Assembly (NCBI GenBank): GCA_977016875.1 | Contig: CDRNST010000122.1 | Span: forward strand, 1,984,001 to 2,048,000 | Origin: Pavona decussata | Taxonomy: Eukaryota | Length of the DNA: 64,000 nt | Reading direction: 5' to 3' | In this document: one piece after another, positions 1 through 64,000 of the stretch | Layout of the letters: the number at the start of each line of letters is the position of its first letter | How positions within the stretch are numbered: the stretch's first letter is position 1 | The notes under the pieces: generated by a model | The model's input: the letters and a program-made list of their open reading frames with translations, nothing else | Told to the model about the DNA's origin: nothing | Databases searched by the model: none | Program-made: the position numbers and the translations under genes

Positions 1-183
1 GTTGAGTAAACACTTTGTACGCGTCTGTAATTTAAAAGACACCGCATAGAGTAGACAATTAAAGCGGCAGCTATTAGAATTTTTTTCTGGGCCACAAAAG
101 AACGATTTTTTTTTGTCAATTTATGGACGGACAATACAATGTCAAGGTAATAAAAGCATATTTACATAACATCGCTTCTTGCT

Positions 184-387
184 TTCGACGTAGAAAGTAC
201 GTAGTCTTAATACAGATTAGAGTCGAGATTGTATGGGACAATCAAACAACGAATGAATGGATCTTGGGACGCGTATCTGGCACCCCCCGCAGATTTTGCA
301 AGGGCGGATGACATCATCACCAACTTGGCAAAGGAGAGAGGGCCTGGTGATATCGAACGCACTCCCTAATCTTTCATTATTGCTAGT
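184..387 (+). repeat. Dispersed ~200-bp element, copy A (copy B inverted at 27251-27463)
   Basis: Shared blocks GAGTCGAGATT.TATGGGAC, ATGGATCTTGGGACGC, GGGCGGATGACATC, GGCCTGGTGA.ATCGAACG. Confidence 0.8.
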
Positions 388-1054
388 TTAAAGTGTAAGC
401 AAAACATTTTGCAGCGTTGAGGAAACACTCCAGATTTTAGAACACGCAGGAAAAACGGTCTTCCTAAAAATCACTCTCCAAAAGAGTAATCTAAATAAAG
501 ATGACGGAACGAAAGAGAGGTTCTTACAATAGTGATATTTAACCAGCTGAAAAGAAAAAACAGAAAACAGTAAACTTCAACGGCGCTGATGGTGATTGAA
601 GGCCTCGCGACACAGGTGCAAAACCCCCTGAAATGGAGGCCAGACAGGGGAGTCTCAATTAACGGAGACACTCCCACCGCCCGGAGCCTTAACCCTCCCT
701 TTTGATACACCTTTCACACACAACTTACAACAAAAGCTTGTACTCCTTTCTTATGCTTCAAAAATAAGCCAAAGCCTTATTTTTTCAGGCGGCAAACGTA
801 ATTTTAGCTGATTGTAATTTTTATCAGAAATTTCTGCGGTTTTTGCTTGTCTTTCTAATATTTGAATAAAATTCCGTCGTCAGTGAGAACAAAGCCTTGA
901 GAGTGATACCAGGCAGTTTGAACGCTCAAGCCACAATTCTGTAAAAATAGGAAAACGGCTTACTGACACAGTTTCATAGCGGTACCTTTCCAGTTCTGGA
1001 TGCACGCTCGCTCGCGCTATTGAATTAGATCACCCAACTTTTCAGGGTATCTTA

Positions 1055-1752
1055 GGCCCGGTTCAGACGCCGTACTTCACATGAGCCGAATCGAATTCGA
1101 ATTTAGACCGACGCAAATTAATTAATCCCGGCTGAATTGATTCAGACGCCGAACTTAATTCAGCCGAAATTAATTCCCCTAAAAATTGCGGATTCGGGTC
1201 AGCGGTGAAACATACCTTGTAAACACAGCTGGAACATGGCGGACGCTGGTAACAAAATGCAAACAAGAGCCTTTTTTCTGGGAAAAATACTGGAAAACTC
1301 AGCAAAAATCTAGAAGAATCCGAGGAATCTTCATCTTCCTCAAAAATCGAACAGTTGTTGCAAATGGGAATTTACATTTCAAACATTTATATTTTGTCGT
1401 GCTAAAACACGAACTACACATGTCAGCTTCGCTAGAACTCGTCACAGAAAGTTTTGCCCGCCAGGCCGCCATGTTGTTTTTTTCTTCAACACTCTTCTAC
1501 GCATGTTTTAAGGGAAAACCGTTGGGAAAAATACATTATAATAACTTATGCATTCGATTCGGCTCATGTGAAGTACGGCGTCTGAATCAAAGCCGTTCTA
1601 CAGCCGTTATTCCCGGCTGAGCCAGGCGGGAAAAATTGCTGAGCCGATCCGAATTAAGGCCGTTCTGAATTGATTCAGAGGCCGTACTTCACATGAACTT
1701 AATTCATTGGATTCGTTTCGGCTCATGTGAAGTACGGCGTCTGAACCGGGCC
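1055..1752. mobile_element. PIF/Harbinger-type MITE
   Basis: Perfect TIR of about 36 bp GGCCCGGTTCAGACGCCGTACTTCACATGAGCCGAA at both ends; TTA duplication at 1052-1054 and 1753-1755; internal partial TIR copies near 1135, 1555 and 1670. Confidence 0.85.
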
Positions 1753-1823
1753 TTACAATATTTTTAATTTAATTCATTCTTTCACAAGAATCATATAAAT
1801 GACCTTACTCCCTTTCCTTTCAG

Positions 1824-4070
1824 GGTGTCTTCTTTGTCGGAAACAATACACCGAACCTTGTCCTTCACACGGTTTACGCTTCGCCTCAAACAAAATCAGC
1901 GATTTTCAGCGGAGTAGAGCTCTCAGTTCTCTTCCGCTGGAAGTGTGTCTATGCGTGTCGAGTATCCCTGGTGCTGGGTTAGGAGTTTGCACGAAGGAGC
2001 ATATCCCAGCAGGCACTTGGATCGGACCATTTGAAGGCAAACGAGTTCAGCTTGATGACGTCAAACCAGGCACGGACACGTCATACATGTGGGAGGTATG
2101 CAGTGATTGGTTCTATGCACAGTATGAGTTTTACCAACAGTGATCAACAGTTGTTTTCTCCTTACAATATAAAGACACTGCCAAACACAGTGGAACCCCG
2201 ATATCACGAACCCCTATGTGTAACGAAATCCCCGGTAAAACGAACGATATTTTTCGGCCTAGTTATAGTACAATGTATGTAATAGAATCGTGATATAACA
2301 CGCCCGTTGTAACGAACAAATTTTTATATCGGGGCTCCACTGTAGAACGAGGTGGTAGGAATACAGAAATCATCAACTAACCGAGCTTCATATGACACCG
2401 CATGTATTCTTGGCCCTAAGTTGATCGCCAGTTGTCCCATCCCTGAATCTCCTATCCTAAACATGGTATTACGTTATCACAAAGAGGTCTAGCTTGTAAT
2501 CACCAAGGTGGATGGAAAACGGTTGGGTAGTAAAGGAGCTTGAATAGCACAAAGCAATAGTTAATCTCCACTGAGATCTCAATATTCGCCGGTGTTTGGG
2601 ATGGAACATTTAGTCACGAAAACACCAACCTAGACTAACCCAGTAAATTTTGCCCTTTGCAGATTTTTGAAGACAACAAGTTGAGTCATTTTCTTGATGG
2701 TAAGGACGAGGGTCATTCAAGTTGGATGCGCTTTATACAATGCGCACGTTCTAAAGATGAACAGAATCTTTTCGCGTTTCAGTACAAGGACAATGTTTAC
2801 TACCGCTCATTCAGGGATATCGCTGTTGGTGAAGAATTTCTTGTGTGGTACGATGACAGATATCTACAACACTTTGGTATCCCTACAGGGCTGCACGACA
2901 TGTGCTTCGTTACACATGATGCTGAAGGTAGGTTAATTTCCGTTTGGTTTAATGAGGACACTAATCCACATGATAAAGGACCAGTCCACACTGACCATAT
3001 CTGGATAAGAAAAGACGCGTTTTCAGATTTCTCTGCATAAGTGTGGACGGGGGCTACGACTGCGAGAATAATTTGTTTTCTTGTACTTCCATTTTCCAAG
3101 GATTTTGACGAATTTGTCTCGGTTAGAATACTCCATTAAAATTTCGTTTTCAAATTTTCCTTGTCGCTTTTAAGATTTCTCTGCGACAACCTCATGATTT
3201 CTAGATTCTCTACAGTCGATACTCGATCCTGATTTCTCAGTTTTCGATTCTCTATCTTCGCAAGTATCGAGTATCGAGAATCGAAAGAGACAGTAAAGTA
3301 TTAGTTGACATTCTAAAGTATAATTTGTTGGTACTCTATCTGGTGAAAGGTGACGGGTTACATTGAAACCACGCTGGATTAAAATAATTAAGCGCAATTT
3401 ATCTTACCTTTCTTTCTTCTCCTTTGCTTGTTCATTACCAGGAAGTAAACCAAAGCAAACACCAAAGCCTGCCGAACAAAAACTTCCTCAATCACCGCAA
3501 CAAGAACAAGAACAACAACAACAGCAGCAACCACTTTTACAATTCCCTTTGCAGAGCACAGTTGCTTCACTTTCCAGAAGATTATCAACTGACAGCAATC
3601 TTACAGACCAGCGGTCCTCACCTGTCAGTGACTTAGAAAGTGACGTCAGTGATCCTGGAAGTAACGAAATTTCCATTGCCAAGAGTCCTGTGGGCGAACT
3701 GACGTCATGGCAGTGTCAGCAGTGTTACAAAACTTTTACTCAGCGGGTTGCTTTACAAATGCACGTGTGTCCATGCCAACCAGCCAAACCTTATCAATGT
3801 GGACAATGCAGCCTGGCCTTCTCCAATCCCTCGCTTCTGCGTGCGCATGTGATCTCGCATTCCAGCGAGAAGCCATTTAAATGCGGTTTCTGTTCGCGCG
3901 CTTTTGCGGGTGCGACTACGTTGAACAATCACATTCGATCACACATGGGACAAAAACCTTTTGGGTGCGACAAATGCGGCAAAACGTTCTCCCAGCCGGG
4001 ACTGCTGGCCAGGCACGCGAGGAATCCGCGCGAGTGTAAAGGTGCTCCACTCTCGCCCTTTAAAGCTTGA
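1824..4070 (+). CDS. PRDM6: PRDM6-like PR/SET zinc-finger protein, paralog 1 (5'-partial). Exons 1824-2095, 2663-2927, 3442-4070
   Basis: Knuckle CLLC..CPSH; PR motifs [35 protein letters not shown]; fingers [38 protein letters not shown] (PRDM6 signature). AG/GT boundaries keep frame (phases 1,0,1). No upstream pre-SET exon found in the window. Confidence 0.9.
2188..2342. mobile_element. Short Tc1/mariner (pogo/Tigger-like) MITE in an intron of paralog 1
   Basis: CAGTGGAACCCCGATAT ... ATATCGGGGCTCCACTG inverted ends; TA on the right, CA on the left. Confidence 0.65.
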
Positions 4071-4208
4071 GTCAATTGCAATTTGTTTATTAGGTTGATA
4101 TTTGAATTCTCTCTAATTTGGAGGTCAAAACATTTTTTTAATTAAATCTATTGGAAGACCAGAATTTTGTATGGAAACAGTGTTAGATTGTATAACGTGA
4201 CCCTAGGA

Positions 4209-4214
4209 AATAAA
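4209..4214 (+). terminator. Candidate polyadenylation signal of paralog 1
   Basis: AATAAA about 140 nt after the stop codon, followed by a GT/T-rich tract. Confidence 0.45.
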
Positions 4215-5757
4215 CTTTAACAAGTTCTGAGCGAACTGTGTTGTTCTTTTGACTGTTTAATAACATGCAGAAGAGAAAGCGTTATTGCACAGGAAGTGAC
4301 AATGATCAATACACACTCAGAATCACGACTGTTTCTAAATTGCTTAAACCAATCGGTGAGTTTGATAAAATCTGGCAGCGTCACCTCAACATCTTATAAG
4401 TTTTGTGGTCGTTTCTCAGACGGGAAAAGCGCTGCCCATTTTTTCCATCCATTCTCGAGAATTCGGAGGAGGACTGGTATCGAGTGCACCCAGTCAAAGC
4501 GTTGTTTTATAATTGCCTATGCCGCATGCGCGACTTAAATTGAGACGAACTCGAAGAACTGTTGTTATTCATATGGCGTCTCTTGTGTTGGTAGCTTAAG
4601 AGCGTTATTTTGTCTGATATCTAAAGCTTTATGAAGAAAGACATTCTGCAAATACCTCAACAGACGTGGATTTTTGACTTCAAAAGGTTTATTATCTTAT
4701 TGTTCATTTTTCTCTGTCGGCATCCAGCATTCAATAAAAGAAAAAAAAATGATTTCCATTATCTTGCCTTCATTTTCTTCTATAGCTTATTAACAAATGG
4801 AGTTCATTATTGTTGTAACTTGCGATTGTGTTTATGGTTCATTAACTTTGCATTTTCTGTTGATATCACAACGACATTTTTCAAGTCAGTATTAATCGAA
4901 GTAGTTGTACGTGCATTGATAAGGTGAAATTCTCTGCTGAAATGATTCGCGACTCCTTCCAGTTATCCATTTGAGTGTAGCGTTCTTTGTCGCGAAATTC
5001 TAAGATTGTTGAATACGTGATCATTGACGCAGACATTAATTCTTCCACCCCTTAATTTCTATTGTTTTCTTTTCCCCAATGAGCACAAAATAACCTAAAG
5101 TTGATTATAAAATGCTGCACTAGTGAGGGCAAACTAGTATTAAAGGACGCTCTCTAGGCTGTTGACGATTTGTCTTCTAGTTTCGTGATTTGGGTAAAGC
5201 AAAATGCGAGAATTTAAACTTTCTATTTAAGTGTGCGCATGAGCAGCCATGTATGTTAGTGGGACAATCTTACTTTTTGTATTCTTTAAATGATGGAGCC
5301 ACAAATTTTGGCAAAGCTTTTATGGATTGAAATTCCTTATATAAATGGTGAATGAGAATCCTTGAGAAACTTCAAAGAATAAATATTCCGTTTTAAATCC
5401 AAGTGTTATTGTATTGTTAATACTTCCAAACAGCGGCCAAGCGCAAAGACAAAAGACAAAAGCCTTTTGGAGGTTTTGTCTTCCTCCGTATTATTGGTGG
5501 TAGTTCTCCGTGAAATAATTCAGTTTATTTGTCCTAAGAAGCTGTCAATATTGCATAAACAGGCGTGCTTTTAAAGTCCGCCTTTCGCTAAATTGGATTG
5601 CCAGTCTCTTTAAACTAATCAGCTATTCGGAGCTCAATTTCAAGCGCGCAAGTCGTGAGGTGTTCAAAGAGGAGCCGAACTCCCCAAAGCTTCAAATCAG
5701 TCGCATTTTAGCATCTTTGCACAGAAATTCAAGCAGCAGTGATTTGAGGTGTTAGAA

Positions 5758-8700
5758 ATGGCACATGAGACCCAGGTAAGTGTTGTTAGTGTAGATTGGG
5801 TGTGTAAGCTGTGAGTAAGCTTTTGGGGGCGATGAATGCCACAAGGAATTTAAGTAAAGAATTGAAGTAAAGATTACGCTATTTAGTAAGGGTCTTGGGA
5901 TATTTTAAACCCAAGGAATGTTTGGTCTTTATTGCAGTTTGTAAAGACCGCAAAACTCCGCCAGATTTTCTTTGGTTTCTTCACCCTGCAGTCGCTAGGC
6001 TAGTTACGCCTCGATGAGTTGAGTTTCCTGCGCAGATTGCCGCAAACGCCAGCTTTCCAACAAAATGAAGCGCATTTGCGACATGACTCGATCGTAGGAA
6101 ACGGCTAAAATATGAAAATGGATTTCGTCTGTGTATTTGTTGTTTAAAGGTTTTGGAAAGGCACTAAAAGTTGGTTTGCGCAGCTAATTATGCAAGAAAA
6201 CAGAACTTCTAAAGGGGAAAAACAATAGAGCAAAGAAATGCCTTGGTTATTCGACGTTTTAGACGTTTTTCACCAAAAACTTACGTTTCCTCTTTTTTTT
6301 GAACGTACTAGACCTGTTTCAATGTTGCAGTAATGTTTTCAAACAGGAAGGAAATGAAATTTTCAAAAAAGTCTTCAAAAGTTTGAACAATGCCTATTTA
6401 CTTTTAATATTCAGAAAAGAACGATCTGCTCCATTGAGTTTGGTAATTTAAGCAATGGGACGTTTGTGAATATTTTGTTCATGGTTGGGCTCACGGATAC
6501 GTTTAATTCGTGCATCACTGGAGCTGGCAGTGAATTCAAAACAGACAAACGTCTTTGGAGAATGTTCTTACAAGCATAACTTCTCGATACTTCCTTCCTG
6601 TCGAATCATTTTGACTTGAATTTGTTTACGGGGCGTGAGCTAAGTGTTTTGATTGCGGTGTAAATTCGGCTGAAAATTGTTTTCCTTTTGAATTGCGTTT
6701 GTTTGCCATGTTATTTATTGATCGATATACACTTAGCTTGTCCCCGACTCTCGTACGCTTCAGGATAAACGTACGACAGCGCGCCAAACAAAGAAAATGA
6801 ACAAACAATTAAACAAAGCTAGAGTATTTTCCTGCGTGTTCGCGCGTTGCTCGAGTCCGGCCGAGTCAGCTAGAACAACTCTTTGAATTTTCGCTTTACT
6901 GCTGAAAACAGCACGCATTTATGATTTTATTGTATTTTTTTGCTAGGAACCAAAAGTTAGTAATCCTTTCCTGGAGAACCTGCGCAAATACACCGGGCTT
7001 TATGAGCCTGTGGTCAAGCGAGCAAAGCTCTCGTCATCATTATCACCAACACAAGTCGCTCCAGTGCAGACCCCAAAGAAGCACACATTCACTGTAGATG
7101 ATATACAGAAATGCCTTTTTAACACGTCAAGCATACAGCCAGTTAATACTCAGGAGCTGATCACCAAAGGTCAAGGAATTGCTTGTTTCTGTAAGTATAT
7201 AAACTATATAGATTTTAAATTATGTTGTTCTTGTACATGCATAATTGATCAACAGATTCTCTTCCTTTCGTGCGCTCCGCTTTGGTAATTCAGTAATTCG
7301 GCCTGCTTCGATGGGTATTGAAAAATCACGCAAAAGCGTTTGAAAAAACCAACTTTTTCACTGCCATCAAATGTTTTTTCATGGCAATCTAAATATTGGT
7401 TTAATACTAAAAACAGTTGATGTTGATCACAATTACTAAAACGGCATTAAAGTAACTAACCGGCCCCCGCGCTTGCGTGTTTCTTTAGCACTTTGCTTAC
7501 AACAGAATATTCAGAATTAATTGTTTAGTAGTCAAGCAGAATTCAAGTTTAATCGTCTTAATATTGTATTGATTTTCCAGGGTGTGACGCAAGCTCAACA
7601 AATCCAAGCTTTCAGTGTCCCCACCACAGAAATGAATCACCTACATCTCAACAAAACTCACAGCTACCACTGGCTGTAAGATCACTTCCGCCGGAAGTTG
7701 GGTTATGTACGTCAAGCATTCCCGGGGCAGGGTATGGTATTTGTGCCAAGCGAAAGATTCCTGTTGGTGCATGGATTGGTCCGTACGAAGGAAAATTTGT
7801 GAAGCCTGAAGAGCTGTCTTCATCCACGGATACATCCTACATGTGGGAGGTAGGTTTTCGTCACAAAATAAATTGATACGTTCAGATCCAACATCACACA
7901 TTCATTTCTCGGGCATGACCAGTTCTCCTCTTACTAGACTCTAGGCAATTCTCTCTTTCCCCCGTACATTGCCGAGCCAGAAGCGAAACACAAGCCACGT
8001 CTGAACACGAAAAATAGCCTCTTGCAAGCCCGTATTCTTTAACCACCGTTCACTCAATCAACTTTGTTCGTGCTTGCTTGCATCCTCAGATCTTCAAGGA
8101 CGGTAAATTGGCGGGCTTTGTGGACGGGAGTGACGAAAGAGTGTCAAGCTGGATGCGTTTCATCCGCTGCGCCAGACACAAAAATGAACAGAACCTGTTT
8201 GCCTTCCAGTACTTGGGAAAAGTGTACTACCGCTCATTCAAAGCAGTCCTGCCTGGAGAAGAAATGCTGGTCTGGTACGATGACAAATATCCCCAATACC
8301 ATGGTATTCCCAGAATCATCTTTGATATGGGTGCAGTTACGACACAAGGTAAGGGTCCCCAAAAGCGATCCAGGGCACCTTGTATTTCTGTGTGATAAAA
8401 ATTATGAGTAACTGCATGGTCCCAGAAAGTAATGATGGTTACTTTTTTTTCCATAGGAGGTCAGCCAGAAAAATCAGGGACTGTTCAGTCTGAAGCGAAG
8501 GAGTATGCATCATTTGAGACCGTAATGGCGCCAAATCATTTTCCACCCACACCTCCCAGCTCAGTCCCTTCACCCTCCAGTCCGCCTTCACCTAACAGCC
8601 AGCAAAACTCTCCCAAAGCATTCAGTGGCGAACCAGTCAGCGGCCTGCAGAGTGAAGTAACTTCCGCCTTCGACTTTTCGGTAGCCACTATGAGCCGTAA

Positions 8701-9196
8701 AAGGCCGCACTTTCCCCCGTCGCCGGCACCGGTGTCTTCACCAGAGAGCATTAGGAGCGACACTGCTTCACCCAACCGCAGTGAAGATGGAAATAGTAGC
8801 CCAACAATAGCAAAACAGCAAGTTTATTCCAATATCACGGAGCTGAGCCTATGGAAATGCGGTCAGTGTAAGAAGTCCTTCCCCCAGCGGACCATGCTCC
8901 AAGTTCACATCTGTAACCAGGCTCCAAAGAAACCATATCAGTGCGGCCACTGTACGCAAAGCTTCTCTCAGCCAGCAGAGCTGCGCGCGCATGCTGTCAT
9001 TCATGCCAGTAAGAAGCCATTCAAGTGTGGCTACTGTTCCCGCGCTTTTGCCGGCGCCACCACTTTGAACAACCACATCAGAACACACACTGGCGAAAAA
9101 CCGTTCGTGTGCGACAAATGCGGCAAGCATTTTACACAGGGTTCCCAACTTAGCAGGCACCAGAGAATTCCGGGAGACTGTGTGGCATTAGAGTGA
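5758..9196 (+). CDS. PRDM6: PRDM6-like protein, paralog 2 (~509 aa, closest to canonical PRDM6). Exons 5758-5775, 6947-7190, 7581-7849, 8090-8348, 8457-9196
   Basis: ATG exon MAHETQ|gtaagt; pre-[14 protein letters not shown]; knuckle CFWC..CPHH spanning a splice junction; complete PR domain; fingers [54 protein letters not shown] closely match vertebrate PRDM6 as I recall it. Exon lengths sum to 1530 nt (in frame). Confidence 0.92.
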
Positions 9197-9415
9197 AAAA
9201 TAGGAGGAAAAAAGCCCCTGAAGGACACTGATACTAAAATGAAAATACCTCAGGACTTATAACATGTTTGTGAATATAGAATGAACATTTTTGAACGACC
9301 TTTATTAAGGAAGGTGATGTAAATTCCATATATAGAACATGACCAACAGGTGATAGCATTTCGTTGGCGAAAAGTTGGCAACAAGGAATCGACTAAAAAC
9401 TAGTTTTTTGTAAAA

Positions 9416-9421
9416 AATAAA
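9416..9421 (+). terminator. Candidate polyadenylation signal of paralog 2
   Basis: First AATAAA after the stop codon at 9196. Confidence 0.35.
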
Positions 9422-11622
9422 TTAATTAATAAGTTCAGTATTTTGAGCGAAGAGGAAACAAGACAGTAAACTTTCGTTACAAACGTAGATGAAAGTAAAA
9501 AAAAAAAACTAACAATATCATTATAGGTTCCAGCAGGTATTTGAACGTTTTACTCGCACGTAAAACTAAATATCCTTACGTTTTCACAGAAAGACGACAT
9601 TTCCAGCGTTTCATATTTGTGGAGTGCCGAAAAATTAATTAAGTTGTAAATAAAATATTTTGTAAGATAAACCACCGTAACTTTGGAAATAAACAAAAGT
9701 GCAAACTGTTTGCCCCACTGGTTCCTCATAACCTCAATTCGTGAATTTTCTATTCACATTTCGCACGCGAAATCGCCCACGCTCGAGTACACGCAATTCG
9801 TTACGCGACTTCGCGCACGTACAACACGCCTGCGCGCACGTTTGCATGTTGTTTTTCCAACTCGTCGAAAGTAATCAACTTCCTTCCTACTTTGCAAAGT
9901 TCGTGCTTTTTCAGGAATCAATCAAGTCTCTGTGTTATTTAGAATCGAATGAACGTTTTATTTTGCCCTCTTACACGCCAACGGTTCCTTTCTAAAACAC
10001 AGACATTTTAGAAGAAGCAATGGAACTGTCTGGAGATTTGAAGAGTTAAAATTACTATCAATCTATCTTTATTAATTGTGATACAATCACCTTCCTGTGA
10101 TGAATGCATTTCGTAAGCTCATTAAACCTCCGTTTATCGTATCGTCGGTGTTTTGGTGCAAGACGACCGAAAAATGCAACTTATTTATTGTTATATGGCC
10201 TAAATTTCTTTAGTTTTCAGAGCTCAGTGACTACTCAGTCCTTTTAACTTTCATTGAATCCCTTTTGTTTAAAGTATTTGCCTTCACGCTGCTTAGTTCC
10301 TTTATTTCCCTTCCTCGGGGGATGCATTCCGGTAGACTAAAGCCCCGCCTAGAAATTTAAACACCCTTTACTTTAAAAGCCCTTCAGTTTTAAATTGATT
10401 ACAAAAACGTCACCCATGTTATTACGCTTTCCATGAAAACTGTCTTCACTTTTGAATTTTATGATCGCTTTCCTTAATGAACGTTGTCTTTTCTATCAAG
10501 GAAGATGCAGGGAGAGTAAATTCCTACGTTCATAAGATTAAAGCTAAAACTAAAAGTTATTTTGTCCATCAATAATAACTCACAGTTCGTTGACTTCTTT
10601 GAAGAAGCCGACTCAATAAGCAGGGTGACTTATTTGCATGTCCTAATATAAGTGCTCCTTTAAACTGTTTTCTTGATTTCGCAATAGCCGTCGCAATTAA
10701 TCTTAACACATTTGCATATGAAACGAGAAAAGGGAGGAGAGATTAATGCATCGTGGCGCCTATTAAAAGAAATCTAAAAATAAAGCCTCCACTATTGTGG
10801 TCTTTTGATGATCAGTTCGAAGGCAAAGAGCCAAACAACTTGAAAACCATTTAAAGTTGCACGTTGCGTTTCCGACCACACTTTGTACTCTGTTTGTAAC
10901 AAATACTACTCGTCGACAAAGTAAGGTTCTATACAGCTGCTTCGCTTGAGGAGACAGGCACGAAATTCAAAACAAAACAAAGCAAAACAACAAAACAATT
11001 ACCCAAAACATCACACTCTCTCCCCACTCCTTCCGCAACACGTGTCTCACTCCAAAGAGAAACCGGATGCGTGTTTCCGTTTCCTGGGAAACGATTTGAA
11101 TTCAGCGGAAATGGGGGACATGCAACAGGAGAGCACATCCGCTTCCTCTGTGTAGCAAACGTCAAATGATACTTTTTCAAGGCTTCCGCAAAGTTTCAAG
11201 TTTTTTCTTGATTTTCCTGGTTCTTTACATGATCACCGGAGGGTTATTATATTGTGAGTCTAATATTGTTGATCAGAAACATAACACTAACATCAAGATT
11301 TCCGCTATCAGCCACAGCTCTCAGTATTGTTGAAACTAAATTACGTGATGACTGCTACGCTAAAGAGCTACGATTAAGAGGCTAAACTCTAGCTAAGTAG
11401 GTATGGTCTTGTTCGTTCTGTTCACTCTTAAACTTCTCCCTCCTCCCCTCTACCCTCATACAGTGTGTTAATTCCAAGCTAAGTAAAGAGAGAGACGTTT
11501 GTGAACGAGGCAATAAATTCCATGCTGATGTCGTAGAGTCACCCGGTGCTTTGAATATGTTTATCACGTGAACCAATCCGTAGCAGTCATGTGATCGGTG
11601 TAGACGTTTTTCTCTTAGATTA

Positions 11623-11934
11623 GGGTGTGTTTACATGATATCAGTATAGCTTTCATTCCGATTCGAGATGAAAACGTCCAACCCCATTTAACTGAACTAA
11701 AGTTAATATAAAACGATCAGTCACTGGTACTGCGTTAACATGACTCTGTTGCGCGTTTTCAGTACCTATCGGAACGATTAAATCGATCCGGTACAACTAC
11801 CTGTGTGAATTCGTATCAGTATGGTGATACCGCGGATACAACTTTTTGGTCCAGCGCCAATGTCATGATAACGAACGGAACCAGGATGATCTCATACCTG
11901 TTTGAAAGTCTACAAAATCATGTAAAGACATCCC
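11623..11934. mobile_element. Degenerate Harbinger-like MITE
   Basis: GGGTGTGTTTACATGA ... TCATGTAAAGACATCCC imperfect TIRs, preceded by TTA. Confidence 0.55.
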
Positions 11935-12591
11935 TACCTTAGTCGTCTATTTTGTGGAAATCCCAGCGTCTTTCGAGTGGTCTTTATAACTTCACAAAAA
12001 ATTGCAACTATTTTTTTACATAAGGTAAATTTTATAATTTGCCTGTCTTTTCCTAAGGTTAAGAGGAATGTTTCTTAAGACAAACTTATTGATGAAATTG
12101 CTCCTTTTTTCCTGTAAAAACATGGCCCAAAGGTCTTCAAAACACTCAATTCGAATTATTTTTGAATATTTTTTAATGGTTTGCGAAGCCTTGACTACAG
12201 CTGATCAATCCTTCAAGGACAATTGTTGTGTTGATCAAAAGATGCTGATTTAACTGCAGACTATAAAAACAAGAAGCTCAGGAGTTAGTTTGCTTTACAA
12301 TTGAACTAAAAAAACCTAAGGGATAATATTGAGTATTAAAGTGGAATAAAATGAGTGTTCTATGCTAATCTGTGATGTCTTCAAACTGATTTCAGCACTA
12401 TCACATGTATCAGGTATCAAATATACAAAAACGGACGCCTCAAGCCTTTCTGTAAGTGCCGACGCACATTGCGCTCTTTCGTTTTGCAAGGTATTGTAGT
12501 TTTTATTCTGTATTCTCTTATACCATTTTTTCCTTTTGTTTTAAGTAATTTTTTGATACGCCGGTATTCACAGAAGGAGCATGACAACATA

Positions 12592-13008
12592 CAGTAAAAA
12601 CCCGCATATAAGAACCTAGAATTCTCGAGGTCAGGCTGAACAGGTTCTTATATTTTAGGGTAGCTTTTTACAATTCAGGCTGATTAGGTTCTTAATAGGT
12701 TCTTATTTTTCAGAGGTTGTCGTAGTGTAACCATTGGCAGAAATCGTCTATAAACCGTCTATATTGAACAATAGCCTTATGGAAAACATATTTCTAGTGA
12801 AACTCCAAACAAATGTAAATCAAAGAAAACATATATACACAATAACTTTTTGTCACACAATTAAAATCCAGAATGTTGACCATCAAAATTGGAGTGATTG
12901 TTTTTGTATAAGAACCAATTTCTTTGCCAGGCTGAACACGTTCTTATATTTTTGGGTATTTAAATGCCAAATTTCAGCCTGTAGGTTCTTATATGCGGGT
13001 TTTTACTG
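12592..13008. mobile_element. Tc1/mariner-type MITE just downstream of the paralog 3 stop codon
   Basis: Perfect 26-bp TIR CAGTAAAAACCCGCATATAAGAACCT; TA on both flanks (12590-12591, 13009-13010). Confidence 0.85.
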
Positions 13009-13175
13009 TACGCAAGGTCATTTGCTCACACACACTGAATATTTCGAAAAAAAGTTACGAGTTTTAAAACTTGTAGATCAAATAAATCAAACTGAAAGTA
13101 TCGTATTGTGATTGACAGCAATTGTTAGACAAAAAGATAGACACTTCGTTCCTTCTTTTTCATTCAAGCAAGCTT

Positions 13176-16100
13176 TCATGGAACACAGTCTCCCGGTATT
13201 CCCCCGTGTTTGTGTAGCTGAGAGGCCTGAGTAAAAGTCTTTCCACATCTTTCACACAAAAATGGCTTTTCGCCAGTGTGCGTGCGCACATGATTGTGCA
13301 GAGTTGTCGCTCCAGAGAATGATCGAGAGCAATAGCCGCACTTGAATGGTTTCTCACCAGCGTGAATGACAGCGTGCATGCGCAGTTCGTTCGGATGATC
13401 AAAGGACTGAGTGCACTGGCCACAGTGATAGGGCTTGTGAGGCCTGTTTGGACACACATGAATCTGCAATACTGATCGCTGAGCGAATGATTTTCCGCAC
13501 TGTCCACAGCTAAAAAAGCTGGCATCAGAACCATCTGAACTGTTTTCGTCATCATCAGCTGTGGACTGGCTTTCTTCTGCCACTGAAGGCGAAACCTTGG
13601 AGTCATCACCATGGTTACCAAGGGAGCCTGGGGTGTCCTGATGACCATTGGCTTTCGTGCGTCGCGCGACAACGTTCGTTGCTCCAAGAGACACAGCTTG
13701 ATTTTTCTGTTCCAAACTCGCATCTGCTGAAGAAAACCCTTTTGTAATTGGCGCACTGCATAGCGCGCCTGTGTCAGCACATGCCCGTGCAACGTGACGA
13801 GCGGTATCGTAGCCTTCTGCTGTTAGAGATGCACGGGAACCTCCACTTCTTGAGGAAATAGTTGGGCTTCTGCGACGTTTGACACGTGTTGGACCATGTG
13901 ACTCATCACGCAATGGATCACGTGATGGATCACGTGATGGCAATGAAGGCCTTATGGACGGTGATTGTTGATTGTCGGTCAGGGCCATGGGGCGATACCC
14001 ATAGGGGGACAATTGTGGATTTTCTCGTGAAACTACACCCAACATCTCCGAATGTTGTCTTGAATCTGAATAAAATATTAACACCTTGTAGTTAACACGA
14101 AGAACTGAGGTTTAAATCAGCAGATTAGACGTTATTTTGGACATTGTATCCATTAAATACCGAGAATAGGAACAAACGACAGAATAATAAAAAAATTCCG
14201 AACCTAGCTACGTTTAGCGCACAGTTTCAAGGTAACGTGCATCTGCCGGTTGTTAGTATACACCAAACCAGAGCATAGTGGTTTTCACGCGCTCTGATTT
14301 GCTATTATATTCAAACTTCAGGTAGTATTTCCAATTCACCTCCCGCCATTGTCCCGATTTGCGCGCGAGTTTTTCCGCCAGTTTGTTAGCAATAAACTGA
14401 CTCATTGTGCCTGACTATACACTTGTTTGGTATATACTAAAACATTTTTCCACATCAGTGACCCTGAATTAGTGTTAAATATCGGGTTTGGATTTCAGAA
14501 AACCTGTAGGTATATACTCCGAGCTGAAAACCTAATTATTTCTCTGGTATACTCAATGTGACTTTTGCGTCTATGCATGAAATTCTAAAGTGTGTCATTG
14601 AAATTAACGGTACGGATTAGTATTTTCCAGTGAAATTGTTTGTTTTCAATATTCAATCAAACGCTAATTTGTGTTAGTTTTCGAATAAAATAATCTTTTG
14701 TCTGCTTAGAATACACGAATTACTGGAGTTTGAAACGGTTTCCCCTACCCACCAAACCCCCCCCCCCCCCCCCTCTCTCTCTCTCCGCGCCATAAGTCAC
14801 TTCTTACCGACAGGAGATCCAGGGGAGGTTTCACGTATTTCAAGTGGGATACCCATGTATTGAGGGTATTTTTCGTCATACCACACCAGCAGCTCTGTTC
14901 CGGGGGGGATGTCTCTAAATGCTCGGTAGTAAATATTGCCGTAGTACTGGAACGCAAACATGTTCTGCTCGCCACCGTGTCTTGCACAGCGGATATATCG
15001 CATCCAGCTTGACTTGTTTTCATCTCGTCCATCGATATAATAAAGAAGCTTTCCTTCATGGTATATCTGAAAAACGAATGATCTTCTGGCTGAATTAAAC
15101 TTGCTAAGTTAGAAGTATGCGTATACTTGTAAATTATCGGCGTGCTACCACGCGCACATGTTGCGAACCTGTAGTTTGTTTACGTCATTTCGCCATGTGC
15201 TCGGTCACGTGACTGTGGACAGTCTCGCTGGAGAAACGCCATTTTGGAACGCCGGTTGATCGTACGTTGTGAATTGCGTTGGATCTGTAATTGCCTGTAA
15301 TAGCCTTTACATTGGATCGAAACAGTGGGTAAGTTCGGTCATTTATGTATTTGCGCTTCTCATTTGCTGGATCGCTATTTCCAGAAATTCTGACTTAACC
15401 TGAGCTGACTTATAATTAACTTGACCTTTTGATCCGCGTGATCATGACCTGGAGAGTTTGTCTTTGATTATTTAATGGAATGAAATAGAGCTTTCCAGTT
15501 TATGGTCTGAGTTTTCGACTCCAAACTTGGAATTATTGTTCTTTACGTAGCCTGCGATCTACGGATAAATAATGATTATTGAAGTTTATTTGTAGCCACT
15601 TTCAACGTTTATGCATCAGTCAATTCCAACAGTGCCCTCCCCCCCACCCCCCCTGGGCCGACCCGCGGGAATTACATTTTGTTAAAGAAATAAACTGGCA
15701 AATAGCCCACGGCTGGGACAAACTAGTTGGTCAAATGTCCCGGGAAAGTGGCTCAAAATGTTTTATTTTTTTTTGTCTCTTGTCTTACTTTCAATAAAAT
15801 CTAAGCTAATTCAGACCAAATTTAGTCCTAGCAAGGTCTTGTTTCCCGCAGTATTGAAAAAAAAAATAGGTTTTTCTGCAGCTCTAGTGTCTCATTTATG
15901 TCCATATTATATTATATTTATGTCACATATTCAAGAAGAAACTTGCCATATTTGCTGATGAATTGGTCATTAAAAGAAGCGACAATGCTGTATGGTGAAA
16001 ATAGCGAGATGGTCAAATGCCCCGGGATGGACAGTGTGGGAATGCCCCACTATTGCCTGGGAGGGGGATTTAAATGGTAGGATGGGCACAGCTGGTATTG

Positions 16101-19100
16101 ACTGATACATTAATACATACACAGCGGACCATCTTTCGACATACCATGTAAGCAGGCCTAAGTCTTAAATGAAAGCACAACTTAAGTTTAGGTTAAGTTT
16201 AATAATACTTTGTTAGAGGGACTTACATGACTAGATAATAATTGAGGGAAACTGAATTCCCTCACTAAGGTTACTCTCTAATTACAGCATTGGCATTGAA
16301 CTCGACTTTGGACTTTTTTTTATTGTCAGACTGATGTGGGGGAATATCAAGAAATCAACCTTAGAGTGATAAATCAACAGTTTGAAATTTAACACCTTGC
16401 AAACAAAACGGCCGAATTCTATAGGAAGTTTAACATCGAACAGAGCCAATCAAAAGCGGGCAAATATTTTGAATTTTCCTGAACCGAGCAGTGCAAAGTT
16501 AACAGGTTAACACTTATCAGCCATATTACGTCAGTAGTTGTTGTTAATTTGTCATTCCTTTTGCCAATAAGTGGAAAATGTTCTGGCTTTATAGTTAAAA
16601 TGGTCTTTCAGCTGTTTATCTAGCATGTCGATGTCAAAAGATGGTATGATGAAAGATAGTCACTATTCTCTGCTGCACATGTAACACTGAAAGTGGCTAT
16701 AAACATATGTAGCAGTTAAGTTTGGAAACAGCTAGTTTATCGTTAAACATAACCCATCTCTAGAGATACAACGGTTGCTAATTGCTCAAAATTGAGTTGG
16801 AATAAAATATACCTCCCACATGTAAGGTGCATCTGTTCCAAGACAAACTTGGTCGGCTCTCACTATTTCGCCTTCATAAGGTCCAATCCAGGTTCCCATG
16901 GGAATACGCTGTTTCGCGCACACCCCATAACCTGCTGCAGGGAGACCAGACTTGCACAGGCCGACTTCATTTGGAAAAGACTCCACTGCGTAAGGCCATT
17001 GTAAGTTGTTGTTATTTGTTTTGTTGTTGTTGTTGTTAACTGGTGTTGATATTTTGAGGGTTTGGTGAGGACCGTGTATTTGGCATATTTCTGGTTTCTC
17101 TTGATAACATCCTTTACACCCTGGGGGAGAGGGAAGAAATGAATAGTCATGATATGCCACAAATTCCACGTGTCTCACAGATCACTACATTAGCCATTTG
17201 CATAAAATTGTAACAAACGACACATCAACTAAGAAACTTTTGAATGCAGGGGGCCAGACGACGCACAACTAAACTGTTCTGAATATGTTTCGTTGCCAGA
17301 TCTCTTGTAGTACAAATGCCTGTGCCAGACGTCACTTTACGTGTAAATAAGATTTGTCCCTGAAAAAGACTAGCAGTACTAGCTGAAATATTGGCCCAAA
17401 TAAATTGCCTTTTGCCGTAGTGTCAGCCCTGCAATCACTTTGGTTAACAGCAACTAAGGGGGATATTTAGAGATATCTTAAAATATATATATTTGTCACG
17501 AGCAAAATTACCCCTTGGGTGTGGTTGTTTAAAAGCCTTTTCAAAGTGTTACCGACTCGGACCTAACAACCTACTTATCTTAAGATTCTGAATGTACTTT
17601 TTGAACGTCGTCTGCCAAGGATTGTACTTTTTCAAGTGAATCTCGGTGGTAATGGAGGAAAGAACTGTTAAAGGAGAATAATCCAGAACTAGCGTATAAT
17701 ACATATGTTGAACTAGAAGAACAGTTATTCTGACAGCGGTGCGATGCGCGTTATTGGGGCGCGTTATTCTGGAGCCTGAAAAGAGCGACTGTAAACCAGT
17801 TGAATTAAATTTTTTCCTCATGACTGTAACGATTCAACAAGGGCGACTTTTATGAAGTCTTACACATTAACAAAGACTACTACCAGTTTTTTTTTTTCAA
17901 AGACGGTGGCGCGGACGATGCGAGAATCTGAAATTGCGTCGATCTTCGAGCGGTAAGCACTGAACTGAAGCGAGAGCCGCAAGTATAATGAGGGCGGCTT
18001 GCGTCCTTTCACTCGCCCTCCTTGAAAGACGTAGATCTCGCTCGCAGTCTAACAGCAACAAACATCGAATCTTCTTCATGTTTCCGACTTGTATACATAT
18101 TTATTAAATTATTTATGGTTATATTTATTTAAACTCCTACTATAGGGCGAACTATTTTAGGAGCACATCATTAAAGCATTAAATCAAAGCTGGGCCTCCA
18201 AGGATGCCTCTCGTTGAAGCATACAGGTTGATCCGAACAATAAAGACTTTAGTTTTGTCTCAGAGCTAGCGGAGAAACAGGCCGTGAGTCTAGACAGCCA
18301 TCCTCAAACCCTCAGGTAGCATTGTCTTGGCCAAGTTCTACTCAAGTTGAGTATATTTTACTTGAGGCTTTTTTTCGTTATAACGTCTCGCTCTTTTGAC
18401 ATTCGTTTCATTTCGCTGCTCTAAATTTCGTTTTGTTTCATTGCTATAATTGCATATTCCTTGTGAACTGCGTCTACTCGTTTTTAAGAAGCGTGTCAAA
18501 AATAAATAAATGCATGACAGGGTGGCTTTGAATCAATATGGTGTAGCAGTTAAGGGTGTTCAGATTTAATGTTTTATTACCTTCTTTACGCTTGAGCACT
18601 TCAATATGTCGCGCAGTTCAGTTGTATTTTCTGAATTCTTTTATGGATCGTGTATGATAATCATTTACACAGGTGTACCGAGCATGCAAACCATTTGATG
18701 GAGCTCAAAATTTGCAAAAATAACCCAACTTTACTGACAGTGTCGTTGTAAAAAGTGAGTACAGATGCGAATCAAATTTGCACTCTTTTCGCGGACTTTT
18801 AAGCTATTCATCTCCCAAGGTGGGTGTTTTTCTTGTTGTTTGTGCGGTTATTGTGCGGATTTACGGCGACTTTTGCCGGGGCTTGAATGACATTGGAAAC
18901 GAGTACTGAAAATGTGGAGTATGTAGAAAGCCTGAGNNNNNNNNNNNNNNNNNNNNNNNNNNNNNNNNNNNNNNNNNNNNNNNNNNNNNNNNNNNNNNNN
19001 NNNNNNNNNNNNNNNNNNNNNNNNNNNNNNNNNNNNNNNNNNNNNNNNNNNNNNNNNNNNNNNNAAAGTCTTCGCTGCATCAGAAGGCAAGTTGGACAGA

Positions 19101-21716
19101 GTCCTGCAGTCAACCAAGTGTGCAATGCAAGATATTGGTCTTGAATGTAACCCGAAAAAGTACTCAGTGATTCACTTGAAAAGAGGTATTCAAATGTGCA
19201 ACGAGCCAGGCGTGAAGATGGGTGACCAAATGACCATTACAGCCTTTCACGATGACACAGTACAAATTTTTGGGTGTGCAAGAGAACCTTTTAGAAGACG
19301 AAAAGCTTGCCTTGGCAGGTGCGGCGAAGGAGGATCTTCGCAGAGTTTTAATCATGTGGCCTCAAACCCACTTTCGGACTTTAATCTCGTGGTGGCGACA
19401 AACCAGTACGTCTTGCCTGTCTTGAGTTATTTGATGTTGACGCGGCACTGGCCATTTGTGAGAGTTGAAAAATGTTGACAGAGAACCCCGCAAAATAAAC
19501 CTAGAGAACGGAGGTAAACACCCTTCTATTCTTACCTCCTTGCTGTATCTCCCTAGGGATAAAGGAGAAGGAGACTGCGCTCTGTGGAACACGAGTACAA
19601 ACTTACAAAGATCAAGGCGGCGCTCATGTTATACCAAAACGCAGACCAGACGATGCTGGTAGTAAGAGAATTCAAAGGAACGCGCGGAGATTTTAGGTCA
19701 CAATTCACGGCTACGTGGAGGAACTAGATATTGCATAATAACTTGAACACCCAATCCGAAAGTGCTTCACTGCTAACGGAGACGAAATTTCAACAAAGAA
19801 TTGGAGTAAAATTGAAGAAAGCCAAAGAATTGCAGTTCTGGGAGACCGCCAAAAGTAAGAAATGGCAAGGAAAGTTATTCTGTACGAGATGGCAAGATAA
19901 AAGCTTGAAGGTGACAAGCTGCTTTGCATGGTTTAAGAGTGGAATGCCTGTCCATCATACACTATAGCAGACATGTATGAGTTGTGTGAGCAACTACTGC
20001 CCGCAAAGCTGTACACTAGTGAGAAAACTAAGACCTGCACGGAAGGTTAAGCAATGTGTAGACTGTGAGGTAAGGCCCCCCGAAAGCCGTCTCCCACATC
20101 CTGGCGGGTTGTGCTGCCCTGGTATAAACCAAATACCTCATTGTCCAGGAATAACAATGCATTAAAGATCTTGTGTTATAAACTCTGTAGTTTTACATGA
20201 AACACCGGTTGGTTGACCAAGTTCCACCTTGGCACTCGCCAGTGATGACAAATCCACGTAATCAGCCTGATGATTGTGAGGCATTTTGGGATGTTCCCAT
20301 AGAAGCAGAGCACCATGCAGTTAGAGCTAATAGGATTGACACAAGAATTGTGAGTCACAGGGATAAGAAAGTAACCATGCCAGAAATGACCTGCCCAGAA
20401 AAATCAAAGAAAAAGCAGAAAAATCAAGAGAAGCTGATGAAATATGACGTGGGGAACTGAAACAGTGCTATCAAGAATACACTGTGGAACAATACAATAT
20501 CGTTATTGACGTGTTGGGGGGGGGGGGGGTGGTCGAAGGACCTCGAGTGCTCGATGCTGAAGAGGCTAGGAAGAAGAGGGAAGAAATTGTTAGCGAATAT
20601 GCCGAAGGCTGTCATCTCCAACAGCCTGAACATTGCCCGAACTTTTAAAATAGTCGTTTTGGTGCTTAGGCTTGATAGCCTTGCTATTAGTTATAGTGTT
20701 TCCTCAAATATTTTCAGTGTAAGTTTTTATTACTGGACTTTCACATTTGTGATCTAAATGTTTAAAAAACAATGGACTCGATTTCTGCTATACCAAATTA
20801 TACAACACAGGTTTCTTTTTAATTTTTATAGGCAAAGACAGGATTTTCTTCATTTTCTTTTTATTTAACTGTTTTATTTGTTTCAAATAGATCTAAAGCT
20901 TATCTCAGTCAGCGAACCGGTGAAATTATGTTGGTGTCAGAAATTTAATGAATAACAAACAAATTTCCCAGTGAGATCTGAACGATTACAACATCGAGTG
21001 TTATTTCTGAGCAACTCTTTGTGAGACTGAGTATTATGCTTAAACAGACTGAAAGAAAACAAGTCAGGATTTGCCGATAAATTAATACATATACAGTGAT
21101 ATTGCAAATGATAGTTGCATTTTGATAATCCTTGCACTTTTCTTGCTAGACTCTACTGCTTTGATCAACATTACAGTTCGGTCAATTCATTTTTTGTTCA
21201 GTGTTGCCATAATTAAAGCCGGTTTTTTTGCACCCAACGTCATATCCTGGCTCTTACACAAGTCACACCATGATGAAGGGACATCAAGGAAATAAATTAT
21301 ATTCCGCGATACATTGCATTGCATAACATACGAATGATAGCTATAACAAATTAAACTTTATAAGGACTGTTTTGGTTGGCAAATCAAATGGTACTCATAA
21401 ACCGACATCAAAGGATACGGCTTTTAACAAGGTTTTGACGCAGCAACATTTTGCGGCAAAGTTAGGTAAAATATTAACAATTTAGGAACTTACAGTAGCT
21501 GTTGACTTCCTCTCCGCGTTGAAGAGATGTTTTTAACTCATCTTTGTTTACAAGTCTTACTTCATTTCTTCTGTACAAGCATCGTTGAAGATCGTTTGGT
21601 GTAAAGAGGACTGGCTGCGCTGTGTGCGGCGTCGGGTACGATCTTTCTTGCGTAACGTTTGAATCTTTGCGGCCTGTATACGCGGTTTTTACTCTTGGAA
21701 ATCCAGCGTTACTCAT
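13176..21716 (-). CDS. PRDM6: PRDM6-like protein, paralog 3 (~559 aa). Exons 21716-21494, 17120-16813, 15066-14808, 14065-13176
   Basis: Pre-SET FTPNDLQRCLY; knuckle WCKGC..CQIH; [29 protein letters not shown]; four fingers incl. CGYCSRSFSGATTLHNH. Exon sum 1680 nt. The first exon join crosses the N-gap and a retroelement, so it is less certain. Confidence 0.85.
15612..16109. mobile_element. Non-autonomous DNA transposon in an intron of paralog 3
   Basis: TGCATCAGTCAATTCCAACAGTGCCC ... GGGCACAGCTGGTATTGACTGATACA imperfect TIRs; TTA on both flanks. Confidence 0.7.
18937..19064. other. Assembly gap (128 N)
   Basis: Run of n characters. Confidence 1.
19065..20700 (+). mobile_element. Decayed non-LTR retrotransposon with restriction-like endonuclease (R4/NeSL-type), 3' part, antisense within a paralog 3 intron
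   Basis: Frameshifted motifs in the expected order: DIGLECNPKK, YKFLGV, NQYVLPVLSYLM, LLYLPRDKG, KKWQGKLF, CCHC knuckle CRL*GKAP..HILAGC, RLE WDVPI..RANRID..EMTCP, terminal SLNIARTFK. Confidence 0.85.
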
Positions 21717-24700
21717 CTAAAAATGACAATAAAAATAAACCACATTACTGTCTGCCAAACTTCTCCATACATGTAATGAAGAAGAACGTCAAAAGGCGTA
21801 ACAGTCCTAGACATTGGATTGCTGTCAGACGAAGCAGTATCATTCTAAATTACCACGCTGCTTGCCGAGCATAATTACACCCTTATTAAATGTGTGATAT
21901 AAAATACAAAATGAACAAACTCATGTACTATTTGGCCAAAGATTACAATGACATTTACTTGAGACAACTTCCCTGGAGGGCCAGTCGAAAATACAGCAAA
22001 TCACACTGAACAGGGATTAATTTTAGCGCCTTTGGGGCCGGTCTGAAGGAATTCTTACGCAGACTTTGACGAAGTCAAAGTTATGACGTAAGTCAGTCAA
22101 ATTAGAGGTCTGTTTATTAAAAACATGCCCTGACATTCCCAACTATGGTCATAATGATATGTGTATTGATCTGTATAGCATGAATGCTGATGATTCTTAC
22201 TTCCCTGATTTCAATTTTGGTATTTGCTGTGATCAGTTTGCGAAAACGTAAGGAGGAAAACATTGAGCTTTTAGTGCATTGTGTCGCTTCATTGTTGTAC
22301 ATGCATAGAAGCAGGAGGCGCAGGAGTTTAGTAACTCCAGGTGCAACCTTTGTAGAGGCTGCTATCGAACCATGCCAAATTGGTGAAGTTTTTATTAATA
22401 CAAACCATTAACTATCCTTGTTTGAATGCTTCTTTGTGTAGTGGCTAAGCATTTCGTGAAAGGATGAGGTGAACTTTGCCTTGACGAAGTAAGCCAAGCG
22501 AAACGCAAGATAAAGAAATGCAAATTTTTCGTGAGAAGTTCCATAGTTTTGAATCTCAATCAACCTTGTCAAAGGATCGTCCGACTGTTTGAAATGGCAA
22601 TAATAATGGATTGAAATTGTTGTTTTCAACTGAATAAACAGGAATTACTTTGATTTTGATAAGAATAATTGACCAGTTTAAATACCATCATTTTTATCTC
22701 TTATGCGCCTACATTCTGCTCTAACACGTAGAAATGGATGTGTTTTGTTGTGTCTTGTCTTGAAAAGCAGAAATAAACAACCTTTTGGAGTGTCCTGTCC
22801 ACTCACGTATCACGAACAAACTGAGCCCTTCAATTAAACCTAATGCCTACAATATTACAGACCAGAGCTCTCACCCTGCCCGGGAAATCCTGAACCAACA
22901 TTACGCTAGAAGCGCTCGTTTCGCTGATAAGAAATCATGGTTAGCTGTTCTCGGAATCACCATGCATATTTGCATTCTAATCAGTCAACAAGTTTCGACC
23001 CAACTTACTTGGTTCTTACGGCCTGTTTTCCGTTCTACAGATTTGTGGAGTTGTCCGTTCCAGTATAAATTAACAATGTGCAGTTTGTGGCTCGCAGATA
23101 AGCTCACGGAATTTCAGAGCTTTTAACTCACTTAACTCACTTACGTAACGCTACAACGCTTAAATCCTAACCGCCTGGAGAAGTCTCTTTAACAGTGATG
23201 ATACTGTTGAGTGAGTTGTTCTCATTTAACGGAGAATGGCTGTTCATGTATGCATAATAAGGTGAAAAGCCACTGACAGGCGCTTCTGATTGACAAATGT
23301 CGTTTAAGTTCAATTGTGACGTAATTTTGAACTCAACATGATTAAATCGGGTGTTGTGTTTTAGCTTGGGAGACTTCACTCACATCGACCACATCAAAAG
23401 ATGATATTGGTTCAAAACTCAGCCATGTACAGCTCAAAGATTTTTGCTGCTTTCCCTTACGTATTTTTTAGGACCGTAGATTTGCCAAGTTTGCCTGCAT
23501 GGCTTCACTGAAGGTAGGAAACATCTTTTATATATACCAACCACTGCGTAATGACGACGAATTGAATAAATTTGATAAGAATGACTAATTTCGCCATTTC
23601 TTTTCAAAATATGTCAGTTCACATTTCTGGTCACCCATAGGTCGGCTTATGATTTGCACTTCTCAGTAGGTTTGCCCCTATTTGGCAGTGATCAATGCCA
23701 ATAACCGATAAAATTCAAAACTAGATTAACACCAAATAAAAGAGTCAGGCTTGATTGTTTTTAATTAGTAGACGACAAAATGATTGAAATGGGGAAATCA
23801 CGATGTTTACTATTAGGACACATTAGGAACTCAATCAAACAAACTAAAAGTTTCTAAAGATGGGGCGAGCAATCAGTCGCCAATTGTACCAACAACAAGA
23901 AGTAGCTTTGATTGCATGGCCGTAACTAAGTACATACTAATCATATTTGAGGATTCTTTATTCGGGAGGTGTCTTCAAGAAATATGAATGGATGATTTGT
24001 TTTTGGCATGTTGGCTTGCAGATGGCAATAACCTGATCAAAGTAAGTGTTCTGTAATTTTGATCGTTTCTTCCACTACCCTGACTATGCTTCTATCCTTC
24101 AAGTCCGTGTGTACATGTACTTCGTGTTTTTTGTTTTTTTTTTGTACTGTATTGACCTTGGCGAAGCCAATGAATAAATGCCCAGGCTGACGGGGTAGCA
24201 TGTACACAAATGATGACGCTCAATGCAGCAAAGACAAACGCAGATGTAGTTTCATCACAATATTGCTTTCTTTGTGGGTCTTACAAGAGTTCTGAGTTAC
24301 TTTCAATCACAATGCATCATGGGTAGACGTTCATCCTTCTCTTTGTATAATCATAGTCATCTCCGCGTAGACACCTCAGGAAATGCTAACACCGACAAGG
24401 CTTCTGAGAGTATTCTTTTAAAAATGCCTTCTGCAAGTGTAGATAAACGTTTTATATACTGAGACATGTTCTTTCTTTGTCGGATATTTAAGCTCTCGTG
24501 TCAATATGCATCACTCAACTACCAGTTCTATACATACTTGATTTATTGTTTTTTGTATTTACAACTGTACAATTGATTTGTTTTTCATTGTATTCTGATA
24601 TGTCAAATTTCAACTCAATGCAAACTTTGTACGGCGGGCTATACTAAATACAGTTAACCCCTACTTTTATTATTTACCTATGAACGCTAGAGAGACTGGC

Positions 24701-24905
24701 GCATACGCATTATTTACTCGGCTCGTATGCCTAAATTCTGCCTCAGAAATTGTTCAATCTCTTCCAACGTTCATGCACCTCAGTTGTCATCGATTAGTAA
24801 TTGTTCCAATATTATATTCTTTTGTTTTATCCTCTCTTTCTAAGCAATCCACATTATTGTCAGGGATTTTGTGATTACTGCTTGACATTTATTTCTGGAA
24901 AAACA

Positions 24906-27900
24906 TCAGCCAGAAGTTTCGCACTCAAATAGCTGCCTTCCTTTGTCATGCTGCAATCGAATGTGGTTGTTCAAAGTCACCGATTGGCTGAAAGAACTTG
25001 AACAATATCCGCAAACAAATGGCTTCTTTATTTCCAGGGTGTCAAATTGATTGTGCTGATGCAATGGCTGTGGGGCCTGAGCATGGATGTTTGTGTGGAG
25101 CGAATTTGAACTTTGAACCCATGAACCGGGATTCATTACGAGTGCGCTCTGGTCATCTAAGGCGGGAGTCGATCTATCGTTTGTTTTCTGTGTGTCTTTT
25201 GGTGAATTCCTGTGATTCTGCTTCAGTGGAGTATCCTGGTTTCTCGCAACAGAATTCGACGCATGTTTCAAACCAAGTTCCTCTTTACGAGACGGGTGTA
25301 GATGAGAATTCCTTCCGTCAACTGACATTTTGGCAAACGCGAAAGGACTGCCGGGAGTGGAAAGAGGAGAGGGAGGAGGACTGGGAAAAAAAGAGTCCAC
25401 AGCACTTGTGGTTAGCGGTTGACGATCATTCTCGATCTTTTCCTCGTGAGGAGAAATAACAATGACTTGATCGGGCTGCGAACCCACACCTAACGAAAAA
25501 CAACAAGTGACAATTCGTTAAAAGTATTACCTCTTTTTGAATTAACTGGTATCAATAAACGCCTTAGTTTGGATATAGGCATCCTTACGAGCTGCAGTAA
25601 GAACCACAAAGATAGGTAATGTAGACAGATAGAAAGGTAGTTTGTGCGCGGTTATGGAAGAGTCCTAACTGGTAAATTATACTACCGGGTCAGTGAACGG
25701 ATCGACCATGTTTATCCTCTTTTCATTGTTTACAAGATTTCTGCAGCGGTGTTGATTTTTTTACTGTGCAAAATGAGATTCAATGCACGACTGACGGTCA
25801 ACTACCGTCCAAGTGGCAAAGGGCCTGATTCGGAGGTGGAGAGGCTGGACAAAGCTATCGGCCGAACACTTACCACGTGGTATTACAACTCCCATGTCAA
25901 ATATGGCCGTTGGGATTCCAAGGTATTGTGGATATTTTTCATCGTACCAGACCAGCATTTCTTCTCCAGGAAGGATGTTCTTGAAAGTGCGATAAAACAG
26001 TTTCCCCAAGTACTGGAAAGCAAACATGTTTTGTTCCTGTTTGTGGCGAGCACAGCGAATAAAACGCATCCAGCTTGTGACATTTAAGTCACTTCCGTCA
26101 ATATATCCTGACAATTTACCGTCTTCGAAGATCTGGAAAAGTGCATGAGATGGGCACAAATGAGTGCTATAATACGTAGTCACTAAACGATGCATGAAGA
26201 TACTGGCTGCTCTATTTGTCTGTCAACGTCGAATCACTGAGAGTCGACTTAAGCTGGTGCAAAGGTACTGGTCTGCGCAGTTAGCTCCCTTATTCTATAA
26301 AGGAAGGTTTTCAGTAGAGTATCGGAAGTAATCCTTGTTCGCCTTGGTTTGATTTAGTACGCTGTGTGATTGGTCGAAAAAGCCCGCGCTACTTTTTTGA
26401 CCAATTAAAGGTGAGGGCAGAACCAATAGTGACCCACTGTTTTTGTCTTGAGTTCTGATTAGGTCACGGTGTTATTCTCTTGAATCTTGGATTAATACTC
26501 CCAAATGATTAACACTGGGAGACCTAAAAATAATTTCTTTTAAAAAGTATGAATAAATAAATGTTTGTTGCTTGAGTCAGAACCTTTTGAGTTGAGTGAA
26601 AGGGCGCATTGCCACAAGGTCTGAGCCCTAAAAGGCTCAGTTGTGACTGTCAAGGTGATGACTTTGGTGTGGGTTTCATGACACTCAGTTGAAAATTGAT
26701 TTTACGGCAATGGTTCCGTGAACATACCTCCCACATGTAGGATGTATCCATGGACGAAGACAGCTCTTCAGACTTCACAAATTTTCCTTCATACGGACCA
26801 ATCCATGCGCCAACAGGAATCTTTCGCTTGGCACAAATACCGCACCCTGCCCCGGGAATGCTTGACGTACATAAGCCAACTTCCGGCGGAAGTGACCTTA
26901 AAGCCAGTGGAAGCTGTGAGTTTTGTTGAGATGCGAATGCTTTGCGCTTGTGACGGGGACACTGAAAGTTTGAAACTTCTGAACTTGCATCGCACCCTGG
27001 AATACAAAAGAATAATAATTCGATGATCTCGATGATTAGTGCATATATGTATTGCAAGTTGCATTCCCAATGTCCGTTTTACAAAAGTATCCTTTAGACT
27101 TCCAAATTAGCGAGAAATGCAATAATATTCATTTACCTAGTAATGGATAAAACTCCTTGTTAAGTAAAGCTTTAATGACTTTTTTCCGGACCTGTCTGAA
27201 ATCACGGTCAGTAACGAAAGCATCCTGACTAAATATCATTATTATTTATTACTAGTAATAATCGTAGATTTGAGAGTACGTTCGATGTCACCAGGCCAAT
27301 CTCGCTCCCAGGCTCTCTCTCTCTCTTTGGATGTCATCCGCCCCTTCCAAAAAATCCGCGGGGGATGCCAGATGTGCGTCCCAAGATCCATCGACCCATC
27401 CACGACAAGTCCCATAAAATCTCGACTCAAATCCGTATTAGGAAGCGTTCTTCCTACGTCGAACGCAATTATTATCGACTACTTGAAGACTTGCTTCCTG
27501 GGCGACCGAAAGTATTAACCGACTGTGACGTGCAGAAGCACTGAACATTAATATGTTTAAAAAGCTGTCGAAACTACATTATATCTCTCTTAGCTCTTTT
27601 ATTCTAAGACAAATTGTCCCTGCATACTCACAGAAACATTTACTTTGTTGTGTTACCGCTGGTTGCTTGAAATTGATGAGCCGGACATCACTTTGACTGA
27701 AGAGACACCTCTGTAAATCTTTGATTGTGAAGTGGTCCCTGGCCATAGCACATGGAGGGGGACTGGGACCAGTGACGTTTTCCTGGTGCCGAGTTTTCTT
27801 TCTGACAGGTTGAAAGCCATTTCTCCAGTCGTAATCACTGTATCGTTTTGCAGGACGTTTTGTCTGCTGTATGGAGAGAGAACATGTAATATCAGTCTCT

Positions 27901-28680
27901 CAGGGTTCCTTTCCTTTCTTGAACTCATGTTGTGTCAGTGACAATTGTCGACTTCAACAACCAGTTTTTTAATGCCTCAATAAACGAACTCGTTTGATTA
28001 TTAAACCCCTCTTTACCTCTGACTCAAAATTAAAAATTATCCGTCTAAAATTAATTTATGTTTAATAATTGTACATTTATAGTTTTAGAGCCTCGTTTGA
28101 AACTCTTTTCTAGAGTATTTTGTTCTATTGCGTGCATTAATTTTCATTTGGAAAATTAAGAATGTATCAACATTATATTAATCCAACAATAAAGTCTTCA
28201 TTGATCTTCTCTACACCTTACCACTTTGCGCAGATCAGTTTAATGTAGAGTTTCCCTGATCAGTAATTTTGCGCCATGATATCATGTTTTGTTGTTGTTG
28301 ATAATGATAAACTATATACGTGATAAAATAAAAGGACAACGAACTCAGCGGATTGGAATATGTACTGTATATAAACATAAGGCAGTGATGTGTGACTAAC
28401 ACTGCTCGTGTATATACACTGTAAATGTTTTATAAGTTCTTGGTTTATGATCTTTTCAAGTCTTGTACAGCGTTTCTTGTTGAAATGCCATGTTGAAACC
28501 CTGAGTCGTGAATGCGATACGTTTCAAGAATTTCTTACTGAACAAAGTAAACACGTCAAAATAGATACAGATTTTTGAATGCATTAATTATAACATATTG
28601 TAGGCTACAAACGGTCATCCCGGTTCGGTCGTATTTAGTACATTACGAGTTTCTCTTACCTCGCATTCCAGCACGTCCAT
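24906..28680 (-). CDS. PRDM6: PRDM6-like protein, paralog 4 (~455 aa), intact PR domain with a single intact zinc finger. Exons 28680-28660, 27866-27632, 26996-26728, 26132-25874, 25489-24906
   Basis: MDVLECE|gtaag; FTIKDLQRCLF; CFWC..CPRH; PR exons are the same length as in paralog 2 (269 and 259 nt). Last exon has only FVCGYCSSSFSQSVTLNNHIRLQH. Exon sum 1368 nt. NAGNAG acceptor at 27864-27869. Confidence 0.85.
27251..27463 (-). repeat. Dispersed ~200-bp element, copy B
   Basis: Reverse complement aligns by eye with 184-387. Confidence 0.8.
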
Positions 28681-30899
28681 TTTCGTGACTTCGTTTTTGG
28701 TTTTTGTTTGAGTTATTAGTAGAGCTCTCAGGTTTAAAGCGATCTTTATATTGCGGGCTTGAGAATCCGGGTAGTGAATATCGCGCGTTATCGATCAGTT
28801 CTGTTAAAGTTTGATTTAAATATTTAAAGAGACGGTTGATATTTTGGCGCCTTTTTCATGATAAATTAAAGGTCCTTGAGTGAAAAGGTCTTTGTAATTT
28901 TTTGAATAATAGTGATTTAAACAATATATTTGGGAGGGACTTTGTCAGTTGGTAATGTATGTTGAACGGTCGAGAGAGTTGGCGCCATTTTCTAGCAAAA
29001 TAATTATTGGTTAATATTCGCCTTGAGGCGATATTGAAGTAAAGGTTGAGAGAAACTGCCGGCGTAGAAACCGTATGACGTGAATATATTCCAACATATG
29101 CCTCATACTCGGTTGTGCTTCAAGTAAAGTCAGCTTTATTTGGTCTTATTTATGCAGGGTCGCCCTTTCAGCACCTGGCTGGTATCAGGGGCTCTGCATA
29201 ATTTATGACTACTGCAAAATAAAAGATTGTATCATAAATTACGCTTCATGTAACAGATTATAGTGAGAGTTTTGTGAGATTTAAGACAAGAAACTAATTA
29301 GTAATTCATCTATTAACATAATTATCTTCTGTGGGGCTCGGCGCGGGTTTTGGCTTGTCTGAAAACGTTATTCAATTCACACACGGTGTGCGATAACCTC
29401 AAGCTGAAATAAAGAAAACTTTTGAATGAACCCGCGTAAGGTAAGAAACAAGAACAAGAAAAATCGTTTTTTTTCCCTTTTTCTTTTAATATGCTTGTGT
29501 TAAGACTTGACTTATTTCAGGTCGATTCAGGAGTGCATATACTTATTTTAAAAAGTGTGAACCGTTAAGCGTTAGCTGTTTTCAACCCCAGAGTCTTGTG
29601 GCTTGACTGACCAAGTCGAAAAGGCGTCTTCCCACCGTTAGTTAAGCCTTGCGGCGCAAGGAGCTCTGGGTTGGACAATGGTATAAGGACAAGAACTCAG
29701 CAGCACTGCACATGCGTTTTTGGCCTCGTGCTTCCGCGAATAATAGGAACATTCTTCTTGTATTTATGCTCGTGCGCAAGCGTGTGCAGTGAACTGTAGT
29801 CAGAAATGTATTCAATACGACGAAAATACAACGTATAATTTAGGCTTAAGTCCGCTTAAGGATTGCCCAGATTTCGTTAAAGGAAAGGCTTCGCTTCGAA
29901 GTATAATAAAAATAGAGAAAAAGGTTTGGCCCGACTTTTATGTTTTAAGAGTTGACCCAAAATCAGTCGGTTCACTTCGCTTTCATTGCATTGTTTTTTT
30001 TGGTCAAATTCAAAAATACCCAATATCATGCAGCTATCAACCGAATCATGCAGCTTTCATCCGAAGATGATGGACAGGTTAAATTATCATTATGTTGGGT
30101 TTTGGCGGGAAACAAGCCCCACCTTGTGTGTGCAAACACTTGAATGATCTTGCATGAAAACAATTTCTTATCTGATATCTGGTGACTTTAAAATACAATA
30201 GCTTTCCGCCCGTGGTTTACAATGGCTTTTAAATTAGTTTCCCTTAAAGAACGCATCAACCCGTGACAGATTCGAATATTAGCTCCAGCGGTAGATAACA
30301 AAAGAAGGCAGACTTTAAACAAAAGAGAGAAATAAAATAAGAGATGTCGGGGCCTTAATAAAAATAATTGAACTACACTGTTCTATGCAGATACTAAGGA
30401 CCTCCAAGAACTTTACAAACTGCGAAATCAGTCTTCTATGAGCCTGCCAGTCAGAAATTGAAATTTGTTACTTGTTATTCTGATCGGTATTTATCAGGGA
30501 TTATCGGTTTGTTTTCGTGATGTTCATTCTTCTGTGACTTCAAATGATATTTCAAGCCATTATCGAAATCTAATCGCCGGGCTGTGCAACGCTGAACAGT
30601 GATAAATCGACCCTCTAGAAGCAAGTAATCATGCCAACTCGTAAAAGACAAAAAGTTCTTTCATGAACTCAATAATGATATGCAATCTTACATAATTAAA
30701 CTCAACAGAGGGTGAAGGGCCCTTTGGCAGCCATTAAAGAGCCGGGGAGATTAAGTGACGCGAACTGTATAAGTTATTGATCAAATTTGGCGGGTAAACA
30801 TAATAATAGTTTGTGAATTTCGGCCAAGAATAGAACGGCTTCCAGAGCAGAAACCCAGCACTTCATTGGAATGGTTACACTTCAGGACCGAAACGTTAA

Positions 30900-31302
30900 G
30901 GACGGTGCCTACTAATACCGAAGTATTTTTGCGCGGTTTATGACTTTACGGGAAAAGCCAATCTTAGTAAGGGATATGGAAATCCAAAAAAAAAAATTAG
31001 GGGAAAACCAAGCATTTTTTTTTTAGAGAAAATTAAGCCACAATTATTCTAAAAAACAGTAAAATGCAAAGCAATGTATTGCGTTTATTTTTTCCAAATT
31101 AAAGTTTTATTATCTCTAAAAAAATGCATGGTTACCCCAAATTTTCGTTTTGGACACCAAAAGCACTTGCGAAGTTCTGCTTTCCCCGAATAGTTTTAAA
31201 CCGGGCAAAAATATCCCTGTATTGGTAGGCACCACCCATAGGAAACCCGAGTATCTTCAGATGCGCAGAACGTATGCACAGTAACAAAAGTAGGCACCGT
31301 CC
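30900..31302. mobile_element. Non-autonomous DNA transposon with TTAA target duplication (Kolobok-like)
   Basis: TTAA-GGACGGTGCCTACT ... AGTAGGCACCGTCC-TTAA. Confidence 0.8.
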
Positions 31303-31787
31303 TTAATAATGTGCCACAAATCAGATGAAGTCTTTTGAATATCAATCCTTGGTATCGACTCGAAATAAGTATATGGTAAACTGTATTTGGTTTAAAGGTT
31401 TTTTTCTTTTCTTTATTTGCAATTTACACAAACTGTTTAGCTGTTCTTAGCTTTAAGTTAAAGAAAATTAATTTTCCTTATCACTTCAATATTTTTTTAT
31501 CCGATAACCTGACTGGGTTTGGTTCAAAATCGCGTTGAATTGTTGTTTGTCACTTTTCAAAAGCATCACCAACCTGGTGCATTATTTACATCGTTTTGTA
31601 TCATACTCTCTTCTGTGAAACACAAGCGTTAAAATTATTATACATTTCAAAAGAAATTCAAGAATAAAATGTACATTCGGCCCAAATGTATTATACACGA
31701 CGCAAATCTAGTTTGCTCACATTTAAACAAACCTTTTTTAACCCATGATGCGTAGCGAACCTAGCTTGTGGCTACAGCACTTCTGTC

Positions 31788-34700
31788 TTATGTTGTTAAT
31801 GGTTGTGGTGCTACCCTATCTGAACTACTTGGACTACTAGCACACTCGCATGATTCCTTGGCGTGTTTTGCGAGGTGTATGGCTTGTGAAAATGTTTTGC
31901 CACACTTCTCACAGGAGAAAGGTTTCTGTCCCATATGAGTTCGAACATGATTGTTCAGCGTTGTCGCACCAACAAATGTGCGCGAGCAGAAGCCACACTT
32001 AAAAGGTCGCTCAGTAGTATGAGATATTACATGCGCGCGCAGTTCCGAAGAATTGTTAAATGTGCTGCTGCACTGTCCGCACTGAAAAGGCTTGGTCGGC
32101 AGAGAAGGACAAACGTGTATTTGTAAAGCTACCCGCTGGGTGAAAGTTTTGTGACATTGCTGGCACTGCCAGGAAGTCAACTCGCTCACTGGACTTGTGG
32201 GACTGGGTACCTTTCCGTTGCCAAGGTTACTGGTGCTGCTCTCCAAATCGCTGACTGTTGATAACCGCTGTTCAGTGAGAGCGCTGTCAACAGATGCTTG
32301 TTTTTGTTGTACTGGATAAGTTGGTATCAGTGGTGGGAGGCTTTTGGAGGTGGTTAATGTGTTTCTTGAGTCTGAAACAGAATGTTTGCTGTGTTAACAC
32401 CTCTTCCTTACTTTACTTGATAACCCACAGTGTCGGTACTGACTATCTTCTTCACCACTGTTCAACATCTTGGAACCTTACGCCCGATAGATATCTTTAT
32501 GTTGTAATTAATCTGAGATGCCGGTTCCGATCGTCAAGAACGGACAATTTGTACTCTGGCACAGATTTATAATGCACGTTTTCCGCTAGATGGTGATTTT
32601 ATCACTTGATAAAGTTATCTTCTTCTAGTTAGTGCCACCTTACTACTTTAAGAATCGTTAATTAAGTAGTTATATTTACCTACCTGGGTAAGTTCTAACG
32701 GGACTTCTGTTCTGTGGCAATTGGGCGCTGGAGGTTGTGTTGGTAAACCGAGCTGCGTCTTGCGTTTTAGCTGGGGATGGGACAACATTAATGGGTCTGC
32801 TGGACTGTTGTATCTGAGCTGTGTCGCCTTGATTTCTCTCATGCATGGCTGTAGATTTAAGCAAATAGGTTAGTGTAAAGGTGAGAGATGGGAAACCTGT
32901 TTTATTGGGATAAAGACATAATGGCGGCAGACTGGCTTAGTAAAATCTTTTAACTGGCCGACGTTGACTTATTATGACAATAGATTAATTGCATTTTGAT
33001 TTATTATTCATAATTAGCTGATTGACTTATGCCCTAAAAGCTGACTGACCAACTGACTCTCTAACTAACAGACTAACTAACTAGCTTACTAACTGAGGAC
33101 CTGATGGATTAACTGACTAGCCAACTGAATTAAGCTCAGTTTGCTAATAAATTGGCTGAAAGTAAACTTGACATACTAATTAAACACTAAACAACCATCT
33201 ATTTCGCCACACATGCAAAGACTATACTGTGTTACTTCAGTAGTTAAACGTGACAGCATGCCTGTCTGACCAACTGATTAGCAGCCTGAGCGACTGACCA
33301 ACTGAGTGACTGACTGTCAGACTGACAGCCTAGCTGACTGTCTGACAGACTGAGTAACTGACTGACTGGATGGCTGATTGACTGCCTTCCCGACTGACTG
33401 ATTTACTGAAGTATTAATGGCTAGACTGACTTAAAGATAGTCCGACAGATTAGCTGACTGCTGGCTGATTGTTTGCTTCACAGTCTGACTGATTCATGAC
33501 TGAACGATTGACTAAATGGCTGATTGACAGTCTAATTGCTGGTTGACAAAATGACTGACTGACTGACTAACCGGCTGGTGGATTTGCTGACTGACTGATT
33601 GTCTGAATGACCGACTGGCTGATTGTCTGATTGACGGACTGACTGACTGATTTTCTGACTGACTGACTGACTGACTGACTGACTGATTGACCAACCGACC
33701 GACTGACCGACTGACCGACTGACGGACTGACCGACTGACCGACTTACTGGCTTACTGACTGACTGACTGACTGACTGACTGACTGACTGACTGTAGTGAT
33801 TGACCAACCGACCGACTGACCGACTGACCGACTGGCGTGCTGACTGGCTGACTGACTAATGCTGCCACCAAATGCTAAATTACTTACTCTGAGTAGTTGT
33901 AGATGTGCTGGATGTGTAAACGGCGTCGACTTGATTTCCCAAAGGAATACCCATATACATTGGATAATTTTCATCATACCACACCAGCAGCTCGGTGCTA
34001 TAAGGAATGTCTTTAAATGCTCGGTAGTAAATGTCTCCATTGTACTGAAATGCAAAGAGGTTCTGCTCGTCTTTGTGCCTTGCGCAGCGAATAAAACGCA
34101 TCCAGCTGGCCGTGTTTTCATCGCTTCCGTCGATGTAATGAGACAAAGCTGTGCCTTCATAGATCTGTTGAATTGTTAAGAAGGTATTCTTAAGACGAGG
34201 GAAAATTAGACTATTTTCAGATAATGGAAATGGTAACACAAAATCGTACTAATCACGCGTAAACGAGTTATCCGCGAAGCGATCGTTTTAGGACTTTCAG
34301 CTGGTACTAGGCAGGGAAAACGTATTTGTACCTGATTGGCCTCACCCAGGGCAAGCTACCAAGTCATATCACACGATACTTGCTGTTTTAAAACAGTAAA
34401 CTTTGTATCTCACCTCCCACATGTGTGACGTATCCATGTTGGGTGTGACGTCACAAGGGCGAATTCGTCTGCCTTCATATGGACCAATCCATGTTCCTTT
34501 GGGGATGTCTTGATTGGTGTAAACACCATACCCTTCCCCTGCCGCGCTCGAGGGGCACAGCTTACATGCTGGAGGCAATGACTTCATAGCGTAAGAAATC
34601 TCTTTGTTGCTCTGCGTCTTAGTGGGTTGCCTGTGCATAGAACATCTTCCTTGAGGCATCCTATGACAAAACTCGCAAGCTGAAACTAAATGGATTGGCT

Positions 34701-37700
34701 TTTTTTAGGTAGACTCTTGGTATAATTTCTGTTTTGAATAGAAATCAAACTTATTGAAAGGCTAACGCCAAGGCATAGGAAAATGAGGCAAATATTCTAA
34801 CCAGTACATCTAGTGTTCTTCTGAAGAAGACTGGTTGTAGTTGAAATGTTGGCGTTATTTAAATTATCCTTTGCCTTACTGTCAGCCTTACAACTCAGTA
34901 TAGTTTCTTTACACCTTAAGAGGGGCCTGTTACGTGCTTCTCTTGAACAAACGATCGCCAGCAAAAAGTATGCGGAACAGTTTATTTGTGCATTATGTGG
35001 TCCTGCACTCAGAAGGTTCGTTCGTTTTTTTAATTGTAGCTTTCTACTAGGTGTATTTATTGTTTCATACTGTGCTGTAAAAGACCTTAGTACAGTGTAA
35101 TATGAATTATTTAACAGTATTCAAGGACAGGAAAACGTTGATCATGTTATCAGAAATATCGAGGAAACTTTGCTTGATCATCTTAATTTATGGAGAAAAC
35201 ATTTCTGTTGAGAACAGAAAGTTTAACACAAGACTGAGGAAAGTAATTCTTCTCACACACCGCTGGGAGCAATGTCAAGCTGACCACCGCAAGCCTGACC
35301 TTTATTCACACAATGACAATAACAGCTTGACAAAATATACAAGTATACATGGAAGGTTAAAGCATGAACTCGCTAAAAATCAAACAAAATCTTAGCTCGT
35401 TTAGGAGTGAATTGAACAACTGAAAAAACTCTAGGGTGGGTGGGTGGGAAGGTCAGCAATGGCGGTCAACAAAAAACAACTGCCCGCCCTTACATGTCAC
35501 ATGACCTAAACCCATCCCCAGGCCCCCAGCAGTGTGTGAGAAAAACATTTTCCACTTTTTTCGTTTCACTCAGCCAGTGGAAAATCACCCTTCTGTTTTT
35601 CTCTTATGCTGGTTTTAGTCCTGATTTCAAAGTCTGGAAATCAATTCCTGCAAACCGAACACTAGCGAAAATTTGAAACGTTTTGACATTTTTTTTCGTG
35701 AAATCTTTGAGTTGGAGTGATTTCTAACCACCAGCCTTTAAAACAATCAATACATTTTATCCTTTGTAATTTTGTATGTCGTATCCCAAGCTGTGCCGCT
35801 GTTACTACGCAAACAAAATCGGAAAAAAAATCAGATGTCTGTTGAAGAGCATACTGCGGGGGCTGCCAGCCACTATTGTTTGCCCGGAACTGAAAAAAAA
35901 TTAAGGTTTAGTGCCCATGTGCCGATCCTGTTTACCAGAATACACGCTATGGAACAAGGATGGTATGCTTGCGTGCGCACTCAAAGAAATGTTTCGGAAA
36001 GCCAGCATTGATTTATCTCCTGACAGTGATTCAGCAAAGGCATTTGAAACTACAGAATTTTAAACCAAATTAGTTTACATGCACAACAATCTAGTTTAGG
36101 TGACTACTCGTGTATAATTAAAAAAGTTAAAATTAAATTTTCACACCCCGTGAGATGTCTTTGTTCGCCTTCACGGATAATTTTAAAGATCTCTGAATTA
36201 CATTCATTTTAATTTGAAAGACCTTTAATGGCATTCCTTTGAGGTTCTCGAGGGAATCCCTAGTAGTCAGTCTGTTAAGTTATTTTCTGAAACTGCATCC
36301 AAAACAGTAATCATGAGAAGTCTGGGAAAGTTACTCAGCTACCTTACAATTGAGCAAACTTTTCAGATCTTCAAATTGCGTGACTGTGGTAGTCAAGAGT
36401 AGGCTGCAAATAGGTATGAAAAATTGGTACACTTGGCAGGTTGATCCGTACAGAATCAAAAGCTCGACTTTTGGGTTTTTAGACCTCCACCCAAAACTTC
36501 AAGAGTACACCCCCTCTTGATGGGTGTCTTTCATGCTTTGTAAATAATTCAATTGCTTTGTTTTTCGAATAATATCATTACGAATGCAGAATAAAGAGCC
36601 TCACTACCGGCAGCTAAATAAAGCTTTTCAATCAAAACTTCCTTCCAGTCAGTTAATTAGTTGAATGTCGCAAAATGTCTGCACAAAGACAAGTCATCCA
36701 CTCCATTAATTTAGATTACCACATCTCTAGTGACTTAGGATCCTATATTTTAATTTAGAGGTGTACCATTGTGTAAAACTATGATAAAGCAAACTAAATG
36801 ATACCTAAAGAATACACACATGGCAAACGTCCAGTTGGGTAAGTTGTTTCAGTTTCAAAAAAAAAAAGAGAAAAATAAAGAGAGGAAAAAAAAAAACAGT
36901 AACTCATCTGAATGACCACACGTAATTCCATGAATTTCAATTCAATGATATGCTTCAAATGTAGTCTGTAATGATTAGTGATTCAATAATCATGCAGCCA
37001 ATCATCGATCAAAAGTTCTACGTCTGAGTGATGTTTCATTGTTATTCCGTAAACAACCGGATGTCAGTTTCATTTCTTATGCTATCGTATCAGCTCTCGT
37101 CGAACGGGGGTGTTTTGCGGTTATTTTAACAACCAGTTGTTATTTTAATAGGCATGTAGAATTAAGCAACACCTTCATCCTTCTCCGCCCTGTTTCGTCT
37201 GAGTGCTATTTGAATTTAAGCAGCGGAAATTACCTTCAAAAAAGCTTAAGGCGTTTAAGTCTACTAAGCCAAAACGAGCTATAAAATTCTTATGCCTCAA
37301 TGTGCATCTTTTGACGAGTCTTAAGCCATGGTCAAACGATGATGATTGTTGAAACGCGCGCTGTCGTTTGACCACCAACTATCACGCGCAATGATCGACA
37401 ATCACGCAGTTTGAGCGTGTTCAAATTCTTCATGATTGTTGATGATAGTTTTCCTCGTTTGACCACCCGCATGATTGTTGATGATAGTTTTTCGGTCAGC
37501 TGTTTCGAGATTGAGCTTTATTTTGCTTTTGTCACTCTATGCTGTTTCTTAATTATCTTTTTGGTGAGCTCACTAAACTATCAAACTATCATCAACAATC
37601 ATGCGGGTGGTCAAACGAGGAAAACTATCATCAACAATCATGAAGAATTTGAACACGCTCAAACTGCGTGATTGTCGATCATTGCGCGTGATAGTTGGTG

Positions 37701-38708
37701 GTCAAACGAGAGCGCGCGTTCCAACAATCATCAACAATCTTCATCGTTTGACCAGGGCTTTAGTTTGTACTGAATCAAATGCCGACAAAATGATTTCAGT
37801 GCAAGGAACTTGGTTCATTCTCAAGGGCACTTAGCTCTTAGTTCGATAGATGTGGCCCACGCGTTCATATGATAACTGCATTAACTAATCGGTGAATTCT
37901 AGAAGAGTGCATTGTCACAAATTTGGATAAGTAGCGATCAATCGCAATATACGAACATGCCCAGGTCAGTTGCGCGCAGTATGACGCGCGTGTCACGCGT
38001 TGACACGACCTCCACGCAGTCGCGCGTGATTGAACAAGCTTTTTGGTCAAGAGAGTGATAAGTTGATACACGGCTTACCTGTGTTGAGTCCCGCTGCCTC
38101 CACGAGCTGAGTTGTTCCTTGATTACTAAGAACTTCCTTGCTGGCTTGCTGTAGTCGTGTTTTACCGTAAAGAACTGAGAACAATTCCCCAGAGCTAAAT
38201 AATCGTGTGCGGTTTTGATGTGGCAGATCAGACTCTAGGTTGACAGGCGGCATAGCGAGCTGATTTATCTGTTGAAACAAACCGTATTCTCAGCTCAAAA
38301 GAGTTGCGAAAGGTTCTTCCCAATTCAGTCATCACACACAACTAAAGCCGGCGTTTACACACATTTTCTTGCAACTGGTCATACTTTAAGATGCAAATGA
38401 AAATGGCACCCTGGCTATTTAATAATTGCAAGCCAGATGAGGACTGTTAACATCTAAAGATTTAGTCGTGTAAATCGATTACAAGGTAAAAATGAACTTG
38501 TAAATTTGTAAATAGAACGTGACGTAGCCATAATATTCTATTCCACCCTTTTGAACATTCTTCCATACATCTCAGAACCCTAATGAAGTCGTCTTCTTGA
38601 CGCGGAAAATACTCCATCTATAATCAGTCAAGTTTCATTCTCGCCTAAAGCACTTACCAAATTCGACTCCAATCTTCTTTTAGTTTCTTCGCTAAATAAA
38701 GATGACAT
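31788..38708 (-). CDS. PRDM6: PRDM6-like protein, paralog 5 (~510 aa). Exons 38708-38658, 38268-38079, 34679-34414, 34164-33888, 32848-32684, 32371-31788
   Basis: MSSLFSEETKRRLESNL|gtaagt; FSSGELFSVLYG; knuckle CEFC..CSMH; PR motifs; fingers [23 protein letters not shown]. Exon sum 1533 nt with canonical splice sites. Confidence 0.88.
33040..33860. repeat. (GACT)n/(GACC)n microsatellite field, pure near the exon and decaying away from it
   Basis: Long gactgactgact runs at about 33640-33860 and degenerate copies back to about 33040. Explains the SQSV-repeat ORFs. Confidence 0.95.
37324..37759. mobile_element. Foldback Harbinger-type MITE with long inverted arms (~170 bp)
   Basis: AGCCATGGTCAAACGA ... 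TCGTTTGACCAGGGCT; near-perfect arms at about 37325-37491 and 37582-37758; TTA at 37321-37323 and 37760-37762. Confidence 0.85.
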
Positions 38709-41468
38709 TTTGCCAGTAACCTTGTGTTTAGTGAAGTCGGGAGCTAAGTTAATCCCACGCAACTGGCTGAAGTATTTGAATGAACTTGAAAGCTATGCGA
38801 AAGCATTGAACAAGTGGAAATGAGGGGCGTTGATTTAAAGTTCCAAAATGTTCTTTTCAGAAAGCTGTCATTTATCCACGCTTGGCTTCCAAAATAAGCT
38901 GTTTAGAACAACGCGATTGGTTAATTTTGCATCACTTCTGTGACCGTCTTTCATTGTAAAGAATAAAACTTAGTAGTCAATAGTCAGACATGAAAAATAT
39001 GGATCCTGTACCTCTGTGGAACAAAGTTTGTATCAACCCACGTACCGGTGCTTAACAGACCAAATAACGTATCTCTGTTTGTATGTTTGTCAACTTTTCA
39101 CTGTTTGCGTTTCGACGAAAACAGCATATTTAACTTTGGCAGGCTTATTGTTCTAGAATTTCTAAGGGCGTTCATGCGTAGAGAGTGTTATTGAAAAACC
39201 AAGGCCGGGCTGATACAGGCAATGAAAGGTAGTTTGGAGCAGAGCTTTTCGATTCATTTCATCAAACATGTTGTGCTAAAGTGCTTCTTCGATAAAAAAA
39301 GGAAGGCGTTGGTTAAAGCTTTTTGAAATAGTGCAGTTACCTTCCTGCGGTGACCTAAGGGAATGGTTTCTACTTTATGGAAGTCATTTGCATATTGACC
39401 AGCCGGGTTGACTCATTAAACTCAGCAATTAATTATATACAACCGGAATGGGAAACATTGACTTGAATGTACTTAAAAGTACGTCACTAAACTTAACCAA
39501 ACTATTCAAAGTCTTCAGTGGAAGCTGTTTACACGATCAAATTTATCAACCGACTTCGCTGAAAAAATGGCTTCAGTCGGTGAAAACAACTCGTCTTTGT
39601 TCTTTTAATCCGGCAATGGCGCTTTCACTGGCAGTTGTTGTCAAGTTGTAGACAAATTAAGGTATAAATCGCAACGAAATATCTTACAATAAAGGCTGAC
39701 TATTTCACTAGAATCGTGCTTGTATTTTATTGGCCAAACTTAGGGTTACAGTAAAGCAATTGGCGTCGGTAAACCCTACATAGTTGCAATTTGCACATTC
39801 TTGGTCAGCCAATTGTGTTTCGCGACAATGCCTACATACCTGGATGTTTTGTTTTGTGAGTAAATCCTTCTAGAACCAAAACAGATATGCACTGCAGATT
39901 TCAAAAAGAATAATACATTGCATGATAATGCGAGTCACGTACACAACTTTAAAATTGCTTCATTTATTATTACAACAAAAAACTTTAGTGAGAACTTTAA
40001 AAATTTGTTTCCGAACTTTAAACTTTAACCAATTTTATAGAATTTCATTATCCAACAAAGCAGGACCTTTTAGGCTGTCGGTGCTTAAACGATGCAAACA
40101 TTGTCCCGGTTAATGAGACCCCGCTGTTCAATTCTTTAGGAATTAAGACTGCGCTACTTTATTAGGACGAAGACAAAACGCGCAACAGGGAGATACTGAC
40201 TTTGTTGAGAAACCTTCGGGCGAGGGGTGCGGTTGGACGGGGAAAGCAGAGCCTTATTCCCCCAGCGGAGTCTGCAGGATATCTTATGTTATTAAAAACT
40301 GGAACATTGGATAACGCAATTCCAGGGATTTGATTGGCTTAGCGGCCATGGGATATCAGCCATTGTATCATGCCCGAGAAATAGCGGCAATGTGTTTGTA
40401 CTCATGAGTGCCGTTGTCTTTGTGTCCTCAGTGAAAACTGGGCCTGGTAAGTTCACATGGGGAAGGCTTGCATCTTACTACATGCCACTGCCCGGCTAGC
40501 TAGGCTTGATAATTGGTGCTTGGTCCGTATATCGAATACAACCATACAGTCAAAGGTTTGTGTTAACACTGAGTGTTTTAAAGTTTTTTAATGAAACACA
40601 GTTGGAATTTTTTGTTACACGTAATCGCAAAATGCTGATTCCCAGCTTAATGCACATTACTAAAAGAAAAGTAATGAAAAATTAACCTTTATAAAAGGTA
40701 TTTTATAGCGATATAAGTCTAAAAAATCGATTATATACACGTCTGTAAATGTAGTTCACACCTTGGCAACTTAGTATACTTAGTACATATGTATCAGTGG
40801 TATTTCACTGTCGAGACTTGGTCTAAACGAGTTTGTAAAGTGCATTCAGTGTTAATCGGTTTAAAGTCAAAAAATAAGACTGCTGTTCAATCTATACCCT
40901 CCTTTCCTATAACGGAACGTTTCATGGCGATAAATAAAATACATCAGGCAGCGTGACTGCAATACTAATGGTTCGTTTTCGTTAGCTTAGCTATGGCGCA
41001 ACTTCGTAACCACCGTTACGACTTATGCGAAGATTTTGCGCGGGAAAAACGTCTAGGAGTAGACTAGATATGTTACAAATTGCTATTTTACGCACTCGTA
41101 TTTCACTATCTAAGGCAAACCGAAGCCAATGGCCGTTACCGACCCTCCACTTCAGCCTAACATTTGCACGCAAACACTTTATATAAAACTAACTTTACAC
41201 AGAATGAAAATATAAAGTTGTAATGACTGACTGAATGAGTAAAGATGATTAGATACTTTGTCAAACGTTAACTAAACTGGTATCAGTTATCATAAAATAA
41301 CACACCGTCCTCTTAGTAACACCTGGTATTACCGTTATGTAAGCTTTTCTTTTAAGATATGACTGAGTCTAATGAATGTTTTATCGTATATACATGTATG
41401 TTCGTGGAAACGTGTGCACACTTTAGTAAAGATTGTTTTCATGTGAAATTTGAGGCAACAAACAGTTT

Positions 41469-44400
41469 TCAGGCGTAACAGTCATAAAGCGACCTCTTAT
41501 GCTTGCTGAGTTGAGATGCTTGGGAAAATGTCTTGTAGCACTTGTTACAGGAGAAGGGCCGCTCTCCAGTGTGCGTGCGCACGTGATTATTCAGAGTCGT
41601 CGCTCCAGCAAATGTGCGCGAGCAATATCCGCACTTGAATGGCTTTTTCCCTGAGTGAATGACAGCATGCGTGCGCAGCTCATTAGGATGAGCGAATTCC
41701 TGGGCGCAGTGACCACACTGGTAAGGCCTGTTTGTATTTCTTGGGCAGCTGTGCACTTGAAGGAGGCTTCGCTGCGCAAAAGATTTGTTACATTGACCAC
41801 AGTGCCATATTTTGGGTTCGCCGTTCTCCAAGATGAATTCACCGTCTGCAACTCGAGGCCATTCGCAAGGCAGTTCTGTCTTGTCCTTAAGGCGTGCCTC
41901 TTCTAACTTTTGTAGCATTTCTTTAGAACCGTCTTTCTTCTGGGTTATTTGCTGTGTTTTGAGCTTCTTGGAGTTGCGGTCGTTTTCTTCATGTTTCCGT
42001 TTGACAGCATCCTTTTGCATCTGTTTGCTTGTGTTTTCCCTTTCTGTTGCGCCGGGTGATTTTCGAGCTCTGGTTTGTGGAGAGAGTGGTGTGTGATAAG
42101 GTGACTTTCTCTGGCTTGGTGCTTGCGCATGCAAAGATGCCGGTGTTACAGCGACGGAAATTGGAGCGGAAACTGAGGCGACCTTCTGTCCATCTGTGTA
42201 CGAAGTTGCTGCAGGTGGATAAGGCCTTGGTCCTAAAGAAATGAAGTAATATGCATTGAATGTTTTGGTTCACCACAAGAATAACAGAAAATGAAATGTC
42301 TACAGTTGTGGAGAATGTTTTCAGATATAAGGAATAATAAACACCGGGGGAACTATGTGTAATGTATTCTAAAAAATTGTTGACGTAAAAGAAATGTCCA
42401 AAGAAGCGATACGATCATAGGCAGGACACACCATTAACAGCAGTAGAAGAAATCGCTGCTGTTTCAAATGATGCTGAGTCTCACTGCCATTCACTGAATC
42501 AAAAGAATGGAACCACAATAATGGTGTCACTATGAGAGCGCAGGAGGAAAGAGAGCATCAAGTTAGACTCACCCGTCGAGTTCAAGTCGTGGATGCTTAA
42601 AGGGATCCCAAAGTATTGCGGGTACACATCTTCGTACCACACCAGAAGCTCTGTGCCCACGGGGATGTCCTTGAAAGCTCGGTAATAGATGTTACCACAG
42701 TACTGGAACGCAAACAGGTTTTGCTCGTTTATGTGACGTGCGCACTTTATGAATCGCATCCAGCTGGAAGATTCCTCGTCTGTGGCATCGAGATAGTACA
42801 ACAGTCTTCCTTCTTTGTAGATCTAACATAAAACAGGGTCGACATTAATATTAAATAGATAAGGGGTTAGTTTCTAAAGAAACTGTGGTGCGACCTTTTT
42901 GTCGTTTTCATATGACTTAATGTTTGACAGAATTATTTGTGTTTTAGTAAGATTTTAGGGTAGGGGACACTTTGTGATGTCTATCATACAGTTCATGCAT
43001 CTCATTAGCGTACATTTCTGGACATATCTCGCTGCGTTGGTGGGGGAGTGAAAGCGAATGTTTGGTTTTATCAACAGAGTTAGTAAGGTCATTTCGCCAC
43101 CATAAGGACGTTCGAGAGATGACGTCTTCGTCGACTGAACGGTTAACTCTCGAAGGATCAGCTGTCAATCTCTCTAGAGTGGCGAAATGACTTTATCAAC
43201 TTAGTTGATAAAGCCAAATATTCGGTACCATTGATATTAGATTATTCAAAGTTGAATCAATCCTCAATAGCAGTAGATAAAGAGTCTTGTCCTTTTCTCT
43301 CTTTAGTTTCGCTTTCGCATCCTTAGAGCACCCAACTCAGTAAGCTTGGGCGAATTTGGCGAAATGTATTCTTGGAGAGAATAGAGAAATAAACAAAAAG
43401 GAAAGGAATGTACGACAATTTTCATATGAGCGGATACACTAAAACCTTTTCAAATGTAAACCGCAACTGATCATTTTGCCCAGAAATTAATAGTTAATAC
43501 TAGTTATTATCATGCACACAATAACTTATCATAGAAGCTAAAGGAAAGTACTGCTCGGTAGCTTTCATTTGAATGGTCACTCTTTATGATTTCATCCACA
43601 GACTAAAAAGTTAGAACCACCTTGTACAGCATAATAAACAGCACCACAGGAAAGTACTGCTCAGTGGCTTTCATTTAAATGGTCACACTTTAGGGTTTCA
43701 TGCACAGAGTCAAATGTTAGAATCACCTTGTACAGCATAATAAACAGCACCACAGGAAAGGAATGCTCAGTAGCTTTTATTTGAAATGTTACACTTAAGC
43801 ATTTCTGCCATGTTTTAATGCATCAAGGTATACTTCACGAGAAAAGGGAACATAGATATCGTTCCTGTCTCACCTCCCACAAGTAAGAAGAGTCCATGTT
43901 TGGGTTGATAGCATCAGGGGCTATCCGTCTTCCCTCGTAAGGTCCGATCCATGTTCCGACAGGGATGTGTTGCCTAGCAGCCACACCATACTTCTTCCCT
44001 GGAATGCTGGACTTGCATAGCTGGACAACATCCGGGAATGACTTGATGGCATAGCTGTTCCAATCCACCTGACTGTCAGATTCAGCCGTCGTGTTGTAGG
44101 TCGAGTGGATTGGGCAGCAGATCGCATATAGCTTGTTACAGCTTCTGCAAACTAAATAACGACAAAAATTGAAATGAAATGCAAGTCACTGTCGCGTGAT
44201 GTTTGTATCATATCCTATTTCAATTTGAGGAAGAATTTCCAAAGCTTGACCACCCAGAGAAACACCTTTTTGCGTGGTACTGTGGGTGAAATCCTAAAGT
44301 GTGACCGTTAAAGTGAAAGCTACTGAGCAGTAGGTGTTACTTTTTGTGGTGCTGTTTTTTTTTTATATTGTTTGAGTCTTTGTATATGTAATCGCATTAA

Positions 44401-46287
44401 GCCGAGTCGCTGCCGCCACGAGGGCAATTCGCGAAAATTTTGAAAATACAAGTGAAAATTAATCCTTAATTCTACAAGGACTCATAGCGATTACGTGTTT
44501 ATAACATAGAGGGGAAAATTTTCTTAAAACTATCGACGGAGGCACTTCGTAAAACAGTCAGTCCCGGCTTTGAGTAAAAACACTCACCCGTAAGCAAAAC
44601 AAACAAACAATTCGCTTGTTTCTTAGCGTACAAAACAGACAAAACGAGAAAAGTTGACTGTCATATGTATGTAATTAAAAAACTAACAACAATTAAAATC
44701 AAACGTTAGGCCTCAATTAATTGATTCACCTGCCCTGTGGACCTTTCTACCGCTTGAAAATTACACGAACACAGATCGATAAAAATAATAAACAATGGGT
44801 CCAAAAAAATGAAATTGCAGAGTAATTTCTTCCATTAAATTTGATCTGCTCCATCCCCCCATCAAAAGGGCACTGTTATTAAGTTCGGTTATCGTTCGTT
44901 GGAAGAAGCCGTAGCGAGGTGAAAGCACTTGGTCGCGGCCATGAATGATTTCAGTTTTTCTCTACCAAACAAATCCGATCAAGTTTTTAGCTTTTGACAC
45001 AAATTATCTCTTGCTGTTTCTTGAAAGAAACGAAAGTTCACCTTTAGGAATTTCCTGTAGCAATTGATTTCCAGGTATTTGTGGCACAAACACTCCGGCT
45101 TAAAAAGTCAAAATCTAAAGAACCTGAAAGAAGTCTTGTTGTTGCGGCACAAAATAAAGAAACCAACTAAATGTAGAGATGGCGCGCTCAGCCAATCAGG
45201 AGCAAGCATCTTCGCCCCTCGACGAATCAGGAGTGAGTAGTTTTGCCCTCGGTGAAAGGAAAATTAAGAAAAAAATGCCCTCTGTTTTGACCAATCAGCT
45301 TTCAGTAATTTTGCCTTCTGTGTTACAAGGATTGGAAATGTTAAGGCGCCTTAACACGCCAAACAAAAGTTGACAACTGGAGTTGGCACGTGTGAACTTT
45401 GCAACAACGGCTGGCAAACAGGTTGGCAAACTGTTGGTAACACTAATAGAACTTGTCTCTATTCTGGCCAACTTATCCAACTTTTTCACCATTTTTTTCT
45501 GTTAGCAAACGCATATTTCACGTGTCAAAAGAAAGACTGTCAAACGGGACTTGTTCACTTTTAACCAATCAAAATGTCGCGCTATCTGAAGCTGCGCCAA
45601 GATGCTCGCATGAGGCGCCATGTTGGCATTTTTTGCTTTATTATTAGAGTTTTTCAACTTTTGTTTACCTTGTGAAAGCACCTTTAAAGTGTGACCATTC
45701 ACATGAAAGCTCTCGAGTGTCACTTTACTGAAGGAAGTATTGTCTGATAGCGGCTTGATCAAAGTCCACTTACATCGTGTGTGACCCCCATTCAGTCACC
45801 CTCTGTTTCTTTCAGGATTGTTAAAAGCCGCGGAATGGAGTTTAAATTTCAATGAAAATAAAATACTTCCAAGTGAAAGCAAATCAGAAGCCTTTTGTAA
45901 GTGATCAATTTTTTTTCATGTCTGTGAAATAGAATTTGTTGGGTGTTTCAATTTTGAAACGATGGATATATGAAAATGATGAATGCAAACAAACACTAGC
46001 AACCAACCAACCATCCTTTAAACAAATAAACAGTATAAAATCTCTAACTTACAAGAAGGGCGCATTTCCCTGTCCGTTCCGTTCTCTGTCATTTTCTTGG
46101 GTCTTGAGTCTTCAAGGTTAATCACTTCAACATTTCCACTTTTCTGGTGTAGACAGTTGTACAAATCCTCCGCCGTGAACGTATAATATCTTGATGATTT
46201 CATCGCGGCTTCTCTTTGTGGTTGTGCTTTTACAAAGCTGTTCAACTGGGGCCTCAAAGGCGGCTTTGCAATTGTGGAAGCCTGCAT
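41469..46287 (-). CDS. PRDM6: PRDM6-like protein, paralog 6 (~508 aa). Exons 46287-46053, 44151-43874, 42822-42573, 42232-41469
   Basis: [11 protein letters not shown]; knuckle FCRSC..CPIH; [27 protein letters not shown]; four fingers with GATTLNNH. Exon sum 1527 nt. Start codon is the first in-frame ATG (inferred). Confidence 0.88.
43066..43224. repeat. Palindromic Penelope-derived element (degenerate)
   Basis: GAATGTTTGGTTTTATCAAC..AAGGTCATTTCGCCAC mirrored by GTGGCGAAATGACTTT..GTTGATAAAGCCAAATATTC; related to the element at 59133-59240. Penelope assignment is from family resemblance. Confidence 0.55.
43543..43800 (-). repeat. 106-bp satellite, about 2.5 copies, inverted relative to the 50-51 kb array
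   Basis: Reverse complement of TTCAAATGAAAGCTACTGAGCAGTACTTTCCTGTGGTGCTGTTTATTATGCTGTACAAGGTG; single fragments also near 14575, 44290 and 45685. Confidence 0.85.
44501..45327. mobile_element. Probable non-autonomous DNA element in a paralog 6 intron
   Basis: ATAACATAGAGGGGAAAATT ... AATTTTGCCTTCTGTGTTAC imperfect inverted ends; no clear target duplication. Confidence 0.45.
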
Positions 46288-49200
46288 TTTAGACAAAGTA
46301 GATAAACGATGATGATGATGACTGTGAAGAATCTTCAAAATTGTGTTGTTGGTGTAATTTATAATTGTTTTTCAGCTGTTTTTTAGTAGAAAAATCAGAA
46401 AAGTTAACAAATCTGTGCTATTTCACTCAAGAGGAAAAACTAAAGAGATGTTTCAGCTTTGTTACTCGACAATACGAACTCTGAGTGTGGTAAATGTATA
46501 TTGATAAACTTAAGTGAGCGCGTAGGGCAGCTATATCGGCAGTGCAACATACGTCAGTTTTAAATTACTGATACAATAAAACTGAGATATTTCACATAAT
46601 CTTTCTGCAACGTAGAACAAGCGATAAAAATAGGAACGCGGCAAATATACAGGCGGTGTTGTATATTGGTTTTTCTTTAGAATGTTTGTGATCAATTATT
46701 AGTTCTGACTCAAGTGTTGAAATATCACTAATGGCGATTACGTTTAAAGTCTACTTGTAAACAAAGAAGATTAATTCTGTATATTTTTATACTGTTAATG
46801 AGACGTGAAATGAAACAAAAGTCGGAAAACAACAGTAACCAACAAATACGCGGCCATCGCTGATTGGCTGAGAAACGTTACGTAACTTGAAAATATAAAA
46901 TACGGTAACAATTAAAACTAACGAGTTGTCAATAAAAGTTGCAGGCAAGAAATAAACACAATTTCTCAGTTTGCCTCTTTCAAGTTGTTTGATTACATGG
47001 AAGAATAAACCATTTCGGCCTCATGAACGTTTAAGCTCGAAACGTTTAAAGTTTCCTGTGAAACAAGCAGCGCTTCAGGAACGTTTTAAAAGCACTACTC
47101 AACAGTTTCGTTGAATTTGTCGTCGAGATTTTTGCCCTAAGTTTCAAAAGTCGTGGAATCCTGTCGCCTTAACTTGTCTTTTTAACTTGTGTTCATTTAC
47201 AAAATATCACCAAAACATTAACCACGACATAAGCAGGATAATGTCCTTATCATCTAAATGGTGAGTTTTTTTTCGTCCGTCGGTTTCAGACTCTTAATTA
47301 AATAAGACGCAAGTTATAAACTAAATACTGAATGATATTAGAGTAGAATAAAACGTAATAGAGTCGTTTTTGTGGACTTAGCATCAGCTGGGCTTATTAT
47401 AAAATATAAATAATAATAAAAAAGAGGATATTGAGTTCGTGTGGGTTCACGTCCGAATTAAGTATTCAATTTCCCAAACAAGAAGAAGAAGAAGAAGGAG
47501 AAAGTACCTGAGAATTTTGAACTGTAAACCAATTCAGTTTTGAAATCGTTCTATACTCTTAACAATACCTTGATAAATACTTTGGCTTAAATATCAAAAT
47601 CAGTGCTTGACCTTAACCACTAAAAGCTACTAAAGGTTGAGCTCAGACTTAAAACTTGGCTCCTACGTCTGAAAAATCAGTACTTGAGCCCAAATGCTAC
47701 TATATTTTGCTCAGACTAAAACTGTAAAATACATGCAGACAATCATAAAATAAGGAAATCCAATGAAAATCTTATTGAACAATAGCAAAATCGTTAAAGG
47801 TTTGTTTGCAACTAGTAGCACCGCACAACCTTTGACGCAATCCTTGAAATATTCGAGAATAAAATTGATTAATGTGATATTAGATCGAGCGGAATAGCGC
47901 GATTGCTATATCATCTATGTTAGTTTTGCTTTTAAATAATTCCTTCTTTTACAAAAATATTTATTCGTTCCCAAGTTTCAGGTGAGATAAAGTAATTTAA
48001 AGTGGAGCCTCAAAACAACAGATCAGACGTTGCTTAGTAAGTTTCCATTCTCTTCAAATTTTCCACGCTGTCGTCTTAAATATATCCTCTATTCGAAACG
48101 CTGTCACCTTGCGATCTTAGTGCCGATTATGCTTTTTAGCGTTACGGGGCTTTCTTTCAAATAAAGCTATTTAATTTGCATCGAAGTAGCAATTTATTTA
48201 ATAAAATTTCAGCATTCCTTTACTCACAATCGACCAGATACATTTCATACGCGCGACCATTATTAAGATAATATTAACCAATATATCAGGAAACGCTTTT
48301 GAAGAGAACTTGCCTTCACTGGTTTTGCAAAAACGAAAACTTCATTTTCATTCCAACTGTTTGCATTTTTTATCCTTTCGTAAATAAGTTGTGTAATTTT
48401 TAAATTCAAGTAATAAAAGTGACAGACTTATATTTCTAACTAAAATAGTAAAAAGTACGTTTTGTACACAATATTACCACAAAGGAAACCCACACTTACC
48501 ATACTGTAAAAAGCAAATTCTCTTTTTATCGTGCAAGCTGAATGACGTATTCTTTTTGTACCCAAGTTTTTCGGTATCACAAGAATTCCTTCTCGCCGCA
48601 AATTAGCGAACACTCCTCTTCAAGTTTATGCAGAATTTGATCCTTGTCAAAATACTAAAAAGCTTAGCCTTAATTATCAAGGGCAATACTTGTTGTCATG
48701 TTGTGACATTGTTTAAAGCTACACTTGGGCTAATCTGGTAACTTGCCATGGAAACTTTATAAACACAAGATATGAACCTTTGCTAATCAAACGATGTCTG
48801 TTAAGCATAGCAGCTCTGATTAGCGGCAGTTTTGCTCCGATCATGTTACGTTAAAACATTGACGTAAAATTACTAATAATAAATTTTTAATTAACTGCAA
48901 ATCTATTTATATATTTACAAAATCAGACATTAAGACGTTAAGACATTAACCTTTTAACACGAGGGTAAAATGTTCATGGAGTCATTCTTAAAATTAGAAA
49001 ATGAAGCAAACTGATAAACTTAGAACAGAGATCTCTCAAAGAGCAACATTTAACACGATTTCAATATTACAAACCTCAGTGTATTCTAGTGCGTAGAGAT
49101 ATTTTGTTGATATTATTTGTTTTCAACAAAAAATAGTAAACTGAAAACTGCCAATATACTTGGTATGAATGCCCCATATACTTCTTTCTCGTTTCATCAT

Positions 49201-50049
49201 TTTTGTTGTTACTTTCAAGCCACTCTTGTATTAGATGAATCGATATAAGTAAAAGGTCATTGCAATACCTCCTCAATATTTTGAGCAAAATATTATAAAG
49301 TGGACCAATATTCAGTATTGTGATAAGTGATGTTATATCTTGGAACCGAAACAGTATGAGAAAAATGTAGACTAGTTTTCTGGAAAGAAAAACATCAAAG
49401 TCATTTTGTTGCAGATTTGTGTCCACAATGTTTTCTCTATCAATTCGTTAAACTGGTAGAAGTTAATGGTCGCTCGCACCCTATTGCAACACTACGCGCG
49501 AGAAGTATCGATGTTGATGAAGAATTTAAGGCTCGGGGAAAAACAACAATTTTTTGTTGTTTGAATATTTAGTTGCTTTGCCCTCATAAAATTTTCCAGC
49601 GCCGTTTGTGGCAACAACGGGTCGGCATGCGTCGTGTCGTTTTGTACTTAGAATATACAAATCCCAAATAGGAGTACACAGTCCCAACCATTTGGGAAGC
49701 TATATAAACAAAAAGGTTTCTGCTAAACATTCAGTTATCGGTTTGATTTGTTCATATTTCAATGTACAATACGAATAATGTCCGTTTCAAGCGTACGCAT
49801 CTGGTAAGAATGTGAAAGCTTCTAGAAGACACAGCTTTTTAAAGGCGGCAACGTGAAACAGGATCGCTGTTAGTTATGGAATGAGATTAAAGCAAAACGA
49901 TAAATATTGACATTTATTTTTCGTTCAATATTTCAAGACAAATAATATAACTCCTCTAGTATTAGCCTATCACGATAAATATAGCTTGTTGGCTTTGTTC
50001 GTGGGTTTAAGCATAGTGGCAAACTGATTCCATGTATTAAGTCTTGTCA

Positions 50050-51150
50050 CTTCAAGCCCACAATTTTGAGTCAGGTGATGAGGTTCAATGTTATGAGTCT
50101 GCGGATGAAATCCTTGAGTGTGACAACCAAACAAAACCCACTGAGAAGTGCTTTCTTGTGGTACTTTGTGTTACGGTGTACATTGTGGTTCTAACTATTA
50201 TGTGTAGACGAAATTCTATTGTGGAAACTGTGGAATAAAAGCTAATGAGCAATACTTTGCACTTTCTATTATGATGTACGATGTAGTTCTACATTTTAGG
50301 CGTTAATGAAATTCTGTGTGAACTTTCGAATAAAAGCTACAGAGCAATCTTGAATCTTTAATCTTTAATAGAGGTACTCCTAAAACAGTAAAACCTATAC
50401 TAGGAGGAATACCTTACGACACCTTCCATTATGCTGTAGGATGTGGTTCAGTCAAAATTTTTAAAATTTGGATGTAATCCTATTGTGTGAACTTTCAAAT
50501 AAAAGTTACTGACCAGTACTTTCCTGTGGTGCAGTTTATTATGCTGTACAATGTGGTTTTAACTTTTGAGTAAGTAGATGAGATCCTAAAGTTTGACTAT
50601 TCAAGTGACAGCTACTGAGCAGTACTTTCCTGTGGTGCTGTTTATTATGCTTTACAAGGTGGTTTTAACTTTTCAGTCAGTAGATGAAATCCTAAAGTGT
50701 GACCATTCAAATGACAGCTACTAAGCAGTACTTCCCTGTAGTGCTGTTTATTATGTTGTACAAGGTGGGTTTAGCTTTTGAGTCAGTAGATGAAATCCTA
50801 AAGTGTGACCATTCAAATGAAAGCTACTGAGAAGTACTTCCCTGTAGTGCTGTTTATTATTCTGTACAAGGTGGTTTTACCTTTTGAGTCAGTAGACAGT
50901 GAAATCCTAGTGTGACCATTCAAATGACAGCTACCAAGCGTTACTTTCCTATGGTGTTGATTTTGATGCTGTACAAAGTGGTTCTAGCTGTTGAGCATGG
51001 AGATGAAATGCTAGCTGTCGAGCAGTATTTACAAGTGATGTTTTTTTCTTTTTTTAATTATGCTATTCAAGGAAGTTTTAACTTTTGAGTCTGTGCCAAG
51101 ATGAAGCCTGAATTAGCTATGACCATTCAAATGAAAGCTGCTGTGCAGTG
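50050..51150 (+). repeat. Tandem array of a ~106-bp satellite
   Basis: GACCATTCAAATGA recurs at 50701 and 50807 (106-bp period). The best-conserved units lie at about 50490-50990 with degenerate units on both sides. Confidence 0.92.
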
Positions 51151-54100
51151 TTTGCTGCGTTCTGTTTTTTCTTAACAGCATTGTGCGAAATGACACTTTA
51201 CACCCTTTTGTTTAGTTTGTAATTTCGACCGCTACTTTTGGTACAAAAATTGTAAAAATAGAAATTAATCTTTATGTGTGGAACACGCAGTATAACAGGA
51301 AACGAGTTTACTATATTGTTCTAAAATAGATTTCAACGGCATAACGCAGTAATATAAGTGCTTGTAACATTGCACCGCGGAACGAATGGAAGCTACCTGC
51401 AATAGTTGCTGTACTTCTAATATCACTGCCCATTAGACGGTATATTGAATGATTAACTCGATGGAAGTACTTTGTGATGGGTATCTATAAATGTGTTTAC
51501 ACATTGGTATTTACATTGGTTTCTAAGCAACCAAAAAAAGAACAGAACCAAAAAAAACAGCACTTCTTTCCTTTTTCTTGCTTAAACTGTGGCCTTTGAT
51601 ATCCCTTTTATGTACTTTATTGGTTTAGGCAATAAGGAGCTCGCATTTACCGTTCTTAGCAATAAACAACTATCACAATTTCTTGCAATGTTAAAAGATT
51701 ATATTACGTCATACATTGCGAATTTGAAATCTATTATCTGGGCCCAATATTATTAGAGATACGCATTTTAAGTTTGGCAATAACAAAAGAACAAGATCCA
51801 TACAAAATCCTCTACAAATAAATTAATTTGTGATATGCAGGTAACGAAATTTTTCAAATCGAGTAATTTCTTGCATGGCCTAACCTTTTTTTTTCTCAAA
51901 TAGCGAGGGAAAAGGGGTTCCTTTGTTTAAGCCGCTTGTGATACCTTCAAATCTCCAGCTTTTTTTGTGATATTGTCTACGTATTTTGTTAAGCAGGCTA
52001 TAAATTGTTAAAAAAAAGGAATAAAAAAATATAATTGAATCATAAACAAGAAGAACTGTGAACAGATAACAACCAACTTTAGGCGAGCTTAGTTGACGAT
52101 TGGTGAGCGAAGGAGCATTTGTTGTGATATGCTTGACCCGATTGCTGAAAATTCTTGATGTCTCTAAAAAAAGGGATTATGGGCCTTATAAAGTTCAGAC
52201 GAGGTTTTCAAGTGAATTAACGGTCTATTTGTGCTAATTTTGGTGTGCTTGTAATTAATTTCACACTTGAATAATCCCACATGTTTAATGAATAGGCTCA
52301 TAAGCGTCCATGCGTGAATTCCTAAGTCAAGCATATAAACACGTTTACCACGTCTGACCAACATCAGCTCCTGATATCAAATAATTTCACTTTGTTGGCG
52401 CTTGTGTAGTTAACTCAAAGTCTAAAATACTTGTCTGCGTTGTACTGCAAGTGTCTTAATGCAAGGTTTTTCTCCGTACCGGTGTGAGTAATCAAACTGA
52501 ACAAAACAGGAAAAAATACTTAACGCATCAGGTATTCCGCCTTTAGATCCCACACACACACAAAAAAAGCTACAGCTATGAGCGGAATATTTATCAAGGA
52601 ACTTTCAGCAAAATGGAGGGCTTTTGGTACGTTTTGCGCAGTTCTGGCAAGAAACAGGAAACCTGGTTAAGGCTTCACAAACAAGTTTGTCTGCTTACTG
52701 AGCACATTAAAGTCAAAGTTTTGTCATGGACGGAAACCTGCGTACATTATGATGCTAGTTTCGGCGCGAAAAACTTACCATCATCTCTTTTGTTCTTCTG
52801 TGTGCTGCGAAACTGAGTTATGCTCAGTTTTTTCTCAGATCTCTTGGAAAGTCTTCGAATTACACTTGGTGACTTTAAGGGATGGATATATCTGACTTCG
52901 TAGTTCGATTTGTAACAGCTGGTAGCAAAAGTAACACGGTCTTGTCTCTCCTAAACGTTCAGCGCTCCTTGCCCTTCAACTGGCGTGCGTAGTGCGGATA
53001 AAGGCTATTATGATGTCAAAACTGTAGATCGGCTCTCTTGTTTTGGGCATTGCCACTTGTTATTATAATGGCCTATCACGGTTCATGGAACAAAGCTCTT
53101 TAGAAATTCATGCAGACAATGAGAGCGAAAAAAACATCTCTTTGAGATTAATTACCGAACTTTTAGATATATTTGATCTTTTCCAAAAACTCGTTGGAAG
53201 GAAGGAAATGTTGCAATCGCTGAAACTAAAACTAGTTGTAGTGGCAATATCTTCACCTGAAAGGAAACTTTGTCGTTGTTGGACGAAAATAGCTCTTGAC
53301 TTGTTCGCTCAAGGACTAACTGTAAAACATTAAGGCTTTTGTCCTAACACGTTTCCAGTCTCAAAAGTTTAGCATCAACTGATGAAGGTCTTTGTTAGGA
53401 AAAGACAATTTAATATCGCGTGGCTTTGTCGGTGTAGTGTGCTATCTTTCATGGTTCATTTAACCCCAGCTGCTACTAACTTTTTCCTGTTTTACTGAAT
53501 TGATAGCCACCGAAAGATTCTTTCGTAACAAAGGAGGTAAAACGGTTGATGATGCTGTATTTGCAAACTTGAATGTGCTTTGTATCTTCTTAGCATTTCT
53601 ACACCATAGTCACCATAGTCATCATAGTAACAACTTCTAAACAATTTTAACTTTCGATACAACCCTCAAATTTACCGTTTACTTTATACAAAAACGTGCA
53701 GCCACGTTGCACAATACCATTCGCTATAGCAAATTCTTGGTTTAATTACCGTGCTTTTAGTAAATATATCATGCCTCTTCTTCCTGACATTAACCACTTT
53801 ATATTTCGCCGAGCTTTTTTGTAATGAACATGAATGTTTTTTTACTGTAAGGGAATGGTTTTTAAGGGTTCAATATCGATGGCAACGTGAGTTAATTTTC
53901 TTTGGCAAATTTACAACTGCTGAAACAAGAGCCAAGTTCACAAGTGGTTAAAAGAATCGCAAAAAACCGCTTGCAAGAATATCGTTCAAGACAGTACTGC
54001 TTAGCTTTTATTTAGGATTCCATTCGCAGAGCAAAAGTTACGTCGGAATGGTTCTGTCAAAGATTTTATCCGTGTTCATCAAGAGTTTGATTTGGCTGAT

Positions 54101-57100
54101 TTGACTCAGACTCACTGAAAATTAAAATTAATTAACATGTATACGAGACTTAAGCGAAACGCTTTAGCGTCATTTTAATTAATCCTTTTACGTTTTCTAA
54201 ATGTCAAAACTAAAGTTACTCAAGCAAGAATCGATCACGCATTGCTAATTCGTCTTCTTCCAATGCTGAAGCGGACAGGTTATCTCATGTCCGTCAGCCA
54301 CAAAATCCGGGATCTCAAGATCACGAACAGTTAATGTACAGCTTTCTTCTCGTCAGTGAAACTTCTGGCTCCGATGTGTTTGGTGGTTAAAGTAACCTTA
54401 TTTATTTCAGATATACCCTAGCTATTAAAATATGCGAGCAAAAGCGAAAAAGTCCATGCAGTGAATAAGTTATGCCCCGGCATTATGGAAGAATTTATGC
54501 CGCCCACGTTGTGTTGTTTTCAGCTAACCGTAAAAAAGGACCATATTTTTCTTCTGTCATGGAGCTCCAATTATTCAATAAAGGATTTACTGATCAAAAA
54601 AGAAACCTGCACTATTACATGAGACATCAAGGAAGACAAAATAACGCGGCATTTGCCGTCAATAACAGTCGACGGATGTGATAAAAAGTCGATATATAAA
54701 GGGCAATGCTTTGGCATGTTACGTTGGCAATATCACAAAACAGCATGCCCCTTGGAATCCAATATACCTTCTTTTGTTTTCTTAGTTAATTTTTCTTTAT
54801 TTGCCTTAGTTAGCTAGCGGCGTATCAGAAAGTTCCGCATTGCAAAACCTAATTATTACAATTACTTGCTAGAAAGTTCTGGTCGTTAAATCAGCAGATA
54901 TAAGCCCGAAAACCGTCGGAACACACCCAAGTCCTCAAGCACAAGCATTTTTCTCTTAAAGGAGTAAAAATCCGCTTTTCCATTTTATAGTTGTAGTGGT
55001 AATAAGTGTCATGGTGCAATGTAAATAGCGAAAGGTTATTTTTGATCATTTCTTTGTTATGACGACAATTAATTCTCAATCTTTCAGAACATATCGCCTA
55101 GTCACATTTGCCTTCCCCGAAGATAAAATACATGTAGCCACTGATATATTGAACAATCTTCATGATATCAACCTGTGTGAGACAACACGAAAATAAAACA
55201 TCAGCAGCATATCAAAGTGGATTCATTCCTTCAGTATTCAGTTTATGAACGGATGATTGGACACAGTAGGGGTGGATACAAGGGAATAAAAAATGACAAA
55301 CGCTGCATAATAATCAGTTACGTATGGACCTTTTTTCTATAATCGTGACTCCAATCTTGCTGCCTAATACGCTATTGATGACGAATATGGCAACAATTCT
55401 TTAAAAAACTTCCTGCCCTTTTCAGCTTCCTTTCCATTTGTGCGGACAAACGAAAGACAGTTCCGCTAAGAAGTTTCAGTTGTAAATGTAAATTAATCGT
55501 TATCTATCATGGTCTATACTGTAATATTTCATGTGAGGAATGTTGACAAATTCTACTGAGTGAAATTGTCATGCAGGCCAGCCGGAGAGATGCCAGTAAC
55601 ATTTTTGTAATAGACTTAAGGTAATGTTTTTTAAAATCTTGACCTGCTACTATCAAATCATGGTTTATTTTTTTGTATTGTTAATGTTTTCTTCTGTCAT
55701 AAAAGTTTAAAATAGTCACAGAGCCTGTCGACAAGGTCGATATACTGTGAATAAATGCTTTTGCAAAATATTCCACTGGGTCAATCCATATTATCAATGC
55801 GGTTTAGCTGTATTGGTGAGCCAACTGATTTGGAAAAATTCGCAAAAACGTAGGCGTTACAAGCAAGATACTCTGGGGGTATCAATGCATAGTGATGAAT
55901 GTAGATATGAAAACAGGTTGGTTTCAGTTAATAAGTCATGTATGTATTGAAACTTACTACTCGGTGATGGAAACCGTCATCACCGCACGCCTCTCCTGGG
56001 TTCGAGTCGTTTAAAAAGAATTTGGAAGCTTTGAATCAAATCGTGCTTCTGTCACGGCAAGCTCACTGAATTATTTTTCACTGGTAAAGAATTTTTGAAA
56101 CGAGCAAAGACAAGTTCTACACCACGGCAATATATTTAGCGCCAGGCAACTGTTAGATCAAGGCAAACGCCCGTACTGGTATTAAAGTTTACTAAAATGA
56201 TACTGGTGTTGCAGAGATTTGTGTTTCGGTTTTCACCTCTTTTTTCTTTCTTTTTTTGTTTTTGTTCAAAACATATTACCTCAACACCTTGAAACACACA
56301 GAGAAACTGAGTCACTGACACATCGCCCAACCGAGCCTACTGAACACAATAACATTGACAAAGCTTTACGTCAACTAGATAGGTCTATCTAAATTATGTA
56401 GCTTTTGATTATTTGATGTCATTTTTCTCAGTTCTTAAGAAAGATTTGAGTTGGTGTCTAATCAAAGTGGACAGATCCTTTATTTTGTTGAATATTATGT
56501 TGGGCTTCCATAGATGCATCGTGCTTAACTTACTGCCCCAGTCCCCTACCCTGGCCCTCTCCAGGCTCGTTTTCCCCCTCAGGGGAAACCTGCAGTCATT
56601 TAACCGTCGTATAATAAAAACTCCACTCTTCCAGAACTACTGAATTCTATCAGGGAAAACTATTCCTGAGTTTTTCATTCCATTTCAACTCAGTTTTTCA
56701 AGTAGAACGCCTGTGTAGCGCCAGATGAAACCTTTGTGTAACACTTCAAGGATATCAACGTTATGAATTCTTGTTGTTCGTCAGTATCAGCAAGAATCCA
56801 TTATCTTCACCGCAAACTGTTTGTTGTTTACAGTTTGTCGCACTTGATTGTGCAGAACCCACTTGCAACGCTACCACTTTTTCCGCTTTGATTGACGTCA
56901 GAGCCATTAATGGTAAATTGTTGCTCCGCAGGCGTCCAAATTACCCAAGCTGTGCAACTTTTTCCTGTTTGCGGTTGAAGGTGGGATCTTGAAAACAAAG
57001 ATGTTCCGCTGTCTGTTGCATATGCAAAGGGAAATCTGAATACTTTCCTGTGATATTCTTAGGCCTTGGTCAACAACTTAGGTTAAAAATAAGTATCACT

Positions 57101-58186
57101 CGCATCACAAAACGAGTAAAGAAAGCTGCCTGAGTAAAGTTCAAGTTCCCTCTTACATTTATTGAATACTTTCAAAATGTTTAATATCTATAATCGAAAT
57201 TAATTAGAGGCAATATACAAAAAAGCTTGACTTCTGCATAAATACTAATTTTCAATTTGCAAAATCTTGTGTGAGAAAGAGCAACTGCGGCCACTACAGG
57301 GTGACCCTAATGTGAACAAAATAGCTTAGAATTTTTCAAGCATGCAAAGCAAATCAAACAAATCAAACTAAGTGCTTTATTTGTGTGGCACTTTTGTAAG
57401 CAATATCTGTCGAATATTCCAAGACAGAAGTCAAGCGGCTGCAGTTCGCCAGTTTTAATTATGCTTCATTAAACTAGAAAAACACTTAGAGAAAACTGTC
57501 TGAGACTGGAGAATTAAAAAAAAGTAAATACGACTTTCAAATAAGAAATTGTGTCTAATGTTTTCTGAGAAAAGGAACAATCTATTCGTAATTACTGGTT
57601 TAATCAGGAAAAATACGTCATATCCTTAGCTCTTGAGGTTATGCCGGCGTGTTTAACTTTGAGTGACTACTTTTCAAAGCAAGTTGAATTGCATAAATTC
57701 ACGCTTAATGTTGGCCATTTGTGAAATTCAGGTGGAAATTTTTACCGCCCCAGTGCAGTCGGCGTTTTCTGTTTCATATAGTAGCAATACAATCACTAAT
57801 TTATTTGTACAGTGTGAAAAAACGCACAGAACTGAATTGACATGCTGGGTCTTCACGCCATTTTTTTTTTTTTTTTTCATGATAGTTGCTATGCCAAAAA
57901 AAAAAAACCGGAATATATAAAATAAAATAAGAACAGAAAATAGTCCACCAAGTTTCACTTGAAACAAAGCCTTCCATACTGTTAACGACTTTCCTATTAA
58001 ATATATGGGTGTAAAGTCACGGACCAATGAGTGTTAGCAGTATTTCATATTGAATTCGCTCCTGTGTAAAAGAGTATCGGAACTAGCTTTGTGGAGAGCA
58101 CAGAACTAAAGTGTCTACAATAAAGAATCGATCCCTTTTTATCTTAATTGTTTGACTTGACGAGGAAGTTTTGGAGAAATATTTTA

Positions 58187-58546
58187 CAGTCAACCCAGGT
58201 CACGCGTGAACAGTATTTCCAAGAATGAAATGAACATTCGAATTTCTCTTTGTAATGTCCGACGTGTGAATGGAATGTTGGACATTTCTCTGGAAATCGT
58301 TCCGAAAAAGACGCATTAACTGAAAAAAAAAAAGATTCAAAATACTTGAGAAACAATTGTTATTCTTGAAATATTCAATTTTGCAATGTAAAGAAAAATT
58401 CTTAGCTTTATACCGTCAATGATTGAGCTAGGGAAATTTATACGGGAACTCTGAAATCTCGTTGGCGATTTTCAAAACTGACATGTAAATTTCAAAACTC
58501 CGCTCAAATTTCAAAAATATCGTTCACGCGTGACTTGGGTTGACTG
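58187..58546. mobile_element. Tc1/mariner-type MITE
   Basis: TA-CAGTCAACCCAGGTCACGCGTGAAC ... GTTCACGCGTGACTTGGGTTGACTG-TA. Confidence 0.8.
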
Positions 58547-59132
58547 TAACATCTTTTTCTTGACGCGGATCGACATACGCACGTGGCAGGCTAATTTGTT
58601 TTAAGACTCGTTTACACAGGAGATCACTTTGTGATGCGATTCCAGTGGCGTTTTCGCTGCGCGCCCTCGTGGGGGTGAGAGCAGAGTGTATAGGATGTTG
58701 GCCTTGTCAGCCTTGTTGTCAAATTGTCAATTGTCTGCAGCTTTGAGGTAATCCCATAGGATCAGAACTGTGCTGGATTTTATGCTCACATCGCTTGCGC
58801 TCTGCTCTTATAATACGATAAATAGCCTTAAAATAACAGCGAAAATCATCGCTAGTCCTCACAGACGATTTGGTTGAGTTGAGTAAATTGCGTTTAACAC
58901 TGTCGCAAAAATTGCTGACAAAAATAAAGAATCACTTCATTCTCTCCTGCACGAAAAAGGAGGACTCTGGGCTAGGGGATAGAATCCATGTGCGTAAAGG
59001 CAACCATTTCTGTTTTACTGTGACAGTTGACAGATCAATTAATATTGTGTTAAATGTTTTTTTTTCTGTTTGTATATACTGTATATTGTGAGGGCATCAC
59101 ATAATGCACTTCTTAGATAATGAATGAATGGA

Positions 59133-59240
59133 AAGGTAATTTGGCCACCATTAAGAAATACGAGTGCTGACGTTTGGAGCGTTAGCCCTTCATCAGAGCG
59201 AATTTGCTAACGCTCAAAACGTCAGCACTCGATCTCTTCA
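59133..59240. repeat. Penelope-like terminal repeat relic: hairpin with a degenerate hammerhead core
   Basis: 25-bp inverted repeat 59162-59186 / 59206-59230 with one mismatch. Minus strand reads CTGATGA-AGGGCTAACGCTC-CAAA-CGTC. Confidence 0.6.
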
Positions 59241-59858
59241 CAATGTCTGTTGAGAAAGCCAAGCATTCTAGCAACTGGGTCTGGTCGTGTCATGATATAA
59301 GCATGACGTGGTTTTGAACTCCATTCAAAACGTTTTCTTAAAGGGGCTGTGCATTTATCACATACTGATGCCATTTCTGGTAACTAAATCAGTTCCCTCG
59401 GTAAAAAAATAACGGTATGAATGGCAATTTGTAGCGTTTATTTCAGTTAATTCAATTCATTGTAAGCTTTAACTAATTATGATTATTTGGATTTTTGCCT
59501 AAGCTAAGAAAAAACCTTCAAAAAGTGTAATCCGTGTTTGTTTGCACACCGGATGAAAAACGCACCGTCAGAAACCAGAGGCAAAGTTTGAGACAACGAA
59601 CAGGAAAAGAATAAAGTCTCTTTTTTTTAGACTTTTTGACGGGAGATCTTTATCCCTGTTCTTTCAGCTGTTCTGAATAGTTGATAAAATCAAATATCAA
59701 CTCATTTTTTTTAAATATTGCAAATTGGAAAAAATATCCTTCTTACCAAATTAAGAACCTTTGGAAAATAACATATATCATCTGTTAACAAAACATTTTC
59801 TTCAACACAATACAGTTCACTTTCTGATTCCACGTTTCAAGTAGTTTTATCTGTAGTT

Positions 59859-62800
59859 TTAGTCTGTATGTTGCGCGCAAATCCTGCGGTGGCGGCTGAG
59901 CTGGAAAGCTTGGGAGAATGACTTGCCGCACCCGTCACACAGAAATGGCTTCTCACCGGTGTGCGTGCGCACATGATTGTTCAAAGTAGTGGCTCCTGAG
60001 AATGCCCGCAAGCAGTACCCGCACTTGAATGGCTTCTCGCTAACGTGGACCACTGCGTGCATGCGCAGTTCTTTCGATTGCGCAAAAGCCTCTTGGCAAT
60101 GGCCACATCTATATGGTTTACAGGGCATGCGCGAACACAGATGGTTGTTTAGTAGAGACCGCTGAGTAAAAGTTGTTTTGCATTGGCCACATTTGAACTC
60201 ACCACCCTCCCCAGCGTTGTCCAGCACATCGTCAATCGCCCTCCGGTGGTGTGTCCCCCCATGTTCACTTGTACTGGGCTTTTTGTTGTGATCCACGCCT
60301 GCGCGAGATAGTTGCACTGCTGTCTCGTTGTAATCCAGTGAGTTGTTGTTGCTAATTTCTTGCTCCAGTCGAAATCTCTTGTTGTGTCGTTGTGATTCAA
60401 GAGTTGAGGGTTCCTCAGATGTTTCTTGATGCAGCAAACTGAACAAGGTTTGTGTTGACGATTTTCTTTTCGGTCCTCGGCTCAGCTTAGACGAGTCTTG
60501 GCTGGACCCATTCTCAGCATTCTCAGGGATTTCATGTTCCTCTGATGATATGCTGTCACGCGACAAACGAGCTGCAATGGGATGTTTCTCACTTGATCTT
60601 TTTTCTATAAGAAAATACAATTAGTTAACGATTAGGTTTTGTACGCCATATAATGCCCTTGCCCTCTCCACTTTCGTTCTATCGTACTTTTATTTTGACA
60701 AGGTAAAACATACGTTAGATCCAAGCCGGGTATTAACAGCGCCCCACTGTAGCTGAAACTGCGTTTTAAAAAAGCGAGATGTAGGGCTCAGACATTTCGG
60801 TAAAAGTATGGTATGTGAGAGGGTGAGGGGCTGAACCTCCGAACCAAGCTTCCACGCATGAAACTATTTTGAGTACCTTGTCCCCCTGGGGTGCCTTAAA
60901 ACGAAGATGTCTTGAAAAGGTACCCTCTAGTCTACATGAAGTATTTTTTAGGCCAAATATCTGGTTTTGAAACTAATCCTTTTAAAATTTAATCCTTTAC
61001 GATGACTTGGAGGTCAGCGCAGAGGAGATATGAATCATGCGAAAATCAAGTCATGTTGTCCCGCCCAACATTTTAAGCTCCTATATGGAAACACGCTGTG
61101 ATTGGCCAATCTTGGAGAACTGAAAGAAGTGCCCTGTTTAGCGGACGTTCGACGGAAATGAAGCGTAGAAAAAAGTACCCGTAGGATATCACAATTTTTT
61201 TCCATGCGAAAACAAATTACACGGATAGAAAGTGAAATAAAAAAAGCTGGGGATGCACTACAGCCAGTTATCGTGGCCCCCTCTTGATCTTATGTAAAAC
61301 ATTTGCAGCAAATTAACATAATACCAGGTAAGTGAAGAAAAGAACTCTTGTTCCCAATCCCCACTGGTATGCCTATATGTTGCGTGTAACTGTCCTCATA
61401 CCAAACCAAAAGCTCACATCCACGTGGAATGTCACGGAATGCTCGATAGAATATATTCTTGTTATGCTGGAATGCAAACAGGTTTTGCTCTTGCTTGTGA
61501 CGCGCGCAACGTATGAACCGCATCCAGCTTGAAGTGTGTTTATCACTCCCGTCTAAGAAGTAGTCCAGTTGGTTGTCATCATAAATCTACAGAAAATAAC
61601 AGAACTCTAATGTTAATCACCTGTAATATTTGTAATTGCATTTGTATTTTTTATTTACTCCACATGATCATATTACAAAAGGTTGCAGTACGTAGGAAAG
61701 GAGTGGAGAAGGGCATAATATAGTTAGCTAAATGTATGCCCTTTAAAATTACGTTACAATATTTGTCAAGATAGAAAAAAAAAGAAAAGAAAAAGGAAAA
61801 CTAATTATAAATAGAGCAGAAGAAAGACAGAAAACGTTTTACAAGGTCGTGTGGCAGTGATTAATACTGAGCAAAATAATACTGGAAGAGAGCTCGTTTA
61901 AATGTTGTTTTGTTGATTTTTGACGAGTAGATATAGGAATATCATTCCTGTAATAGCATTCAATAATTGTTGGGCAAAATTTCCTAACATTTATTCTGAA
62001 AGGACAAGGATTCAGATGTTGCAGGGAAGCAATTCAAGTGGCATAATTATGTTGCTTAGTTACTAGGGTTGGGGTGAAATTGGAAGGCTTTCAATCTACA
62101 ATAGTAACCGGCCTTAATGGAGTACCTTTCAGGAATAGCCATAGGGGAATTTACGATTTACCACTTAACTATGTTAATAAAAAAAAAATGAATAAATATT
62201 GTGAATAAGTTCACTTTCCTTGAGAGACAACGGTATTTAGCAAGGAGTACATAAATAGACTATCCATATATAAGTTGGAATTTCGAGATGTTGGTTTTCG
62301 ACGCAATGGACAAGCGGGAGGACCCTGGGAAAAATCACCTTTGAAACTAATAACAAACTCAACCCACCTCTGGCGCCGGGTTTTAATTAGGACGCAGTGG
62401 TGAGAAAGGAAGCAGCGTATGGTTTTCTCGAGCATCCAGCATTTTGTCAGGTTTCTCCAACCAATATCAATATCGGTATATGTAGGGCTAAATGGAACAT
62501 GCGCAGCTGCTGCCAGATAACGCCAACAAACCATGAAGCTTAGAATTAATGTAATGTACCCCTTGCTGGCATCTTACCTCCCACATGTGCGACGTATTCA
62601 TATCAGCCGTGACGTCATCAATGGTAACACGCTTCCCTTCATATGGACCAATCCACGTCCCTACAGGAATATGTTGCTTGGCGCAGACTCCGAAATTTGT
62701 CCCAGGGATGCTGGAGAGACACAGTGTCACCTCATCCGGGAATGAGGCTACAGCGTAACTGAGCTTTACATTTGCTTGCACGGATTGCCTGTTATCTGTT

Positions 62801-63678
62801 TCTATAACTGTTTCGTCTTCATCTGGCGTTACCGCTGGAAACTCTGGTTCCCGTTCATTAGCTAGATTGTAAATAAATAGATTAATCTTTAGAATCTTAA
62901 ATCCTCGAAATCAGGTTATTTTGCCTTTATTTTGAAGGTTACTAGCGAGTCAAGGGTTACTAAGGCCTACAGGAACTTGTTGAATTAAACGAATGCATCG
63001 CTTCGTTCCTCATTACTGTGGCTTGCCTTCTCTCCCCCCCCCCCCCCCCCCCCCGCAAAAAAAAAGGAAAATATAACTTCTAGCACCCTGGGTATTCACA
63101 GATAAAAATATTAGCTTATTTAACATTTTCGAGACAAAAGGCGGAAAAATATTATCCTTTTACTAAGTCACCGAGCACGAACCCAACGCATTCGCAAGAG
63201 CACACGGTCACGGTCAACAAAGATATCCCGGTCGTCCTTGTTCCCGCTGACCAGTAGATGAGGGTGGAGGGTGTAAGAACGAATGCGACACGTGATAATG
63301 TCAAGCATGCGCACAAGGGGTTAAAATTTTATATCGTGCTCAGTTTCCTTCGCGTTCCAATGAATGAGGGTGACGTGGGTTTGGAGAAGGGGGGGGGGGG
63401 GGGGGGGAAGAGGAAAAGCGAAAAGTGATGGTTTTTCTTCCCGAAGTTTAAGGAAGAATACTTGGGTAAATAGAGTAAATATTATTACAGAAACATGTTA
63501 CGAAAACTGTTACTATACCTGAACCTTTAATGTTCACTATCTTGACTGGGTTTGAGCCAAACAGAACATACTGCAAAACTTGGGAAGTAATTTGTTCCCG
63601 TTGAGATGAAGGTGATTTCTTGACCACCGTTGGCGAAGGATTTTGTGCCTCTAAGTACTGCTGTGTCGTGTCTTCCAT
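59859..63678 (-). CDS. PRDM6: PRDM6-like protein, paralog 7 (~483 aa), lacking the zinc knuckle. Exons 63678-63519, 62861-62578, 61586-61325, 60604-59859
   Basis: [12 protein letters not shown] pre-SET variant; PR motifs [27 protein letters not shown]; fingers incl. [17 protein letters not shown]. Exon sum 1452 nt. ATG directly follows a possible acceptor (cattag), so a further 5' exon may lie outside the window. Confidence 0.87.
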
Positions 63679-63800
63679 CTAATGTGAATGATAAAACATT
63701 TTATGTGGTGGTCATGATGGTGTTCGATCAAATCATGCTTCCCACATAACAGACATTCTGGACACACAGAGAGCACGATTCTTGAATTATGTCACTGTAA

Positions 63801-64000
63801 AGCCGCCGTTACACGTTGAAACTTTTAGCTGAAACTTGTGTGCAACGGCGAACGAGACCAGTTTCACGAAGTGGTGTTACACGGTGAAACTCTTGTTTTT
63901 TCACCGCTGAGACCGTTGCAAGCCGTTGCAGAAGTAGAAAGCGGTTCTACTTTTCGTGAAACTTGTCTCGCAACGGAAGTTCGAAAAAGTTTCACGAAAC
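63801..64000. mobile_element. Left end of a probable Harbinger-type MITE, cut by the window edge
   Basis: TAA followed by AGCCGCCGTTACACGTTGAAAC, with an internal repeat GTTACACGGTGAAAC and repeated TTTCACGAA motifs. Confidence 0.5.

Follow-up and report, generated by a model that had tools for sequence, protein, structure and literature searches.

The window analysed here, a stretch of 64,000 nucleotides from Pavona decussata (GCA_977016875.1, contig CDRNST010000122.1, positions 1,984,001 to 2,048,000), contains seven loci that encode a PR/SET domain together with C2H2 zinc fingers. They were identified with tblastn and with the Pfam profiles PF21549, PF00856 and PF00096, the searches being run exon by exon and the exons joined only for frame checks and trees. 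Each locus comprises one exon for the N-terminal half of the PR domain (exon A), one for its C-terminal half (exon B) and a finger exon, and PF21549 matches both PR exons in all seven genes (27–103 bits over the two halves). The full type of gene encodes a short N-terminal motif (FTxxDLxxCLY), a zinc knuckle, the PR/SET domain, an unconserved linker and four C-terminal C2H2 fingers. Three introns are shared: a phase 1 intron before the knuckle/PR exon, a phase 0 intron right after (Y/H)(M/L)WE, and a phase 1 intron 9–18 codons after GIP; an earlier note made from the sequence alone had described the same positions and phases. Since the MWE intron was also found in PRDM9- and PRDM14-like loci of this genome, it is not diagnostic of PRDM6. 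The same note had called all seven genes frame-intact, and the loci indeed lie where it had placed them: six full local models (g1, 396 aa; g2, at least 501 aa; g3, 559 aa; g4, 408 aa; g6, 508 aa; g7, 483 aa) have GT..AG at all introns and no internal stop, and g5, checked as exon pieces only, is open in all of them. Four junctions in g1 and g2 are confirmed by spliced RNA contigs.

The first two genes lie on the forward strand. In g1 (1799–4070), exon A with the knuckle and the N-half of the PR domain runs from 1824 (or from an ATG at 1799) to 2095, and is followed by exon B (2663–2927) and an exon with four C2H2 fingers (3442–4070). The open model begins at the ATG at 1799, while 1824 is the phase-1 acceptor of the knuckle exon; the junction between exons A and B and the removal of intron 2928–3441 are both documented by spliced RNA contigs (runs X9 and X10). 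No N exon for g1 turned up in the 12–40 kb upstream, searched by motif and by tblastn, and the ortholog of the gene in a close relative is 86–93% identical (dN/dS 0.08–0.58). The second gene, g2 (6953–9196), consists of an N exon (6953–7190, with the motif in the form FTxxDIxxCLF), exon A (7581–7849), exon B (8090–8348) and a finger exon (8457–9196), with dN/dS of 0.04–0.28; its junctions across 7850–8089 and 8349–8456 are present in spliced contigs of X10 and X1. The N exon of g2 lacks an in-frame ATG and an in-frame TAG just upstream could act as a 3' splice site, hence an additional 5' exon is likely. A pattern scan for a start like that of the orthologs (M-D/E-x-E) found none for the first exons of g2 and g4. 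Either g1 or g2 could be 5'-truncated, and the 5' ends of their models are provisional.

The remaining five genes of the window lie on the reverse strand. In g3 (13176–21716) the N exon (21716–21494) is separated by an intron from exon A (17120–16813), exon B (15066–14808) and the finger exon (14065–13176); the transcript-derived ortholog P0018 backs the join between the N exon and the knuckle, as does colinearity in the relative, and dN/dS is 0.11–0.40. This first intron contains an assembly gap of 128 N (18937–19064), whose left flank (18300–18936) is unique in the genome and whose right flank (19065–20800) is a dispersed repeat with about 20 copies at 76–81%; the gap thus sits at a repeat edge and touches neither an exon nor a reading frame. 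The g4 gene (24906–27869) has an N exon with an ATG at 27746 (homology extends to 27869) that ends at 27632, exon A (26996–26728), exon B (26132–25874) and a last exon (25489–24906) with a single C2H2 finger left; dN/dS of its PR exons is 0.22–0.27, and its orthologs P0140, P0143 and P0151 lack fingers. The g5 gene (31788–38708) comprises exon 1 (38708–38658), exon 2 (38268–38079), exon A (34679–34414), exon B (34164–33888), an extra linker exon with approximate borders (~32843–32688) and a finger exon (32371–31788), and is 81% identical to its ortholog P0145; an extra linker exon also occurs in g8, outside the window. The four exons of g6 (41469–46287) are an N exon (46287–46053), exon A (44151–43874), exon B (42822–42573) and a finger exon (42232–41469); its orthogroup, with members from Porites, Oculina and Pocillopora, has a support of 100/100. 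Finally, g7 (59859–63678) has an N exon that starts with the ATG at 63678 and ends at 63519, exon A without a zinc knuckle (62861–62578), exon B (61586–61325) and a finger exon (60604–59859). Its orthologs in Desmophyllum (P0147) and Pocillopora (P0156) likewise lack the knuckle, and this orthogroup is also supported at 100/100.

According to the earlier note, the array might run past both edges of the window. This proved correct on the right, where three further copies bring the number on the contig to ten, and failed on the left, where 40 kb contain no array copies. Nine uninterrupted copies span about 85 kb and the tenth lies about 48 kb further on. Dispersed repeats occupy the spacers, and Pfam scans found no matches among ten non-PRDM ORFs of at least 90 aa nor in the repeat ORF at 19092–19478, in agreement with the claim that no other recognisable host gene separates the copies.

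Our careful maximum-likelihood tree, for which the reference set was compiled without PRDM8 and PRDM13, unites all ten copies and vertebrate PRDM6 in a single clade (support 99/97) and leaves the PRDM9-, PRDM12- and PRDM14-like loci of the same genome outside. The copies are therefore not scattered among the subfamilies sampled, and the PRDM6-like identity proposed from the sequence is corroborated. The array genes fall within an anthozoan clade of moderate support (84/83), with g1 on a long branch (85/33). A four-finger block colinear with that of vertebrate (bat) PRDM6, at 56–69% identity and with identical recognition residues in finger 3, is present in g1, g2, g3, g5, g6, g7, g8 and g10, and is lacking in g4 (one finger) and g9 (none); genome-wide, finger blocks of this type are confined to the array and to one dispersed locus on contig C64, called C64 below. 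The CxxC...CxxH zinc knuckle begins exon A in g1–g6 and g10 (in g1 with a weak match to PF18445), and is missing from g7, g8 and g9 as well as from their orthologs. The coral motif FTxxDLxxCLY could be aligned with the vertebrate F..SxEELDYYLYG motif before the knuckle (hhalign E-value 2.3e-4, probability 44%); it was not found for g1. A PRDM14 identity of the array was considered and rejected: the PRDM14-like loci of this genome (L022, L024 and L028, 92 bits to the solved PRDM14) lie outside the PRDM6 clade, and g9 lies inside it (100/100). Exon B of g5 matches PRDM14 (71 bits) and PRDM9 equally well.

Besides the array, the genome contains two dispersed family members, C64 and C273. C64 is the locus with the highest identity to vertebrate PRDM6, both in the PR domain (56%, versus 41–47% for the array) and in the fingers (73%, versus 56–69%), and its group, which includes a sea-anemone member (100/99), is sister to vertebrate PRDM6 with a support of 86/68. 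Because none of the array members comes as close to vertebrate PRDM6 as C64 does, the array appears to be a set of paralogs rather than the direct ortholog, and the sequence comparisons support its description as an anthozoan set of PRDM6-family paralogs. It is also conceivable that the array members are jointly the true co-orthologs of vertebrate PRDM6, with C64 and C273 as further paralogs and the weak grouping of C64 with vertebrates as an effect of slower evolution. The node that unites the C64 group with vertebrate PRDM6 indeed has no more than 86/68, a tree of the PR domain alone paired C273 instead of C64 with vertebrates (82), and g2 and g3 equal C64 in their summed similarity to bat PRDM6. 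Against these observations stand the identity values of C64 in both domains and the sea-anemone member of its group, and we consider co-orthology unlikely, if well short of negligible.

Whichever locus is the ortholog, the array of PRDM6-family paralogs is old. One-to-one orthologs in other corals were found for nine of the ten copies (g2–g10), with supports from 90/89 (g4) to 100/100 and with orthogroup members from Acropora, Porites, Oculina, Pocillopora and Desmophyllum. Self-blastn similarity among the paralogs ends at the exon borders, in line with the suggestion that linkers and introns mostly do not align and that the copies are old and retained. Judged from the sequences, the copies stem from old duplications that precede the crown-scleractinian split, and some of the duplications are probably older than the divergence from sea anemones. 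Parts of the gene order, as seen within windows of 25–37 kb in the other species, are conserved too: Porites evermanni has g5, g4 and g3 in this order followed by an inverted g2, Pocillopora verrucosa has g8 and g7 in a divergent arrangement (orthology of a third Pocillopora gene to g6 was sought and not confirmed), and g1–g4 are colinear in the close relative. The microsynteny check suggested in the earlier note thus came out in favour of a maintained array. No PR gene lies within 10 kb of the octocoral family member that we examined, and the array could thus be a feature of Hexacorallia only; no counterpart of that gene's Munc13-like neighbour was found within 204 kb here.

The copies are kept under purifying selection: dN/dS, another check proposed at the outset, is 0.04–0.27 in the domain exons, except for exon A of g1 (0.58), and 0.23–0.40 in the linkers, except for that of g4 (0.80), at dS values of 0.17–0.39. 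Spliced RNA contigs of this species cover two of the seven window genes, g1 and g2, which are hence transcribed and spliced at the least; these are assembled contigs, and the RNA origin of the runs is presumed. Full-length spliced orthologs of g2–g6 and g8–g10 occur on short Logan/JGI contigs, presumably transcripts. The contigs of the metatranscriptome run X2 are exclusively unspliced and DNA-like, and were not counted as evidence of expression. One may suspect that the array is made of decaying or neutral duplicates, i.e. pseudogenes in the making without a maintained function, given the eroded finger array of g4, the dN/dS of 0.80 in its linker and the stops that the relative carries there, the N exon of g2 without an ATG, the absence of an N exon from g1, and the elevated dN/dS in exon A of the latter gene. 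Nonetheless, every modelled exon is open and has canonical splice sites, the domain exons are mostly constrained, the orthogroups are maintained in several coral families, RNA contigs show splicing of g1 and g2, and both the loss of fingers in g4 and the loss of the knuckle in g7 are common to the orthologs, which indicates that they are old stable states; we therefore regard decay as very improbable.

A different identity would follow if the copies belonged to the truncated "SET + zinc finger" (SZ) paralogs of PRDM9 and were not relatives of PRDM6. A preprint reports that ancient PRDM9 paralogs of the SZ type, some of them on one scaffold, occur in corals and are conserved in Hexacorallia (10.64898/2026.09.07.749791), exon B scores about equally well with the solved structures of PRDM14, PRDM9 and PRDM12, and a knuckle before the PR domain as well as three tyrosines are also features of PRDM9. 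In our tree, however, a PRDM9 clade (99/95) comprises vertebrate, echinoderm, mollusc and cnidarian PRDM9-like proteins together with loci L017, L019 and L020 of this genome, which have long finger arrays, and leaves all array genes outside. With the N-terminus and PR domain of P0018 as query, anthozoan proteins named PRDM6 at NCBI come first, followed by vertebrate PRDM6 (165–171 bits) and only then by PRDM9-like proteins (100–140 bits), and the colinear four-finger block likewise points to PRDM6, which makes an SZ-type origin highly improbable. That the cluster is an assembly artefact of haplotigs or of collapsed or duplicated repeats, as the one gap inside the region might suggest, can practically be dismissed, because the PR domains of the copies are only 49–62% identical (80% in the g2/g4 pair) with no alignment outside the exons, three independent assemblies of other corals keep the same order, and the gap is intronic and at a repeat edge. 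Taken together, we conclude that this scleractinian coral very likely has an ancient array of PRDM6-family genes in tandem, of which the stretch contains a part.

Vertebrate PRDM6 binds DNA, has methyltransferase activity and acts as a repressor. By analogy, and from their domain composition, the products of the array would be nuclear regulators that recognise related DNA motifs in a sequence-specific manner, and their PR domain and linker may recruit or perform chromatin modification. Tyrosines aligned with the three active-site tyrosines of PRDM9 are retained in every copy but g1, where F is found as in vertebrate PRDM6. In fingers 3 and 4 the residues that contact DNA hardly differ among the copies, while those of fingers 1 and 2 vary. 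The "modular diversification" assumed for the set in the earlier note therefore holds for linkers, N-termini and domain losses, and not for the contact residues of fingers 3 and 4; the paralogs could be divided by expression and partners instead of by DNA target. Members without a full set of fingers (g4 here and g9 outside the window) may act without DNA binding.

A "PRDM6-like" gene of Nematostella is an early marker in stinging-cell and neurosecretory types. It is tempting to speculate that the array is held together by function, i.e. that shared or interleaved regulatory DNA makes related cell lineages (e.g. stinging-cell or neurosecretory ones) express the paralogs either in a coordinated way or to the exclusion of one another, with the finger-less g4 and g9 as built-in modulators of the DNA-binding members. 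We put this forward as a tentative and quite doubtful proposal; if it were true, the array would be a deeply conserved, cnidarian-specific regulator cluster with a logic comparable to that of other conserved developmental gene clusters.

The array represents the expansion of a known gene family in one lineage and not a new kind of system, and its genes are ordinary family members that automatic annotation in other corals already labels as PRDM6; we found no description of the conserved array in the literature searched. Vertebrates have one PRDM6 gene, and protostomes are reported to have lost it (Vervoort et al. 2016). The array genes share with vertebrate PRDM6 (PRISM) the order of a possibly corresponding N-terminal motif, zinc knuckle, PR domain, linker and four C-terminal fingers, the clade in the tree, and the finger block with its identical finger 3. 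They differ from it in that they are ten linked paralogs and not one gene, with PR domains of only 41–47% identity, that most coral copies have Y in GP(Y/F) where the vertebrate protein has F, that g7–g9 lack the knuckle and g4 and g9 the full set of fingers, and that the separate C64 locus is closer.

Other PRDM subfamilies have expanded in cnidarians as well. Full-length and truncated (SZ) PRDM9 paralogs have multiplied there, partly in tandem, and some are older than the split between anemones and corals (10.64898/2026.09.07.749791); they resemble the array as multiplied, partly tandem PR/SET and finger genes. They belong to a different clade, however, and in this genome the finger arrays of PRDM9-type loci are long and repetitive, in contrast to the array's fixed block of four fingers, whose contact residues are conserved. 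Nematostella retains several paralogs of another subfamily, Prdm14a–d, with expression in neural cells (Vervoort et al. 2016; PMC10415408), a parallel to the array in the retention of several cnidarian paralogs; the PRDM14-like loci of the coral genome, however, fall outside the PRDM6 clade. The Oculina ortholog of g9 bears the NCBI name "PRDM14-like".

For corals, the picture is one of about ten old linked paralogs plus two dispersed ones, with stretches of gene order kept between the two main coral clades. They offer a defined and testable set of candidate cell-type regulators, including natural domain-loss variants without knuckle or without fingers, and a case for asking why some arrays of regulators remain linked for very long. 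The vertebrate KRAB zinc-finger clusters are likewise tandem arrays of zinc-finger regulators that arose by local duplication. Turnover is rapid in those clusters and their DNA-contact residues change, whereas the coral array consists of old copies that have one-to-one orthologs in several coral families and have kept their contact residues.

A six-frame search of the window (G000:C122:1984001-2048000; eukaryotic assembly of 602 Mb) with three exon types, encoding the knuckle and N-terminal half of the PR domain (exon A), its C-terminal half (exon B) and the fingers (exon Z), revealed seven loci that each possess all three, two on the + strand and five on the - strand. All A and B exons match PRDM2_PR/SET in Pfam and all Z exons match C2H2 fingers, with only one weak finger in g4. 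An extra 5' exon (N exon) with a conserved FTxxDLxxCL(Y/F) motif is present in g2, g3, g4, g6 and g7 and is split into two exons in g5; it was looked for at g1 and not found. All N exons end one base into a codon, followed by a GT donor, and in g1-g6 a strong acceptor places the start of exon A two bases ahead of the knuckle's first cysteine, hence the intron between them is in phase 1. Exon A is cut at GT directly after (Y/H)(M/L)WE and exon B starts after AG, which makes the A/B intron phase 0, while the end of exon B, 9-18 codons and one base past GIP at GTAAG-like donors, places the B/Z intron in phase 1. These splice sites agree with the shared intron positions and phases (1, 0, 1) described in the earlier note, and its seven frame-intact genes correspond to our loci: six could be joined locally into models with GT..AG introns only and no internal stops (g1 396 aa, g2 at least 501, g3 559, g4 408, g6 508, g7 483), and the pieces of g5 are all open, with one linker exon lacking fixed borders. 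The limits proposed there also fit the models, 1824 being the acceptor of the g1 knuckle exon and 63678 the ATG of g7. The N exon of g2 has no ATG; an in-frame TAG immediately upstream and its T-rich tract (6945-6953) resemble a 3' splice site and point to an additional first exon, which was looked for and not found. Orthologs of g2 begin with M-(D/E)-(L/V)-E.

Intron 1 of g3 contains an assembly gap of 128 N (18937-19064), located between the N exon (21716-21494) and exon A (17120-16813). These exons can be assigned to one gene because P0018, the g3 ortholog (529 aa, short Logan contigs), runs unbroken from the N motif to the knuckle, and because the N and A exons are colinear in a close relative (a coral with ~80% nucleotide identity). 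On the left, the gap is flanked by sequence that is single-copy genome-wide; on the right (19065-20800), by a dispersed repeat of ~20 copies with 76-81% identity. The close relative has no alignable sequence for positions 18792 to 20858. The exons and frames of g3 are independent of the gap; sequence continuity across it cannot be shown.

The earlier observation that no other recognizable gene separates the copies holds for a scan of ORFs of at least 90 aa, which genes with small exons could escape: neither the ten non-PRDM ORFs nor a repeat ORF (19092-19478) matched Pfam. The 13 kb that separate g6 from g7 contain two dispersed repeat families and are otherwise unique. An element of ~370 bp at 58184-58551, with many genomic copies of 95-96% identity, has the appearance of a young short interspersed repeat. 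Another repeat family (50428-51170 and 43538-43818; many genomic copies, 79-86% identity) is partly tandem at 50.4-51.2 kb and has one copy within a g6 intron. In g5, the intron after exon B harbors a low-complexity repeat (33300-33860) that reads as SQSV repeats in open - strand frames, and a long intron contains an inverted repeat pair (37320-37490 and 37583-37763, 92%).

Of the suggestion that the cluster continues beyond both window edges, only the right-hand part stood. There, the same exon sets are found in g8 (window-scale 74102-78806, +), g9 (81198-84780, -) and g10 (132839-139599, +); on the left side, 40 kb yielded no further array exons. The stretch from g9 to g10 contains a rhodopsin-type receptor gene and fragments of reverse transcriptase, so that the first nine copies form an unbroken series and g10 comes ~48 kb later. 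The receptor gene (L008:200-1297, -; window-scale 94200-95297; single exon, 7tm_1, 95 bits) is the first non-PRDM gene right of the array. The g9 gene (L006/L007) is PR-only, without knuckle or fingers, and its last exon ends with the motif RRAIVI..DAPDPF.(I/V)L, common to orthologs of ~320 aa in other corals. The Oculina ortholog carries the NCBI name "PRDM14-like".

Searches with the N-terminus and PR domain of P0018 returned, in the top tier, anthozoan proteins named "putative histone-lysine N-methyltransferase PRDM6" by NCBI, followed by vertebrate PRDM6 (165-171 bits) and, in the lowest tier, PRDM9-like proteins (at most 140 bits). We compared the array with sixteen other PR loci of the same genome, where the best-matching solved structure marked L021 as PRDM12-like (97 bits; C58, the only one), L022 as PRDM14-like (92 bits) and L025 as PRDM9-like. 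Three loci (L017, L019 and L020, two on C28 and one on C84) resemble PRDM9 in possessing knuckles together with long, repetitive arrays of fingers, and three are PRDM14-like (L022, L024 and L028, on C120, C25 and C8). In an ML tree of PR and finger columns (85 rows x 290 columns), all ten array genes fall into one anthozoan clade (84/83) inside a PRDM6 clade (99/97), with no scatter among subfamilies, as the initial PRDM6-like assignment had anticipated; the PRDM9 clade (99/95) and the PRDM14-like loci fall outside. The PRDM6 clade also includes the divergent L018 (G000:C273:1222000-1231999), which has three degenerate fingers (51% identity) and a knuckle of 25 residues strikingly similar to that of vertebrate PRDM6. 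The array N motif was aligned onto the vertebrate motif preceding the knuckle (hhalign E 2.3e-4, probability 44%). Taken together, tree, identities and match tiers assign the array copies to the PRDM6 family. They are ordinary members of it, already named PRDM6 by automatic annotation elsewhere.

Outside the array, the only place in the whole genome with the PRDM6-type four-finger block is on contig C64. The C64 locus group joins vertebrate PRDM6 in the tree (86/68), and its identity to bat PRDM6 is 73% in the finger block and 56% in the PR domain, versus 56-69% and 41-47% for the array. Judging from these sequence comparisons, the C64 locus is more likely than the array to be the direct ortholog of vertebrate PRDM6. 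Orthologs of this dispersed eleventh family member (L026, G000:C64:1313000-1322999), the nearest of all to vertebrate PRDM6, occur in Porites and Actinia. Its fingers 2-4 are separated from the first by 1.6 kb, and one TAG is reported within the genome match. With at least 25 PR loci, the genome is above the range of 2-19 Prdm genes per species given in a 2016 survey.

The duplications are old and the copies retained, as had been proposed. Paralogs in the window can be aligned in exons only, and proteins from other corals score far higher with a single array member than with the remaining ones. Orthogroups g2 to g10, with members from Acropora, Porites, Oculina, Pocillopora and Desmophyllum, are supported by values from 90/89 (g4) up to 100/100; the g2 and g4 groups are sisters (100/100), and g1, for which the close relative has an ortholog, joins the g5 group weakly (85/33). 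Sea-anemone sequences join the g3 and C64 groups. The microsynteny comparison recommended earlier revealed conserved segments of gene order: in Porites evermanni g5, g4 and g3 share one strand and g2 follows on the opposite one, precisely the arrangement of the window, the close relative has g1+, g2+, g3- and g4-, and in Pocillopora verrucosa divergent g8 and g7 orthologs adjoin, followed by a third PR and finger gene. A family member from an octocoral lacks PR neighbors within 10 kb. Cnidarians are known in general to have multiplied their Prdm genes; our literature search found no paper describing the conserved array.

Nei-Gojobori estimates against the close relative (dS 0.17-0.39), computed for g1-g4, argue for retention as well, with dN/dS of 0.04-0.27 in most domain exons. 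PR and finger exons of g1-g3 have values of 0.04-0.18, except g1 exon A (0.58, with low dS), and linkers 0.23-0.40. In g4, the PR exons reach 0.22-0.27 and the linker 0.80; the linker of the close relative carries in-frame stops ahead of the remaining finger, and orthologs from other species lack fingers, in accord with a separate earlier note on this paralog.

Assembled contigs of runs X1 and X9 (labeled with the same species as the DNA holders) and X10 (related species) skip predicted introns of g1 and g2 exactly, and we count them as RNA, a label that is itself a guess for these runs, since splicing is not expected from DNA. Intron 2928-3441 of g1 is absent, with an upstream loose end that reads ...SYMWE, and introns 7850-8089 and 8349-8456 of g2 are absent too; one X1 contig runs on into g4. 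Contigs of X2 are unspliced and were left out. For most other copies, orthologs occur as full spliced coding sequences on Logan or JGI contigs of 1.3-3 kb, which presumably are transcripts.

Finger 3 has the recognition residues GTTN (positions -1, 2, 3, 6) in all copies and in vertebrate PRDM6, and those of finger 4 follow Q-x-(Q/H/L)-(R/K), with fingers 1 and 2 variable; given the conservation in fingers 3 and 4, the paralogs should bind related DNA motifs. Tyrosines aligned with the three active-site tyrosines of PRDM9 are kept in all copies, except that the first is F in g1, as in vertebrate PRDM6. Copies differ in linkers and N-termini, by loss of the knuckle in g7-g9 and by loss of fingers in g4 and g9. 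Vertebrate PRDM6 is a repressor that recruits histone-modifying enzymes, and by analogy the products of the array could be chromatin regulators that act while bound to DNA and are set apart from one another by their expression and their partners. A Nematostella gene called "PRDM6-like" marks early stinging-cell specification and is also among the listed cnidocyte genes.

Follow-up and report, generated by a model that had tools for sequence, protein, structure and literature searches.

A transcribed, finger-reduced PRDM6 paralog in a tandem gene cluster of the stony coral Pavona decussata

The fourth of the seven genes in a tandem PRDM array on the minus strand of Pavona decussata DNA, hereafter paralog 4, is, with a probability that we put at roughly 0.7, a functional and transcribed member of a PRDM6 cluster, belonging to an old and syntenic stony-coral lineage with reduced zinc fingers. 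It is regarded as a functional finger-reduced paralog and not as a pseudogene because it is transcribed, conserved across corals and under selection. The window, i.e. the whole stretch of DNA that was analysed, comprises 64,000 nt of contig CDRNST010000122.1 (positions 1,984,001-2,048,000) and includes an N run at 18937-19064.

The gene model of paralog 4 has at least four coding exons (0, A, B and C; Table 1) with canonical GT..AG sites throughout, and the spliced model amounts to 408 codons; searches were made per exon and not with the joined protein. A conserved N-terminal motif, FTIKDLQRCLF..VRLIN, is encoded in exon 0, together with the leading Cys pair of a zinc knuckle (..KCF plus 1 nt). 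Since the frame of this exon is open and conserved upstream as far as an acceptor-like site near 27868, the true start probably lies in an unseen 5' exon. The knuckle, CFWC-x11-CPRH, is split over the junction of exons 0 and A, is conserved in all orthologs of the paralog 4 type (P4-type) and is alike in kind to the C-x2-C-x7-C-x2-H-G-P knuckle of Xenopus PRDM6. Both PR exons match the Pfam family PRDM2_PR (PF21549), exon A with E 2.4e-8 (34.2 bits) and exon B with E 4.2e-27 (94.8 bits against a cut-off of 27). The best PDB match of exon B is PRDM9, ungapped (12-76/110-174), and in the alignment to mouse PRDM9 the equivalents of the catalytic Tyr276 (GPYEG, exon A) and of Tyr341 and Tyr357 (exon B) are kept. 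The pre-SET helix, knuckle and PR domain had been called intact in a preliminary description of this DNA, which is borne out by these motifs and by the two Pfam-supported exons. Exon C is made up of a disordered Pro/Ser-rich linker, dead fingers 1 and 2, an intact finger 3 and a cut finger 4. The preliminary description gave the last exon as open for about 194 codons; the open reading frame at 24906..25487 encodes 193 aa and contains all the strings quoted there, and the probability of a 193-codon open frame arising by chance is about 2e-5 at the local composition. In the window copy, exons 0, A, B and C are free of stops and frameshifts ahead of the conserved stop. A high-depth stretch at 27333-27472 was rejected as part of the gene; it is a dispersed repeat without Rfam or Pfam match.

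Table 1. Features of paralog 4, in positions of the window.
Feature	Position	Strand	Remarks
Exon 0 (minimal)	27632..27746	(-)	First in-frame ATG to donor GTGAGT
Exon A	26728..26996	(-)	Remaining zinc knuckle (W-C..x11..CPRH) and N-terminal half of PR/SET, including GPYEG
Exon B	25874..26132	(-)	C-terminal half of PR/SET domain
Exon C, coding part	24906..25489	(-)	2 nt + 193 codons + TGA; stop at 24908-24906
Conserved motif block	25344..25478	(-)	QPDQVIVISPHEE at 25440-25478 and DSFFPSPPPSPLSTPGSP at 25344-25397
Remains of fingers 1 and 2, SWVQSSNSLHTNIHAQAPQP / LHQHNQFDTLEI	25029..25124	(-)	Cys pairs absent; in-frame deletions relative to siblings
Finger 3 and linker, KKPF-VCGYC..SFSQSVTLNNHIRLQH	24948..25028	(-)	C-x2-C-x12-H-x4-H; Pfam zf-C2H2 at residues 167-190
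Cut finger 4, DKGRQLFECETSG + TGA	24906..24947	(-)	Second Cys replaced by Ser; stop at sibling Lys position
Possible frame-shifted remnant of finger-4 helix and C-terminal tail, SSNHKIPDNNVDC	24844..24882	(-)	Beyond stop; weak similarity
3' UTR, minimum extent	24591..24905	(-)	RNA contigs contiguous through stop
AATAAA signals	24888-24893, 24666-24671, 24542-24547	(-)	Three signals

A blastn comparison of paralog 4 with paralog 2 gave matches in exons A and B only, with exon 0, exon C and all introns unmatched, so that decay of the fingers in place had to be established at the protein level and from orthologs. In an alignment of exon C with the terminal exons of the six siblings, the first two fingers of the siblings, which had been described as decayed in place in paralog 4, correspond to a shorter Cys-free stretch with in-frame deletions, and the Pfam finger count is one in paralog 4 against four in the siblings. 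The sole C2H2 match in exon C is finger 3 proper (24948-25013), as expected from the earlier account of an intact third finger with a changed helix. The helix reads SQSVTLNN where the siblings have GATTLNN, i.e. positions -1 and +2 are altered (G>Q, T>V) while the contact residues at positions 3 (T) and 6 (N) are kept. In the AlphaFold model of exon C the predicted fold is limited to residues ~155-184, with beta-beta-alpha topology and pLDDT of ~70-75. Finger 4, also described earlier as cut, ends at the in-frame TGA (G-stop-CFS in paralog 4, GKTFS in the siblings). Beyond this stop, the preliminary description had placed a possible remnant, SNHKIPD, in a shifted frame. Such a segment is present at the position given in Table 1, but its similarity to the sibling tail RHQRIPGDC did not reach a significant score in any search; a comparable post-stop remnant (..DPCECVP) occurs in the coral assembly L002. 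A relaxed C2H2 regular expression and tblastn revealed no second finger in the region 17.2-31.7 kb, the single match of the former being finger 3.

Positional orthologs with intact exons 0, A and B were found in five coral assemblies (L001, L002, L008, L009 and L010), with a P5-like gene upstream and a P3-like gene downstream. The preliminary description had pointed to related corals for conservation of the finger loss, and fingers 1 and 4 are indeed absent from all of these syntenic orthologs. Among the five orthologs readable to the end of exon C, the stop has the same position in L001 and L007 and an adjacent one in L002, L008 and L010. As the full-length orthologs share this stop position or end directly beside it, the truncation is old, and an equivalent truncated open reading frame has been called in many other corals. 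The P4-type motif occurs in 17 protein clusters, 12 of which have fingers 2 and 3 as an intact tandem pair; most species keep both, and finger 2 is lost only in the clade of the window. The comparison shows that the loss of fingers 1 and 4 preceded the divergence of the sampled corals, and that finger 2 disappeared afterwards, in the clade of the window. On this evidence the finger erosion is best described as an old, stepwise state of the whole orthologous lineage and not as recent private decay. Damage is apparent in some of the orthologs. In exon C of L001, deletions of 2 bp and 4 bp put 43 codons out of frame and introduce stops ahead of finger 3; because the shifted segment has an omega of 0.12 when read in the old frame, this lesion is either recent or an assembly error. 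L009 is a contig of 3x coverage that breaks after the finger-2 remnant, and was left out of the exon C analyses, and L006 has a deletion of ~165 bp in place of the last 8 codons.

The fingers that are left raise the question of whether the protein could still be a sequence-directed chromatin factor instead of a decoy. The remaining finger or fingers, perhaps together with the knuckle, might bind a shorter or a different DNA or RNA site, or might do so as a heterodimer with a sibling, in which case paralog 4 would have been subfunctionalised. The conservation of finger 3 as in the siblings, with its contact positions, is in line with this, as are the paired fingers 2 and 3 of the 12 clusters, since two-finger proteins can bind DNA specifically. 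However, in the window's clade a single finger is left between flanks that the AlphaFold model predicts to be disordered, two of its helix positions have changed, and in L001 finger 3 is out of frame if that assembly is right. Continued sequence-directed binding is considered unlikely.

Substitution rates argue for function of the coding exons. Estimates of dS by YN00 and NG86 fail through saturation for most pairs of paralogs in the window and are usable for paralogs 2 and 4 and for pairs of orthologs. Maximum likelihood values of omega across six coral genomes (IQ-TREE) are significantly below one in all three exons compared, namely A (0.27; 2dlnL 58.9 against omega = 1), B (0.16; 2dlnL 92.4) and C (0.575; 2dlnL 30.9). 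The dN/dS of the PR exons, suggested earlier as a check on them, is hence far from neutral, and pairwise values for the PR region lie between 0.05 and 0.30 in every ortholog pair. Exon C evolves fast overall. Within it, omega is 0.31 in the motif block (2dlnL 20.4), 0.39 from finger 3 to the stop (2dlnL 16.8) and 0.71 in the middle linker. Over ortholog dS of ~0.7-1.2, exons 0 and C keep their frame, splice sites and common stop, with in-frame indels only. Variants among the RNA contigs comprise 14 nonsynonymous and 15 synonymous changes, where the expected synonymous share is 0.26 (p = 0.0025). Together these comparisons show purifying selection on the N-terminal motif, the zinc knuckle, the PR domain, finger 3 and the VIVVSP / FPSPPPSP block.

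The history of exon A is a special case. It is 86.6% identical in nucleotide sequence to that of paralog 2 (27024-26721 against 7552-7856), and its dS between these paralogs (0.27) is about that between paralog 4 and its L001 ortholog (0.28), whereas dS between paralogs 2 and 4 in exon B is 1.1. These values are those of an exon homogenised with paralog 2 through gene conversion, and part of the PR conservation could thereby be borrowed. Between the window and L001, i.e. after the conversion, omega of exon A is 0.17.

The motif block lies in the linker part of exon C and is specific to the P4-type lineage. All 17 P4-type clusters contain FPSPPPSP, which the full-finger PRDM6 proteins lack altogether. 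A block of the type PD[QE]VIV[VI]SPHEE is likewise found in the P4-type open reading frames that cover this part and not in full-finger PRDM6. When P4-type proteins are aligned, the columns of the motif block are invariant or nearly so, with VVSP nearly invariant. In SUMO-interaction motifs (SIMs) of chromatin proteins, four V/I residues usually form a hydrophobic core bordered by acidic or phosphorylatable residues. The segment QPDQVIVISPHEE has a SIM-like hydrophobic core with acidic and Ser flanks, and the P4-type pattern D/E-x-[VI][VI][VI][VI]-S-P followed by acidic residues fits that of such motifs, so the VIVVSP-type block looks like a SUMO-interaction motif; the likeness is one of pattern matching, and the core of the window copy is VIVI and not VIVV.

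These data also bear on the possibility that paralog 4 is a slowly decaying transcribed pseudogene, which lost its function with the finger array, whose PR exons have been overwritten now and then through gene conversion from its functional neighbour, paralog 2, and whose mRNA is noise. The conversion of exon A, the frameshifts in L001, the break in L009, the 3' deletion in L006, the high omega in the middle of exon C and the low depth of the RNA contigs could all be read in this way. Conversion would not explain exon B, however, which is unconverted and still shows strong constraint among orthologs, nor the low omega of exon A after the conversion event. Exons 0 and C, which are without nucleotide similarity to paralog 2, have kept an orderly coding structure, exon C as a whole remains significantly below neutrality, and the lineage-specific motif block is conserved; even the shifted segment of L001 carries the mark of constraint in its old frame. 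A pseudogene is on balance quite improbable.

Paralog 4 is transcribed and correctly spliced. The evidence comes from assembled public coral contigs of low depth, taken from four runs, each belonging to a different study; RNA is a guess for three of these runs, though two of those three show the spliced joint. This joint, between exons A and B (26132->26728, GT..AG, minus strand), is present in two runs, and loose ends of contigs fit the 0-A and B-C junctions. Contigs cover exon A (26728-26996) in full, with a 22-nt loose end behind 26996 that maps to 27632-27653 in exon 0, and also cover 25872-26132 in exon B, where the donor is G/GTAAGT and a 9-nt loose end equals the start of exon C. Coverage is contiguous over 24591-25460 and unspliced through the stop in three runs, with contigs 24591-24772, 24743-24921 and 24892-25276 spanning the stop into the 3' UTR. 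Expression, which the preliminary description had left to RNA data, is thereby observed. Among the RNA contigs no joint or loose end leaves exon C, and there are no indels in the exons of paralog 4 across the four runs. Nonsense-mediated decay would not be expected, since the stop is in the terminal exon. Logan contigs of L003-L005 and L007 were rejected as splicing evidence for the species concerned, because intron sequence precedes their exon C. A different 3' exon or an isoform restoring the full finger array, considered in the preliminary description and making the truncation an annotation artefact, is a general possibility where RNA evidence consists of contigs, but is highly improbable here, as three runs continue unspliced through the stop to 24591, nothing leaves exon C, the 17.2-31.7 kb region holds no further C2H2 motif or finger-like tblastn match, and the truncated frame is common to many other corals.

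The cluster belongs, judged by its sequence matches, to the PRDM6 subfamily. The four-finger array of the siblings is ~60% identical to that of vertebrate PRDM6 (Xenopus, fish, bird), and the best named matches are PRDM6 of Acropora muricata, Oculina patagonica, Nematostella, Exaiptasia, Xenopus, fish and bird, PRDM6 also being the name that NCBI gives to the coral homologs. For exon B of paralog 4, the match to Xenopus PRDM6 reaches 85 bits and that to fish PRDM9-like 74 bits, and exon A scores 67-68 bits against PRDM6 and 46 against PRDM9-like. In per-exon trees, which contain PRDM6 sequences only and have weak deep nodes, paralog 2 and the P4-type sequences group with Oculina and Acropora PRDM6 with 87-100% support. 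The PDB matches of the PR exons are PRDM9, 14, 12 and 4, with PRDM9, PRDM12 and PRDM14 scoring alike; a subfamily call from this ranking was dropped, as the PDB holds no PRDM6 chain and the ranking is uninformative. An identity with PRDM14, of which Nematostella has four Prdm14 paralogs, was likewise rejected, since the finger array and the names indicate PRDM6. The four-finger PRDM6 signature is found in the siblings and, in paralog 4, is reduced to finger 3. Since only this finger is kept, paralog 4 is best classified as a derived PRDM6 paralog by descent and not as a canonical PRDM6 by architecture.

How a functional finger-reduced paralog might act can be outlined from its parts. A single finger in a disordered tail would hardly be able alone to recognise the four-finger site of the siblings, and paralog 4 would most likely act via protein contacts of its PR domain and knuckle. 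In vertebrate PRDM6 and other PRDM proteins these parts are credited with dimerisation and with recruiting G9a, HDACs and HP1. The linear motifs, one of them SIM-like, may add to such contacts. Paralog 4 could thus modulate its full-finger siblings or compete with them, or it could be a cofactor that other proteins bring to chromatin; the decoy mechanism of the preliminary description, in which it would titrate partners away from the siblings, may be one form of this. A further-reaching and rather doubtful idea is that the P4-type genes regulate the PRDM6 cluster as an added, coral-specific layer. A PRDM6 duplicate would have given up independent DNA recognition through stepwise loss of fingers from four to two to one, and perhaps to none in one species, and would have gained in return a block of SIM-like and proline-directed phospho-motifs, giving a signal-dependent adaptor or a dominant-negative partner that tunes the adjoining siblings. 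If that were true, the genes would amount to a series of finger deletions made by nature and subject to selection.

PRDM proteins are usually viewed as a PR domain that is directed to DNA by its array of fingers. The P4-type lineage offers a conserved, syntenic natural series in which the fingers shrink and selection persists on the PR domain, on the knuckle and on new linear motifs, and its orthologs could be used to ask what the PRDM6 PR domain does without fingers and whether finger-poor paralogs regulate the full-length genes beside them. The seven-gene PRDM6 cluster consists of non-equivalent copies, and annotators should be warned against labelling paralog 4 a pseudogene. Finger-poor PRDM paralogs have already been described (PRDM7, and the cnidarian S-type in a preprint), and paralog 4 is not a new kind of system.

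Paralog 4 is laid out like PRDM6 (PRISM) of vertebrates and cnidarians, the N-terminal motif being followed by the zinc knuckle (C-x2-C..C-x2-H), a two-exon PR/SET domain, a linker and a single last exon for the C-terminal fingers. It differs in having one of the four fingers (two in the wider P4-type lineage), in the added VIVVSP / FPSPPPSP block of P4-type proteins, and in its place among seven tandem copies, against the single PRDM6 gene of vertebrates. Mouse PRDM6 acts in transcriptional repression with HDAC, G9a and HP1 partners (PMC3836774). A further counterpart may be the truncated PRDM9-type paralogs of cnidarians, comprising SET+ZnF paralogs that date from the hexacoral ancestor and a Scleractinia-wide duplicate of 'S' structure in which InterPro often still detects a degenerated C2H2 finger; these 'S' and 'SZ' paralogs mostly keep the catalytic tyrosines and are tandemly located, and their function is unknown (bioRxiv 10.64898/2026.09.07.749791). 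The architecture and conservation of the P4-type genes fit that description, by which alone they were compared, and paralog 4 is possibly the same kind of object and of the same gene lineage. The preprint assigns its paralogs to PRDM9, whereas the sequences of the window match PRDM6 best, and the stepwise 4-2-1 finger loss, the common stop and the motif block are undescribed there.

PRDM7 resembles paralog 4 in that the PR/SET domain is kept while most of the finger array is lost. It is a primate duplicate of PRDM9 that has lost most of its fingers. PRDM7 is a young PRDM duplicate with an active PR/SET domain (PMC4919437), and the finger array of ruminant PRDM7 is reported to carry disruptive mutations (PMC4874674). 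PRDM7 belongs to the PRDM7/9 subfamily and is recent and primate-specific, whereas the coral lineage is old (ortholog dS of ~1) and its remaining tail is under selection.

The last exon of paralog 4 (P4) is open over a long stretch and codes for an eroded finger array, as the preliminary description had stated; it has 193 codons, a TGA stop and one finger by Pfam count, against four in each of the other six paralogs of the window (the siblings). Alignment with these six confirmed that fingers 1 and 2 have given way to a shorter stretch devoid of Cys; finger 3 is whole, with H-x4-H spacing and a changed helix (SQSVTLNN vs GATTLNN in the siblings), and finger 4 is cut, its second cysteine being replaced by serine and an in-frame stop standing where the siblings carry Lys. 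The proposed shifted-frame remnant of finger 4 does exist as sequence, but obtained a significant match in none of the similarity searches. Strong PRDM2_PR matches in Pfam, and a zinc knuckle (CFWC-x11-CPRH) assembled over the exon 0/A junction, indicate that the PR domain and the knuckle are intact.

P4 belongs to a cluster of seven tandem genes of a single, PRDM6-type family with one orientation change, in a window with 39% G+C and one N run. All seven are built alike: one exon codes for an N-terminal motif, exon A for the zinc knuckle together with the N-terminal half of the PR/SET domain, exon B for the remaining half, and the last exon for a variable, Pro/Ser-rich linker and, in the siblings, four C2H2-type fingers. 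The duplications are old, since synonymous sites are saturated in all paralog pairs of the window but P2-P4, and the gene order P5-P4-P3 is preserved in five other coral assemblies. An ORF reading FTPNDLQRCLY..VRLVN, the N-terminal motif as in exon 0 of P4, is probably exon 0 of P3, lying 4.3 kb upstream of P3 exon A with the N run between them.

Features of the PRDM cluster and of P4, in window positions
Feature	Position	Strand	Remark
P1	1769-4067	+	
P2	7562-9193	+	
P3	13179-17001	-	
ORF with N-terminal motif	21474-21716	-	probably exon 0 of P3
P4	24906-27746	-	
P4 exon 0	27746-27632	-	
P4 exon A	26996-26728	-	
P4 exon B	26132-25874	-	
P4 exon C	25489-24906	-	last exon
P4 last-exon ORF	24906..25487	-	
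Open frame upstream of exon 0 ATG	27747-27868	-	
Possible finger-4 remnant	24844-24882		frame-shifted
P5	31791-34686	-	
P6	41472-44149	-	
P7	59862-62778	-	
Conversion tract, P2 side	7552-7856	+	
Conversion tract, P4 side	26721-27024	-	
Dispersed repeat	27250-27470		P4 intron, exon 0 to A
Inverted copy of repeat	179-387		window's start
N run	18937-19064		

The best PDB matches of the P4 PR exons are PRDM9, PRDM14 and PRDM12 with similar scores, a ranking that cannot decide the subfamily since PDB contains no PRDM6 chain. With the P3 last exon as query, a word search gave coral, anemone and vertebrate proteins named PRDM6 by NCBI, and the four-finger arrays of P2 and Xenopus PRDM6, which also have the knuckle and the N-terminal motif in common, align over their full length with ~60% identity. 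For the P4 PR exons, match scores are higher with PRDM6 than with PRDM9-like proteins. Per-exon trees built with PRDM6 sequences place P2 and the P4-type genes (finger-reduced homologs of P4) in one group with the PRDM6 of Oculina and Acropora (87-100% support); the PR domain is too short to resolve their order. Vervoort et al. (PMC4760075) count Prdm6 among the most ancient Prdm subfamilies of metazoans and report it from cnidarians.

Transcription was assessed over 24201-30200 in four public runs from four studies, one a declared coral metatranscriptome and three guessed to be RNA. Contigs cover 24591-25460, 25872-26132 and 26728-26996, the intervening introns being bare, and P4 RNA is spliced: the A-B joint (26132->26728) was seen in two runs, with skipped ends CT..AC, i.e. 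GT..AG on the minus strand, while contig ends mark the other two joints. The contig ending at 25872 has nine extra letters corresponding to the start of exon C, which, two ambiguous letters counted, places the B/C junction at 25874|25489, and the 22 extra letters of the contig ending at 26996 map to 27632-27653. All donors and acceptors are canonical and the model gives 408 codons in frame. Upstream of the first ATG of exon 0 the frame remains open up to an acceptor-like site near 27868 and encodes ..RNGFQPVRKKTR.., conserved with orthologs and full-length PRDM6 N-termini; since the orthologs moreover lack this ATG, the true start probably lies in an unseen exon farther 5', and no further 5' coding exon containing it was found. 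The intron between exons 0 and A contains a short dispersed repeat of very high summed RNA-contig depth with many flanks; it has no match in Rfam or Pfam, its inverted copy in the window is 72% identical, and a further copy is found elsewhere in the coral locus L001.

An isoform or exon restoring a full finger array was not found. Contigs cross the stop unspliced to at least 24591, none of the contigs of the four runs splices out of exon C, and between 17.2 and 31.7 kb there is no finger motif or finger-like match beyond the P4 finger. The stop, unchanged in every run covering it, is therefore in the terminal exon, a position which as a rule does not trigger nonsense-mediated decay, so that decay is not expected for P4. 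Indels in the P4 exons were seen in none of the four runs.

The last exon of P4 and a distant ortholog, used as queries in homolog searches, gave 17 protein clusters, and the motif FPSPPPSP, absent from full-finger PRDM6 proteins, is present in 17/17. In five other coral assemblies (loci L001, L002, L008, L009 and L010) the P4 ortholog has retained exons 0, A and B intact and is flanked by a P5-like finger exon upstream and a P3-like exon A downstream. Finger 1 is dead in P4 and in the homologs described here. In L010, L002, L008 and most Logan clusters fingers 2 and 3 are intact and finger 4 is cut shortly after ..GGR.FA.., while in the Logan contig L007 the finger 2 cysteines are lost, finger 3 is intact and the ..ETSG stop is that of the window; L009, a 3x contig, has lost the first Cys of finger 2 and ends before a readable finger 3. 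In P4 itself, in the metagenome scaffold L006 and in L001, finger 2 has been removed by an in-frame deletion. L006 (94% protein identity to the window) has an intact finger 3 and its last eight codons swapped, the ORF ending in ..GRQERWKRLNNF vs ..GRQLFECETSG in the window; ~165 bp of its exon C are missing at the end (L006:1-648 vs window 24746-24935), owing either to a genuine deletion allele or to faulty assembly. In L001 (~91% nucleotide identity) deletions of 2 bp and 4 bp shift 43 codons and create stops, downstream of which finger 3 is present; since the shifted segment has an omega of 0.12 in the old frame, this lesion must be of recent date or stem from misassembly. As fingers 1 and 4 are lost in common, with the stop in an identical or adjacent position, these losses are older than the split between these corals (dS up to ~1.2), and that of finger 2 is limited to the window's clade. 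In L001 the P4 ortholog is followed, after ~1.2 kb, by an inserted reverse-transcriptase ORF (L001:11884-13047, Pfam RVT_1) that is absent at the matching place of the window. The Logan contig L003 (1182-1191), compared with L002:10992-12461 from the same coral, skips ~1.47 kb that the genome assembly has downstream of the P4-type gene, perhaps owing to an insertion polymorphism or to splicing of the 3' UTR.

Neutral evolution of the PR exons was ruled out by maximum likelihood (GY+F3X4 codon model, P4-type orthologs, tested against omega = 1), which gave omega 0.27 for exon A (2dlnL 58.9) and 0.16 for exon B (2dlnL 92.4); pairwise values were 0.05-0.30 in all ortholog pairs. Exon C as a whole gave 0.575 (2dlnL 30.9), with 0.31 (20.4) in its motif block, 0.71 (6.9) in the middle linker with the dead fingers and 0.39 (16.8) from finger 3 to the stop. 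Between the window and L001 omega was 0.17, 0.22 and 0.37 for exons A, B and C, and the nonsynonymous:synonymous differences from the RNA contigs were 7:8 in the PR exons and 7:7 in exon C, with an expected synonymous share of 0.26 (combined p 0.0025). Exon A carries a gene-conversion tract between P2 and P4. The two paralogs have 86.6% nucleotide identity over exon A and 80% over exon B, with no detectable similarity outside these two exons; the tract (86.6% identity, dS 0.17-0.27) comprises exon A and ~28 nt of upstream intron. Since exon A dS is the same for P2 vs P4 (0.27), P2 vs the L001 ortholog (0.28) and P4 vs L001 (0.28), and the P2-P4 pair has a dS of about 1.1 in exon B, exon A was homogenised about when the window and L001 lineages split, and exons B, 0 and C were not. 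The low omega seen in exon B cannot be put down to conversion, nor can the omega of exon A since that event or the kept frame of exons 0 and C.

The P4 protein, which is conserved and expressed, comprises the N-terminal motif, the knuckle and the PR domain; its disordered tail bears two conserved linear motifs and one finger. In the AlphaFold model of the exon C product (12-row alignment, low overall confidence with mean pLDDT 54.6) only residues ~155-184, i.e. finger 3, fold as beta-beta-alpha (pLDDT ~70-75), the remainder having no secondary structure; in the motif block pLDDT is raised without a fold, in line with linear motifs. The PD[QE]VIV[VI]SPHEE block fits the SUMO-interaction-motif pattern and is a candidate for such a motif. 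Equivalents of the mouse PRDM9 catalytic Tyr276, Tyr341 and Tyr357 are found in GPY, FYR and VWY by ungapped alignment. Mouse PRDM6 associates with HP1-beta, HDAC1-3, p300 and G9a, and dimerisation and partner binding are ascribed to PR domains (PMC3836774). Considering these partners, and that a single finger would be unable to reproduce the four-finger site of the siblings, P4 most likely acts through protein contacts on chromatin, either as a modulator or competitor of its full-finger siblings or as a recruited cofactor. The observation in the preliminary description is thus confirmed, and its interpretation as a decoy or cofactor-type PRDM is partly supported: the gene is transcribed, its PR exons are constrained and no isoform restores the array, but the erosion is not private to P4 and is old across orthologs. 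We consider P4 to be a functional finger-reduced paralog with a probability of roughly 0.85; if so, the decoy version would take about one third, the rest being split between a cofactor and residual nucleic-acid binding.

Finger-poor PRDM paralogs, such as PRDM7, are already known. The present analysis adds the PRDM6 assignment, the RNA-supported gene model, the common stop and the 4-2-1 finger series, together with the exon-specific conversion, the lineage-specific motif block and the selection estimates. A preprint of September 2026 devoted to the PRDM9 homologs of cnidarians (bioRxiv 10.64898/2026.09.07.749791) describes SET+ZnF paralogs from the hexacoral ancestor and, in addition, a Scleractinia-wide 'S' duplicate in tandem arrays, in which a degenerated finger is often visible and the catalytic tyrosines are mostly kept, and whose function is there called unknown. 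By its description, this 'S' duplicate may be the P4 lineage under another name.
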